Shown: positions 1 to 64,000 of the stretch, in pieces
Layout of the letters: each line of letters starts with the position of its first letter
How positions within the stretch are numbered: position 1 is the stretch's first letter
Source of the DNA: Chiloscyllium plagiosum
Taxonomy: Eukaryota
Assembly (NCBI RefSeq): GCF_004010195.1
Contig: NC_057729.1
Span: 13,482,777-13,546,776, forward strand
Direction of reading: 5' to 3'
Length of the DNA: 64,000 bases
The notes under the pieces: model-generated
The model's input: only the letters and a program-made list of their open reading frames with translations
What the model was told of the DNA's origin: nothing
Database searches by the model: none
Translations under genes and position numbers: made by a program

Positions 1-362
1 TCCCTCTCCCCCTTCTGTTTGTAGATGAGGGTGATGATGCCTTTCCTCATGGATTCACTCATGGTACCTGCCCGAAGCATACTGACATACACCTCCAGTA
101 GGACCGGGCCAATCAAGTCCCACAGAGTGGAATAGATCTCGACCGGTAAGCCGTCGCTTCCGGGAGTTTTATTCTTTTCGAAGGACTCGAGGGCCTTGGT
201 CAGCTCATCCAGAGATAGCGGCTGGTCCAGCCTCTCTCGTGTTCCGTCGTCTAGGACCTCCGTGATAGAGGACAGGAACGACTGGGAGGCCGCGCTGTCG
301 GTTGGCTTCGAGTCATACAGACTGGCATAGAAGGATTCGCTGATCCTCATGATGCCAGCCTG
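1..362 (-). mobile_element. Tx1/L1-clade LINE ORF2 fragment (region just N-terminal of and entering the RT domain), continues off the window
   Basis: Minus strand translates as ...FYASLYDSK...LDQPLSLDELTKALESFEKNKTPGSDGLPVEIY...GIITLIYKQKGER, matching the 'K(T/S)PGxDG' and 'I.LIYK' motifs of L1/Tx1 ORF2. Confidence 0.8.
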
Positions 363-1219
363 AGATGTATTATTGTGTTAACCTGCATATTATGTGAAGT
401 AGAATTCCCATTGCACACTGGCACATTCCAAGGTCCAGGACTACATGCTAACGGACACACTAAAGGTTAGGGTGTCTGTAACTAAGGTGCAGTGAGGAAA
501 GACCACTAAGATCTTTCTGCCGAAGTCCAATGAATGCCTATTCAGTTGTCAGATACCCTTGTTGCCTGAAAATGTGAATATTTTCTTCCTGCATGAGGTA
601 AAAAATGCCTTTGTAATTTGCATGATTTGGAGATGCCGGTGTTGGACTGGGGTGTACAAAGTTAAAAGTCACACAATACCTGGTTATAGTCCAACAGGTT
701 TAATTGGAAGCACACTAGCTTTCGGAGCGACGCTCCTTCATCAGGTGGTAGTGGAGGGCTCAATCCTAACACACAGAATTTATAGTAAAAATTTATAGTG
801 TGATGTAACTGAAATTATACATTGAAAAATTGATTGTCTGTTAAGCCTTTCATCTGTTAGAAAACAGTGATAGTTTCACTTCTTTCATGTGTAAATCATA
901 AAACTTTTTTTTTAAAAAGTTGCATTCTTGGGTTAGCTGTTAACAATGGTGATAACTAGACAATATGTTGAAGGTGTTGGCCCCCGTGTTCTCTATCTAT
1001 GCCATGATGTTTAGATTGATTCCCTCCCAGCTGGGGAACACCTCAGTGGTCCAGGACATTCAACCTCGGACTTTCAGGTGACCATCCTCCAAGGTGGACT
1101 TCGGGACAGGCAGCAGAGAAAAGTGGCTGAACAGAGGCTGATAGCTAAGTTCCGTACCCATAGGGAGGGCCTCAACCGGGACCTTGGGTTCATGTCACAT
1201 TACAGGTGACCACCATTGC

Positions 1220-1495
1220 ACTACACACACACACAGATACTCCTACACACACACACACACACACACAGAGGCACTTCTATACACACATACACACAGACAC
1301 ACATAAACACAGACGTGCACACAGACACCCATACACACCCTTACAGACACACACACTCCCACACTCACACATGCACCCCTCACAGACTTAAGACACTCTG
1401 CACTCACTACACACACATACACTTTCTCACACTCACAACCCTCAATCCAGACAGACAGACACACACACACACAGACAAAAATCCACATGCACACA
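1220..1495. repeat. CA-rich microsatellite/low-complexity tract inside the PLE 3' UTR
   Basis: Interrupted (CA)n/(CAGA)n runs. Confidence 0.9.
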
Positions 1496-1906
1496 TATAT
1501 CTTGTGGGGTGAATTTGTACTTGCAGGGTTACATTGTACTTTCCTCAAAAACTGCATGCATTCATGTAGATTTCGGAGCTCAAATACTGCATGAATTTAT
1601 GTAAAACTCCATTATCTCACTTTTTAGATTAGAATCAATCTAAACATCATGGCATAGACAGAGAACACAGGGGGCTAACACCTTCAACATATTGTCTAGC
1701 TATCACCATTGTTAACAGCTAACCCAAGAATGCAACTTTTTGAAAAGAAAGTTTTGTGATTTACACATGAAAGAAGTGAAACTATCACTGTATTCTAACA
1801 GATGAAAGGCTTAACAGACAATCAATTTTTCAATGTATATTTCAGTTACATCACACTGTAAATTTTTGCTATAAATTCTGTGTGTTAGGATTGAGCCCTC
1901 CACTAC

Positions 1907-1941
1907 CACCTGATGAAGGAGCATCGCTCCGAAAGCTAGTG
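1907..1941 (+). ncRNA. Minimal type I hammerhead ribozyme motif in the PLE pLTR (inverted twin at ~713-748 on the minus strand)
   Basis: CAC-CUGAUGA-A-GGAGC(AUC)GCUCC-GAA-AGCU-A-GUG: catalytic core, stem II, palindromic stem III and a CAC/GUG stem I. Confidence 0.75.
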
Positions 1942-2425
1942 TGCTTCCAATTAAACCTGTTGGACTATAACCTGGTGTTGTGTGATTTTTAACTTTGTAA
2001 TTTGCAATTGCATGATAGCACTATGGGATAAAAAATTCAAATGTATCATTTGTGTTTCATTTTCCTTTTTGGAAAGACTGGACAAATCAGAATGAGAGCA
2101 TTAATATATTTTTGCAATAAAAATTACTTGGAGTAGATTAATCCTATAAATGCCTATATGCATGTGAAAACTGGGGAAATTATTTACTGGGTTACTGTGC
2201 TTTGTAAATTTAAAGTCAAGGTTGTATTTATTGAAACAAAAGTGTGATAATTGCACTTTATATCCAAATCTCTGAATTCTGATTTTGTGAGATTAAGTTG
2301 GTTTTTGACCCTCACTATTTTTCCTTCCTCTTCCTTTCCCATTTATCCAAAGTGAAAGTCTAATTTGTTCGTTTCTTCACCTACAACTCTTCCTTTAACT
2401 CCCTGTACAACAGTGACTGCCATGA

Positions 2426-2712
2426 GGGCGGCACGGTGGCCCAGTGGTTAGCACTGCTGCCTCACAGCGCCTGAGACCTGGGTTCAATTCCTGCCTCAGG
2501 CGACTGACTATGTGGAGTTTGCACGTTCCGGGTGCTCCGGTTTCCTCCCACAGTCACAAAGATGTGCAGGGTCAGGTGAATTGGCCATACTAAATTGCCC
2601 GTAGTGTTAGGTAAGGGGTAAATGTAGGGGTATGGGTGGGTTTCGCTTCGGCGGGTCGGTGTGGACTTGTTGGGCCGAAGGGCCTGTTTCCACACTGTAA
2701 TGTAATCTAATC
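2426..2712 (+). mobile_element. HE1-type tRNA-derived shark SINE (internal deletion)
   Basis: GGGCGGCACGGTGGCCCAGTGGTTAGC (A box), GGTTCAATTCC (B box), CR1-like 3' tail ending in (TAATC)n. Confidence 0.9.
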
Positions 2713-3076
2713 GAATAAAAAAAAAGGAATCAATCAATTTCAATGCCTCCATGAAGGGAGAGAGCACACTTAGAAATGATATCTTGAATGCACGTCTGTT
2801 CTTCTTTGCATGAGTGAGGTTCAGCTCAGTCAGTAGTCCAAGGGAAAAAATTATGGAAAAGAATTAACTGCGGATGAAGTGGTCACAGAATTCTCTGGAG
2901 AGGGGCTAGTTGACATGGATTTGTGTTGGAGTAGATCTGAGATCATAAGAAAAATGACTTATCTTGCTCTTTGCATTTTTCCAAGTGCTTTCCACAATAT
3001 TGTCACTTCTGAAATGCAGTCAGTATTATGACAAAAAGCATAGACTCAGGTGGTTTTAAGAGTGGCGGAGTAGATG

Positions 3077-4220
3077 TCATAGAGTCAGAGAGATCTACAA
3101 CACAGAAACAGACCCTTCAGTCCAACTTGTCCATGCTGACCAGATATCCCAACCTAATCCAGTCCCATTTACCAGCAGTTGGCCCTTATCCCTCTAAACC
3201 TTTCCTATTCATGTACCTATCCAGATGTCTTTCAAATATTGTAATTGTACCAGGTTCCACCACTTCCTCTGGTAACTCATTCCATACACACACCACCCTT
3301 TGTGTGAAAAAGTTGTCCTTATGGTCCCTTTTAAATCTTTCCCCTCTCACCCTAAACTTATGCCCTGTAGTACTGGACTCTTCAACCCAGGGAAAAGACC
3401 TTGTCTATTTACCCATGCCATGCCACTCATGATTTTATAAATCTCTATAAGGTCACTGCTCAGCCTCTGACACTCCAGATAAAAAAATACCCAACCTATT
3501 CAACCTCTCCCTATAGCTCAAACCCTTCAACCCTGGCAATATCCTTGTAAGTGTTTTCTGAACTATTTCAAGTTTCACAACATCCCTCCTATAGGAGGGA
3601 GACCAAAATTGCACACAATATTCCAGAAGTGGTCTAATCAATATCCTGTACAGCTGCAACATGACCTCCCAACTCCTGTACTCAATGCTCTGATCAATAA
3701 AGGAAAGCATACTAAATGCCTTCTTCACTATCCTATCTACCTGAGACTCCACTTTCAAGGAACTATGAACCTGCACTCCAAGATCTCTTTGTTCAGCAAT
3801 ACTCCATAGGATCTTACCATTAAGTGTATAAGTCCTGCTCTGATTTGCTTTTCCAAAATGCAGCATGTCGCATTTATCTAAATTAAACTTTATCTGCCAC
3901 TCCTCGGCCCATTGGCCCATCTGATCAAGATCCTGTTGCACTCTTGAGGTAACCTTCTTTGCTGTCCGCTACACCTCCAATTTTGATGTCATCTGCAAAC
4001 TTACTAACTATACCTCCTATGTTCACATCCAAATCATTTACATAAATGATAAAAAGCAGTGGACCCAACACTGATCCTTGTAACACACCACTGACCACCG
4101 GCCTTCAGTCTGAAAAGCCCTCCACCACCACCCTCTGTCTTCTAGCTTTGAGCCAGTTCTGTGTCCAAATGACTAGTTCTCCCCATATTTCATGAGATCT
4201 AACCTTGCTAACTAATCTAC
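3077..4220 (-). mobile_element. 5'-truncated CR1/HER1-type LINE (RT C-terminal half and 3' UTR)
   Basis: ORF 3453-3941 contains QIKFNLDKC, RDLGVQVH and RPLLEYCVQFWSP; FADD codons lie near 3990; 3' end near 3077. Confidence 0.9.
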
Positions 4221-4354
4221 ATGTTGACATCTTTCAGACACAAAAGCATAAGGCAAACTCCAGTAACGTTTTGAGGGGAAATGATGGTTCTTCTACTCAA
4301 TGCACAGCATTTCCAAATGATTGGAAAATTTATAATTTATAACCTTTCCACATT

Positions 4355-6725
4355 GCATAGTATCATAGTTTTGTGAGGCTTTTCGGTCCATAGTCTTAAG
4401 TGCTGGTCATTAAGCACTTATCCACTCTAATGCCTTTTCCAGCATCTGACTCATAGTCTTAAATACTATGGAATCTCAAGTGTGCATCTAAATAGTTTTT
4501 AAATGTCTTGAGTGTTCCTGCCTTGACCACCTAGTTTTTTAGACAATAAGTTCTAGATACCCACTGCACTCATTGTGGGGAAAAAAATCCTCCAATCCTC
4601 TCTAAACCTCCTGCTCCATACCTTAAACATATACCCTCTGAGGAGTTATGAGAGGTTGTTGGCGGATAGGATCAGGGTAAACCCTAAGGTTTCTATAGGT
4701 ATTTAAGGAATAAAAGAATGACGAGAGTAAGATTAGGGCCAATCAAGGATAGTAGTGGGAAGTTGTGTGTGGAGTCAGAGGAGATAGGGGAAGCACTAAA
4801 TGAATATTTTTCGACAGTATTCACTCTAGAAAATAACAATGTGGTCGAGGAGAATACTGAGATACAGGCTACTAGACTAGGTGGAGCTGAGGTTCACAAG
4901 GAAGAGGTATTAGAAATCCTACAGATTGTGAAAATAGGTAAGTCCCCTGGGCCGGATGGGATTTATCCTAGGATCCTCTGGGAAGCCAAGGAGGAGATTG
5001 CCGAGCCTTTGGCATTGATCTTTAAATCGTCATTGTCTACAGGAATAGTGCCAGAAGACTGGAGGATAGCAAATGTGGTTCCCCTGTTCAAGAAGGGGAG
5101 TAGAGACAACCCTGGTAATTATACACCAGTGAGCCTTACTTCAGTTGTTGGTAAAGTGTTAGAAAAGGTGATAAGAGATAGGATTTACAATCATCTAGAA
5201 AAGAATAATTTGATTAGGGATAGTCAGCACGGTTTTGTGAAGGGTAGGTCATGCCTCACAAACCTTATTGACTTCTTTGAGAAGGTGACAAAACAGGTAG
5301 ATGAGAGTAAACCGGTTGATGTGATGTATATGGATTTCAGCAAGGCGTTCGATAAGGTTCCCCACAGTAGGCTTTTGTACAAAATGCGGAGGAATGGGAT
5401 TGTGGGAGATATAGCAGTTTGGATCAGTAATTGGCTTTCTGAAAGAAGACAGAGGGTGGTGGTTGAGGGGAAATGTTCATCCTGGAGTCCAGTTACGAGT
5501 GGTGCACTGCAAGGGTTGGTGTTGGGTCCACTGCTGTTCATCATTTTTATAAACGACCTGGATGAGGGCGTAGAAGGGTGGGTTAGTAAATTTGCAGACG
5601 ACACCAAGGTCGGTGGAGTTGTGGATAGTGACGAAGGATGTTGTAGGTTACGGAGAGACATAGAAAAGCTCCAGAGCTGGACTGAGAGGAGGCAAATGGA
5701 GTTTAATGCGGACAAGTGTGAGGTGATTCACTTTGGTCGGAGTAACTGGAATGCAAAATACTGGCCAAATGGTAAGATTCTTGGTAACATAGATGAGCAG
5801 GGAGATGTCGGTGTCCATGTACACAGATCCTTGAAAGTTGTCACCCAGGTTGACAGGGTTGTTAAGAAGGCATACAGTGTTTTCACTTTTATTAATAGAG
5901 GGATCGAGTTCCGGAACCATGAGGTTATGCTGCGGCTGTACAAAACTCTGGTGTGGCCGCACTTGGAGTAATGTGTACAGTTCTGGTCACCACATTATAA
6001 GAAGGATGTGGAAGCTTTGGAAAGCGTGCAGAGGAGAGAAGGATGTGGAAGCTTTGGAAAGCGTGCAGAGGAGATTTGCTAGGATGTTGCCTGGTAGGGA
6101 GGGAAGGTCTTATGAGGAAAAGCTGAGGGACTTGACGCTGTTTTCGTTAGAGAGAAGGTTGAGAGATGACTTAATAGAGACATATAAGATAATCAGAGGG
6201 TTAGATAGGGTGGACAGGGAGAGCCTTTTTCCAAGAATGGTGATGGTGAGCATGAGGGGGTATAGCTTTAAATTGAGGGGTGATAGTTATAGGACAGATG
6301 TCAGAGGTAGTTTGTTTACTCAGAGAGTAGTAAGGGTATGGAATGCTTTGCCAGCATCGGTAGTAGATTCACCAACTTTAAGTACATTTAAGTCGTCATT
6401 GGACAAGCATTATGGACGTACATGGAATAGTGTAGGTTAGATGGGCTTCAGATTGGTATCACAGGTCGGTGTAACATCAAGGGCCGAAGGGCATGTACTG
6501 TGCTGTAATGTTCTATGTTCTATGTTCTATGTTATTGACCCTTTGCTAAGAAGAAAAGAAACTCCCTATCTATCCTGTCTTTGCCTCTCAGAACTTTGTG
6601 TATCTCAATCAAACAGCCCTCAGTCTTCTCCACTCTAAGGAAAACATCCCCAGATTATCAAGTCTCCCTTCATAACTGAATTGCTCAAGCCCAATCAACA
6701 TCCTGGTGAATTTCTTCTCGTGCAG
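4355..6725 (-). mobile_element. Old CR1 3'-end fragment split by the younger CR1 at 4641-6533 (host pieces ~4355-4640 and ~6534-6725)
   Basis: The degraded minus-strand CR1 3' sequence reads through across the insertion (...CCCTCTG | TTATTGACCC...). Confidence 0.55.
4641..6533 (+). mobile_element. 5'-truncated CR1 LINE with a nearly intact RT domain (417-aa ORF 4718-5971)
   Basis: Motifs KSPGPDGI, ANVVPLFKKG, QHGF, DFSKAFDKVPH and FADDTK; premature stop at 5969; 37-bp tandem duplication at 6001-6074; (TTCTATG)n tail at 6511-6533. Confidence 0.95.
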
Positions 6726-6914
6726 CCATGTTCTTTCAATAATGTGGAGACTCCTAAAATATTTATTTTGAAATGACAACAAAGATGGATTGAGTGTCAA
6801 CAGTGAGGCACCAGCAAGTGGGGTGAACATTAGGTGGATACAAGAAACTAGGCCCCAGGCGCGGGATGGAGCAAAAGTATCAGTAAAAGGAACGGACGGT
6901 GTGTCAATGGCAAT

Positions 6915-8189
6915 CAACAGTCAATCTTCCATAATTACACTGGCACCACTCCCCACCTCTTCCACCGCTACATTTTTGACTACATTGGAGCCACCTCGTG
7001 CTCCCGCAAGGAGGTTGAGCAATTCATCAACTTCACCAACACATTCCACCTTGACCTGAAATTTACCTGGACCATCTCTGACACCTCCCTCCCCTTCCTG
7101 GACCTCTCCATCTCCATTAATGACGACCGACTTGATACCGACATTTTTTACAAACCCACCGACTCTCACAGCTACCTGGATTACACCTCTTCCCACCCTA
7201 CCTCCTGCAAAAATGCCATCCTGTATTCCCAATTCCTCCACATTCGCCTTTTCTGCTCCCAGGAGGGCCAGTTCCACCACAGAACACACCAGATGGCCTC
7301 CTTCTTTAGAGATCGCAATTTCCCTTCCCACATGGTTAAAGGTGCCCTCCAACGCATCTCGTCCACATCCCGCACCTCTGCCCTCAGACCCCACCCCTCC
7401 AACTGTAACAAAGACAGAATGCCCCTGGTGCTCACCTTCCACCCTACCAACCTTCGCATAAACCAAATCATCTGCCGACATTTCCGCCACCTCCAAACAG
7501 ACAGTACCACCAGGGATATATTTCCCTCCCCACCCCTTTCCGCCTTCNNNNNNNNNNNNNNNNNNNNNNNNNNNNNNNNNNNNNNNNNNNNNNNNNNNNN
7601 NNNNNNNNNNNNNNNNNNNNNNNNNNNNNNNNNNNNNNNNNNNNNNNNNNNNNNNNNNNNNNNNNNNNNNNNNNNNNNNNNNNNNNNNNNNNNNNNNNNN
7701 NNNNNNNNNNNNNNNNNNNNNNNNNNNNNNNNNNNNNNNNNNNNNNNNNNNNNNNNNNNNNNNNNNNNNNNNNNNNNNNNNNNNNNNNNNNNNNNNNNNN
7801 NNNNNNNNNNNNNNNNNNNNNNNNNNNNNNNNNNNNNNNNNNNNNNNNNNNNNNNNNNNNNNNNNNNNNNNNNNNNNNNNNNNNNNNNNNNNNNNNNNNN
7901 NNNNNNNNNNNNNNNNNNNNNNNNNNNNNNNNNNNNNNNNNNNNNNNNNNNNNNNNNNNNNNNNNNNNNNNNNNNNNNNNNNNNNNNNNNNNNNNCCTAT
8001 CACCTTCATCCCCCCCCCCACTCACCTATTGTACTCTATGCTACTTTCTCCCCACCCTCACCCTCCTCTCACTTATCTCTCCACCCTTCAGGCTTTCTGC
8101 CTGTATTCCTGATGAAGGGCTTTTGCCCGAAACATCGATTTTACTGCTCCTCGGATGCTGCCTGAACTGCTGTGCTCTTCCAGCACCAC
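6915..8189 (+). mobile_element. 5'-truncated Penelope-like element (RT C-terminus to pLTR) spanning the assembly gap
   Basis: Degenerate RYIDD, LPFLDLSI and KPTDSHSYLDYTSSHP, then PLVLTFHP; hammerhead motif at 8109-8140; TSD CAATGGCAAT at 6905-6914 and 8190-8199. Confidence 0.85.
7548..7995. other. Assembly gap (448 N)
   Basis: Run of n. Confidence 1.
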
Positions 8190-8314
8190 CAATGGCAATA
8201 TCTGGAGGAGCATTGGACAGTAAAAAGAAGCCTTCTCCAGGCCCTGCAATGAGGTGCCTTCCCAGTGGCCTAGCATGGCAGTTTTCAGTGGTGGTTTCTG
8301 GCCCAGTATTCCAG

Positions 8315-8503
8315 GTTGTGGTGCTGGAAAAGTACATCAGGTCAGGCATCATTCGTGGAGCAAGAGAATTGATGTTTCGGGCATAAACCTTTCACCTAAT
8401 GAAGGGCTTTTGCCCAAAACACGATTTGCCTGCTCCTCAGGTGCTGCCTGACCTGGTGTGCATTTCCAACATGACACACTTGACTTTGATCCTAACTTTC
8501 TCT
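8315..8503. mobile_element. Short internally inverted PLE pLTR-derived insertion
   Basis: Two opposed copies of the hammerhead-bearing pLTR end; TSD CAGTATTCCAG at 8304-8314 and 8504-8514. Confidence 0.75.
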
Positions 8504-10226
8504 CAGTATTCCAGCAGTCTGGTGTGGCTGTCTCATCTCTGTTGTGTCTTCAGGATATTCCATTGTTCTTTAATCAGCTTTTCCCAAGCTCAGAAACCTT
8601 TAACTGAACTTGATGGACTTGTTTTAATTTTAATTTTCTTCTTATTATATATGACTTCTGTCATTAATATATGCATGTGGTAGGGTGACTTATAAAATTT
8701 CTCACTATTTTATTTACGTAAAAGTGCACGTGACAACAAATTTTTACTCTATTCTAATTTATATTCTATTCTAATGCATGGTATCTTTGGATTTTATTAT
8801 TTAAAAATTTGAGAAAGATGGGATAGCTTAGTCCAATTGAAAAAATGCAGCCAAAAGCAGTGTTTTTTTGTATGAAGAACAGGGTGGGTTTTGCTCAGAT
8901 TGGCTTAACTTGTGTTTTCTAGAGATTACTTTTGACATGATGTGTCAGGATAATCTGTTGCGTGGTTTCCGAAGTGCGTTAAGTAAAGATATATTTTCAA
9001 ATTGTCCTAACTAAGCTGCTATTGTTATACCTACATCCAGCACAGTAGCTGAAACCTAGATGTTGGGTGGGGACAGAGCAGAGGAACTGCTCCTGACGAT
9101 GTGGGAACAGGGCTCAGGGCTGGAAGCAATAAGTAGGTAATAGGAGGGGAGATGTGGAAAAGAAATGAAAGAACACACTTGCCTTTACACCATTAAAATA
9201 ACAGACTGGAAATTCAGTCAGTCCAGGGTCGGTCTGAAAATTATATTCCTTGTACAGCTCCTTACGCAGCATCTGTTTTACATTGGCTTTATTTTGGATT
9301 CATGAAAGCAAAAGCGTATTTCATCAAATGTAATGTGTTTCATCAAACATGTAAAAAAATTACATTTATGTAGCACCTTTTCATGATCTCAAGAATCTCC
9401 AAATAATTTCTACAGCCCATTAAATACTTCTGAATTACTATCATTATTGCAATGTAGGAAATAATGTTACCAATTTACTCACAACAAGTTCCCTAAAAGC
9501 AGAAATATAATATGATGAGATATGGTTGAGGCATAACTATTGGTAAAGACATGCATCCTTCTTCAAAATATTGTCAGGGGATGTTGAAAGGTTGTTTCCA
9601 AATTCTTCCTCTTGTGATAAGGATCTTTTAATGTAAATATTTACTTCTCACATGCTGAATATATATTGATATCATGCAATTATTATCTCTATTTTATTGA
9701 AGTAATTTAGTCACCATAGGAATGAGCCTTTAACTTAATGGTCTCATCCTTGCTCTGAGTCAGAAACACAATAGGTAAAGAGAGCCCCAATTAGTTCAGA
9801 TATATGGAGTTCCTGGTATGAATTCTGGTTATCATTCACTGGGGTACATGCATCCAATGCATGCTGATGACCCTTTTGTTAAATTAATTGTGCAAATCCA
9901 TAAACCCCTTCCACCATGTTTTCTTTTAGTTCAGTGTTGCATGGAATGCAATTGTCATCATCAAAGTCCACATTTGTTTCTCATTCCCTATTGCCTTCAA
10001 TGATGGTGGGAGCCATTGCAGTGTAGCCATACAAAAAGATGCTGTTAAAAGAGGAGTTTAGAATTTTGACACAGTAATAATGAAGTGACAGTAACATTGC
10101 TTCAGGTCTTGGTGATGTACTGCTTGGAGGATAGCTTGAGATGTTGGTCTTCCCATGCATTTGCAGTCCTGTCTTTCTGAGTCTTCCAGGTCACTGATCT
10201 AGGATATGCAAATGGAAGCGTGGAAA

Positions 10227-10520
10227 TCTGACACTGTAGAAGCAGGCCATTTGGCTCATCGAGTCCACACCAACCTTCCGAAGAGCATTCCATTCAGAGC
10301 TATCCCCTTACCCTATCCCTGTAACCCTGCATTTCCCATGGTCAATTCAACTAACTTGTACATCCCTTGGACTGTGGGAGGAAACCAGAACACTTGGCAG
10401 AAATCCATGCCAACACAGGGAGAACATGCAAAATCCACACAGACAGTCACCCAAGATTGGAATCAAACCCAACTTCCTGGCACTATGAGGCAACAGTGCT
10501 AACCACTGGGCCACTGTGAC
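10227..10520 (-). mobile_element. Degraded HE1-type SINE, nested in an older LINE 3' fragment (~9975-10620)
   Basis: GTGCTAACCACTGGGCCAC (reverse A box) plus the SINE body. Confidence 0.8.
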
Positions 10521-12819
10521 AGAGGCTTGGTAGTTTGTTGCACTACATCTTGTATTTGGCACATATTGCTGCCACAGTGTGTTGGTGGCGAAAGGAGTGA
10601 ATGTTGATATTGGTGAATGAAATGGACACTGAAAATGTTTTTGACTGGTACAAAGATTATTATATACATGGAGGAGTATTCACTGTTCAGGTTATCTGCT
10701 TATTGTTAATCAGCCAGTGCAGCATCTCTTCACACAACTTTGAAGGGGAAAAACGTCTTGAATTATCCAGACCCTCCATTTTTCTTTGACCATGTTAGTG
10801 TCAATCTTGTCAGCTAAATTAGATCTAAATTATAGTTACCCTCGTAGTCACAGTGATTCAGCAGCTCCTTTTTACGCAAGTCCTGGAGAAAAGGCAATTG
10901 AGTACTATGTAAAGTGGCTCATCAAATTGTCATGAGCACATTTTGCACTATTACCAAAGAACAATTTTAACCTCTTCAGCTGCAGCCGAACCATAAATTG
11001 TGCCATTTACTACCATCTTTGTTTCGTAGCTAAGGGCTCATTCGAATTAATATATGATGCCAGATCAATAGTTCCCATCAGCAGTTGATTAGATTAGATT
11101 AGATTAGATTACCTACAATATGGACGTTGTCTAAACTATTGTTTAAAGTTGGCTTATTATACAGAATTCAATACCCCAAATGAAAAACAGGAGAAACTAA
11201 ACCATTCAGTAATAAATTCTTTATTGATTTGAAATTCTGAACAGTTAAAGCTGATTAGAATACAATCATTCTAGACCAATGTTGACTATAATTAAGTTCT
11301 TTGACACTGAGTGCTCAATCTATGTTTGAGTTATGCTGGCACACAACATGTTAAGTGCTTACATCACAAGGTAAACAAACAAATTTAATAAACACTAGAC
11401 TGCACATTTGATAGCTCTTAGTCATTGTACTTCAGTAGATATTCTTAAATTTAGCATGATTATTTCAATGAACATACAATATTTCTAAATTAGCATTTCA
11501 AAGTTTTATGTAGTGTTTTGATATCAATAATACAATATACAATACTTAATGCATGTAAATGAAGTCTAGTCAGCCAGCCAGAAATCTATTGTTAGTCAGA
11601 ATTAACTACATTAAGAGAAGGAATGAACTATTCAGCTATCTGAGCCTGTTTTGCTGTGCAATAAGACCATAAATGATCTGCATCTCAGTGCATTTACCCA
11701 ACCTGCTTCTTTATACAAGACAAAATGGTAATGGACTGCACACTCTGATATAGAAATGTAAAAAATGTTCTAGATTTATCATTAGACTGAAGTGGACTAG
11801 AGTTTTCATGCCGACTTGATCAATATTAAGCAATGAGATTACAAGTGAAGTTAGAAATGTAAATGAACTTCACGCTTTTCCAAAGGAAGTCCCAGAAAGG
11901 AGTTGTGGGTGTGAGATTTTAAAAGATAATTGTTTTAATCTGTATCTTGAACCTCTTCAATGTTAAATGGAGCAGGTGACCTCCTAATATTTTTCCTGGA
12001 TGGTAAACCAATGTGACCTGTTTGCCACGGGGTCTGGGGCCCCAAGGGATGAAACTCAAATGCCTGCTTTCCCAAGTGGAGAGAGAAAGGAGCAGCTAAC
12101 TTTCTGACTAATTCTGAGGACAGAATTTAATGCCTTCTCTTGAGGCAGATTTGTTGTTCAGTGGGGCATTTGATCGTGGGATTCTGAACCTTCCTGTCTC
12201 TATCCTGATTAAGTCTAGGGTGGGAAGGCTTGTTGATTACTTTTTCCAGAACAAATTGAGCCCCTTAATTGGATATTTAATGCCCACTGTGGGCATAATC
12301 CTACTGCCACTGGCATTAATCCAGCAGTAGGTAAGAGTTTCACCATGTGGGGAGCATGAAGAGGAAACCCTTTTGATAATGCCTATTCAAAAGGGGTCTC
12401 TCACTCAAAGCCACAATATCTGATTGATGAATCTAGCATTGAGAAATGAGGGGAATGAGGCTAAGAATGGTACTTCTGCCTTTGATGACAAACTCCCTTC
12501 CCATGGTCTCTGATTCATGACCTCTCTCCAATGATCACTGGCCTGGCTCCCTCAGAGATGCTGAGCCTTGGGGACCACAGGATGCATGATCAGCAGTTAC
12601 CACTGCTTTCCACTGCAACAATGTACAGCTGCCAGCCTTTGATATGCCAGCAGCTCTGATAGGCATTGTTTCCACCTTTTGAATCCAGAAAATGGCAGCT
12701 ATACTGCAGTTATGTACCTGATCAGATTTCATTCAATAGGTGTCCCAAAAATGGGCAATATCAGGCTCTCAAGCTGGTGAAGCAGACCACTTTTATTCTA
12801 CGCAGAGACCAAAATCCCA

Positions 12820-12842
12820 AAGAGAGAGAGAGAGAGAGAGAG
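12820..12842. repeat. (AG)n microsatellite
   Basis: agagagagagagagagagagag. Confidence 0.9.
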
Positions 12843-15145
12843 GCAGGGAAATAGTAACTTCTGAGAAGCTATCAAGTCTAGTGCAGGTCAGAACACATTT
12901 TCTGATCAAAGTATTGAAACATTTCAGTATTTAATGACACTGAAATATTTGCTTTGGAATGGTTGGGAGAAGGAATTGTCAGAGTAGCTTTGAAACTGAT
13001 TCTCAAAACTAAGTGAACTGACCTTTGACAGACACTGGACATCTTGGTGAAACAAACCTCTTGGAAGATGGAAGTAAAAACTGCAATTCTGTAGAGAATG
13101 CATTGTATTGTATTGTATAAATGTGGGAGGTGAGTAGGGGGATTCTTGATTACGTTAGGTTGGGTGTGGAGATGATCAATTTCTACAGAAGAACTACACC
13201 AATATTTACTCAAGGTCAATTTTAAATTTTTCAATTGAGTCTTAACACATGAAATGTTGCCATGTAGTCCATCAAGTCTTTCACTGGGAATTAAGTATCT
13301 TTAAAATTGCTATCTGTCTCTCTACGGATCATAACAAAGTGTACCTTTTTTTTAAGCTAGTAACTTTGCAGGGTTAAATTAAAATTAAAATTGCTGAAGC
13401 TTTAAAATGTTGACATTTTGGACTGATCATGGACATTCTTTTTCCTCAGCCAATAAAATGCAGTGGATTTTGTGCCGGTAGTCAGGGACCTGTGTTGGGT
13501 GCAGTGTGTAAACAGGCCATGTGGAAATGGAACCAGGCCTAAATGGGAATAGTTGCTTTTTTAACCTGTCCTTTTTATTTACTGTCTGTTTGCAGCAAGT
13601 GAAATAAATTGAAAAAGACCTCTTACTTGTCCACCAGCCACACGTGTAAAGGATGACTATTTCTTTCAATCCAGATTACAATGAGGGAAACTGCAATCAC
13701 CATGATTTCAAATTATTCTATTTCTCTGTCAATGACTTCATACAAAGCTGTTGACTCATTTGTTAGGGTACTGGGGCAAGTCACCATCAAGTGTTTCATC
13801 TGAGAAACCATTGTTTGATATTGAGTCCATCAAACTCCTGAGCTATTACCTTTTGAGATGAGTCTCTGCTTGATGAAAAACAATCTGTGCACCTCCTGCT
13901 ATCCCACTCCCACCAATTCCAAGGGTTCTTTTACCAAGATTGTTTGGTATTTGTGGGTAAAAGGATGCTGCCACCAATCATCCTTGATTGACTGCATCTA
14001 AGGGTTTAATTGGGCTACAGTATTGGAGGATCAAACACTATTGACCCTTAGCAAAACATAATTTACTGAATGATGGTAATTAGGCACATGTTACTTTGGA
14101 AAGATAGACCTTGTAACAAAGACTGTGGAGTCCTAGGATTAGGTCTTCACTCCATGAGGTCTAGAATGATTTGCATAATCCTAACCAGAACATCATCACA
14201 TCGAGTGGAATTTAATGTAGTCCTCAACACTAACACTTTCAGAACCATTAGCTTATTCAACACATAACAGTTTTCCCTCTGTCCACTATTGCCTGCTTCA
14301 AACTTATCATTCACATATTACTGATCTCGCAATTTTGAGCTTTCATTTCACTCATACTCTTCCAATTAACCTCAACTTGTGTAAGTTACAAATCATTCAG
14401 ATTGCTGCAAATTATTCTTGCTTGGTCACCTCTGTCAATCTTGATTCTCCTACACTATGCTACATCCACTTCCATTACCAAATTCATCTCCAGGTCCTAA
14501 ACTTAAATCTGCCTCCAAACCCTCATCAAACTCTATTTTACCAGACTCTCTTCCAGCTTCATATTCAGTCCACTTCTCAGTCACCAAAGTTACACCTTTT
14601 CTTCTCTGCTCCACCATTGAGGGGTGTTCTTTCAACTCTACACACTGAGATTTTTCTTCTTACTACCCTTCTCTCCAACTGAGCTTCTTTCACTCTAGTC
14701 CATATTTCACTCCTGTGTAGTGGTCATTGTTTTCCTTCTCTTGGAGATTCTTTCAAGCTGTCTTTCTGTTTTTATGGAGTGCTGAATATAACAGGTTAAT
14801 GAAGAGGGAAGCATATCCAAATTGAACCCAATACCAAATGCTCAGGACAGCAGATTTTCAGTAAACTTTATTAATTCTCATTAACTGCATGTAGTTCACT
14901 GCATCAATGCTGTCCTTCAAAATGGTTTTTAGATTTATTAAAATAATTGTTAACAGGGTTTTGGTGAACAATGGAGAAGAAATTCATTATTTTTGCAGGT
15001 ATTAAGGATATTATTGCATTTGAAAGCTATGTTGCATGACAGTGCACTATAATACTTTGCCACTGTTCAATTGGCTAAAATAAATAATTTCATAATCTGT
15101 CAGCATATTTAATAAGGTAAACATGGCAGTATTGAATCATTTATA

Positions 15146-15460
15146 TTAGATTAGATTACTTACAGTGTGGAAACAGGCCCTTCGGCCCAACAAGTCCACA
15201 CCGACCCGCCGAAGCGCAACCCACCCATACCCCTACATCTACCCCTTTAACCTAACACTACGGGCAATTTAGCATGGCCAATTCACCTGACCCGCACATC
15301 TTTGGACTGTGGGAGGAAACCGGAGCACCCGGAGGAAACCCACGCAGACACGGGGAGAATGTGCAAACTCCACACAGTCAGTCGCCTGAGTCGGGAATTG
15401 AACCCGGGTCTACAGGCGCTGTGAGGCAGCAGTGCTAACCACTGGGCCACCGTGCCGCCC
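15146..15460 (-). mobile_element. Full-length, well-preserved HE1-type SINE
   Basis: (GATTA)n tail, retained CpGs, ends ...CCACCGTGCCGCCC. Confidence 0.95.
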
Positions 15461-16470
15461 ACCATATGAAAGAGAAAATGTCACGAACACATTAATAAAT
15501 GACATAAAAAATGCCAAACAATTTTCTCTGTGAAATTAAGGTATACCAAATCCACCCACAAATTCTTGATGCACAAATTTTAAATTTTGTAATTTTGTTG
15601 TTCCATGATTTTGTACATTTCTAAAACACATTAAACAGACAATAAAATGCTCACTCGTAAAATGCAAAATGACATTCCCAGATTTTCCAGATGTTTCCAG
15701 CTCCAAAAACCTTAAAATATATCCATTGGCTTATCTTGTTTGCCTTGCTACATGTCATCATATCCAATTCATGTTTCCTGAATAAATCCTTTTAACTAGA
15801 CTAAGAGTGAACATGATATGCAGTTTAATTACATTGATAATATAATGTATTGAACACTTACTTGGTTCAAATTAGATGACAACCATATTGTTAAACACTG
15901 AAACATTTTGAATATGTTATATCTATTCAAAATAGTAACAGACGTACTTCAGGCAGCTTAAGATACAACTGCATAAATTTAACAAAGACATTATTTTTCA
16001 GACAAAAGATGCACGTGCACTATCTGATAATAAAGAAATACATCATAGTAATTATAGCATGTATTTACATTGAGTTTGCCAATAGCTCAGCTAGTATCTG
16101 AACAGCTTAGTATAGAACAGAGCCATATGGGAAAGAAAATTCCAAACTGTTAGTCTGCTCGATTGGCTGACCTCAGTCTACATTCTTGTATCTTAATATT
16201 CTTATTCGAGACATTTTGCTTGAACATAATTTGAGTTCATAATCAGGCTTTGTCTTTCCTCCATCAAGAACCCTCTGCTACCATTCAGACTTTTGTCCTT
16301 ATTTAGTTGTAGGAATATTAAAAATTAACTTTTAGTTTTAGTATAGTGCAAAATGATTAATAGAAAGCTATCTGTTACAGCTAAGACACTTACGTTTGTA
16401 AAGACTAAGTATCAAGTATTGCAGTAACACATAACAAGCTTCCTGAGGAACTTTAAGTCTTTCAGTATGA

Positions 16471-16804
16471 ATTAGAATCCCTACAATGTGGAAATAAGCC
16501 ATTTGGCCCAACAAGTTCACACCGATCCTCCCAAGAGTAACCCACCCTAGACCCATTCCCCTACCCTATTATTCTACTTTCCCTTGACTAATGCAACTAA
16601 CACACATCCCTGAGTACTATAGGCAATTTAGCATGGCCAATTTACTTAACATTTTTGGACTGTGGGAGAAGACCAGCGCACCTGAAGGAAACCCACACAG
16701 TCATGGGGAGAACGTGCAAATTCCACACAGACAGTCGCCTGAGGCTGGAATTGAAAACAGCAATGTGAGGCAGCAATGCTAACCACTGAGCCACCATGCT
16801 GCCC
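16471..16804 (-). mobile_element. HE1-type SINE
   Basis: Same body as 15146-15460, more diverged. Confidence 0.85.
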
Positions 16805-18612
16805 GCATGGGCAAATCTATGCAGTCTACCTGGCTTTTTCTTCATAAAAAAAACTTGCTTTAATTTTAAAAATTACATATGCTATATTAATTAAATTGAT
16901 TAGACCTGTTAACTAGCCATACTTTTCAAGTGGTTAACTGATGTGTTTAACAAGCAAGATGTACTTGACAGAACTCATTCAGTAACTGTGAGAACACAGC
17001 AGTACTCATTATGTACAAAATCTGGCCTATTCATCCTCAGAAACCTCTTTGTGAATGGTAATTGGCAATAGCATATTTCATTAGTGCACTCTTTGAATTG
17101 GATATCATTATTTTTAAAATGTAAACAATGTCAGAAATTGGATTATAATGATTATTTGGGGTTTAACTTTTCAGAAAGTAAACTTAATGACATATACATT
17201 TGGGACAGTAGCAAGATAAAATGTGCAGATTCAATCCAGCATTTAAAAAATGCGTCAAAAAATAATTTGAGTCAGCTTTTCAAAAACAGTAGGGTTACAG
17301 TTTCCTCCATTTTGATGATCCTGATATTAGATCTAAAATGTCATTCTGATCCGATCAAGGTAAGCTGAAGCTTCTTGTGAATCTCATTAGCATCTTCCTG
17401 AATGGAAAATTTGCATACATCAATTAAAAGAGCTGAACCGACTCCATATGTTACTATTTTCAGTCAGAAAATGATATTTCTAATGACTCATTTAATCAAT
17501 GTTCATGAGTATAGAGTGTTTAAGAGTATCTCACAGATTATTTTCTTTTTCTAATATGACCAGTGCCTATGCAAGAAAATAATGCATTGAAATAAGCACA
17601 AAATACAGAGCAGGTTTCAGTTTCTTTTTGAAAGCAAACCCTAAATATTACAATAAAACACCAGAAGACCAAACTTTGTTTCTTGTCATAGTTTGATCGA
17701 AGTTTGAAAAGGCAAATATAATTATATGAAAGTCTTTCATATGGCTTTGTAAGTTGGTTTGAGCTCTGTTCAAGCTGCAGAATCAACAGATAGTTGTGAC
17801 GGATTGAGAAGATTGTACTTGCATGAGTCAAGCATTTCTGTCCAAACTTCTGTCGTCTTGGAGGTGACATATTTAAACGAGCATGTCTCTGGGTGGTAAT
17901 GGGCAAGAAATTCAGTGCATCAATCCTGGGTAGCTATAAAATCCTGGTACGATTGTAAACTTACTTATCAACAGATAAACCTTAAAGTGCAAATAACACA
18001 GGTTGCAGAAAATTACAATTTTATACTGCTTGTGCAAACACTGAATATTAACATGCACAGCAGCATGATTCAAACTACCAAAGATAGGACGTACATGAAT
18101 GAGAAAAAGATAGAAGTGACTTGATTGTATTAACAAGTGACTTTGTGCCTGTTCATATGGCACCCTTTGTAATTTTAACTAAGTATTTTTTTTCTTTTCA
18201 AAATAAACTGTGTATTTCTTCTATTTCAGTAGGAAACATTGGAGTGTCAAAGACCCAATTTCCTCCTACTCTTCATTTAAATTCACAAATGTAGACAATC
18301 AAATTGTTGTCAAGTATGGCTTTGCATTTTTGTGGCATCATTTGCAATCAAAATTATGCTTTTACTGTAAAGCAACATGAAAGAGTAATGCAGTCTGCTT
18401 TTCGTCACTCCAGAAGCTGCAACCATCATTTTCAACTTAAATTTGCTGAAGACTTTAATTTAGGGCTTCCATTATCCAAAGTTCTGTCCGAAAGATTTCT
18501 TTTCACAGCATTGTAATACGATGTTATCTGAAGTGAGTTTAAAACCCTGCTCTGGTAACTCAAACAGAGCAGAAAGGTTATTGACGTGCTGCAGTCTGTG
18601 AAGCTGAGGAAG

Positions 18613-19575
18613 TTACCACTTACAACGTAAGTTGAGATTTCCACAGTAGCAGATCTCTTTGAAAGTCTTGCGCATCTCTTGACTCCGAAAGGCATAAATC
18701 ACGGGATCAATGACCGAATTACACATAATGAGGATCAGGTACATGTTAAAATGTGATGTGTAACAGATGCAGTATGGATTTGTAGGGCATGATATGATGA
18801 GGATAAGGTGAAGGAAAAAGGGAGCCCAACAGATAATGAAAATCCCAAGCAGGATGGTGATGGTAATGGCCCCTTTCATGCAAGTCCTCTGTTGGACAAT
18901 ACCATTGACTGGGAATGTGGCAATTCTTTTAATATGTAGACGAGCGAGCATAAACATATGGACATAAAGGGTAGTCATAAGGAAAAGCATGGTGAAGAAC
19001 ATGGCAATAAGACAAATGATGACTGTTTCGCTATCTGAATAAATTATGAAGGTAATACCACAGCAGATACAAGCAATCCAGATAAATATCATAAGAATTA
19101 AAGCCCGTTTTACTGTCATAATACTGTGGTAGCGCAAAGCATAGAAGATAGTGATGTACCTGTCAATGGCAATAATCAGTAGATTACATATTGATGCCAC
19201 TAGGGAAATACAGATCATTGAATCAAAAACATTGTCCATTTGCTGAATAAAGTGGTCAGTAGCCACCAAGAAGCCACTGTTTAAAAATGCCATTACAATT
19301 GTCTCCAAGGCATTAGATACACTTACCAGCATGTCTGCCACTGCTAAACTACAGATGAAAAAATACATTGGAGAATGGAGGTTTTTGTTTTTAAGAATAG
19401 CAAGGATAACCAGGATGTTTTCCAAAAGGCTGATGATTCCTAGAGTCAGAAACACTTCAGATTTAATTGGGACCTGTTCACAGAAGGCTGCACTGTTGTT
19501 CAGGATGATACTTTCATTCAGATCTTCTGTGCTGTTCATTGTCGGCAAATAGAATATAGAATGGGTGGAATTCAT
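18613..19575 (-). CDS. mc3r: Melanocortin receptor 3 (intronless class A GPCR, 320 aa from the first ATG)
   Basis: Seven hydrophobic segments; [25 protein letters not shown] and DPVIY motifs. MC3R-type segments FCEQVxIKxEVFL, [35 protein letters not shown] and [15 protein letters not shown]. The ORF-track start at 19608 is TTG; the first ATG is at 19575. N-terminal NxS/T glycosylation sites. Confidence 0.95.
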
Positions 19576-19874
19576 TGTGAAAATGGAATCTCGTGCTGTT
19601 AGAAGCAAAGCTTGAAAGAATTGATGTCTCCGCTGTCACAGCATCAAAAGTTCAATTGATTCATATTGAAAAAACTCGAAGATAGCGTATCATTCTTCGT
19701 CTTGCTGCTTTTGGACAGTAATTTTTAAACTCCTTGCAGCTCAAAGCAATTCCTTTGTTGCTGGCTTTAAGGCACACCAGGACTGAAAGTTCAGAACTCA
19801 ATCTTGTTCATTCTGTTTACAATATGTAGAGTGTCAATTTATTCTCTGAGCCTTACTAGTTGATGGTTCGATGC

Positions 19875-19881
19875 ATTTATA
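19875..19881 (-). promoter_or_regulatory. Candidate TATA box of mc3r
   Basis: TATAAAT on the minus strand about 300 nt upstream of the ATG; position only. Confidence 0.35.
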
Positions 19882-20058
19882 GTCCACTGGAAGACAGTAG
19901 CTCCTCCCTGTTCTTTAGGGACTTTAAATGTCAGTTTAAAGTGTAGGGCTAGGGCTGAGTGACAGGGAATTGCTGCAAAACTACTGTGGTATGGTACAGT
20001 CTTCAAGCTCTTCAACATGCTAGTACTGTATAGTGGTCACTTGGTGCCCCCTTGTGTT

Positions 20059-20280
20059 CAAAGTTAAAACTCACACAACACCAGATTGTAGTCCAACAGG
20101 TTTATTTGGAAGCATTAGCTTTCGGAGCGCTGCTGCTTCATTGGGTGGTTGTAGCAGGATGAAGGAGCAGTGCTCCGAAAGCTTGTATTTCCAAATAAAC
20201 CTGTTGGATTATAACCTGGTGTTGTGCGATTTTAAACTTTATATACCCCAGTCCAACACCGGCGTCTCCAAATCATGATT
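20059..20280. mobile_element. Palindromic PLE pLTR-derived insertion with two opposed, mutated hammerhead motifs
   Basis: ~85-bp inverted arms homologous to 655-745 and 1910-1999; TSD CCCTTGTGTT at 20049-20058 and 20281-20290. Confidence 0.8.
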
Positions 20281-20357
20281 CCCTTGTGTTGATCTTCTGA
20301 TTGCATATCAACAAAACAATCCATAAATTAAAATAGCAAAGTACAGCATTATGAATA

Positions 20358-20978
20358 TGTGATGATACCATGGCTTTAAGAGATATGTTTTGTCCTTTTT
20401 TTAAAAGAAGAGAGGTTGAGACAGAGGTAATAAGCAGTCTGGTCAAAGCCAATAAAGTAAACAACTTGTAATGCTTGTTTTTTTTAAAGTTGGAACAACA
20501 GAAGCAGCCTGGATGAATGGGGTCAAGCTCTCAGAGAACCAGGATTTTTAATTTAGCTTTCATCAATTGCTGGGGTCTTGATACTGGAGGTAGAAGCTCT
20601 TATTCCTCGCTCTGTTACAGCTGGGGTTCTCTTCCTGTTGCTGGAATTGCATGTGAGACAATCTATTTCGTTGACTTTGCCCTTGTGAAAATGTGCTCAT
20701 GGGATATTATTATATTGGAACAGTTAATTAAGAGTTCATTATTTTGTTAAATATTTCAACAGAGTAACAGTTAAGCCATTTCTTTTCTTTGTTTTTATTT
20801 TGTCTGTATTTTACTCTTAGTGTATAAATAAAGTGTGTTTTGTTTCGAGCCTGGTACTTTGACCATTTTAATTGTATCTGGAACGCAACGCTTGGCACTT
20901 CTCATTAAAATAAAAACAAGTTAGGGTCTAGGCTATCTCCTTGATATACTTTGTGGGGGTGTGGTCTGGCACATAACA
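20358..20978 (+). mobile_element. Solo LTR (Gypsy-like)
   Basis: TGTGATG...CATAACA termini, 4-bp TSD AATA (20354-20357 and 20979-20982), AATAAA at 20827. Confidence 0.7.
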
Positions 20979-20982
20979 AATA

Positions 20983-21344
20983 CAGTAGCACCTCGACATA
21001 TGAACGACCCCGTTCACGAACAAATTAGTTTACGAACAGGATTGTACATAAAATGTTGCTTCAACGTACGTACGAAATTCAAGGTACGAACGCAAAAAGC
21101 CCGTGTGTGACCACGTGGTTTCATTGTTCTGCTTTGCTACGCGCGCTTAGAACGCAAAAGCTCTTGGGCCCCGCGTGATCTCTTTTAGTTCGTCTTTGGC
21201 ACGCGTGCTTGAACATCGTTCGTTGCTACGTCCAAGCATTTTTACGCTATCCAAACAATGGGAAAAATTGATTCAGCTCGCGAACTTTTCGGTTTGCGAA
21301 CCGGGTCCCGGAACGGATTAAGTTCGTAAATCGAGGCGCGACTG
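20983..21344. mobile_element. Tigger/pogo-type (Tc1/mariner superfamily) MITE, CpG-rich
   Basis: TA flanks; imperfect 23-bp TIR CAGTAGCACCTCGACATATGAAC versus CAGTCGCGCCTCGATTTACGAAC; subterminal CGAAC repeats. Confidence 0.85.
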
Positions 21345-22120
21345 TACAACTGACCTCATCTCAAAACACTGTATGTCACTCACTGAAATTGTTGAAGGTG
21401 TTTACAATGTAAGTCATCACTTGTGTCTCAACATTATGCTAGAAATTTGCTGGCATTGGAGGAGGAAAAGCAATAGGACTGCAGATCCAAGTATTCTTTC
21501 CAAGATCCAAGGGGGCAATCCTGTTAAATCTAGCCCAGAAAGAACCTTCTGAGAAATCAAATACAAATACTTCACCTGACCTCTTCTGCACATTCTACTG
21601 ACTGCCACTTCATGCTGATCTCCATATTTCTTGAGTTAAATGTGTATCATGCTGCAAAGACAACATGGCCATTGAATATAAACTTGATCCCCACCTGCAT
21701 AAGATGTGCAGCACATTTTTAATGTGCAGAGGAGACTATGCCACAAAGCTTTGACCGTTATTTATGAAACCGTTCTGAAGACGAGCCATACCAGACACGA
21801 GACATTAACTGTTCCTCTCTTCACAGATGCTGCCAGACCTGCTGAGTTTCTCCAGCATTCTTTGTTTATTTCAGATTTCCAGCATTGCCAGTATTTTACC
21901 ATTTTATTCTTTATCCAACATTTTTTGGGTTCAGGACAGGCAAACTGGATTATAATCCACCCACCAGGAATAGGAACTGCAGCTGATCTTTTTTCATGCC
22001 CATATTAGCTGCCTGATTGTATGTCTGGATGAAAATAGTCAACTCAAAATCCAGGAATTAATCACAGGAATTATCTGGTCTGTATGGCTCACATCTCTGG
22101 CATTAATGGAAGGTGAAGAA

Positions 22121-22548
22121 GGTCGGACGGTCGGAAGAGGAGCGTCTTATCTTCCGACTGGGAACCCTCCAACCGCAGGGGATGAACTTGGACTTCACCA
22201 GTTTCTTCATCCCCCCTCCCCCCACCTTGTCTCAGCCGGATCCCTCCAGCCCGGCACCGCCTTCCTGACCTGCAGTCTTCTTCTTGACCTCTCCGCCTCC
22301 ATCCTACTCCGACCTATCACCCTCACCTTGACCTCTTTCCACCTATCACATTTCCAACGCCCCTCCTCCAAGTCCCTCCTCCCTACCTTTTATCTTCTCC
22401 TGCTGAACACTCTCTGCTCATTCCTGAAGAAGGGCCTGTGCCCGAAACGTCGAATCTCCTGTTCCCTGGATGCTGCCTGACCTGCTGTGCTGTTCCAGCA
22501 ATAAAGTTTCAACTTTGATCTCCAGCATCTGCAGACCTCACTTTCTCC
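22121..22548 (+). mobile_element. Penelope-like element 3' end
   Basis: Translates as RSEEERLIFRLGTLQPQGMNLDFTSF (GIY-YIG C-terminus); hammerhead motif; perfect 14-bp TSD TGGAAGGTGAAGAA at 22107-22120 and 22549-22562. Confidence 0.9.
22420..22455 (+). ncRNA. Intact minimal type I hammerhead ribozyme motif
   Basis: AUUC-CUGAAGA-A-GGGC(CUGU)GCCC-GAA-ACGU-C/GAAU: canonical core, GUC cleavage triplet, 4-bp stem I and palindromic ACGU stem III. Confidence 0.85.
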
Positions 22549-24211
22549 TGGAAGGTGAAGAACACAACAACGTCTCTTACATGTCTTGGCCAAGAAGTTT
22601 TAGAAGAGGACCTTCAGTACTTTACTTGGGAACCTCATGCCTCAGATCTGCGGGCAGGCAGCCAAAAGCAATGGGTCCCACCCTGGTGTTCAGTTAAATT
22701 TAGTCAAGACATTGATCATGTCATTGGGCTATAACTTTTCATTATTCGTTAGGTTACTGCTTGCTTCTTGTTGGAAGCTCACTAATGGTCTGCTCAGGGC
22801 TTGAGGAAAATAAAAATGGCTATGAAGCCAACATGTTGGTGCTAGTCGGGAAAATTTTACAACTTCAACCTTTTCCTAGCCATTCTCAGAGGAGGGACAA
22901 TTAATTGATTAAAACTGTGGTCTCCCTATATGTGACATTTAATGCTCAGTTTCTTCGATTGCAAAAATGTACTTAAAATTAATTGTCCAAAAATCTGGAA
23001 ATTAAAAGCTTCAGTTATTATTTATTAAATTGATGTTTGTATTTGTTACACCAGCTTACCATTAGGATTATGTTTCCATCTATATCTTTGTCCATTGCTG
23101 TATTCTCTGTTGCAGTATGTTGTCACAACATCACAGGATTATTCACACAGTACATGCAATAGTTGATATTATCAGCATTTATCAGACACAAGCCAGTACG
23201 AAGGGCTTAGAGTTGTGGTTGCTGAGAGGTCACAGCAGAATTCCTCAGACTGTCCATTAGTGGATAATCAGAGAGAAAATTGAATTTATTATTGAGAGGT
23301 TGCCCTGCAATAGATTATTAAAATAATTACTTCAAAATATAAACCAAGAAATCCATTTTATTATTATGTTTTATATTAATATTGAACACAATAGTGTTGT
23401 AGGACTTTTTTCTGTATGTTCCTTTAAATTTTGCTTTTATCCCGATCATAACCATATGTTATGTCATATTGCCATTATATAACTGACTTTACCTAACCAT
23501 CTTTTGCAGGCCATTTGAAAATTAGCAGCTAACAGAGCATCTTAAAAACACTTGCCATCGACAGGATATCTTGGATTAAGTGTGCAAAAATGTGGTCTAA
23601 GCTATTAACTCATGATACCTTGGAATCTATAAAGATCTAGAGTTCTCCAGTGTTCAGAAAATGTCAAGGATCTTGAGGCTTGCTAAATAAACTTTCACAC
23701 ATGTCCCTTTTGATCTTGATTAGTTTTTTTTTAGGCTTGTGCGTTGTTTTGAAGGAGCTTGACAAATGGTATGATGAACATACAAAAAAGGAACAGAAGT
23801 GAACCATTCACCCCTTAAGACTACTTTGCTGCTCAATAACACCATGGGTGATTTGTTCCTATGTGATGAAAGCTAATATAAACAGAGGGTGCTTTAAACG
23901 AAGTGTGAATGGAGTGTTCCAAACTCAGGTGAGTTATGAAAGCAAAATACTGTGGGTCACAATTCATAAATACCATCCACAATCACACAGGCTGCTCAAA
24001 GACATGAAGCTGATTTCCTGTCTCCTTGAACTGCAAGGATTCAGCAACATGATCTTATTTGCAATGCTGCTTTTCCTAGGTGATTGGGGAAAGAAGCTTT
24101 CAGTGATCTTTATCACAATTAGAACTCCTACTATATTTGCATGACTTGGCTGCTGTCATATTCATTGGAATATGGTTCTTTTGTTAATTAACCTTGTTAC
24201 ACCAAATGTGT

Positions 24212-24665
24212 TTTGATTTGATTTGATTTATTATTGTCACATTTACCTCGGTACAGCGAAATGATTTTTTTTGTGTGCAGTACAGGCAAATCGCACTATA
24301 CAATGTGCATTAGGGTAATAGACCACATCGAAGAATACAATGTTATGGCTGCAGAAAAAGTGTGCAAACAGCGAGATCAACACTTAAATTTAAATTCAGC
24401 AGTCTAACAGCGGGGAAGAAGTTGTTGATATTTGTGTTTAAGCTTTTGTGTCTTGTCCCCAACAAAAGAGACTGGAAGAGAGTATTACTGGGTTGGGAGG
24501 GGTCTTTGATGATATTGTCTACCTTCCTGAAGCAGCGAGAATTATAGATGGAGTCAATGGATGGAAGGTTAAATTGTGTGATAGATTGGACTGTGTTCAC
24601 AACTCTCTGTAGTTTTTTTTACAGACCTGGGCAGAGCAGTTGCCATGTTAAGCCATGATTCATCT
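24212..24665 (-). mobile_element. Rex1/Babar-type LINE 3' fragment
   Basis: LPSIDSIYNSRCFRKVDNIIKDPSQP...LFQSL...NFFPAVRLLN, the post-RT C-terminal region typical of Rex-Babar, with an (AAATC)n tail. Confidence 0.7.
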
Positions 24666-25984
24666 GGATGAGTGAATAAAAAAAGGCAACTTTTTCATTT
24701 GATCTCATCCAGGATCTGGTGTCTCACCTGGGATGGGATGGGAAGGGATGAACATGCTCCCTTTCTTTATACACTCATCTACTCATTTAGCCACAACAAT
24801 GTTAATTAACAAAGAATTCCCGCTTTGTCGATTCCTTCCCTCCAGACCAAATGAATTCATATTTTGGAGAAACCTCTCTCAGGATCTGGTCATAACTATC
24901 ACCCACACTTATAGATATAACACTGAATGTTCAAAAAACTAATTACATTTAGTATAATTCATTAACAATTCCATTAAATCTTTAAAATGAAGGTAGAAGC
25001 TATTACAGTTACAATAAATCAAGAAAAATATTAAAAGTTTGATAAAGAGCTATGTAATACTTGAAAAATTTCACTACACTTACATTTCTATGTTAATCTC
25101 AATGTGTTTGTTGCAACACTTTAGGCTGCATTGTCCCCTCCTCTGATGTCATGGCAAGACTGGCTTCACTCCTTTGTGCTTTATAAGGTCTAGACAATGG
25201 AGGTGACTGGGAGCAGCCAGATGATAAAACCAGGAAAGGTAAATAGACATTTTCTGATAAAATTACTATTAAACGGATCAACCGCAGGAATTCCACATGA
25301 TCCCAATGCCCAACTCCATTCTATGTTGCTCCAGTGACCTTCTGGTCAGAATATCTGGGCCAATATTGATATGCCTCTTAAAAAGCAAAGAATAAGGTGA
25401 AGTGATGAACTGTACATGCAGCCATGAGTGCAAAGCTGGAATGCTTAAATAATAGAATTACTCCAATCTCATTTGCCCCTTTAAAGATCTTCTGCTGGCA
25501 TGTTGAGAATTTTTGATGCTTGATTCTGCAGGATTAAGCAGTTTTCAGTGTAACAGCCACTTTAACTATATAGAAGTAAATACTTGGAGAACTACAGAAT
25601 TGTGGAATAACTGATTATTAGATAAATTTCCCTAAATGTGATGGATGGTGTGTATTAACATTATAAGTTTGCATTTTGTTTTCACCCTTAACACAGTGTA
25701 AAGACCCACAAAGTAATTAAGTTTTAAAGTGAATTAATCTTCATTAAGCAGCTGGTTGACAACCTAATTTCTTTTGCAGATAATAATGTATAGTAAGAAA
25801 CTCCACAACACATGAGAAAGCACAATTTAACCTGGTGAGGGTAATTGCTTGTCAGCCTCATTAAAGAAGGATCCCTTCTACCTATCCTGTCCAGTTACTG
25901 CTGTATTACTATTCACCCAGGAAGTCAGACTTGTTATTCAAACATGCTCTTTTACACATGTTGTAATCTCAAATGATGAGAAGA

Positions 25985-26330
25985 TGATGGCCTAGTGCTA
26001 CTCTCGCTGGACTGTTAATCCAGAGATCCAGGTAATATTCTGGGGATGCTGAATCCTGCCATGGCAGAAGGTAGAATTTGAATTGAATAAAAATCTGGAA
26101 GCAAATGTCCAAAAATGACCAGGAAGCCATTGTCGATTGTCAGGGAAAAACCCATCTGGTTCATGAATGTCCTTTAGGGAAGGGAACTGCCATTCTTAAG
26201 TGGTCTGGCCTACATGTGATTCCAGACCCACAGCACAGCAGTTGACTCTTAACTGCCCTCTGGGTAATTAGAAATGGGCAATAAATGCTGGTCTAGCCAG
26301 AGATGCCCTCATCCCGTGAATGAATAGAAA
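25985..26330 (+). mobile_element. Second tRNA-derived SINE family (old), with a tail shared with the LINE hosting the ERV
   Basis: TGGCCTAGTG A-box-like head, degraded B box, and a 3' GGGCAATAAATGCTGG...ATCCCGTGAATGAAT tail. Confidence 0.55.
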
Positions 26331-27032
26331 AAAAGTGATAGAGCTCCAACATTTATTTCATCATGTGTTTCATAAAATTTGTCTAACTGTCTGCCATTGA
26401 CATGAGTAGGGCAGATTTACTCAACATGTCTAGCACATTATAAACACATATTCCCTGACCTTCAAATCCTGGGGTGATACCTGAGCTTAGAGCTTCTTAA
26501 CCAATGGCAGGGATGCTGCCTATTACATCACAAGACTTCTAATGATTTCTTTTAACACCGAAAAATATAATTTTATAATTTTGCAGAAAGAAAAAACTGT
26601 ACCCTTCATTCACTCATAATAGAATCCTTCCCCCCCATGTTCTGAACAATGAACTGCGATGTTTAGTGAAAGTTCAATATTGCATGTGACAACATCTCCC
26701 TCATGAAGTCTGAAAGGCATTTCCAAAAGTTGTAATACTTTCAAGTTCACACACTAAATCTAGATACAAGCGATTTAACTTTTGACCAGAAACTGAACTG
26801 TACCAGCCACTGCATACTTAATGGGGACTCTCTGGTGTGTAACTCTCCTCTGGATTCACCAAAGCCTCTCCACAACCTACAAGGGACAAATGTTTTGGAA
26901 TACTCTTGATGTGCCTGAATGAGGGCAGCTCCAACAACACAAGCGCTCTGATTTGATCCAGGAGAAACCAGCCTGTTGATTTGACCCATCTTCCATCTCA
27001 AACATTCACTCTGTCCACCAATAATCCATGGT

Positions 27033-27610
27033 TGTAAGGAAAAGAATTGTACACATTGTTCTTTCTGTAAAAATCAAAAGGCTCAGTGTGGGCTATTGGG
27101 GGAGGTGGGTGTCGGTTGAGTAAGATATGTCTGTACAAACAGTTACAAGCATCTGTTTCCCGGTTCTGCAAAAACAAACAAAAAGGACTACCATTAAGAG
27201 GTCATAAAGCTCAGTGTGAATAAAGGATAGAAAGAAAGATTGTTTTGGTAAGCATGGAAACAGATTGCAGTGAAGAAGGATAAATAACAATAAGACCACA
27301 GAGGGAAGTGTCAAACGGCCTTGTGAGGCCAGAGATAAACATTTTGTCACGGACAAGGCCGGATGAGTTCAGAGACAAACAGCTGGGTTTCGATTAGAAA
27401 CAGATGTAAACGGGGAGGAGCAATGGGAGGAGGGAAGAGAAACGAAATACATAAATATTGTGTACTTGTTAAATTCAGTGTGTGTGTGCCTGCCTGCCTA
27501 GTGGACAGTGGACACAAAACCCCTCTTGCAAGAGCGTAATAAAAGATACTACTGATTCAGATCTTGTCTCGGACTGAAATTATTGAAGTGAGTGAGCTTC
27601 ATTTCTCACA
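27033..27610 (+). repeat. ERV 5' LTR (578 bp)
   Basis: TG...CA ends; direct repeat of 35126-35738; AATAAA at 27538-27543. Confidence 0.97.
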
Positions 27611-27612
27611 AC

Positions 27613-27631
27613 TGGGGGCTTCGTCCGGGAT
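27613..27631 (+). promoter_or_regulatory. Primer binding site, tRNA-Pro
   Basis: TGGGGGCTTCGTCCGGGAT equals the canonical Pro PBS TGGGGGCTCGTCCGGGAT plus one extra T, 2 nt after the LTR. Confidence 0.9.
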
Positions 27632-27855
27632 ATTCTTCCATCACCGGTGGGAATGGTTGGCCCTGGACACTGGGAAAACGTGTCCCTTGGGCGACTGGTA
27701 CGAATCCCACAAGAGAGACATCTGAATCAGACAGTTAAAGGTAGTCGGTAGAAAATATGGAAAAAGCGGCCAGGCAACTCTGCACAGACCAAGGTAAGAA
27801 CGTTGACTTTTAAGTACAACCTTGGTGGCCAGGATTGGTGTGTAGGAAGCTCACC

Positions 27856-29471
27856 ATGGGAGGCTCAAACAGTAAAGGTGGATGTAATGTGGATAAGGGG
27901 AAAATTGAGGAATCCCCTGGGGACATCCCCCCAGAAAGTCCGTTGGGAAGGATGTTGATAATCCATGTATTAAGGGAAAGAATAAAAAGAAAATGATCAA
28001 GTATTGCTGTTTTGTATGGACTAAGGAGACAATCCTGCGTCCCTCCATCTTCTGGCCAAAGTACGGATCGGACGAGGATTGGATCTGTCAGTATTTAAAT
28101 TTATATGTGAACAGAAAACAGCCTTATAATCAGGAGAAGTCTAATTATGCATCATGTTGGGGGGGTAGTTCCGCAATGATGGCAGTGAAAACACCAGTAC
28201 CGGAGACTCCTTCGGCCTCACCTCAGCCTTGGGATCCTCCCCAGAACCTCCCTCCCCCTTACCAACAAATATAGGGAAATTAGGAAGGGGATCAACCTTC
28301 CCGGCAGACCAGGCTCAACTAGAAGGAATAGTTGAAGATGCGGGAGAAAGCAGGGGAGCAGTGGGGGGGAGTGGTGGCGGTACCCGAACAACGGGAGTCC
28401 GCTGATAAACGAACAAAAAAGGAACCCATGGGAACACAAAGGGGGTCAAAGGTTATGACAAGGGAGGATAAAAAGAAACAGAAAGAAGTTAAACAATACC
28501 CATTAAGAAAGGTTCCAATAGGAGACAAAGAAATCGGGTTTGTTAGCACTCCCTTAACCTCGGGGGAGGTCACTCGTTCAAAAAAGAAATGAAAGTTTTG
28601 ATTGAGGACCCGTGGGACTCCCTGAACAGGTAGACCAGCTTTTAGGGCCAAGCCTGTACATGTGGATGGAGTTGATGTCCATCCATAATATCCTATTCAC
28701 GGGGGAAGAAAGAGGACTCATATGGGGTGCCGCAATAAAAATTTGGGACAGGGAGCATTCGGTTGGACATCCAGGAGCAGGTAGAGGGAAGGCGAAGTTT
28801 CCTTTGAGGGACCCTCGCTGGGCTAATCAGAATGCAGATCATAGGGAGGAGATAAAAGACTTCAAGGATATGATTATGAATGGTATTCGAGAAGTGGCCC
28901 CCAAATCATAGAATTTGATGAAAGCGTTTGAAATAAGACAGGAGACAGATGAGACGCCCTCGGCTTTTTTGCAAAGGTTAAGGGACTCCATGTGTAAATA
29001 TTTGGGTATGAATCCTGAGGACCCTGTAGCACAGGAGCTCTTGAAAGTACATTTTGTAACGAAAGCTTGGCCAGACATACAGAAAAAGATACAAAAGATC
29101 GAAGGGTGGAGTGAAAAACCATCAGATGAATTATTGAGGGAAGCCCAGAAAGTATTTGTGGAAAGAGAAGACGAGAGACAGAAGCAGAAGGCAAAAATGA
29201 TGGTAGTCAGGTTGATGAGGTCATGAAGAAAAGGGTAGAACCCATAGGAAACAACTGGAAGGGGGGATGGCAGCATGTAGGGCAGAGTGGTAGAGGAAGA
29301 GGGCAAAGTGGGATGTGCTTAAGAGGTCAAGGAAGACAAGAAACACAAAAATGGAGGACTCCCCAGGTAGGATGTTATTATTGTGGAAAAACGGGGCATT
29401 TTAAGAGGGATTGCCTAGATCTAAAAAGGGAAGAGCAGGCAATTCCACTCATGAATTTTGACAAAGAATAG
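27856..29471 (+). pseudogene. gag: ERV gag (stops and frameshifts)
   Basis: Kozak ATG with myristoylation-type MGGSNS; MIKYCCFVWT...WPKYGS; PPPY late domain; MHR-like QETDETPSAFLQRL; one zinc knuckle CYYCGKTGHFKRDC; ends in TAG. Confidence 0.92.
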
Positions 29472-29533
29472 GGGTGTCAGCGGTTCCTGCCCCTGGGGAC
29501 CCACCAGGAACCCTTGATAAATTTAAAGGTGGG
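29469..29533 (+). promoter_or_regulatory. gag amber-readthrough signal with H-type pseudoknot
   Basis: TAG, then spacer GGGTGTCA; stem 1 GGTTCCTG (29482-29489) pairs with CAGGAACC (29505-29512); stem 2 CCCAC (29500-29504) pairs with GTGGG (29529-29533). Confidence 0.75.
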
Positions 29534-32500
29534 ACCCTGTAGAGAAGAGGTAGTCTTTTTGGTAGATATGGGGGCATCAAGGTCATCGCTAAATTTTAAA
29601 CCCAAGAAGGTGACTACATCAGGAAAGGCCGTTATGGTTTCTGGAGTAAAAGGGGAAGGATTTACAGTTCTAGTATTTGAGCCATGATGATAGACGGACC
29701 AAAGGATATGGTTACTGGGGAGCTGCTATATATTCCGGATATAGTGAGCAATTTATTAGGAAGGGATCTGATTATTCTGCTCGAATTGGAGATAGGAGTG
29801 TAGGAAGAAGAGATAAGGGTACAGATGGCCCTTTTGACGGAAGAGGCAGGAAAAGAAATAAACCCAATGGTATGGGCCAGGGAGGGGAATCGAGGAGGAC
29901 TACAGATTCCTCCCCTTGAAATAAGCTTGAAAAAGAAAGGAGAGATGGTACGTGAGCGACAGTACCTCATATCTGTAGAAGGGAAGCGGGGACTACAACC
30001 GGTAATTAAGGGATTGATCAGGGATGGGCTGTTGGAACCCTGCATGTCCCCGTACAACACTCCGATCCTGCCAGTAAGAAAATCAGATGGAACGTAAAGG
30101 GTGGTACAGGACTTACGGACGTTGAACAGGATAGTACAAATTAGACATCCAGTGGTCCCCAATCCCTATACGTTGTTAAGTAAAATCCCACACGATCATA
30201 AATGGTTGAGTGTAATTGATTTAAAGGATGCTTTTTGGGCTTGCCCCCTGGTGGAAGAGAGTAGGAATTTATTTGTCTTTGAATGGGAAAATCCCAGGAC
30301 GGGGCGGAAGCAGCAATACCGCTGGACAGTACTACCTCAGGGATTCACGGAATCCCCCAATCTGTTTGGATAGACGTTGGAAAGAATATTAGAAGACTTT
30401 AATAGCCTCAAGGGGACCAGCCTCTTACAGTATGTAGATGATTTACTAGTAACGGGGAAAAAGAAAGAAAAGACTACCGAAGCGACGAATAAATTGTTCA
30501 ACTTACTGGGGAGGCAGGGACTAAGGGTATCCAGTACGTAGAGAGGAAAGTAAAATATTTGGGGCACCTAGTCAGTGAAGGAAAAAGAAAAATAAGTCCG
30601 GAAAGGATCGAAGGGATAGTAGACATGCCCCTGCCCGGTACCAAGAGGGAGTTGAGGAAGTTCCTGGGCCTAACAGGATACTGCAGGTTGTGGATAGATT
30701 CTTATGCCCAGAAGACAAAAAAAAATTGTATCTTAAGTTAGTAGAGGGGGAACCAAAGAACTTAGTATGGGATGCTGAGGAAAAGAAATTAATAAAGTAA
30801 CTTAAGAAAAACTTAATACATGCTCCTGTCCTGGCTCTCCCATCCTTAGACAAGCCCTTCCACTTGTTTGTCACAGTAGATAAGGGTGCGGCTTTGGGAG
30901 TACTGACCCAGAAGTGGGGAGGAATGAAACAACCTGTGGCATATCTTTCCAAACTATTGGACCCTGTGTTGAGAGGATGGCCGGAATGTGTGCAGGCAGT
31001 AGCAGCTACGGCAATACTGGTAGAAGAAAGTAGGAAACTCACATTCGGGGGAGCCCTGATAGTGAGTACCCCACATCAGGTCAGGACGATACTCAATCAG
31101 AAAGCGGGGAGATGGTTAACTGACTCCAGGATATTGAAGTACGAGGCCATATTGGTAGAGAAAGATGATTTAGTCTTGGTCACTGACAGTTGCCTGAACC
31201 CTGCCACCTTTTTGTGGAAGGCAGAAGGAGAACCACCCCAAAATCCAGAACACGACTGTTTAGATATTATAGAATACCAGACCAAAGTCTGGATGGACTT
31301 GAGAGATATCCCTCTTCATGAAGGAGCCCGACTTTTTATTGATGGATCATCCCGAGTGATTGAGGGCAGGAGGCATAATGGATATGCGGTAATTGAAGGG
31401 ACGGAAAGAAGCACACTAGAAGCCGGGAGGCTACCTAATGGATGGTCAGCGCAGACGTGTGAGCTATATGCACTAGAAAGGGCTTTAAGAGTATTAGACG
31501 ATAAAGAAGGGACAGTATATACGGATTCAAAGTACGCATTTGGAAAGATATGGCAAGAGAGAGGGCTGATAAGGAGTTAGCCCATGAGGAATTGATAAAG
31601 CGAGGTTTGGATTCTTTGTTATTACCTCGGGAGATAGCGGTTGTCCATGTGAATGGGCATCAGAAGGGGAATGGGCCAGAAGAAAAAGGAAATAGATTGG
31701 CTGATGAAGTGACTAAGGAAGCAGCTTTGGGGCCTGAAGAGGCTGAGATATTTTCATTAATTCCTGTAATGTCAAAATCCCGAGAAATCCCAATATTTAC
31801 TGAGAAGGAAAAAAGAGAGCTGAAGGAGTTAGGGACTACGGAAACAGCGGAGGGACATTGGATGTTGCCGGATGGTAGAGAAATGTCAAACAAAATGGTG
31901 ATGTGAGAAATTATGGCAGTATTACACCAGAGTAGCCATTGGGGTGTACAAGCGATGTGTGATCTGGTCTTAAGGAAATACGGATGTAAGGGGATTTATA
32001 TGGTGGCCAAACAGATTTGTGAGAAGTAAAATCTGCAGGAAAGTGAACAAGAAGGTGACTAGGAAACAGACTCCAGGAGGAAGGGAGCCAGGGTTAAGAC
32101 CTTTCCAAAGCATGCAGGTGGATTATTCTGAACTACCCCGGGTGGGAAGATTGAAGTATATGCTAGTGATAGTGGACCATCTCTCGGGATGGTTCGAGGC
32201 ATATCCTTTAGCTACGGCCACTGCAGGTGGTTTATCTAAGATGATATTGGAACATATCATTCCCCGGTATGGATTGGTGGACTGTATTGATTCGGATCAG
32301 GGAATCCATTTTACTTCCAAGGTCCTACAGGGAATAATGAAGGGATTAGGGATATCTTGGGAGTTTCATACCCCATGACACCCTCCACCATCGGGAAGGG
32401 TGGAAAGGATGAATCAGACACTGAAGAAACAATTATCTAAGTTAATTGTTGAAACCAGGCTTCCTTGGACCAAATACTTGCCAATCGCCCTTCTACGAAT

Positions 32501-32941
32501 ATGAACAGCTCCCCGCAAAGATTTGGGACTGTCCCCTTATGAGATATTCGGACTACCCTAGTTGGGGATGAAAAGAGAGTTACCGGTACCAGAAACTAAA
32601 GATTTGTTCTTAAAGAAGTATATACTGGGCTTGTCCTCCTCTTTGTCTTTCCTCAGGAAACAGGGTTTATTGGCACAGACTCCGCCCCTTGAATTCACTT
32701 TTCATCCGATTCGACTGGGAGATTGGGTCTTAGTAAAATCATGGACAGAGACTAAATTGCAACCGAGTGGGAAGGGCCGTACCAGGCTCTCTTGACCACT
32801 GAAACAGCGATAAGGACGGCAGAGAAAGGTTGGACTCACTACACCAGGATCAAGGGACCGGTGGAATCCCCGGTTGAAAAAGTAGTCTGGACAGCCAAAT
32901 CAACAGAAGAACCACTGAAACTGAGACTCAAAAGACTTTAA
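29472..32941 (+). pseudogene. pol: ERV pro-pol (protease, RT, RNase H, integrase), disrupted
   Basis: Protease FLVDMGA; RT SPYNTPILPV, QDLR, DLKDAF, LPQGF and QYVDD; RNase H FIDGSS and YTDSKYAF; integrase HHCC, QVDY, DSDQG and GRVERMN; WEGPY. Confidence 0.95.
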
Positions 32942-33035
32942 GTAACTGATTTTTATGCAGACGCGGGATGGATCTTTTTTTTGATATATATTGTATTGCA
33001 AGTTAAATCTCTCGGTCTTTCAATGTTATTGTAGA

Positions 33036-35075
33036 ATGTTGGGGATGCTTAGGGTTATGATACCAGCTCCCTTAATATTGGGGTTTTGTCAAATATCGTC
33101 TTCATATGTGTTATTAACGGTTCCTGAGTCTGATAATCCACAGGTAATAGATGTTGATGCATGCAGCTTAGTAAATTGTGGGGATGTAGATAATCAGAGA
33201 CAGTACAGCAGCTCTGAGATACATCTTCAGTCCTTTGGGAATGGTACTTGGTATAATGGTCTTGTCACAGTACACCGGGCCACCTTCCGATCAGCTCTCG
33301 ATTGACCCGATAAAAAGTGCAACCCAATATACCTAACGATAAAGAAAACCACATGGCACGAAGCATCTCGGGGGTGGGGGGGCACCTATGAGATACAATT
33401 AAATGAAACATTTGGGATAGAAATGAAAGCAAACGGGAAGGATTTCTTAGGCAGTTGTTTTCAAATTAGCGTAGGAAAGGGAAGACAGACAGAACTACTG
33501 GATAATAAGATTCAACCTTTCACCCCTCCCGATGATCCTAAAGTTGTAAAAATTATAGAGGTAAAGGACTAGAAACAGACCATCGAAATAGAAACTGGGT
33601 ACGGGGATGCAATTGCCTGGGTTGAATGGGTCAAGTATACTGTAAAAAGTCTGAACAAGATCAATTACTATGCAAGTGCCTCCGGTAGACCAGTGGCCCA
33701 GGTGGTCCCCTTTCTGCTTGGGTGGAAGCGAGACAGGAAGGGCATGAAATGTATGATAGTCCTGTACCAGGATGAGACTGCATGGAATGATAGGAACTGT
33801 ACCTCCCTAGCTCTGATGTTCCCTCCCTTGGAGAAGAAAGATTCAAAAGCACCTCCCCACTACGTTTTCAGCCGCAGTTGGAAATCACATGTCGTGTGCG
33901 CGTAGACGAGGTACAAATCGGTCTAGAGATTTGGGGGAGCTGAAATTACGTACAGAGGTTAAGAATGTCACCAAAGCGGACAAGGGAGGGAACTACTCAG
34001 CATTAAAGATTCCCCGAGCAGATCTATGGTGGTACTGTGGGGCAAAATATTGAGACCCATCCACCCTCCCTCTGGATTGGAGAGGGATATGTGCAATTGT
34101 ACAACTGGCAATTCCATTTACCCTGGCATTTAAGAAGGAAAAGATAGTAGGGAAAAAGGGAAGGAGTAAAAGATCATTATTAGACACCTCTTTTGATGAC
34201 AGGATTTATCTAGACTCTATAGGAGTTCTAAGAGAGGTACCGGATGAGTTCAAGGCTCGCAACCAGATTGCAGCAAGCTTTGAGTCAGCTCTCTTCTGGT
34301 GTGTAACGATTAATAAAAATGTAGATTGAATAAATTACATTTTCTATAATCAACAGCGATTTATGAATTATACAAAAGATGCGGTTAAAGGAATAGCAGA
34401 ACAGCTTGATGCAACAAGTAGGATGCACGGGAAAACAGAATGGCCCTCGATATGATTTTAGCAGAAAAAGGGTGTGTGTGTGTGTGTGTGTTGTTAGGAG
34501 GAAGCTGTTGTACCTTTATTCCTAATAACACTGCGCCTGATGGTTCAATAACTCAGGCCTTAAGGGGATTGACTACCCTCCCACAATCCAAAAAGGTGCA
34601 GGTTAGGTGAATTGGCCATGCTAAATTGCCCGTAGTGTTAGCTGAAAGGGTAAATGTAGGGGAATGGGTCTGGGTGGGTTGTGCTTCGGCAGGTCAGTTT
34701 GGACTTGTTGGGCTGAAGGGCCTGTTTCCACACTGTAAGTAATCTAATCTAATCTTAGCAGAGGAACTGGCTGAAAATTCAGGAGTAGACACATCTCTCA
34801 CGGGATGGCTTAAATCATGGTTTGGAAAATGGAAGGGGGTGGTGGTTTTCATCCTTACTTCCCTGATAGTAGTAGCCGGAGTATTGGTAGCCATTGGCTG
34901 TTGCATCATACCCTGTATACGAGGGCTCACCCAGAGACTGATTGAGACAGCCTTAATGAAAGAGATGCCCCTGAAAGGGAATCAGGCAGAGGAACTTTAT
35001 CTAGAAAGAATGAGTGAGACCAAGATGGATGAAGTCTCAGGAATGATGCTTGAGAAATTTGGGGACGATACTTAA
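33036..35075 (+). pseudogene. env: ERV env (SU/TM), disrupted by stops, frameshifts and a SINE
   Basis: Hydrophobic leader; furin site RSKR at 34162-34173; ISU-like ENRMALDMILAEKG; CX6CC; membrane anchor VVFILTSLIVVAGVLVAIGCCIIPC. The start position is approximate. Confidence 0.88.
34578..34754 (+). mobile_element. 5'-truncated HE1-type SINE inserted in env TM
   Basis: SINE 3' half with a (TAATC)n tail interrupts GLTT|LAEELAENSG. Confidence 0.9.
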
Positions 35076-35112
35076 AGGAAAAATTGTAGAAACAACAATA
35101 GAATGTAAAAGC

Positions 35113-35124
35113 AAAAAGGGGGAA
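35113..35124 (+). promoter_or_regulatory. Polypurine tract
   Basis: AAAAAGGGGGAA immediately before the 3' LTR. Confidence 0.9.
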
Positions 35125-35125
35125 T

Positions 35126-35738
35126 TGTAAGGAAAAGAATTGTATACATTGTTCTTTCTGCAAAAATCAAAAGGCTCAGTGTGGGCTATTAGGGGAGGTG
35201 GGTGTCGGTTGAGTAAGATATGTCTGTACAAACAGTTACAAGCATCTGTTTCCCGGTTATGCAAAAACAAACAAAAAGGACCACCATTAAGAGGTCATAA
35301 AGCTCAGTGTGAATAAAGGATAGAAGGAAAGATTGTTTTGGTAAGCATGGTGAATAAAGGATAGAAGGAAAGATTGTTTTGGTAAGCATGGATACAGATG
35401 GCAGTGAAGAAGGATAAATAACAATAAGACCACAGAGGGAGGTGGTCAAACGGCCTTTTGAGGCCAGAGATAAACATTTTGTCACGGACAAGGCCGGATG
35501 AGTTCAGAGATGAACAGTCGGATTTAGATTAGAAACAGATGTAAACGGGGAGGAGCAATGGGAGGAGGGAAGAGAAGCGAAATACATAAATATTGTGTAC
35601 TCGTTAAATTCAGTGTGTGTGTGCCTGCCTGCCTAGTGGACACAACACCCCTCTTGCAAGAGCGTAATAAAAGATACTATTGATTCAGATCTTGTTTCGG
35701 ACTGAAATTATTGAAGTGAGTGAGCTTCGTTTCTCACA
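35126..35738 (+). repeat. ERV 3' LTR (613 bp)
   Basis: Direct repeat of the 5' LTR with a 41-bp tandem duplication (35309-35390). Confidence 0.97.
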
Positions 35739-36393
35739 ATGGTGCACTGCAGCAACTCAGCAGGGGCTGCTTACACAGCACCTTCGAAATCTATGACCTC
35801 AACGACCTGGAAGTAAAAAATGAAGAGGCAGTGCTCCGAATTCAAATAAACATGTTGGACTATAACCTGGTGTCATGCAATTTTTAACTTAGAAGTAAAA
35901 AGGCAGCAGATGTTTGGGAACACCATCACCTGCAAATTCCCTTCAAAGTCACACACCATCCTCACTTGGAACTACATCATTGTTCCTTCACTGTCATGGA
36001 GATAAAATCCTGAAACATCTTTCCTAACAGCACTGTACACGTTCCTACACCAGATAAACTGCAAAGTGGCATAAGAAATGGCTCACCACAACTTCCCAAA
36101 GGCAGTTAAGAATAAGCAGCAAATGCAGATCTTGCTTGTGATGCCCACATTCTGTGACAGACTAAAATAAACACCTGACCGCCATCTTGATGGGTGATCC
36201 CGGTGCTTACCCAGAATGGAGTAGTAGGTAAATCTGCAATCCCATTGGTTCTAATTCTGTCTTATGAAAACAAGGATATTAGTGACTCACAGTTGTGCTG
36301 TAGGAAATGTCTGAAAATGTATGGAAGTTTGGCAGGAGCACTTTAAAAGTCTCAAACAATGCTTGTTGCCATGTGGTAAGTGACTTGAAATTA

Positions 36394-36612
36394 CAATTGG
36401 TTCTGCTATAACCCATGTTTCTTCAACATGAATTGGCTTTAACACCACTGAAGAATTTAGACTGTTATTTGTAGAATTTGAACTTTCCTTACCTGTATTG
36501 GCTATAACATGATTCTGGCCCCATTAGTTTAAACGGTGTGGCTATTGCACGATTTTCTTATAATGCAAGATCGCACTAGATCAGAACTATCGTGTTATTT
36601 CAGAACCAACTG
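36394..36612. mobile_element. Tigger/pogo-type MITE
   Basis: TA flanks; TIR CAATTGGTTCTGCTATAAC versus CAGTTGGTTCTGAAATAAC. Confidence 0.8.
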
Positions 36613-37888
36613 TAGTAAAAAAACTTCCTTTCTATCTCAACTGCTGCTTTGCACTTTTTCAAAAGCAGTTTCTCACACATGCATAGTGAGGCAAAAGTTA
36701 CAGTTAAATTGCAGTTTACATCGGGTTATAAAATGCTCAACAGTACAAGAATGGAAACAATGAAGAGGTGGCCAAATGCTTCTGGTGGAATAAAGATTTA
36801 CTGGGCTGTGGGAATAATTGAATAGCTCTACTAAACTTACAGCAGAGGGCCAAGTGGTCTCCTATTGTGCCGTATCCAACTGTGAATGAACTACTGCGAC
36901 CCTCATGTCATATTTTGAAACTCTACAAAGAGATGGCTGAAAAAGCCATTCATAGCTCACCTTGTTACAACCACCAACGAAGAATTCCACTTAGGACAAC
37001 ACCTTTTATGACCAATAAGTTATCCCAAAGTTTGTTTGAGCAAAGTAAGTTTACAAAGGGTGTCTGGGTGTCTTTGGATCAGCATGGAGAAGGTGGACTT
37101 ATGGGCCCTTCTATGCTGTATCATTTCAATGGTTTCAATAGTTTCTAATGTAAGGAATGTGGCTTCCAAATAGTGCACAGAAAATCCCAGACTCAGCCTG
37201 GTAAAGTAGCAGATTTTTAAAAAAATGTTGGTTGAGGGGTAAATAATGGACAAAGACATTAGGAGAATCACCTTACGGCTCCTTGTGTAATGCCATATTT
37301 CTTTTTTTTATATCTACCTTAGATAAAGGACAGAGGATGGATTGATTATCTTATCTGAAAGGGATAACTTTAAATATGTCACAAGATTCTTCCCTGAGAT
37401 TTGTCTCGTTAAATGTTGTGACACTGTGACTCTTTAGAAAATTGCCCACACAAAAAGTGGGGGAAAAGGTCATGATGAATTCCGCATACAAGAGCAAAAT
37501 GCAATTATCTAATATTGACTTAGAAAAGTCATCTTGCTTTCAGTTAAATATATTAGTTTGTTTTGATGTCAGAATAGTTGAAGGGGAGAATTTTACTTTT
37601 CGCAGTGTCTCTAAATCATATTTGTATTTCTGTTGAGTTCTACCTTTTGAAAATGTGGAATAAATCAACACTGTTCCATGAGGTAGGAGGACATGCTGTT
37701 GCTGTTTGAAACACACAATCTAGGAAAGAGGAAGCAATTCTGTTATATAGAATGGTTTCATTTACATTAAACAGTTTGGAGAAGTGCTCTTTCCCCAGGT
37801 GATAACCAAACATTATTCAGGAGAACTAGACTGTTCTTATATTCTCTCAATTCTCTACTTCACTAGAAACATTGGTTAATGCACATCG

Positions 37889-38688
37889 ATAGACTCATGG
37901 AGATGCACAGCTTGAAAACAGATCCTTCAGTCGAACTTGTCCATGCCAACCATATATCCTAAATTAATCTTGCCCCATTTGCCAGCATTTGGCCTGTATC
38001 CCTCTAAACCCCTCCTATTCATATACCCATCCAGATGCCTTTTAAATGCTGTAACTGTACTAGCCTCCACCACTTCCTCTGGCAGCTCATTCCAGACACG
38101 CACTATCCTCTGCTTGAAAAAGTTGTCCCTTAGGTCCCTTTTATATCTTTCCCCTCTCACCCTAAACCTATGCCCTCTAATTCTGGACTCCCCTATCCAG
38201 TTTGTCTATTTACCCTATCCATGCCCCTCATGATTTTGTAAACCTTTATACGGTCACCCCTCAGCCTTTGACATTCCAGGCTAATCAGCCTCTCCCTGTA
38301 GCTCAAACCTTCCATCCCCAGCAAATCTTGTGATTCTTTTCTTAACCCTTTCAGGTTTCACAATATCTTTGCTATAGTAGGGAAACCTGAATTGAACACA
38401 GTATTCCAAAATTGGCCTAAGCAATATCCTGTACAGCTGCAACATGAACTCCCAATTCCTGTACTCAATACACTGACCAATAAAGACAAGCATACCAAAC
38501 ACTGCCTTTACTTCCCTGTCTACCTGGGATAAGAACTTTGAACTTGCACTCCAAAGTCTCTGTTTGGCAACACTCCCCAGGACCTTACCATTAACTGTAT
38601 AAATCTTGCCATAATTTACCTTACCAAAATATAGCACCTCACATTTATCCAAATTGAACTCCATTAGTCACTCCACAGCCCATTGGGG
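37889..38688 (-). mobile_element. CR1/HER1 LINE 3' fragment
   Basis: MEFNLDKCEVL, RPILEYCVQF and WNELPEEVVEA; homologous to 3077-3940. Confidence 0.9.
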
Positions 38689-39343
38689 ATCATAAAATTA
38701 TGAAAACTTTGAAGATAAAAGTTAAAAAATTTTAATACAAAATTAATTATGTTCAAGTCAAGAGCTATTTTGTTACAATAGTTAGTGTGAAACAGTTTCC
38801 ATTGTCAAAAGTGGAGTAATGAACAGATTTTATGATCACAGGCGTCTGAAAAATGTGGCGAAATGAAATTTATATTGTAGCTTTCAAAGTAGCATTTGAT
38901 ACATATATTTTAAAAGGAAAAATTTGCAGTTTTATACAGAAGTAGCAAGAAACTGGAACTAATTGAAGAGCTTTTCCAAAGATTTGACACAGGCACAATG
39001 GGCCTAATAGCCATTCAGTGAGTGCCTTATTGATGAAGTGGCTGCATTATTATGAAAATAGAAGATTCCAGGAAGTTAGAAAGAAAATAGCAAGACCTTT
39101 GGTATCAGGAACATGAGCCGATTAACAATACAACTAACACTCCCTCCAACTTTGAAAATAAATGTTTTCTTCCTGGAACAATGATTCTTTCTCACAATGC
39201 TGACTTTGTTGTTGTGATCTAGCTGTTTGGAGTGGGTTAATTGCAATTTCTCCAACTGCCCTTGAACAGAGAACTGTCAATGCAAAGCTCTGTTTGAACT
39301 GAGGTTCCTAGCATGTCACTTCAGATCCTAGCAGAATGAGAAG

Positions 39344-39681
39344 GGGGTGGCACAGTGGCTCAGTGGTTAGCACTGCTGCTTCATAGCGCCAGGAATCCGG
39401 GTTCAATTCGAACCTCTGTCTGTGTGGAGTTTGGACATTCTCCTCATGTCTGCATGGGTTTCCTCTGGGTGTTCCAGTTTCCTTGCACTGTCCAAAAATG
39501 TGCAGGTTAGGTAAACTGGCTATAGTGTTCAGCGGTGTGTGGGTTAGGTGCATTAGTCGGGGGTAAATGTATAGTAACAGGGTAGGGAAATGGGTCTGGG
39601 TGGGATAATCTTCAGAGGGTCGATGTCCACTTGTTGGGCCAAATGGCCTGTTTCCACACTGTAGTGGATTCTATGATTCTA
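39344..39681 (+). mobile_element. HE1-type SINE
   Basis: A and B boxes, body and ATTCTATGATTCT tail. Confidence 0.85.
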
Positions 39682-41029
39682 ACAATATGTCATTGTACTA
39701 TAAACAATTTTTGTCTCAGTTGATGAGGAAGGGTATATTGGTCTTGAAGAGAATGTCATCAAGATCACTGAATTGATTCCAGCAATAAGAGGCTGCTGTT
39801 ATTTCTCACTGTTAACATGCCAATAAAGCATGCATTCATGACATCATCATAGCATATGTCCCAATATTATTCTGCAAGCGTAAAGATCACAAACTCCATC
39901 TTAATTTGAATCCCTTGAAGCATGGCCTCCAATAGGAAGTGTGGTGTTCTGTAAAACCTAATAGCTTAATATTAGCCAAGACACTGGTGAGCTTGAGAAT
40001 GTAATGTTGGTATATCCTAACTAGTTTTGGTAAATCTGTGTTTTTTTTTCAATATCACAATATCATGTAGAATATGCTACTGTGGTTAGCACTGGTGACT
40101 GTCCATGAAAAGTCCATGTAGTAGATATTTAGAAAATGATTTAAAACCTTCTCGACAATAGGTTTGGACATCAAAAATTTCAGACAATCAATAACATCAG
40201 TTTCTGAGAGTACAGGCAGCCAAATGTATCTGTTGATAGGGTGCTGAATTCCAAGAACTAATTGATTTTTTAAATCAAAATGTAAGATCCTTTGAGATAC
40301 AACAAGTGTTTACGAGTGCCTTTATTTACAAATATGAAAGACTGAAGTCACAAACACAAGCAAAACTGAAAGCTAAACAGTGACCGCTGTAAATCTCTCC
40401 CTCTATTTTGTAAAAAAAGGGAATAAATCTAACAACATCCTGTTGTTAAATAGAAGGAAGGAAGTTAAATAGTTGTCAAAGCATAGCATGTCAAGAAAAA
40501 GAGTCATCCATTGGCATTACTTGAGCTAGACCAGAGTGTGAAGCCACAGTGGAAGCTGTAGATTATTTTATGCTTTAGGCGCAGCTAAGACTACGGTTAC
40601 AGTCAAAACAGTGCATCCAAATATCAAAATCTGTTGTAGGTTGATGTTTGTCACATTTACCCAAAGTTGTCCAGTTTTTCTTGCTACCTATACAGCAGGT
40701 AAAACTAAAGGATACTGGATATGGATGTGCATGAAATATGTGTTTCCAAAGGTCAAGCTAAATGCCAGAACAAAACACAAGTGACCAGCAAGACTGGCAG
40801 TAGGCAAAGTATTAAGAATATGCACAACTGCAAACATGTCAATTACGTTTTGAGTCAACCAATTGAAAAGGCAAATTTCAGAAGATGATTTTCCATAATG
40901 CGAACCTCACACTTGTGTTAATATATCAGAAAACATTTTGAACCTTTCCAGACCAGTATATAATCACCAGATCAGGATGAATTGACAAACACCTAAAGCA
41001 TTACATTTAATGTTGAAATGTTAATTTTG

Positions 41030-41159
41030 GGAGAAAGTGAGGACTGCAGATGCTGGAGATCAGAGTTGAAAAATATGGCACTGGAAAATCAAAGCAGGTT
41101 AGGCCGCATCTGAGGGGCAGGAGAAATGACGTTTTGGGCATAAGCCCTTCGTCAGGGAT
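41030..41159 (-). mobile_element. Short PLE pLTR end with degraded hammerhead
   Basis: Reverse of 22420-22548; imperfect TSD ATGTTAAT(T/G)TTG. Confidence 0.75.
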
Positions 41160-41924
41160 ATGTTAATGTTGAATAGTATTATTATTACAATAATTCTTTG
41201 CATTGGCAGTTCTCTGTTCAACGGCAGTTTGAGGAATTGCAATCAACCCACGCTAGGCAACACGATTACAACAAGGTTGGCACGGTACCTGTGGAGCATT
41301 GTGAGAAAGATTCATTGCTGCAGGAAGAAAACATTTATTTTCAAATTTGGAGGGAGTGTTAGTGTGTTGTTAATAAAGTCATGTTCCTGATATCAAAGGC
41401 ATTGCTATTTTCTTTCTAACTTCCTGGAATCTTCTATTTTCATAATAATACAAAAATGTTAATATTGTACAATCTACTTTACCTGTTTGCAGAATTATCA
41501 AATTCACAACATATGGCTATGTACAACCATGCCTACCTGTTTGGAATTTATTTTGTCTTTGAAAAACCAGGAAATTGTGTTGTATGTTAGCGTATCTTTA
41601 AAAGACAAGCTCATGACATCATCACAATTTCATAGCATGTGATTGAAGAGTATTAGCTCTAAACCTTCATCTTAAAGAATGATGTGCTACTAGAATCAGG
41701 TTATTCTAAAAACATGGGGGTTAATGTTAGACCGGACACTGATGTAATTGTGAAGGTAATATTTGGACTTAATAGCCAGTTATAATGAACACCTGATCAA
41801 TTTCTTACGTATGGGAGATTACATAAATATGGCTCCATCAGGTAAGATTTACAACTGGAGGCAAAACCCATATTAGACTATTGTTCTATGAAGATAGATT
41901 TTACAAAGTGGATCAAAAGTCTCT

Positions 41925-42320
41925 AGAGTTTGGAAGAGTGACAGGTGTTCTCATTGAAACATACAAGATGTTGGCTGATCTTAGCAGTGTAGATGCTGAG
42001 ATAATATTTCCCCTAGTGAAGAAAGCTAGAACAAGGGGACACAGTTTCAAAAAAAAAGGATCTCTTATATAAAATGGAGACGTGGACCAATTTTTCTAAT
42101 TGAACATTGTTATTATCTGGAATTCTCTACTCGAGAATGTCTTGTATGCTTAGCTGTAGAGTATATTTGAGGCTGAGATCAATAAATGTTTTGGGTGCTA
42201 AAGGAATTATTGTGGAGTTTGAGTGGGAAAGTGGATTTGCGGTTCAGGAACAGCTATGATTAAATGGTGGAGATGGCTTTAGGGACTGCATGGGTTATTC
42301 CTGCACTATTTATGTTGCCA
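41925..42320 (+). mobile_element. Old CR1 3' fragment
   Basis: LIETYKML...RTRGHSFK. Confidence 0.65.
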
Positions 42321-43396
42321 TATTGTTAATTGCTGGATTCAGCTAAGTTCAGCCCATGACGATGCAGCCAGATTTTCTGGTTTAAAAAAAGCCTAATCTA
42401 GATTTTATAAAAACAGATTGAGAAGTTGTAAGAGGTAGACAGCTAATTTTCCGTGCAGCAGTATGAGATAGGGCACTGCAATGAATGTGCTGGAAAGGAG
42501 TTGGGAGACTTATCTACATTTTGTTGGTGTACAATGTAAGAGACGACAGAAGGGGAAGTGGTGGAAGTCAGATGTACCTGCTGTTTGTGCTGCAATACAA
42601 ACCGCTACCAGCTTGTGGTTGGGTTAGTTTGTTACCACATCCTACTTCATTGACTGGGTCAAAAGGGCCTACTTTGTTTTGGCGGTAGTGGAAAATCACT
42701 GAATAACCTCTTTTCATTAGGACTCATCTTAAACACGATGCAATGTATTATATTTAACAATCAAGGACAAGTTACACTAGTAACTTTGACGTTGTTAATA
42801 ACTCTAATGGAAAAACAGATAAAAGTCTTCATCCCAGAAGATCCCATGTTTGGCGTTTTTCCATTCAAATGCCTGTGAAATCATCAGATTGGCCAGATCT
42901 AAATGCAGTCTCCAATGTTAACCTTTGCAGAACCAATACCATATACAATAAAGTCAACTATCCATAAAAATGAAAATTATAGGGTATTATGTAAAAAAGA
43001 AATATTATGAGGAAATCCATCAAAACTTACTAATCTCTTTGAGTTCAGTTAAATGGAAGCCACAATGTCAAAGAAAACCTTACATTTATAAAGTGCTTTC
43101 CAAGGCCGGATGTCTTAAAGCACTCTGCAGTCAATGGTGCACTTTAGAAATGTTGATGTTAATATAATATGGGAAACACTGCAGCTCGTTTGTACACAGT
43201 GAGCTGCCACACAACACCAACAACTTGTATTCAGTTAGCACCTTGAAGGAAATAAGAATATCCCAAGGCAATTCAAGGTGACAATGTGAAACAAAATATG
43301 ACAGTACCACACGTAGACTTATTGGTGCAGATGACCAAAAGCTAAGTCAAAGGGGTGGATGTTAATAAGTATCATAAAGAAGAAAAGCAATGTTTA

Positions 43397-44028
43397 GAGT
43401 CATAGAGTCATAGAGATATACAGCACAGAAACAGACCCTTCGGTCCAACTCGTCCATGCTGACCATATATCCTAACCCAATCTGGTTCCAACTGCCAGCA
43501 CCCAGCCCAGATCCCTCCAAACCCTTCCTATTCATATACCCATCCAAATGCCTTTTAAATGTTACAATTGTTACAATTGTACTAGCCTCCACCATTTCCT
43601 CTGGCAGCTCATTCCATACACGTACCACCCTCTGTGTGAAAAAGTTGCCCCTTAGGTTCCTTTTATATCTTTCCCCTCTCATCCTAAACCTATGCCCTCT
43701 AGTTCTGGACTCCCCTACCCCAGGGAAGAAATCTTATATATTTATCCTATCCTTTCCCCTCATGATTTTATAAACCTCTATAAAGGTCACCCCTCAGCCT
43801 CCGACGGTCCAGGGAAAACAGCCCCAGCCTATTCAACCTCTCCCTATAGCTCAAATCCTCCAACCCCGGCAACATCCTTGTAAATCTTTTCTGAACACTT
43901 TCAAGTTTCACAACATCCTTCCGATAGGGAGGAGACCAGACTTGCACGCAATATTCCATTGGCCTAACCAATGTCCTGTACAGCAGCATCATGACCTCCA
44001 AAGTCCTGTACTCAATATTCTGACCAGT
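43397..44028 (-). mobile_element. CR1/HER1 LINE 3' fragment
   Basis: EYCVQVWSP, RLRGDL and WNELPEEMVEA; (CTATGACT)n tail. Confidence 0.9.
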
Positions 44029-44844
44029 AAAAGAGTTCCAGAAATTGGGCCAAGGCAATTGAAGACATAACCAAGAACAACGATATGTTTAAAATCGCGG
44101 TTGCTCAAGAGATCGGAATAAAAAAAAATTGTAGGGCAGTAAGTGATTACAAAGATGGGGAATGCAGAGGCCAAAGAGGAATTTATACACAATGATGAGA
44201 GTTTAAAATCAAGAAGTTGCTTGACCTAGAACCAAGGAGGTCGGTCAGGTCAGTAGCGGTGGGTGAACGGGACTTATGAATGAGAGTGTGGGCAGCTCAG
44301 TATTAATGACTTTATATTTATTTAGGATAATTTGTGGGGGCCCATCCAGAAGTGCATTATTCAAGTCTGATGGTATGGTAGATAGGAAATGAGTGTTCCA
44401 CCAGCAGAAAAGCTGAGATAAGGGAGAAAAGCTGATTCAGTGATGGACATAGAGAAGCTTGGTGATGGTACAGATATGAGGTTGGAAGTTCGTTGTAAAA
44501 TGGGACACTAAGATTACAACCAGGCTGGCTTAATGACAGACTGTTGTTAGGGAGAGAGGTGAAAGCAGTAGCTGGGGAATAGAGTTTGGAGAGGAGACTG
44601 ACACAATGGATAAAAATTCTGCTTACTCAGCATTGGATGTTGGATACATAGTCTGATGAAGTAGCAACAGGGAAGGAGTTAAGTGAAGTAATGATGAAGG
44701 AGGACTGAGTCATTGGCCATGTGTAACATTGTGCTTTTGGGTGATATGACTGAGATAAGAAATGGAAGAGGACCAAGGCTAGATCCTTAGAGGAGAGCAG
44801 AGGTGTTGGTGAGGGAACATAAAGAGAAATAACTGCAAGAGATT

Positions 44845-45048
44845 GAAACAAAAACAGAAATTACAGGAGAAACCCAGTAGGTCTGGCAGCATCTGTGAAG
44901 AGAAGCAGAGCACATCCGAAGAAGGGTCATGAGACTTGAAACATTAACTCTGATTTCTTTCCACAGATGCTGTCAGACCTACTTAGTTTCTCCAGCAATT
45001 TCTGTTTTTGTTTCAGATCTTCAGCATCCGCATTTTTTGTTTTATTTC
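44845..45048. mobile_element. Short internally inverted PLE-derived insertion (third family)
   Basis: Inverted arms AAACAAAAACAGAAATT...GCAGCATCTGTG and CACAGATGCTG...AATTTCTGTTTTTGTTT around a degraded hammerhead; imperfect TSD TGCAAG(A/T)GATT. Confidence 0.65.
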
Positions 45049-45500
45049 ATTGCAAGTGATTCTCTGGCTGCAATTAGATAAATAAGAATGAATCGAGATC
45101 TACCCAGCTGAATAACACCAGAGCAGCATTAGATGGTGCAGTTGACTAGGTCAAAAGCTGCCAAGAGATCAGGAAGGGTGAAGAAAGAATGTTGGACCAC
45201 AGGAATCTATTAAGATTTTCTGGTGTTTATTGCCATATAAGGTGTTTATGCTAATTCCACTCCACTGCTCACTCCCCACTTCTATTTGGAATTGTTTTAC
45301 AGACTCCTGTTCATGGCAGAATTTTTTCTCTAGGTTTAATTGTAGAGAAGGTTAGGCATTCATTTTATTTAATACTAGATAGTGGTACAGTTTCTTCTGA
45401 TCAGTGATGTCAATAGAATAATACTGGTATATATTTTGCTAATCTTCGTGGACAAACCAGAATGCTCTCTGATGCACTGCAACTTGTTATTTGAGCCTAG

Positions 45501-45518
45501 TGGCCACTAGGTGGAGAC
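45501..45518 (+). promoter_or_regulatory. Candidate CTCF site
   Basis: TGGCCACTAGGTGGAGAC closely matches the CCAC/GYAGRKGGC core. Confidence 0.45.
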
Positions 45519-48364
45519 CTTGCCATTAGTTTCCCTGGTTTCCACTCCATAATGGAAAAAAAGCACCTTGGCCTTGATGACACATTTTGTCATTTTTAAA
45601 GATCAATTTATGTTTTTGCCTCACAAACCACAGTGTATGATGAGGCTTTCATTACTAAATTTATTACTAAATTTGGGACACTATTCTTTATCCTCTAACA
45701 ATGGATGCGAGGAATAAAACAAACTGGGACCTTGTTCACTTCTATGGTTTGTAAATAAAACAAAAATATATCAGTCGTAAGTATCTAAGTAAATTTTATA
45801 ATTGCATTGCTTTCTGTTTTAGTGTTGGTTATTTATATTTGATTTATACAGTTTCAGTAGCTATGATATCAGACCACTGAGGCCATTAGTTATAATTACA
45901 CAGTTTATATCTGACAATATCATCAATGCTTCTATTCAACAAAAAGAAACTCCTGTATAATGCATACAGCAAGGTTCCCTTCCATGCCAACCACATGTAA
46001 AGTATTAAGGATGGTGGAGATCTGAAATAAAAACAAAAGGTGCTGGAAAGGCACATTAGGTCAGGTAGCATCTATTCAGATAGAAATTGAGTTAATGTTT
46101 TGAGTCTAATTTGACTCTCTTGAGAACTGGAGTTATTAAGTGGACATGTTGCATGTAATAATGAGTGCTGTACTCCATGAATGGGAGGCATGTACACTGG
46201 CAGAGTTAGATTGAGTGATGGCCCAGAGTATGAGGTGGCAGCGAGTTTGTTTTGCACTGGTGTGCATTGTATTTCACCCAGGCCCGCTATCCAGTGCTGA
46301 CTTGCGTTTGGTGGTGGGGCCTCTTTTGCCAGGCAGCAGGGAAAAGCCATTATCCTCATTTCCAACACTGTGTCCACCAGGATCTTGAGGTCTCTGCCAG
46401 TGAACCGAGAAGCTTACTTACCTTTCTCAGTCGGTTCCTTTGATGAAACAGTGAGAACAGCAGCTCCAGGTTTGCACTTGTTGAAGTGATGAGATGCTGA
46501 GCTTTAGATAAGGTGCCTGGCAGCATAAGTGTTGCAAGATCCCAGCAGCGGTGATCACTTCCACCTCTCTTGCTGCACAAGTTCATGAATAGGGTGCGAA
46601 AGAAGCTGGCTGCATAGTTACAATATTGAAGAATAGAAAGTTGCATGAAAAATGTTGACTGTGGCAGTTTGGATGCTGTCTGAATTTTATTTGGAAAAGA
46701 AATACTTTGCCAAAAAAGTTGGAAAATTCAGTCCAGTGTTTCCATGGTAAAATCCCTTGATCTAGAACATGATTTACCAACAACCCAGCTTTTGCAAAGT
46801 TATTTGTTTGCTATTGTAACAGTTATTTGTAATAATTAGAGTCAAAGTAAGATCATGTAATTGTTTTGTTGGGAATTGTAATATTGACTGCACTTACAAA
46901 CATTTTATATATTCAACTATCTTACTTGTAATGCCTGCTCTTTGTTATAATATATAAATTTAAAAAGTCAAGACCCTTGCATCCTCTATTTATTCTTGTT
47001 AACACCATAATTATGGTTTTCAGTGAAAAAGCATCATGGTGTTGATTACACATTGTGTAATTGTTAAAAGTCAATTTACACTTTTGCATCACACACCATA
47101 GTGTTGGGTGATGCTTTTCATTATTCCAAATTTGTTTTCTTTAAATCAGATTTCCAGATATAATAATAAATTCAGGAAACCATTGTTTCCCATCTTTCCA
47201 TGTCTCCAACAGAAAAAGAAAACCTCTTCATTAAAATTCAACCAAGAGGAATTTTCCATTAAAGGTTACAAATGAAAGACAGTTCTCAGTAAGAAATTTC
47301 TTCACTGGGGATCAATGTATCTCTCATTGCAGGGTGCTGTTTTGAATCTGTCAATCATTAAATATTGCTATGTACTTGGCTGGTATTGCTGGATATCTTA
47401 TACAACAACTTCAGATCAGTGATCAAGAGCTGTGAAGAGTGATCCTCCCAATCATTGAGAACCCTGCTCAATGATTGAGTTGCCATACGGCAGCTGATTA
47501 GCATAGAAGAGGTATCATCCTGATATTAATAAGTGTGATGTGTTTTTGACAACCTCTCTTCATGAGATTTTCATTAACGATCAGCTTTTAAAAAAAAATG
47601 CATTGCTCTGAAATAGTGGTCCATAAACTCCCTTTCACTTTCAGTAGACATATAATAGACAGATTTGTGGTGTATTTATAAGGATTAAATAGCTCAAACT
47701 GTTCACTGAACCTACACAGTTAGTACTGACAGAATATACTCTTCACTGTTTACATTAATTAGATTAATTTTGCTATTTTAAATTGAAATGTTAACCAATT
47801 TAAAATAAACTGTCTGACCATTAAACAACAAAATTGAATCCATTAAAGTTGCATGGCAGTATAATATCAACACTGTGAGCTCGCATACAGTAGGATCTCA
47901 CAGCTTAATTTCTGGCATCCACCCTGTTATGTTACTTGAAATAACATTATTCTGATAGATAGCAGCCATGAAAGTTCCAAGCAATTAAATGCAAATTATT
48001 TGAGCTTGCTGTAATGGTGCAGTGACAAGCTTTTTGTCAGAATCCTGGAAGGTGCTGGCAAATCACTATCGCACTGATAATAAAAATCTAAGGAAAGCCC
48101 CCTGTAAAATTAATGCATGTTATAAAATACAACAGATACTCATGAGAGCAGCAGAATGATCTAGTAATAAGATAAAACTAACACTTAAAGAAACAATTTA
48201 ATTTTGTTCTTGTTGATCTTATGTCACCAATCTTCACTGTGCACCATTAATAAAAAAGTTGACTTTATTACAGCTTAATTGTTGACAGGGACCTTTTGTA
48301 TGGATGTGTAAATCCAGATTAAATCACTTTGAAGGGTTTATTTATATGATGTGCATCTCTATGA

Positions 48365-48530
48365 GCCGAGAGTGTGGTGCTGGAAAAGCACAGCATGTTA
48401 GGCAGCATTTGAGGAGCAGGAGAATCGATGTTTCGGGCATAAGCCCTTCATCAGGAATCGGCTGTGCTTTTTTTCCAGCACCACACTATCGACTCTGTTC
48501 TCCAGCATCTGCAATCCTCACTTTCTCCTG
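48365..48530. mobile_element. Short internally inverted PLE insertion with hammerhead motif (minus strand, ~48423-48458)
   Basis: Perfect 14-bp TSD GTGCATCTCTATGA at 48351-48364 and 48531-48544. Confidence 0.85.
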
Positions 48531-49002
48531 GTGCATCTCTATGACTCTATAACTGAGTTTTAGAAAAAGCAGCATTGGGATGGGACTGGAGGTGGTTGGA
48601 AATACTCAGCAAGTCAGGAAACATCTGAAGAAAGAAACAGAATAAAGGGTCAGATGAAAGGGAATTGACTTGAAAAGTCAACTCCATATTTTCCCTCATT
48701 ACACATGTCATGATATTGTACGATCAGGCAAGCAACTGTAACAGAGTTAAGGATGGTGACATCACTGTGACATTGTATCTTGGGCCATCCTTGTGTAAAG
48801 GTGAAGCTATCAACTCCAGCTTACTGTAATCAGGAAAGTATTTAGTCAATCACCTTAAGGCCAACTGACACCCACAGGGGGAGTTTGGGATGCTTGTGAC
48901 AAGTTTTCTAAATTGCCAAAAGATATGTCTATTACAGAGTTCTGACATATTTAGCAGCTCTATGAATAAATCTTCTGATACTTGACCTCAGTAAGAACCC
49001 TG

Positions 49003-50034
49003 TGTTAAGACCCACTGGGATAGTATGCTGGAAATCAAGCTTTGCTATTTCTGGCATCATTACAAAAGTTAAAGATTTTAAGAAGTGCATTAGCTCTCCA
49101 AATGACCTAATTTTTAGAATCAGGTTAATAGAAAGCATGTACAGAACAAAAATGACAATTTATTGCAAGTAATTAGACTCTATCTGCAGGTTAGTTATTA
49201 TAAATGATTGGTATATAACACAACTAATTAAAACACCAATCCCCTTATAAACCCCTCTTTACACACACAGACAACTAAACAAACAAACACAGTAAAACAA
49301 AATATTGGACAGAGGGAAATAATAATCTGGAAAGCAGTTCAGTAGGCTTTCCCATTCCCTGTTGCTGAGATGTTTGTTATGACTTTTCTGCTGGCCAGTG
49401 CATTGCTTCAATTGTCTTTCTCAGAATACTTCCACTGATTTTTGAAAGACACAAGGTGGTCAGTTTACTGATAAAAATCTCTGACTTATCAGCTAAAAGT
49501 CTCAGCTTACAACAAATATTGTAGAAGAGACAATAAGCTTTCTTCATGTTCACAGTTAGTTTTGACTGAGCTAAAGAAAAACTGAACACCTCTCTCTCCC
49601 TCCCCTCCTGCCTCTCCCCTCCTGCCTCTCCCCTCCTGTCTCTCCCCTCCTGTCTCTCCCCCTGTCCCTCTGTGCAACTTTTTACAGCTCCAAACTGTTC
49701 AATTAATTGAGAACCAATCACACTGATTTTGGTAGGTGAAAGGTCTCTGTCCTTGCTAATTGTCACTAGTACATTGATGAAATAACTCATTTTTGCTAAT
49801 AAAAGCTGAATCCACCGCCTCAGCTTCAAAGCATCATCGATTCAAACTTCTGTTAGTGTTTGTTTAAAACAGATCGTTATATAATCGTTGATACCAACTT
49901 GCAGTTAGCTTTTCAAACAGTATCTAGTTCTAAAGTAGGTTTTCAAATTGTCATTTCAAAACTTCTGGCTTTAAATCAGCACTTTATCATTTCAGTTTTT
50001 GTAAAACTCAAAGTAAAGTACCACTGTCTTGACA
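49003..50034 (-). mobile_element. Solo LTR (Gypsy-like, ~1.03 kb) containing a CT-rich 14-bp minisatellite (~49590-49670)
   Basis: TGTTAAGAC...GTCTTGACA termini and a 4-bp TSD CCTG (48999-49002 and 50035-50038). Strand is inferred from a minus-strand AATAAA near 49160. Confidence 0.7.
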
Positions 50035-50082
50035 CCTGTCTCAGTGTTCATATTATCAGAGCTCACAAGGTAACTCATAGTA

Positions 50083-50304
50083 CAGGGCGACCACGGTATG
50101 CACAGACTTGTTTTCCATGGTTTCAGTTACCCGCAGTTTACCGTGGCCCAAACATTTTACTGGGAACCTTCCGGAACCAGGGACCAAGGGGCTGTCAGGA
50201 AGGTAAATTTACCATTTAAATGAAGGGGTTCGCTCCTATCTGTTATTTTCAGGCTTCCGCGGTACGTCTTGGAATGTATCCCCAGAGGATACGGGTGACC
50301 ACTG
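50083..50304. mobile_element. Tigger-like MITE
   Basis: TA flanks, CAG...CTG ends and a degenerate TIR. Confidence 0.6.
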
Positions 50305-50338
50305 TACATCTTCACATGCTATTGTGTTTCCAATATCT

Positions 50339-50549
50339 GCTGTACTTTGCTTTTATTCTACATGGTAGGATTGTTCATTAAACGTTTGAATATGTGGTTT
50401 AGCAATGTACTACTCCTTCATGCTGTGAGGCAGCAGTGCTAACCACTGTGCCACCGTGCCGCCCAAGCTGTACTTTGCTTTTATTCTACATGGTAGGATT
50501 GTTCATTAAACGTTTGAATATGTGGTTTAGCAATGTACTACTCCTTCAT
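50339..50549. repeat. Perfect 83-bp direct repeat (50339-50421 and 50467-50549) flanking a 43-bp SINE 5' end (minus strand)
   Basis: Direct base-by-base comparison. Confidence 0.95.
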
Positions 50550-51686
50550 TGTCAGATGGCTCACGTTCTTTCTTACAAAAAGCACAAACCGAGTGGGTAG
50601 CCACCTGACCCCTTACTGACAGCAGGAATTCAATGATACTCAAGTAGTCATCAGGTAGTTACAATGTTACTGATGTGAAATTACATCTTCTAGTTGGTCC
50701 AACATTCATCAAAAATGTCAACCTAACCTCTCGCATTTATTAACGCTGCATTTGCGTTTCTCCAAAAGAGGAACTATGTTTTTTTTGTTATTCATTCATA
50801 GAACATGGCAGGCACTATTTAGGTCATCATTTATTGCCCATCCCTAATTAAGAATATGGTCCTGAGTTACCTCTTGAATTGTGCAGTCTTTGGGGGTAGG
50901 ATTGCCCACAGTTCCGTTAAAAAGGGAGTGCCAGGATTTTGATCCAGTGACAGTGAAGAAACAACGATCTGTTTTCGGTCAGGGTGGTGTGTCAACTCGC
51001 AGATAACGGTGTTCCCATGCATCTGCTGCTTTTGTCCTTCTAGGTGGTGGAGGACACTGATTTTGAAGGTATTATTGAAGGAGCTTTTGTGAGTTGCCAT
51101 GCCAGTGACTTCAAATGTACAATGCACCGTATCATTAGTATTATGTCTAATGCAGTCAAAATGTACTATTCCTGCTTGTAGAAAATTTCTTCTCAGGTCT
51201 AATTATGTGCAGCCACATCTGTAGATAGACTATTGTGTTTGGAAATCTAAATTCCCTTTATTTGTAAAGGTGTTGTGAAAATCTCATCTGAGAAACTCAA
51301 CACACAAACGGCATAATGTTACCTTGTTTATTTTAATTGTAAGTAGATTTTTTTGCCAGACATTGAGATTTTTTTTATGTCGAGCTTGTTGAGTGGAAAG
51401 GGAAGCCTATAATTTTAAATTTCAAATATGGAAAACATTATCATGCTCTCTTCAATTAAATCCAATCTAATTCTAATTTCCTGCAAATTGAATTACTTCC
51501 AAAGCAAACCAAATACATCACCAACCATTTTTCTTTTTTTGATGGGATTTTAAATCGAGGCCCTGCAGCTGAAGTGTAGAATTATGACAGTCACTTGCAA
51601 AATATTTAATATCCGAAATTAATTATTTAATTAAATAGAATAGAGATGCCAATTGACCTGATAATTTATTGAATTTTCTGAGAATA

Positions 51687-51950
51687 TAGAGTCATAGAGG
51701 CATAGAGATGGACAGCACAGAAACAGACCCTTCGGCCTAATTCATCCACGCTGACCAGATATCCTAAATTAGTCATCGCAGTTGCCAGCACTTGGTCCAT
51801 ATCCCGCTACACCCTTCCTATTCCTGTACCCATCCAGATGCCTTTCAAATGTTCTAATTGTACCAGCTCCACCACTTCCTCTGGCAGCTCGTTCCATATG
51901 CGCACCACCCTTTGTGTAAAAATGTTACCACTTAGATCTCTTTTAAGTCT
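51687..51950 (-). mobile_element. CR1/HER1 3' end
   Basis: Homologous to 43397-43670. Confidence 0.85.
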
Positions 51951-53112
51951 TATGATGAGTTGCTACATCAATGCATCATGTACATATTTACTTTTTTTGT
52001 GGAACTGTATGAGAATAGAAAAGGGAGGAGCGCACAGGTTTGAGAATTACTGAGGGACGAAAGGGGAGGTTGGACAGGTTCTGGTAGAGAGCATCCAAAG
52101 ATGGAGGGAAGTCCTCTACCTGCAATATGGACAAAGGCTGTTCTTCTGTTCCTGTTCCTCCTGCAGAAATCTTCTCTTCCCAGCCTTAAATCCAATTTCC
52201 AACAAAGCCTGCAAACAATGTGGAACCAATAACAAAATGTCAGTGACCATACACTCCATTTCTCCTGGTGGTGCAGCATCCACGCACTTGCTCTTTTTAA
52301 GTAAACCCTTCAGAAAGCGTTCCGAAATAAATATTGCCAGTAGTACCTTGATAAGGTGTCCAATAAATCCTGTTGTAAGATGTCATAAGTCTTCTTCAAA
52401 CCTCGGGCAATAAATGGTGATGTATCTTTAAATGGCAATCAAAGTCTTCCACGTATTCAGAGGATGTCGGATCAAGTGAAATGTTGTGATGCACTTAATG
52501 AAGTATTAGATATAAAATTAAGTGATGATCAGTGCCTTAACAGTTAATTGCACAGCTATTCCCAATGCTGGTATCAATTCCAATACCATGCATCTTGTGG
52601 CAATCTCAGAGTAAACCCCTACTGTGGCTTAAGACTCAATTTTGATCACATGGAGGTCCATTATTCTTAGATAATGTATCTAGGAAAATTGTTTCCTTGA
52701 TTTTCTAATAGACAATTGCCATATTACCAGAGTAATTGTATGAATCTTGGTTCAAAAAGTCGAACATGCCACAATTAAACAATAAGAACAAGTCATAACT
52801 TTAGTTTTAAAAGACTTACATGCAATATAAAGCATTTAGCTTCTTTTGAAATAAAACAAAGTCTGACAAGAATTGATGAGCAGTAGCTTTGATTCTGTTA
52901 TTTTCACTTTATCCACAAGATGGCACAACAGTCATGTAACTAATCTTCCCCTCTGAAAAAAAGTGAAGAATTTTACAGATGCTGGATATCTGTAACAAAA
53001 GAAAACAGAAAATGTGGCCGGTCTGGCAGCAATTGTAGAGAGGGAAAACAGGGTTGATGTTTTGAGTCCTGTGACCCTTCATCAGAACTTTTCCTTTGTA
53101 ACATGTCTAATA

Positions 53113-53327
53113 CAAGTAGCTCTTATCTAATGTAATGATTGTGATCTTGTGCAACCCTGTGTTATAGGAAAATCACGCTTTAGGAACAGCGTTTAAAGTG
53201 TTGGCAATGTCATCACGTTAAAACACATATTTTAAAAGTTTGTGCTTTAGAAACGGTGTCCCCAATTTGTCAATCACATTACAGCAAATTTGCATAAATG
53301 AAATGCCTTTAATAGCAGAATGACCTG
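53113..53327. mobile_element. Degraded Tigger-like MITE
   Basis: TA flanks; right end resembles the TIR of the 36394 MITE; left TIR is poor. Confidence 0.45.
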
Positions 53328-54984
53328 TAGATATATTTGGTTTGTAACTACCAATAGCATTAATAGATGATACAAAATTGTACCAAAACTAGTGAAGGTT
53401 GTGGCGTGTTTTTTTTTATCAACTACCTGTGATGTTCCACTACTGTGTGCTAACATATCCTTGCTAAGTCATGCCCCATTTATTCAAGGTACATTCCAAA
53501 AGAAGATGTGTACTGGCAGTGAATTCTTGTCAGTTAAATAGATAGTCACTACATCATCCAAAGGAAGTTGTAATAGTATTAACTTAAAATGTCTGTTGAT
53601 TTTCCAACAGTGGAGTTATCCTTTCATGTATCTTCTTATGGGCTTTAATAACTTTTGTAAAGAAGATAACTGTCAGTCAGGCAACTGAGTCAAGTGGTAG
53701 TAATGATATCACAATACCACAAGAGCAAAGGTGAGCAAACTTACTCTGAAAATCCTCTTGAGATGAAATTACTGCCTACAGCTTCATCTACTTGTCCTTC
53801 ATATGGATCAATATACTGCACTGTGGTTTTAAAATCTCTTCACAGTATTAGCCAATGGGCTAGAAATGGTTTTGTCTGTATTCATTCACTACAATCAAAA
53901 TTCTCTTGTAAGTAATGTTGAACAGTTTGCATTCAATTCACTGTGTATTTGGTTGACTTTTCCCCAAGGTTTTCTGTCAATGCAAGACAAAGCATTTGAC
54001 CTGACAGTGTGTGGTTTCACTTAAGTTTCCACCTTTGTTAAGCTGGCAGTTTTACTATGACTATGACTCTATGACTAGAATGGTTCATATACCACAAGAT
54101 GGTCTAAATCAAGCTTAGGTCCTTTCATCAGTTTTAGTTGATTTGTTTCTCGAACCATTTGGACATTCCCAACTTCGACTGCGCATGAACCGCAGCTTTC
54201 CTGAGTTATCACTGGTGGCAGTTACACTCACATTTTCACAGATTTTTAAGAGGGTTCTTTAAGTTTCATTGAACACATTGCTGCAGATGTTGATGTCAGA
54301 TTTGAAATATTTGAAGTCGTATTACTTAAAAAAACTGTGAACATGTGGAAAAACTTCAAGACATTGAAATGCATATAACTCCTTAAAAGATTTTTCACCA
54401 CAATAAAAGAGAGGACAGAGAAAGAGAAAAGGAGAGATGAGGAAAGAGAGATTTTATCAGAACTGGAAAATATTTGTGGTGAAACATCTTAATTGATTGC
54501 GGAGTTGAAGAAAAGGGAGCTAAAAGTAAAGTGGTTAGAGTGATTATTTTATAAAAGTGATAATTGGGCAAAACAAAAGGAGACAGAGAAGAGATAATTC
54601 TGAAAACACAATAAGGGCCAAGGGGAGAGTAAATAGTTACAGTAGAGTGGTAGGGAAAAGCATGGATAACATGTGAAAGCAAAGGAAGTGCAGTGAAAGA
54701 GGGCAAGTAGATCTGTGGGGGTATAGCTGTGTCACAATGGTGCAGCACATTCATTCATCATAAGCCATTACTTTAGATTCAATACACAGCATGGATAAAG
54801 GCGATTTATCCATGAGCATTCTCCACATATGGTATCCTGGTCTAACGGCCTCTTCACCTTGCAGCTGGAGGGATGTTTATCATATCTAACTTATTTAATT
54901 CCACATAGAATGATAGATTCATTGAACCATACAGCTCAAGAAAGCATTTTACCTATTGAGTCCAGCTCTATCAAAGAACAATAT

Positions 54985-55690
54985 TTTCTATTCATTCATG
55001 AGATGTAGAGATCACAGACTAGGCCAGCACTTGTCGCCCTGGAGTGCCCTTGAGAAGACGGTGGTTAACTGCCTACTTGAATGGTTGAAGTCCATTTGGT
55101 GTAGATGGACCCACAGTGCTGTCAGAGAAAAAGTTCCAGAATTTTGACCCAGTGACAAAGGAGGAATGACAATATATTTCTAAGTCATGATGGGGTGAGA
55201 TTTGGGGAGGAACATTCAGGTGGTGGTTAAAATAAATATTCCCACTTATCTATTGCTCATTTCCTTCTTGATGGTTGTGGTTGTGAGTTTGGAAGGTGCT
55301 GTCTAAAGAAACGTGATGAATTTGTGAAGTGCATCTTGTAGATGGTATGCACTGCTGCTGCTGTGCATTGGTGATGAAGGGACTGGAGTGTTTGTGGATG
55401 TGATGTCAACCAAGCAAAGTTCTTTGTGCTGGATGGTGTCACGTTTCTTGAGTGTTGTTAGAGCTGCAAATGGAAAGTATTATATCACACTTCTGATTGT
55501 GCCTCATAGATTATGGGCAAACTCTGGGGAGTCAGAAGTTGAGTTACTCACTGCAGTATTCATAGTTTTTGACCTGATCTTATAGCCACTGTATTTATAT
55601 GGCTAGTCCAGTTCAGTTTCTAGTCAGTGGTAAAGCCAAAATGTTAATAATGGGGGATTTAATAGTGGTAATACCATTGAATGGCAAAAG
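54985..55690 (-). mobile_element. Old LINE 3' fragment (same family as the ERV host)
   Basis: Reverse-complement similarity to 26740-27032 and 35739-36170. Confidence 0.6.
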
Positions 55691-55765
55691 ATTGATTATT
55701 CTATATCTTGGCCTCAGATGGCTGTGTCCAATGTAATGCTAAGCGAGAAGTCTTCTGTTAAGTGG

Positions 55766-55884
55766 GAGAAAGTGAGGACTGCAGATGCAGGATTCCTGAT
55801 GAAGGGCTTATGCCTGAAACATCAATTCTCCTGCTCCTCGGATGCTGCCTGACCTGCTGTGCTTTTCCAGCACCACACTCTCGA
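55766..55884. mobile_element. Short internally inverted PLE insertion with hammerhead motif (~55793-55827)
   Basis: TSD CTTCT(G/A)TTAAGTGG at 55752-55765 and 55885-55898. Confidence 0.8.
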
Positions 55885-56162
55885 CTTCTATTAAGTGGTC
55901 CTACACAGAGTTCAGTAGCAATGTGCAATTGTGAACATTTTTGCTGTTTTGAGGATAGATCTGAGTAATGATCTGACTTAGTTCAATTCTCAATAAAACT
56001 TTTGTAGACACATAAAAATTCTTTTGTTTGATTAATGTGATTTGATTGGTTGAATACTGCAGTTTCAAGTTTGCCCAATGGCAGTACTGTCAATTGAAGA
56101 CACTGGTATGAGAGACTCTTGCAGCATTTCATTAACAGTGAAATGTAGCCCACTAAAATTGG

Positions 56163-56274
56163 TGATTTGGAGATGCCGGTGTTGGACTGATGAAGGAATA
56201 GTGCTCTGAAAGCTAGTGCTTCCAATTAAACGTGTTGGACTATAACCTGGAGTTGTTTGATTTTTAACTTTGTA
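56163..56274. mobile_element. Short internally inverted PLE insertion (family of 623-1992)
   Basis: Inverted terminus joined to CTGATGAAGGA...GAAAGCTAGTG; TSD CACTAAA(A/G)TTGG at 56151-56162 and 56275-56286. Confidence 0.8.
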
Positions 56275-57020
56275 CACTAAAGTTGGATTTGTGTTTTGGG
56301 GTAATATCTAGAACAGACCAGGAAGTGATGAATAGTATATCTAAAGTTATTACATTTGAATTTTATGCCTTGGGACTTCTTGAGCACCATGAGGGCAGAA
56401 TCTTTTGCTCCTGGAGATTGTAAGAGAACATAATTAGGCTGAATGATAGCATAAAAATGTTTGTCAGCTTCCTGCCTCCAGCAGAATTACGTTCATGGGA
56501 TGACCCTTGACCAATGTTCCTGTTCTGTTATCAACTGAAGCCTTGAAATGACCAATTAGAGACCACTTAAGGGTGTCAGCCTATTGCCATCGGTATTAAT
56601 CTGGTCCCAAATGAGTATATCACCATGAAATGTTCACCACAGCCTGCTCTGCAAGCAGCTTGCCATCTGGATGGTCCTATGACCAAAGGCAATCAGTGCC
56701 TGACTGCACTGGGAATGGGAATACCAAATGAGAACAATTCCCTTGCATTTATTTCTGACTCCGCTGCCCTCTCTCCCTCAATGCAACCACCAATTTGAGA
56801 AATAGCCCCAACACCAACACCAACACCACTACCATCCCTACTTGCTGACCACTATCAACCCTCCCAACCACCACCATCTTTGTCCTGGGTCCTTTTTGAT
56901 CTTGGGAATCTGGAGCTGCTCTTCTGGCAGTAGCCAGGGTCTCCATTAGATGCGACTGCCACCCATGTGGTCTTGATTGCAGCTGAAGACCCCTATGAGG
57001 TGGAATTGCCATTGACTGAT

Positions 57021-57300
57021 TTGATTAGATTAGATTCCCTACAGTGTGGAAACAGGCCCTTTGGTCCAACAAGTCCACACTGACCCTCCAAAGAGTAACC
57101 CACCCAGACCTATTTCCATCTGACTAATGGGCAATTTAGCACATCTTTGGACTGTGGGAGGAAACTGGAGCACCTGGAGGAAACCCGTGCAGACACAGGG
57201 AGAATGTGCAAACTCCAAACAGACAGTCGCCCGAGGCTGGAATCGAACCTGGGTTCTTGGTACTGTGAGGCAGCAGTGCTAACCACTGAGCCACCCTGCC
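57021..57300 (-). mobile_element. HE1-type SINE
   Basis: Tail, body and reverse A/B boxes. Confidence 0.9.
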
Positions 57301-57480
57301 GTGTGTATGTGGTTTAGTGGGTCTTTCCTTGGAAGAAGCAATGTGGGTCTTTCGTTGGCTTTTAAGTGGTTGATGAGACCCATGAAGGCTCAAGAAGTTT
57401 CCATCCTGGATTACAATGATGAGGCAAAGCTGGATCGTCAGATGAGCTGCTATACCAACTACTCATTTAGGTGTAAAATA

Positions 57481-57795
57481 AGATTAGATACCCTACAGTA
57501 TGGAAACAGGCCCTTCGGCCCAACAAGTCCACACCGACCCTCTGAAGAGTAACCCACCCAGACCTGACATTTATCCCTGACTAATGCACCTCACACTGTG
57601 GGCAATTTAGCACGACCAATTCACTTCCTGCACATCTTTGGATTGTGGGACGAAACCGGAGCACCTGAAGGAAACCCATGCAGACACAGGGACACAGTGC
57701 AAACTCCACACAGACAGTCACCAAAGGCCGGAATCAAACCCGGGTCCCTGGTGCTGCGAGGCAGCAGTGCTAACCACTGGGCCACCGTGCCGCCC
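57481..57795 (-). mobile_element. HE1-type SINE
   Basis: Tail, body and reverse A/B boxes. Confidence 0.9.
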
Positions 57796-57991
57796 ATAAA
57801 ATAAATTGTGACACTGTTCAGAAGAGATGTAGGGGTACCAATATTTAGCTTCATCCAAAATCATTGAAACAGATATAGTCTTTATCTCATTTCTGCCTGT
57901 GGGACCTTTTATGCACAAATTGGCTCTGTATCATTTTTATTTCAACAGTTATTACTTTTCAAAACTACTTGATTGGCCGAAAAGTGTTTTA

Positions 57992-58165
57992 AAGTTGAAA
58001 AGTGTGGTACTGGAAAATCCCTGCAGGTCAGGCAGCATCCAAGGACCGGGTGAGTTGACGTTTCAGGTATAAACCCTTCACCAGGAATGTTTGCCTGACC
58101 TGCTGTGCTTTTGCAGTACCACACTTTTTGACTCTGATCTCCAGCATCTACAGACCTCACTTTCT
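57992..58165. mobile_element. Short internally inverted PLE insertion
   Basis: TSD GA(A/G)AAGTGTTTTA at 57979-57991 and 58166-58178. Confidence 0.8.
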
Positions 58166-59164
58166 GAGAAGTGTTTTAGACCACTTGAGATTGTGAATAG
58201 GATGTTATCTATTTTTCCTACTTAAAGCTAATTCCTTTTAATTGGTGGTTCAAGCTGTGATTACAGTCATGAACTTTATTTGTATTGAAGTGAGGGATTA
58301 AGGGACAGAAGGCACATTGAGAGAACTGATCTCACTTTTCAGTTAGCCTGGCTACCCTTGGCACTCACGATAGTATGTTTGGCTCTCCAATATTTCTCAA
58401 CCCAATGACTACAGAATGACTTGAAAAAAAAAGTTTGCCTTTATGAGTTTGAAATTTGATTGAGAAGATGGCATGATGATATTATGATATTGTAAAGTGC
58501 TCAGCTATAATCTCTTGGGCTTCGAGTGCACAGTTGGAACACCAAGAAATCTGTCATGTCATATTACTTGCTTTTTAAGTTCATGTGAAGCGACATATTA
58601 CTATCCACTTTTAAGTGCAGTTGTGAATAACTTTTTAACCTCAAGCTTACCCCCGGTGGGATGTATAATTCAAAATAAAGTACTGCAAATGCACTTTGCA
58701 TCAATGTGTCCTCTATTATGTCCCTCACTGCTGGGACTATCTTTAAGGTGAAACCTAACCATAATGAAGTCAGAAGCAAGATGTGACTCTCATGCATTGA
58801 AATGTTTTTGCTTCTAATGTGGATATCTCTACAAGACAGCTTCCCAATCGATAGAATATTAACCATGTGTCCTTTTAACTATGCTGGTAGACCTCCTGTG
58901 GCACTGCACAATGGTGTACAATGTATGGTGGAAGTTTCTGAGTCGTGTAGAGGGGAACAGTGAAATAAATGCATGGATAGTGAGTAGACCTTTATGAAAT
59001 GATATCATTGCAGATGGTCAACAAAGGCAAAGGCAATTTTCTTAGGCATCGACAACTTGTGACACATGATATCCTACATTGTTGGTTGATCTCTCATCAC
59101 ATTTTTAGTGGAAAGGAGCACTAATGCACAATTATTCTTCTGCATAAGGAAGAATCAGTATAAC

Positions 59165-60805
59165 TACAAGAAATCTCCCAGAATTAGAGATTCATGTGAC
59201 AAGGAAGAATGAGGAGTTGAAGAAAGTGAGTATTGTTGAGGAAATTGTATTGGAGAAATTAATGGGGTTGAAGTTTGATAAATCCCTGGGAATTTATAGT
59301 CTACATCCCAAAAATGGTGAGAGATAGTTGATACATTGGTGGTCATCTTGCTAAATTCTACTAGTTCTGGAATCAATCCTGTGGATTGGAAGCTTGTTAA
59401 TGTCACCTTACCATTTTAAGGAAGGAGCAAAGGAAAAAAAAACAGGGAACTATAGGTCTGTCAACCCTATATCAGGAGTAATAAAAACGCCAGAATCTAT
59501 GATAAAGGACATGATAATTGGACAATTGGATAAAAACGATTTGATTGGGCATAGTCACCACAGATTTGGAAATGGAAAATAATGTTAGACAAACTTGGAG
59601 TTCTTTTGAGGATGTTACTATCTAAATTGATAATGAGGAGCCAATGGACATAACATACTTGGATTTTCAGAAGGCTTTTAATAAGATCACACACAGAATA
59701 TTGGCTAACAACATTAAAGCACGTGGAATAGGAAGTAATGAACCAACATGGATTGAGGATTGGCTAACAGATAGAAAATAGAGAGTAGGAATATATATGT
59801 CATTCTTGCATTGTCAGACTGTGACTAGTGGAGTACTGTAAAGGTCAATACAATAAATATCAATAATTTAGAGTAGGGACCAAATGTGGTATTTGCAAAC
59901 TTGCAGATGATACAAAGCTAAGCAGGAATGTGTGTTGTGGGGAAGATATAAAATGATTTCAGGAAAATTTGAACAGGATTAATGGATTGGCAAGAACATG
60001 GAAAATGGAATATAATGTGGAAAAATGTGAGTTAATCCTCCTTGGTAGGAGGCACAGAGGCACAGAGTATTTCTTAAATGGTAAGAGGTTGGAAAATGCA
60101 GATGTGCAAAGGAACATGGATGTCCTTGTTGGTAAGTCACTGAAGATTAATGTAACAGTGCAACAAAGTATTAGGAAGGCTAATGGAATATTTACCTTTA
60201 TTACAAGAGGAGATGAGTGCAGGAATAATTATGTCATTGTTAAGATGTTTGGTCAGATCACACCTGGAATACAGTGTGTAGTTTTGATCTCCTTATTGCA
60301 GGAAATATCTTCTTGCCTTTGAGGGACTGCAGTGAGGGTTCACCAGCCTTGTCCCTGGGATAATGGGATTGTTTGATAAAGAGATATTGGGTAAACTTGG
60401 CCTTTATCCTTCAGAGTTTCAAAGATTGGGAGGTGATATAATTGAAACCTACAAAATACCAAAAGGGAGAGACAAAGTTGATATAAGTCCAGTGCTTCCC
60501 CTGGCTGGGGAGTCTAGAGTAAGAGCGCACAAATTAAAAATAAGGGGAGCATTATTTGGGACGAAGATGAGGAGAATTGCTCGGGGGTGATGAATCTTCA
60601 CTGTTCTATACTGCAGAAAGCTGAACAAACAGCCTCTGAGTATGTTTAAAGTAGAGATTAATATGTTTCCCATTACTAATGGGGTAAAGGGTTATATTGA
60701 TAGTGTGACTACTGTGACTATTGAAGTATTTGATCAACCATGATTGTATTAAATAGTGAAGCAGATTTATCAGACTGAATGGTCAACAACTGTTCTTATA
60801 TTGCT
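59165..60805 (+). mobile_element. Old, heavily decayed CR1 LINE (RT and 3' end)
   Basis: Remnants GNYRSV, YLDFQKAFNKI, LADDTKL, MEYNVEKCE and GDIIETYK. Confidence 0.85.
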
Positions 60806-61664
60806 GCTTGAAATTCTGATCCAGCTCATTCTCCATACTTCAAAATGGAACTCTGGGATAACCAGTAATATTCATTTCAAAGTATTGCTAGTTTTGCCCT
60901 CTGTATCAATTGGATCTGTGTCCCTTTAAGGGTAACACTGTTGTCCAGACAACAGAACATTTCTAAATATTTATCAGCAGCTTGGAAGGTGCTAGTTAGC
61001 TTCTAACTTAAAGTCAGTTACTGCTATCTTATGCCTTTGTTGATATACCAATGTCAAAATCTAAGCAGGGCATATCCAGTCTCTTCAGCAGTGTAGCTAA
61101 TGGTGAGAAAGTTGGGAAAATACGAAGAAGTTGCAAAAATCAGAAACTCAACATCAAGAATGAAAATTCAGCTTTATCCCTCAAAGTTTGAACTATGAGG
61201 TCAGACTCTTGCTAATGAGCTGGAGTTTCTTATTACTGTGCATTTACATCACAGTGTTAGTTCGATTCACCTCAATTCTATGCTTCTCTGAGTTTAATTC
61301 CCAACATGAAAGTCACAGTGATTAACTGGAGGCAATAGATCCCACGTGCTTCTCCGTGTCCTTCATCATACTCTGTCTTCACCATAATGTCCCTGCACTC
61401 TGCATGGATAACGTCCCCCTTCACCCGCACTCCAAGACCAACTCATGCACCACATTGGCACCTCAAGACCTCATTTTAGAGGGACACCTATGAATTGCAT
61501 GTTTCTGCCAGGTCGCATCATGAACAGGTGCACGAACACATCTCATACACCTACGCAGGCTGCATACTATGGTTCTTAGCATCATTTCTTGGTGCTCATT
61601 TGCCTTGTGTGTATTTGAAGGCTTCTGGTCTCTGTGTCTTGCATTGCATTTTCGCACAGATAGG

Positions 61665-62160
61665 CAAAGATATGATTGCCATAGAGGAAGTTCAGTGAAG
61701 GTTCATCAAACTGAACTTCCCCTTCTGGGAAGACAGGTCTATTGTCTGAGGATGGAATAGATTGACAGGGCCTGTATTCACCAGAGTTTAAAAGAATGAG
61801 AGGGAATTTCACTGGGACATAAGATTCTGACAGAACTGAACAGACTGGTGTTCCCTCAGGATGCAGGTCGGTGGTATCTAGAACAAGGGTCATCACCTCA
61901 GGATACATGGTAGGCCATCTCAGACTGAGATGAGGAGAAATTTGTTTCCTCAGAGGATGGTGACTGTATGGAATCTTGTATGACAGAAGCCAGTACAAGC
62001 CAACTCACTGAATGTATTGAGGAAAGAACTAGATGGATGTCTAAAAGCGAAAAATGCCAAGTGTCCTTGGGGTAAGAGCAGGAATATTGTATTGAGATAG
62101 AAGTTCAGTTAAGAGCATGTTGCAGGCTGAATTGTCCTGTTCCTATTTGCTATGTTCCTA
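61665..62160 (+). mobile_element. Old CR1 3' fragment
   Basis: Degraded CR1 ORF2 end and 3' UTR with a CTATGTTCCT tail. Confidence 0.6.
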
Positions 62161-63596
62161 GCCTATACATTGCGGGCATCTATACCTACCCAACATGTGT
62201 AAGTTGTTGCAAATCAATGCAGAATATAGCACTAGAGCTTTAGTCTTATTGGGTGAAACTTTCTCACGTTAAGTTCAATTCCTAAAACTTCTGATATGAG
62301 AAATGCTACCACCAAGTCAAAGATTCATCCTTTTTTCTTATACAAAGTTAAAAATGATGGAAAGAATCTGGATCAGAGTTTGTAATCAAACTCCCGGTGA
62401 AACAGTTTTCTTTTCATTGCATTGTCTTTGTTATCACTATTGACGTATACCGTACTTATATCAATAATTGTAACAAGGGAGAGTAGCCCATTATCTTAAC
62501 TTCTTACAGCTCAGGAAGGGATTTTCATTGTAAATGCCAGATATTAAACTTCAGGAAATATTGAAATAAGAAACATATTTCTCTTTGCTGGAAAATACTC
62601 TGCAATGAATCATAGTATTCTCAGAAGGTTTGACTTAAATGATTAATATCTGTAATTACCAAGTCTTACATAATAAAGTAAAGTTGGATTTATAGAAGAA
62701 AGCCATTTTCTAACAAATGTAATCTATATTGATTAAATCACAGTTAATGGTAAGATTCATGAAAAAGGCACCACATTTATGGAAGAAATATTTGTCAGCC
62801 TTATTTTATTTAAAGGGTGGATGCTGTTCATTATCATACAATAAGGGCACAAAATATGACAACTGGTTTCAAAATGATTGACATTATGGCAAAGTGCTTA
62901 TTTGGAAACGAAAATAATTTTTCTCATGATGGCCTTATCCTTTAATATGTTTTGAAAGTAAATTGATGCAAGATTCTTCGTAAAGCTATAAATGACAGGT
63001 TTTTTTTGTGGTATTAATGAAAATGCTATCTAGAAACTCTGTTGCTTTTCACTACGTTCTTATTGTCAATGCAAAAAAGCACTTAGCCCTGAATGAGTAT
63101 GTGTACAGCACAGTGCATATTTGAACAATGATCCCATTACATTTTGTAATTTTCTGACACTTTATCAAAAGCTTGACTGGAGTTTCAAGGTTTTGCTACC
63201 TGAAAATGATTTCCACAAACTATGTTCAGTACATGATGAATTGACAATTTAATGACCAAAGAAACCATTTGCTGCAGCATATTCATAGTTACTGTAAAGC
63301 TGAAAGTTTAATAAGATGCTTTACAATGGCTGTTAGTCAGATCTGAAAAAGCTTTTGCTAAAATGCTCTTGTCCTCCTCTCTGTACATGTTCTATTATGA
63401 TGGAAAGAAGCATGAAATAATATAGAGAATGACTAATATCTTTAAAAGTGTCTATAAATAATATTTAGCATTCATTGCACAGCCATCCTGATACAAGGAG
63501 AGCAAATTTATGGTTGATTTCACATGAGTCATGTTGTGACATCAAGGGCAGAAATTGGACACTCATTTGTTAATCCTGCCATCAGGATGAATTCTG

Positions 63597-63984
63597 GAAC
63601 AAACACAGAAACTGCTGGAGAACCTCAGCTGGTCTGGCAGCATCTGAAGAGAGAAAGCAGAGTTAATGTTTGGGATTGACTGACCCTTCCTCAGAATTGA
63701 TGGTAGTTCGGAAAATGTCAGTTTATATGCAAAGACAGGGTGGAGGGAGGGGGTCAGGACTACACGATAGGTGGGGATATAGCCCAAAGAGAGAGAAGAA
63801 CAGTTATACAAATAAAAGAGTGGAGAATAATCTGGCTAGGAGGGTGAATAGCTGTTAATAGAGGCTGTTAGTGGTTAACAATGGATTGTGTTTAATAGCA
63901 GACCATGTGATATCAAGGTCTGATGGGTGGTGGTTGGGGTAAGGTCATGGGAGAACTCAAATCCTAAAGTTATTGAATTTGATA
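63597..63984 (-). mobile_element. PLE 3' end (third family)
   Basis: Minus-strand IKFNNFR terminus and a degraded hammerhead, followed by the CAGATGCTGCCAGACC motif shared with 44845-45048. Confidence 0.6.
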
Positions 63985-64000
63985 CAGGTACACAATCCTT

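Follow-up and report, generated by a model that had tools for sequence, protein, structure and literature searches.

Endonuclease-bearing PLEs are described as inserting in a characteristic unit, consisting of a 5'-truncated copy with an adjacent inverted pLTR, a tail of 30–40 bp on one side only and a short target duplication (PMC3846280, PMC8557442). The protein of the Anolis carolinensis Poseidon element PAc cuts and extends both target strands in vitro at AT-rich targets, starting on the RNA at two internal positions that delimit the tail and lie about 110–150 nt past the hammerhead (PMC11167929). In the same study, Frangieh et al. report that hammerhead cleavage is dispensable in vitro, where mutants left PLE insertion unchanged, and that no RNA-seq reads ended at the hammerhead cut site (PMC11167929). 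Minimal hammerheads of metazoan PLE pLTRs have a short helix I, a bulged base before helix II and a palindromic helix III, and opposite-strand pairs 100–700 bp apart, ascribed in 2014 to truncated PLEs, were reported together with many solo copies (PMC4209133). In the pLTR of Drosophila Penelope an internal initiator-type promoter has been mapped (PMC2377424); the start is placed farther upstream, at a distance of 46 nt and a 75-nt intron, and what falls at the edge of helix I is the end of that intron (PMC2377424, PMC4209133).

Two other systems are mechanistically or structurally close. During L1 twin or dual priming both target strands prime, leaving two inverted pieces within one duplication, and dual priming on two RNAs has been proposed (PMC2837659). 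Non-LTR retrozymes are described as hammerhead-bearing, non-coding and derived from PLE pLTRs, with a tandem head-to-tail arrangement and intact ribozymes (10.64898/2026.07.22.740005).

Inverted pLTR inserts in a shark genome

We analysed a window of 64,000 nt from the shark Chiloscyllium plagiosum (contig NC_057729.1, positions 13,482,777 to 13,546,776). Seven short inserts reported in an earlier note are present (Table 1), the one at 44845 extending to about 45050. Each consists of two opposed pieces from one of three repeat families, and in all seven one arm runs to the family 3' terminus. Duplications of 10–14 bp, putative TSDs, border every short insert (p ≤ 0.008 each; p = 0.0007–0.008 against a null of 1500 random position pairs at equal spacing), and the longer copies at 623, 6915 (across its N gap) and 22121 are likewise bounded by duplications. 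A tail of 30–35 nt occupies one outer end and is missing from the other in all eight inverted inserts, i.e. the seven short ones and the insert at 623. An origin as assembly or library fold-back artefacts was rejected because the arms within an insert are 75–96% alike rather than identical, and because duplications lie at the flanks. The empty-site search, made at insert 623, showed no empty site; a contig of organism B spans the left junction there (506–644) but stays below the 31-letter bridging rule.

Table 1. Features of the window. Arm starts are numbered relative to the leading C of the CUGA box in the hammerhead.
Feature	Coordinates	Strand	Duplication (matches)	Arms and remarks
Long family-2 insert 623–1992	609..2006		14 bp (14/14)	Tailed inverted arm 623–1022 (-); sense copy 1024–1992, opening inside PLE ORF end; arms 96% alike
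Poly(A) signals of family 2: hexamer at +40, addition sites at +57/+60	684..705	-		pLTR
Family-1 5'-truncated copy 6915–8189	6905..8199	+	10 bp (10/10)	PLE RT coding 6915–7547; N gap 7548–7995; pLTR with CUGA at 8109
Family-1 inverted stub 8315–8503	8304..8514		11 bp, 8304–8314 / 8504–8514 (11/11)	Tail-less 8317–8394 (-), start +4; tailed 8395–8503 (+), start -1, internal 16-nt deletion in tail
Family-2 inverted stub 20059–20280	20049..20290		10 bp (10/10)	Tail-less 20059–20152 (-), start -8; 5-nt spacer; tailed 20158–20275 (+), start +2
Family-3 solo stub	21771..21908	+	Non-significant (p 0.09)	Start about -4
Family-1 5'-truncated copy 22121–22548	22107..22562	+	14 bp (14/14)	PLE ORF end 22128–22235; tail; initiator-like motif at -4
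Family-2 solo stub 35820–35891	35810..35901	+	10 bp	+3 to tail-less end
Family-1 solo stub 41030–41159	41018..41171	-	12 bp, 1 mismatch	Non-inverted; -4 to tail end
Family-3 inverted stub (44845)	44834..45061		11 bp, 1 mismatch (10/11)	Tail-less 44844–44910 (-), start about +32, near predicted cut; tailed 44915–45048 (+), start -1
Family-3 solo stub	46010..46126	-	None scored	Start about -4 by eye
Family-1 inverted stub 48365–48530	48351..48544		14 bp (14/14)	Tail-less 48365–48458 (-), start -4; tailed 48461–48528 (+), start +60
Family-3 solo stub	52960..53089	-	Non-significant	Start about -3 by eye
Family-1 stub 55766–55884	55752..55898		14 bp, 1 mismatch (13/14)	Inverted tail alone 55766–55792 (-), start +97; body 55792–55884 (+), start -4; no overlap
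Family-2 stub 56163–56274	56151..56286		12 bp, 1 mismatch (11/12)	Inverted tail alone 56163–56189 (-), start +95; body 56187–56274 (+), start 0; 3 nt common at junction
Family-1 inverted stub 57992–58165	57979..58178		13 bp, 1 mismatch (12/13)	Tail-less 57992–58088 (-), start -4; tailed 58092–58165 (+), start +50
Family-3 longer copy	63593..63800	-		Upstream sequence present; initiator-like motif at -4

The inverted layout with a tail on one end is a published PLE signature, and the shark inserts share with the described unit the head-to-head inverted pLTR, the tail at a single end and the solo pLTRs. Since this combination with a duplication is already in print (PMC3846280, PMC8557442), the terms 'MITE-like' and 'under-described system' in the earlier note were overstated. 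The duplications are 8–10 bp in the published units and 10–14 bp here (PMC3846280, PMC8557442); unlike those units, the shark inserts measure 110–220 bp in all, and the inverted piece can be tail alone. They also resemble non-LTR retrozymes in being hammerhead-bearing, non-coding and derived from PLE pLTRs, but the shark pieces are single or head-to-head and have decayed cores, and a retrozyme identity was rejected. Pattern scans for extra copies gave 0 loci in metagenome contigs and 0 in viral contigs; three bacterial loci from the genome-contig scan matched over only 24–27 nt and were set aside as chance.

Relationship to endonuclease-bearing PLEs

Of the three families that had been called PLEs, two have a protein link. 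The RT segment of family 1 (6915–7547) gives matches of 64–87% to shark RT proteins, the 87% match being to a named shark protein, and the homologues P0001 and P0003 match RVT_1 above the cut-off (family 1 only). Homologue P0002 matches PF01541 (GIY-YIG) with an E-value of 2.5e-4 and 21.7 bits, slightly below the 22.6 cut-off. The C-termini of P0002 and P0004 match 22128–22235 in family 1 (E 5e-11) and, weakly, 1024–1185 in family 2 (32%, pairwise E 3e-6). Homologues were required for these assignments, as Pfam gave nothing with the RT fragment of the window or the 28-aa ORF end. Cysteines were seen by eye in the RT-endonuclease linker of P0002, P0004 and P0012, where the window copy has its N gap. 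The shark relatives of family 1 thus appear to carry a linker rich in cysteines, a feature reported for the Neptune and Nematis groups of PLEs. At the family-3 copies tblastn gave no match, and family 3 is provisionally placed with the PLEs on its hammerhead, on the way its tail is laid out and on its resemblance to family 1. With an RT in a linked longer copy of family 1, a C-terminal GIY-YIG followed by a pLTR, a minimal hammerhead and a one-sided tail, the inserts appear to be members of the endonuclease-bearing PLEs.

Probable priming at two sites on both target strands

The tail-less arm extends farther upstream than the tailed arm in six of the eight inverted inserts. As neither arm contains the other in these six, a simple fold-back is excluded and two priming events are needed. 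The arms overlap in six of the eight and do not in 55766 and 56163, where the inverted arm is a 27-nt tail alone and the label 'hairpin' does not apply. Subfamily letters common to both arms were seen by eye in 623, 20059, 44845 and 57992, as expected from one event; on the other side, the arms of old inserts are no nearer to each other (75–88%) than to other copies.

Our preferred reading, to which we give a probability of about 0.65, is that the inserts are 5'-truncated PLE copies, each likely formed in one event by priming on both strands and stopping at the RNA start. A staggered cut of 10–14 bp would let each target strand prime reverse transcription, from the tail end in one case and from a site about 30–35 nt further inward in the other. 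The cDNA would most likely halt at the start of the template RNA, 4–5 nt before the hammerhead core, with the longer cDNA copied out to an initiator-like A at the 5' end of the RNA and its partner often cut short. Repair would then join the two cDNAs head to head; for long copies, copying may begin in a downstream pLTR, or a jump may continue it. On this explanation autonomous elements leave the stubs as by-products, and no separate mobile system is involved. One difficulty for this reading lies in the overlapping arms of six inserts, since one RNA could not template both without displacement. The farther upstream start of Drosophila Penelope also counts against it (PMC2377424, PMC4209133).

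The resemblance to PAc includes extension of both strands, two starts bounding the tail, AT-rich targets and insertion without a need for cleavage. The PAc study concerns the 3' (start) ends in vitro, and 5' stops, inversion junctions and a poly(A) site in the pLTR lie outside its account in the available text (PMC11167929). Inserts of the shark type work like L1 twin or dual priming, although twin priming, as described, leaves a deletion between non-overlapping pieces (PMC2837659). Unlike L1 products, they have fixed internal start sites and no poly(A) tail; with non-overlapping arms in just two of eight, an L1-type twin-priming product was rejected.

A common stop at the hammerhead 5' edge

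As the earlier note had indicated, junctions cluster where the hammerhead begins on its 5' side: all seven short inserts have an arm starting between -8 and +4, a range that takes in 9 of the 14 arms, and only 1 of the 14 starts near the predicted cut (+28 to +30). The simulated chance of this clustering is 2.5e-6, for a window picked after the data were seen. Five additional solo stubs start within the same range. This edge clustering is not among the features of the published unit in the available text of its descriptions (PMC3846280, PMC8557442). Four family-1 arms (41029, 48365, 55766, 57992) start at exactly -4, and family-2 starts are spread over 11 nt (-8, 0, +2, +3). The exact initiator YYANWYY with its A at -4 occurs in two of five long arms (22121, 63593) and is missing from three. 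A cap-derived extra G ahead of the -4 start, sought by eye, was present in two of four arms, one of which is explained by the other arm, and was given no weight.

It is unlikely, in our estimate, that two-site priming operates with a stop at helix I that comes instead from RNA structure, protein binding or a splice boundary. In each of the three families the cluster does fall on the 5' strand of helix I, the Drosophila Penelope intron ends at this edge (PMC4209133), and the scatter of family-2 starts would fit. A reverse transcriptase moving 3' to 5' should, however, stall on reaching the 3' foot of a structure and not beyond it; none of the five long arms has an AG acceptor at this edge; and the four family-1 arms end on a single nucleotide, the A of the initiator-like motif.

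Family-2 copies in public contigs

Wider-genome contig data were obtained for family 2, whose ends number thousands in public contigs: 2,855 contigs (X1) and 2,813 (X13) exit the element at 621–623 into unrelated AT-rich flanks. Among the joints listed (15 of 119 rows), six of the seven opposite-strand joints have one side at 745–749 (-1 to -5), where position 749 may be an alignment break. Summed contig depth, which is not copy number, falls 4- to 8-fold from bins 730–751 to 752–773 and regains about one third of the pLTR level at 774–905, so the drop is partly due to subfamily divergence. The top joint among those listed is 713/749 (18, 1 and 15 contigs, the first figure from X1 and the last from X13, plus 4 RNA reads). 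Position 713 coincides with the cut predicted for the majority sequence and also with a break in the alignment at a 2-nt indel, which leaves room for cleavage of the template as well as for amplification of a subfamily; loose ends at 713 merely continue the element. Among family-2 public molecules no position was listed where many begin or end, and the RNA 5' end was not seen. Nor did any RNA dataset listed contain 17000–24000 as a large share, a result that bears neither way.

The hammerhead and other origins of the inverted layout

A strict descriptor located intact minimal hammerheads in long copies only (744 on -, 1910 on + and 22424; three matches vs 0.05 per control sequence), and their stems covary. 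None of the seven short inserts passes this descriptor, their predicted cores being decayed. Rfam returned no hammerhead match, only three sub-threshold matches to miRNA precursors, and RNA folds of two pLTR modules were no stabler than shuffles (z -1.12 and -0.18). The same helix features, solo copies and opposite-strand pairs are known from metazoan PLE hammerheads, in a survey whose available text has neither sharks nor junction mapping (PMC4209133).

The first interpretation of these inserts invoked two-ended priming on a short pLTR RNA with a 5' end made by hammerhead self-cleavage. Its reproducible footprint and two-ended priming stand; the ribozyme-processed template is unsupported, as 9 of 14 arms retain the core upstream of the cut, placed 28–30 nt downstream of CUGA, and a cleaved 3' product would be without that core. 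We regard such a template as improbable even with the covarying stems of the long copies, the 44845 arm start near the predicted cut and the public joint with a side at 713, a position that doubles as an alignment break. The PAc results also speak against it, with mutants lacking an effect in vitro and no RNA-seq ends at the cut (PMC11167929). On the best explanation the ribozyme cut does not set the inversion junction.

Equally doubtful is fold-back self-priming, put forward in the Discussion of PMC3846280 for rotifer Penelopes, in which one cDNA snaps back and copies itself: it suits 8315 and 44845, whose tail-less arms are nested inside the tailed ones, but in its simple form is impossible for the other six inserts, each arm having sequence missing from the other and two of them (55766, 56163) having no overlap at all. 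Amplification of non-autonomous MITE- or SINE-like subfamilies copying a fixed inverted unit seems very improbable; the families are very abundant and the 713/749 joint recurs in 18 X1 and 15 X13 contigs, yet all seven junction pairs of the short inserts differ, the insert ends differ by the tail, and the duplications range in length between 10 and 14 bp. A MITE was rejected on the differing ends and junctions and on the two inserts with non-overlapping arms. That long inverted inserts such as 623–1992 later lost their centres is hardly credible, for although the window has one such insert, 8315 has its 16-nt deletion and public contigs show several skips within the element, this leaves unexplained both the common start of the non-inverted solo stubs (41029, 35819) and the single-nucleotide peak at -4.

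Polyadenylation ahead of the putative priming sites in family 2

Sense RNA of family 2 receives its poly(A) at +57/+60, a position that precedes both the tail-less end (+89) and the tailed end (+121). Poly(A) hexamers are missing from four of five family-1 and family-3 pieces scanned, so this geometry is limited to family 2. Retroviruses make minus-strand strong-stop DNA from a tRNA primer within a U3-R-U5 layout. The family-2 order of a probable start (-5), poly(A) (+57/+60) and putative priming sites (+89, +121) is similar, so that copying from the 5' pLTR would yield only a short cDNA, which would then need to jump, and polyadenylation ahead of both sites suggests a retrovirus-like strong-stop cDNA. 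Unlike in retroviruses, PLE copying is target-primed and uses no tRNA primer, and the jump is proposed here.

Within two-site priming we therefore raise, tentatively and with the odds against it as a whole, the possibility that the pLTRs of shark PLEs have the architecture of a retroviral LTR. RNA might then start at the helix I edge and be polyadenylated about 60 nt on, in the downstream copy, so that both priming sites would exist only near the RNA 5' end. Each round might yield a strong-stop cDNA of 95–130 nt per target strand, which could copy the ORF only after jumping to the repeated 3' end. Stubs could then be failed jumps, and a successful jump could regenerate the pLTR; these steps are proposed jointly, and jointly they are possible rather than likely.

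Significance

The layout of the inserts is known, and as first stated the finding is an ordinary one; clustering at the hammerhead edge may also be in print already. In a literature search whose scope excluded subscription papers and Repbase or Dfam notes, strong stop, template jump or twin priming was not found in connection with PLEs outside two LINE papers, and shark PLE hammerheads were not found apart from one review. What is new here is family-2 polyadenylation before both putative priming sites, and the added value lies in this order combined with a fixed stop point. The stubs may mislead miRNA and MITE annotation, as the miRNA-like Rfam matches illustrate, and may give poly(A) sites to host transcripts. 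With thousands of copies, the shark genome is a large fossil record for testing the strong-stop-and-jump model.

Inserts and flanking duplications

All seven short two-armed inserts reported in the earlier note were recovered in the window (7/7), and its claim of flanking duplications was borne out: each insert sits between two copies of a 10-14 bp direct repeat that differ at one position at most, with duplication scores of p = 0.0007-0.008 against 1500 random position pairs. Longer copies are also bounded by exact repeats, at 623 (14 bp), 6915 (10 bp) and 22121 (14 bp), and sorting of the pieces by self-comparison and arm-by-arm alignment upheld the division into three families. Positions within the end repeat (pLTR) of these Penelope-like elements (PLEs) take as zero the first C in the CUGA box of the hammerhead. 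The outer ends recur at two places in every family: a tail-less end at roughly +88 to +100, and 30-35 nt beyond it one that carries the tail. Head-to-head arms with one tailed and one tail-less end occur in all eight inverted inserts (the seven plus the long family-2 insert at 623). Five further, non-inverted solo stubs were found, two of them with significant duplications. For the insert at 623, no empty site was found in public contigs; one organism-B contig spans its left junction (506-644).

The PLE copy at 6915-8189 contains a 448-base N gap (7548-7995), and nothing but the flanking duplication and shared family membership ties its halves together. The 48365 insert is followed, 65 bp to its right, by a degraded family-3-like fragment (48595-48641, -).

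Features of the window, with arm starts of the short inserts
Feature	Position (strand)	Tail-less arm start	Tailed arm start
Insert	8315	+4	-1
Insert	20059	-8	+2
Insert	44845	about +32	-1
Insert	48365	-4	+60
Insert	55766	-4	+97
Insert	56163	0	+95
Insert	57992	-4	+50
Module examined for tail-complementary stretch	622-752 (-)
Module examined for tail-complementary stretch	22418-22548 (+)
Module examined for tail-complementary stretch	44915-45048 (+)
Melanocortin-type, rhodopsin-family receptor ORF (PF00001)	18613-19635 (-)
Direct repeats	27032-27507, 35125-35642
Retrovirus-like pol ORFs	27909-32378
LINE-like RT fragments	3013-6440, 37882-38667, 43362-44031, 51687-51951
SINE-like repeats	10214-10525, 15145-15461, 57024-57796

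Surrounding window

The window is vertebrate DNA. The receptor ORF is intact (340 aa) and presumably melanocortin-3-like in subtype; upstream of it, at a distance of about 420 bp, is the 20059 insert. The direct repeats, 95-97% alike and about 8.1 kb apart, enclose broken pol fragments and probably belong to an LTR element or provirus. LINE-like RT fragments are numerous, and a SINE-like short repeat family also occurs.

Family identity and hammerhead

Family 1 encodes an RT at 6915-7547; the terminal part of an ORF of this kind is encoded at 22128-22235 (E 5e-11 against homologue P0004). Among named sequences, the RT fragment has its closest relatives in carpet sharks and rays, with 87% to a Chiloscyllium punctatum protein; homologues P0001 and P0003 carry RVT_1, and P0002 has a weak GIY-YIG match. 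In family 2, 1024-1185 weakly matches the same PLE C-terminus, and no protein link for family 3 was found in the window. In family 2, a degenerate CA microsatellite (1213-1500) follows the end of the ORF and precedes the pLTR, within the 3' untranslated region.

A descriptor for minimal type-I hammerheads, written after PMC4209133, matched the window only at 744, 1910 and 22424 (3 versus 0.05 in 40 controls). It predicts cuts at +28 and +29; the family-3 cut was placed at +30 by eye. Hammerhead cores are decayed in the seven short inserts. All three families have 6-9 nt at about +45 to +57 complementary to the tail; in family 2 the letters are different. Such pairing would leave the tail-less priming site within a loop; whole modules folded no better than shuffles.

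Arm starts and strand switches

Nine of the 14 arm starts fall within -8 to +4, with at least one such arm in every insert; the junction clustering described in the earlier note stands. With random starts and total length fixed to 110-222 bp, the simulated chance was 0.158 per insert and 2.5e-6 for all seven, for a 13-nt window picked post hoc. For the five solo stubs the starts are -4, about -4, -4, -3 and +3 (three read by eye).

Public contigs were surveyed for family 2 only (window 400-1030, likeness 80), with 57,435, 46,424 and 42,716 matching contigs in two organism-A runs and one organism-B run. Those exiting the element at 621-623, with unrelated AT-rich sequence beyond, numbered 2,855 in run X1 and 2,813 in run X13, with flank agreement of 0.35-0.36. 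Seven of the best 15 of 119 joint rows were strand switches, and in six of these one of the two sides falls at 745-749 (-1 to -5). The best-supported, 713/749, was seen in 18, 1 and 15 contigs in the three runs. Because 713 coincides both with the cut predicted for the majority sequence and with an alignment break point at a 2-nt indel, it is readable neither way. Immediately upstream of the hammerhead the summed depth falls 4- to 8-fold, with partial recovery beyond; no pile-up of molecule starts or ends was listed in this survey.

Poly(A) site in the family-2 pLTR

In public run X21 (poly(A) single-cell reads from one sample, about 2% of the run examined), poly(T) precedes 684 in 567 reads and 687 in 460 (1,027 in total), which places poly(A) sites of the sense strand at +60 and +57 (window 684-705, -). 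Both follow an A(A/T)TAAA hexamer (+38 to +40) by 12-15 nt, and the genomic DNA at the sites is not an A-run. Mates extend upstream past the hammerhead by some 250 nt; these sites are therefore 3' ends of longer RNAs, either of PLEs or of host transcripts terminating in a PLE fragment. No RNA 5' end was seen in the X21 reads. The hexamer is absent from four of five scanned family-1 and family-3 pieces, and the remaining piece has one at +76. The poly(A) sites precede both inferred priming sites (+89, +121).

Origin of the inserts

We consider the inserts to be PLE by-products (probability about 0.9). PMC11167929 describes a PLE protein, a predicted dimer, that cuts both strands of AT-rich DNA and extends each of them, initiating at two sites inside the RNA that bound the tail; hammerhead cleavage is not needed. 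Such both-strand activity from two start sites accounts for the duplication, the pair of opposed arms and the tail at one end only. Two priming events are likely, in agreement with the two-ended priming proposed earlier. The arms do not overlap in two of the eight inverted inserts, which in this resemble L1 twin priming (twin and dual priming are described in PMC2837659); in the other six they overlap by 30-366 nt and need strand displacement or two RNAs.

Four family-1 arms have their stop at precisely -4, and two of the five long arms (two at 623, and those at 6915, 22121 and 63593) hold an exact initiator motif whose A is at -4. These positions point to RT most likely running off the RNA 5' end, which would set the stop point; we lean slightly towards equating that point with the RNA start. 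The family-2 poly(A) site raises a bolder strong-stop-and-jump model, which seems less likely than not. The ribozyme-processed template of the earlier note is most likely wrong, as a start close to the predicted cut is seen in just one arm of 14. The tail-less arm extends further upstream than the tailed arm in six of the eight inserts, and a single cDNA folding back on itself is therefore ruled out for these six.

We conclude that the inserts are real, abundant and of known kind; the new system suggested earlier is most likely wrong. Papers on published PLE units (PMC3846280, PMC8557442) describe inverted pLTR, tail and duplication, and PMC4209133 derives close opposite-strand hammerhead pairs from truncated PLEs; retrozymes are a further comparison system. 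Neither 5'-edge clustering of arm starts nor a pLTR poly(A) site that precedes the priming sites was found in the literature searched, subscription papers being outside reach. With thousands of family-2 copies, the pLTR poly(A) site may terminate many host transcripts.

Follow-up and report, generated by a model that had tools for sequence, protein, structure and literature searches.

Contig NC_057729.1 of Chiloscyllium plagiosum carries a provirus of 8,706 bp (27033-35738; positions are those of the window, the whole 64,000-nucleotide stretch analysed), and we asked to which retroviral lineage it belongs and how that lineage came to be in a shark. With good confidence, we read it as a class I endogenous retrovirus (ERV) that is full-length but defective. 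Its env is a homologue of primate EnvP(b)1, and its reverse transcriptase (RT) clusters with elements from ray, snake, gecko and bird hosts; entry into the shark germ line likely dates back tens of millions of years, and the lineage behind it likely passed between elasmobranchs and land vertebrates.

Structure, decay and age of the provirus

The features of the locus are as follows.

18613..19575, minus strand: mc3r open reading frame, 320 aa; neighbouring host gene, context only
27028..27032: left target-site duplication, 5 bp, ATGGT, identical to the 5-mer at 35739-35743
27033..27610, plus strand: 5' LTR, 578 bp, TG...CA, with TATA-like box at 27450 and poly(A) signal at 27538
27613..27631, plus strand: primer-binding site of tRNA-Pro type with one extra base, matching the tRNA-Pro 3' end
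27791..27798, plus strand: putative splice-donor-like site 5' of gag (AGGTAAG at 27792)
27856..29471, plus strand: gag, broken; myristoylation-type start, PPPY late motif, p30 capsid, one CCHC zinc knuckle
29472..32940, plus strand: pro-pol, broken; protease, RT (YVDD), RNase H, integrase with GPY/F tail
33036..35075, plus strand: env, broken; EnvP(b)1-type SU, furin site, immunosuppressive domain, CX6CC, membrane anchor
34577..34755, plus strand: host interspersed repeat within env TM, about 180 bp, SINE/LINE-tail-like, with a short TAATC-type tandem end
35108..35125, plus strand: polypurine tract, by sequence motif
35126..35738, plus strand: 3' LTR, 613 bp, TG...CA; compared with the 5' LTR, 41 bp are duplicated and 7 bp deleted
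35739..35743: right target-site duplication, ATGGT, directly abutting the 3' LTR

A preliminary description of this DNA had named both LTRs, the 5-bp duplication, the Pro-type primer-binding site, the polypurine tract and gag, pro, pol and env; all were located again, with the domains in order, and its splice-donor-like site at 27791 corresponds to the AGGTAAG above. Pfam returned Gag_p30, zf-CCHC, RVT_1, RNase H and rve in that order and gave no match in any of the four env pieces; env was instead recognised through homology. The structure is that of a class I (gamma-like) ERV, with the order LTR-gag-pro-pol-env-LTR, TG...CA ends, target-site duplication, primer-binding site and polypurine tract, and it has the class I traits of a p30-type capsid, a single zinc knuckle, gag and pro in one frame split by a stop (gag terminates at a TAG) and a GPY/F tail. 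The genes, once described as all reconstructable, are indeed recognisable, but every one is broken: pro-pol has six frame changes relative to an uninterrupted relative and several stops, env has two frame changes, stops and one insertion, and the longest stop-free sense-strand piece in the provirus is 259 aa. An Rfam scan of 26500-36500 gave no matches, and neither a further LTR nor a further internal region was found elsewhere in the 64-kb window. Queried against sequencing runs, 26700-27900 was partly contained in 20 of 24 rows, at a share of no more than 0.52; three organism codes exceeded 0.2, and no RNA run containing it was among the runs listed.

The insertion in env is a host repeat, 77-88% identical to copies in the window at 2544-2716, 15145-15316 and 57474-57650. 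Intact env relatives have a gap where it sits, and the repeat entered the TM region after the provirus had integrated. It had gone unlisted in the preliminary description.

Alignment of the LTR pair gave 22 substitutions in 571 aligned sites (16 transitions and 6 transversions; K2P 0.040) and three indels of 41, 1 and 7 bp, exactly the 22 or so substitutions and three indels that had been counted by eye. Under an assumed substitution rate, the provirus is about 20-90 Myr old. We suggest an ordinary retroviral integration into the shark germ line, likely tens of millions of years ago. By analogy with gammaretrovirus biology, the virus would have used tRNA-Pro-primed reverse transcription, Gag-Pol synthesis through read-through of the in-frame TAG, env expression from a spliced RNA and cell entry by a gamma-type Env; the present copy is probably inert and decaying neutrally.

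The provirus starts 7.46 kb upstream of mc3r (7.5 kb in the earlier estimate) in divergent orientation, pointing away from the gene, which shares 319 of 320 residues with its C. punctatum counterpart. This position, together with the TATA-like and poly(A) signals retained in both LTRs, could suggest that the locus was kept through a co-opted LTR or gene, for example as an mc3r regulatory element. We consider this very improbable: the LTR promoter is directed away from mc3r, the scattered LTR substitutions and indels are what neutral decay predicts, and all four genes are broken. Co-option of a gene was rejected on the last ground, and a role at mc3r because no evidence for one was found.

Relationships of RT and Env

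Against solved structures, the RT matched MLV-type RT with E=3.6e-52, and the next group followed at 1e-23. The RT being nearest to gammaretroviral RT among solved structures, and the Env being gamma-type with an immunosuppressive domain and CX6CC, their sequences place the provirus in class I. The preliminary description had proposed an RT tree with HERV-I/IP, gamma- and epsilonretroviruses and fish ERVs; in the tree built here, whose references are MLV-like and epsilon-like, the shark RT stood apart from both. It grouped with ray, snake, gecko and bird ERVs, in an elasmobranch, squamate and bird clade (100/99) to which a gecko element was sister (99/94). Among the matches listed (best 120 of 551), the nearest named relatives were one rattlesnake (68% identity), rays (62-69%) and passerines, and no named primate or other mammalian Pol was present among these 120 or among the 20 representatives checked. 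Identity was 45-47% to 11 IMG/VR reference genomes, which we take to be MLV-like viruses, and 36% to L012 and L013, presumably epsilon-like, which formed long separate branches. Placement in the genus Gammaretrovirus (MLV-like) was rejected on the separate starred clade and the 45-47% identity; placement among epsilon-like fish ERVs was rejected since the RT does not group with epsilon-like references.

The envelope gave a more specific link. In a search of the SU against the PDB, the EnvP(b)1 receptor-binding domain was the only match at E<=1 (E=3.5e-6), and a macaque Env from a cluster identified as EnvP(b)1 aligned with 289 SU residues at 33% identity (E=8e-47). These alignments show homology between the shark env and primate EnvP(b)1 in both subunits, SU with its receptor-binding region and TM. 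The 40 env matches comprised 12 named sharks from three orders, 9 birds, 3 primates, 1 marsupial, 2 amphibians, 7 teleosts and 6 unnamed entries. Relatives of the provirus are widespread in sharks, and some of those in C. punctatum carry long env reading frames. The nearest non-shark relatives among the 40 were galliform and anseriform birds, with galliform envs 63-67% identical over the SU-end/TM piece. In a 41-row env tree, the provirus lay inside a starred, mainly shark and bird clade (96/95) that was sister to EnvP(b)1 (96/81); a catshark 'syncytin-2-like' match (P0159) formed a long branch far from the shark clade. With P0159, unnamed and redundant rows left out, EnvP(b)1 was no longer a supported sister in a 22-row tree or in an SU tree with an unresolved backbone; the homology is unaffected.

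HERV-IP uses a Pro-type primer-binding site, and HERV-I proper (HERVERI supergroup) has a tRNA-Ile primer site. The shark site is of Pro type with one extra base, as expected of HERVIPADP, and HERV-I proper was rejected on this trait, described as unstable in PMC4724089. The same source gives an A content above 31% for HERVIP/HERVADP, and the 7,515-bp internal region of the shark provirus has 31.8%, a weak marker. EnvP(b)1 is reported to derive from a HERVIP10B3-like virus (PMC8123466) and to cluster with HERVIP Env (PMC4724089), and is described as fusogenic and kept, with a receptor-binding domain that is itself an inferred one (PMC7683403). A HERV-IP-type affiliation is supported through env and may extend to Pol and Gag. 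The earlier label 'HERV-I/IP' stands in this sense, but not on the matrix (MA) text offered for it, which joins two reading frames: no candidate of 13 passed in the MA-region protein search, and a ray Gag aligns with the shark Gag at 35%. The label also merges groups that PMC4724089 places in different supergroups, which are defined by pol phylogeny (PMC9323773).

An EnvP(b)1/HERV-IP-type env might instead have been joined by recombination to a non-HERV-IP gag-pol from a separate reptile-bird-elasmobranch class I lineage. The different nearest relatives of RT (rattlesnake, rays, passerines) and of Env outside sharks (galliform/anseriform) would fit such a mosaic, as would four swallow Pol-Env gene models among the RT matches, whose env is only 22-30% identical to the shark env family; these models, however, may be fusions of different loci or reflect a swap in passerines only. 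Mosaics are reported as common in HERVIP (PMC4724089) and anamniote ERVs (bioRxiv 10.1101/2021.11.23.469661). The Pro-type site and A-rich composition nevertheless fit a HERV-IP-like backbone, as do the human-ERV-related lemon-shark sequence (cited in PMC4422223) and the link drawn between HERVIPADP Pol and avian ChiRV1 (PMC4724089), and we regard recombination as unlikely.

Host crossing or co-divergence

If the lineage had been in jawed vertebrates since the shark/bony-vertebrate split, shark-bird closeness would reflect slow evolution and lineage loss. Env relatives in three shark orders, amphibians, teleosts, birds, marsupials and primates are compatible with such co-divergence, and the shark env rows form one clade (96/95) in the 22-row tree. 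Full-length C. punctatum Env, however, shares 61% identity with quail Env, 58% with catshark, 52% with EnvP(b)1 and 43-44% with teleosts, so that shark-quail identity exceeds both quail-primate (52%) and shark-teleost identity, and the rattlesnake RT is as close as the ray RTs among the matches listed. An RT tree holding the sauropsid rows together was rejected (AU p=0.0005); the corresponding env tests were weak, with p=0.049 for the SU-end/TM piece and p=0.163 for SU, which leaves amniote monophyly standing with an unresolved backbone. The groups in these AU tests were named after earlier trees were known, and the alignments are short (183-261 columns). Host switching is the rule for non-foamy lineages (PMC6001957). 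We judge ancient co-divergence quite improbable, and favor a likely crossing of the source lineage between elasmobranchs and land vertebrates, with no direction implied. Old parallel lineages combined with loss could mimic a host jump.

A narrower reading, which we hold tentatively and somewhat doubt, is that a HERV-IP/EnvP(b)1-type retrovirus jumped from reptiles or birds to the sea, radiated in carpet, ground and horn sharks and in rays, and was recently still multiplying in bamboo sharks. Were this land-to-sea reading true, human EnvP(b)1 would have its nearest non-amniote homologues in the shark envelopes, and an entry receptor conserved across jawed vertebrates would be implied. A jump would rank among the widest host crossings that retroviruses have made and would contradict the statement that the gamma-like clade infects amniotes only (PMC6001957). 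Taken alone, the locus is probably inert and has an ordinary build; its value lies in the family, which is shark-wide and tied to human EnvP(b)1, and what chiefly keeps it of interest is a likely host jump linking elasmobranchs and sauropsids.

Comparison with known elements

The lemon-shark sequence of Herniou et al. from 1998 is reportedly a pol fragment, and Martin et al. are said to have described HERV-I-related fragments in 1997. As cited in PMC4422223, the former (Herniou et al., 1998) is human-ERV-related: a shark ERV near a human class I family, interpreted as cross-class transmission. By this description it is a single sequence, in contrast to the whole provirus with LTRs, target-site duplication and env found here, which turns a long-known hint into a datable element. 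For Chiloscyllium itself, a catalogue of gamma-related ERVs exists that includes gamma-type Env proteins, full-length genomes and 46 orthologous groups (bioRxiv 10.1101/2021.11.23.469661); ERV-GA.a-Cpu and others share with our provirus the host genus, a gamma-related Pol, a gamma-type Env with immunosuppressive domain and CX6CC, and full-length LTR copies. The main text of that preprint does not use the word 'HERV' and draws no tie to HERV-IP/EnvP(b)1; in a literature search covering few subscription journals, no paper was found that connects shark ERVs with HERV-IP or EnvP(b)1. The novelty is modest because the lemon-shark sequence and the Chiloscyllium ERVs are already in print, and the earlier view that full shark proviruses are sparsely described was overstated, given these ERVs and the complete shark proviruses of PMC4422223.

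Those elephant-shark CmiERVs are complete chondrichthyan proviruses like ours, with a similar LTR divergence (0.024-0.033); they group with snakehead retrovirus and epsilonretroviruses (PMC4422223), whereas the RT described here does not group with epsilon-like references. Chicken ChiRV1 and HERV-I-related avian ERVs are described as class I and close to HERVIPADP (PMC4133949, PMC4724089), and ChiRV1 may be linked to the galliform env matches, which include no ChiRV1-labelled sequence. Primate HERVIP/ERVPb1 has in common with the shark provirus an Env homologous across SU and TM, an A-rich interior and a Pro-type primer-binding site. Identity between the shark env and ERVPb1 is 33% in SU, rising to 55% near the SU/TM junction; the shark gene is broken, whereas ERVPb1 is a kept open reading frame.

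Structure, decay and age of the provirus

The LTR pair and target duplication were found where the preliminary description had placed the provirus. The LTRs (27033-27610 and 35126-35738) start with TG, end with CA and are bordered by one and the same 5-base sequence; the 571 aligned sites hold 22 substitutions between them, and there are three indels, as had been counted by eye (K2P 0.040; raw fraction with a 95% interval of 2.4-5.8%). The 5' LTR is followed by a primer site of the Pro type that carries one extra base. The donor-like motif AGGTAAG is at 27792, and the 3' LTR is preceded by a polypurine tract. Pfam scanning of 17 pieces gave, in this order, the domains Gag_p30, zf-CCHC, RVT_1, RNase H and, last, rve. 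TAG closes gag in the same frame as the protease, an arrangement that matches the gammaretroviral read-through layout.

The provirus starts 7.46 kb upstream of mc3r and is directed away from it; no result here connects the two. The mc3r ORF (18613-19575, minus strand) encodes 320 aa, with 319/320 residues identical to Chiloscyllium punctatum and 300/320 to whale shark, so the host is probably a Chiloscyllium bamboo shark. The Carcharodon (white shark) isoforms P0165, P0168 and P0169 (database proteins) diverge at the C-terminus, suggesting that this usually single-exon gene may be 3' spliced in white shark. Other features of the window are as follows.

4718-6440 and 3028-3920, both strands: CR1/L2-like LINE reverse-transcriptase remnants, read in the ORF text
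7548-7995: N gap of 448 bases within another retroelement-like remnant
50339-50549: an 83-bp sequence that occurs twice unchanged, 128 bp apart; it may have been duplicated in tandem recently or reflect an assembly artefact

Every gene of the provirus is broken. When pro-pol is aligned to a 1,163-aa relative without interruptions, six frame changes break it into seven segments; the aligned segments contain as many as nine stops, some perhaps counted twice where segments overlap. Two frame changes plus stops were found in env and at least two frame changes in gag; in the sense direction, no piece longer than 259 aa is free of stops. A host repeat of ∼180 bp at 34577-34755, with 77-88% identity to three full copies elsewhere within the window, splits the region of env encoding the TM subunit. 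Because all genes are broken and TM is interrupted, the copy is inert as a virus. A (GT)n run (34472-34491) beside the CX6CC motif in TM is possibly a microsatellite expansion after integration. Several interspersed repeats at other places in the window match the right flank (35739-36036), so the integration site lay within or next to host repeats.

The most likely origin is infection of a shark germ cell by an exogenous class I virus from the HERV-IP-related lineage; integration would have made the 5-bp duplication, and the copy would have decayed afterwards. Judging from gammaretrovirus biology and the motifs, such a virus would have used tRNA-Pro priming, Gag-Pol read-through and spliced RNA for env. 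The LTR dating suggested in the preliminary description (K2P/2r on the LTR pair) gave about 20-90 Myr depending on the rate: 7e-10 and 1e-9, both illustrative choices, give 28 and 20 Myr, and 2.2e-10, the rate applied in PMC4422223, gives 90 Myr. We concluded that the provirus is real, well preserved and dead, and a gamma-type retrovirus in its working.

Reverse transcriptase affinities

The RT search returned 551 matches. Among the 120 listed, the highest identities were to a Logan protein (75%), rays (62-69%) and tiger rattlesnake (68%), birds were numerous (52-62%), and there was no named mammal. A search across all representatives of clustered database proteins gave 135 further RT proteins, with no named mammal among the 20 looked up. 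The reference set comprised 14 viral contigs, whose genome lengths suggest that they are MLV-like and epsilon-like viruses. A quick 123-row tree held the provirus, 38 of the 120 listed matches, 71 of the 135 representatives (near-full RT cover) and 13 of the 14 contigs; a careful tree held 41 rows. In both, the provirus fell in a clade of elasmobranchs, snake and birds (100/99), to which a gecko element is sister (99/94). An RT phylogeny had also been proposed at the outset; both trees separate the clade from the MLV-like group.

In RT, the rows of sharks and rays have sauropsid rows branching outside them. In AU tests on a 20-row RT tree, with groups chosen only once the earlier trees were known, grouping the clade's 11 sauropsid rows together was rejected (p=0.0005) and monophyly of the elasmobranchs was not (p=0.17). 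In four swallow gene models for Pol-Env, taken from the RT matches, the env is a different one (22-30% identity), suggesting that env may have been exchanged within the lineage.

Envelope affinities and probable cross-class transfer

The SU subunit piece had one PDB match, the receptor-binding domain of human EnvP(b)1 (E=3.5e-6), the product of primate ERVPb1. The piece covering the SU end and TM had 40 protein matches: 12 from named sharks (Chiloscyllium, up to 83%, plus Mustelus, Heterodontus and Scyliorhinus), nine from birds (59-67%), three from primates, one from a marsupial, two from amphibians, seven from teleosts and six others. Against the PDB chain the macaque Env cluster scores E=1e-91, which identifies it as EnvP(b)1; its alignment to the provirus SU covers 289 residues. 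Two papers give ERVPb1 an origin from a HERVIP10B3-like virus (PMC8123466) and cluster it with HERVIP Env (PMC4724089). The HERV-IP side of the HERV-I/IP affiliation first proposed for gag-pol stands for env, which sequence comparison places in the HERV-IP/EnvP(b)1 lineage, with Pol as a candidate member.

With all 40 matches, the provirus fell in a starred, mainly shark and bird clade with EnvP(b)1 as sister. In a 22-row tree, eight shark rows formed one clade (96/95) adjoining birds (87/92), EnvP(b)1 was placed without support, and the AU test rejected amniote monophyly by a narrow margin (p=0.049). The base of the SU tree was unresolved (amniote monophyly, p=0.163). P0159, a divergent Scyliorhinus canicula Env of the same broad family, grouped with teleost and unnamed rows outside the main shark clade and is perhaps a second, older shark env lineage.

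Old parallel lineages could be the source of the RT tree pattern. Among database proteins, whole C. punctatum Env is 61% identical to quail, 58% to catshark, 52% to EnvP(b)1 and 43-44% to teleosts, and quail is 52% identical to EnvP(b)1; these values favour a host jump. From the trees and identities together, we infer a probable cross-class transfer, which may have run either way.

The nearest env cluster comprises 12 proteins, every one from C. punctatum; four of them are 626 aa long, lie on three different contigs and are 94-99% mutually identical. Another 33 proteins make up a second Chiloscyllium cluster, so the family is multi-copy. We infer that it multiplied in this congener later than the age of the provirus copy.

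Relation to described elements

ERVs with gamma-type Env have been reported from six cartilaginous fish, and that report, which includes ERV-GA.a-Cpu by name and gives 46 orthologous groups for Chiloscyllium, may already contain this family (bioRxiv 10.1101/2021.11.23.469661). No literature linking shark ERVs with HERV-IP or EnvP(b)1 was found, in a search with most subscription journals outside its scope; PMC7683403 makes no mention of bird, reptile or shark. PMC6001957 states that the gamma-like clade infects amniotes only, which would be contradicted if the family's RT falls in that clade, a position supported by the quick tree and left open by the careful one. Complete elephant-shark proviruses of other lineages have already been described (PMC4422223), and a lemon-shark ERV near a human ERV is cited as cross-transmission in the same paper. 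Beside these, the value of the present provirus lies in the env link between shark, bird and primate more than in the locus itself.
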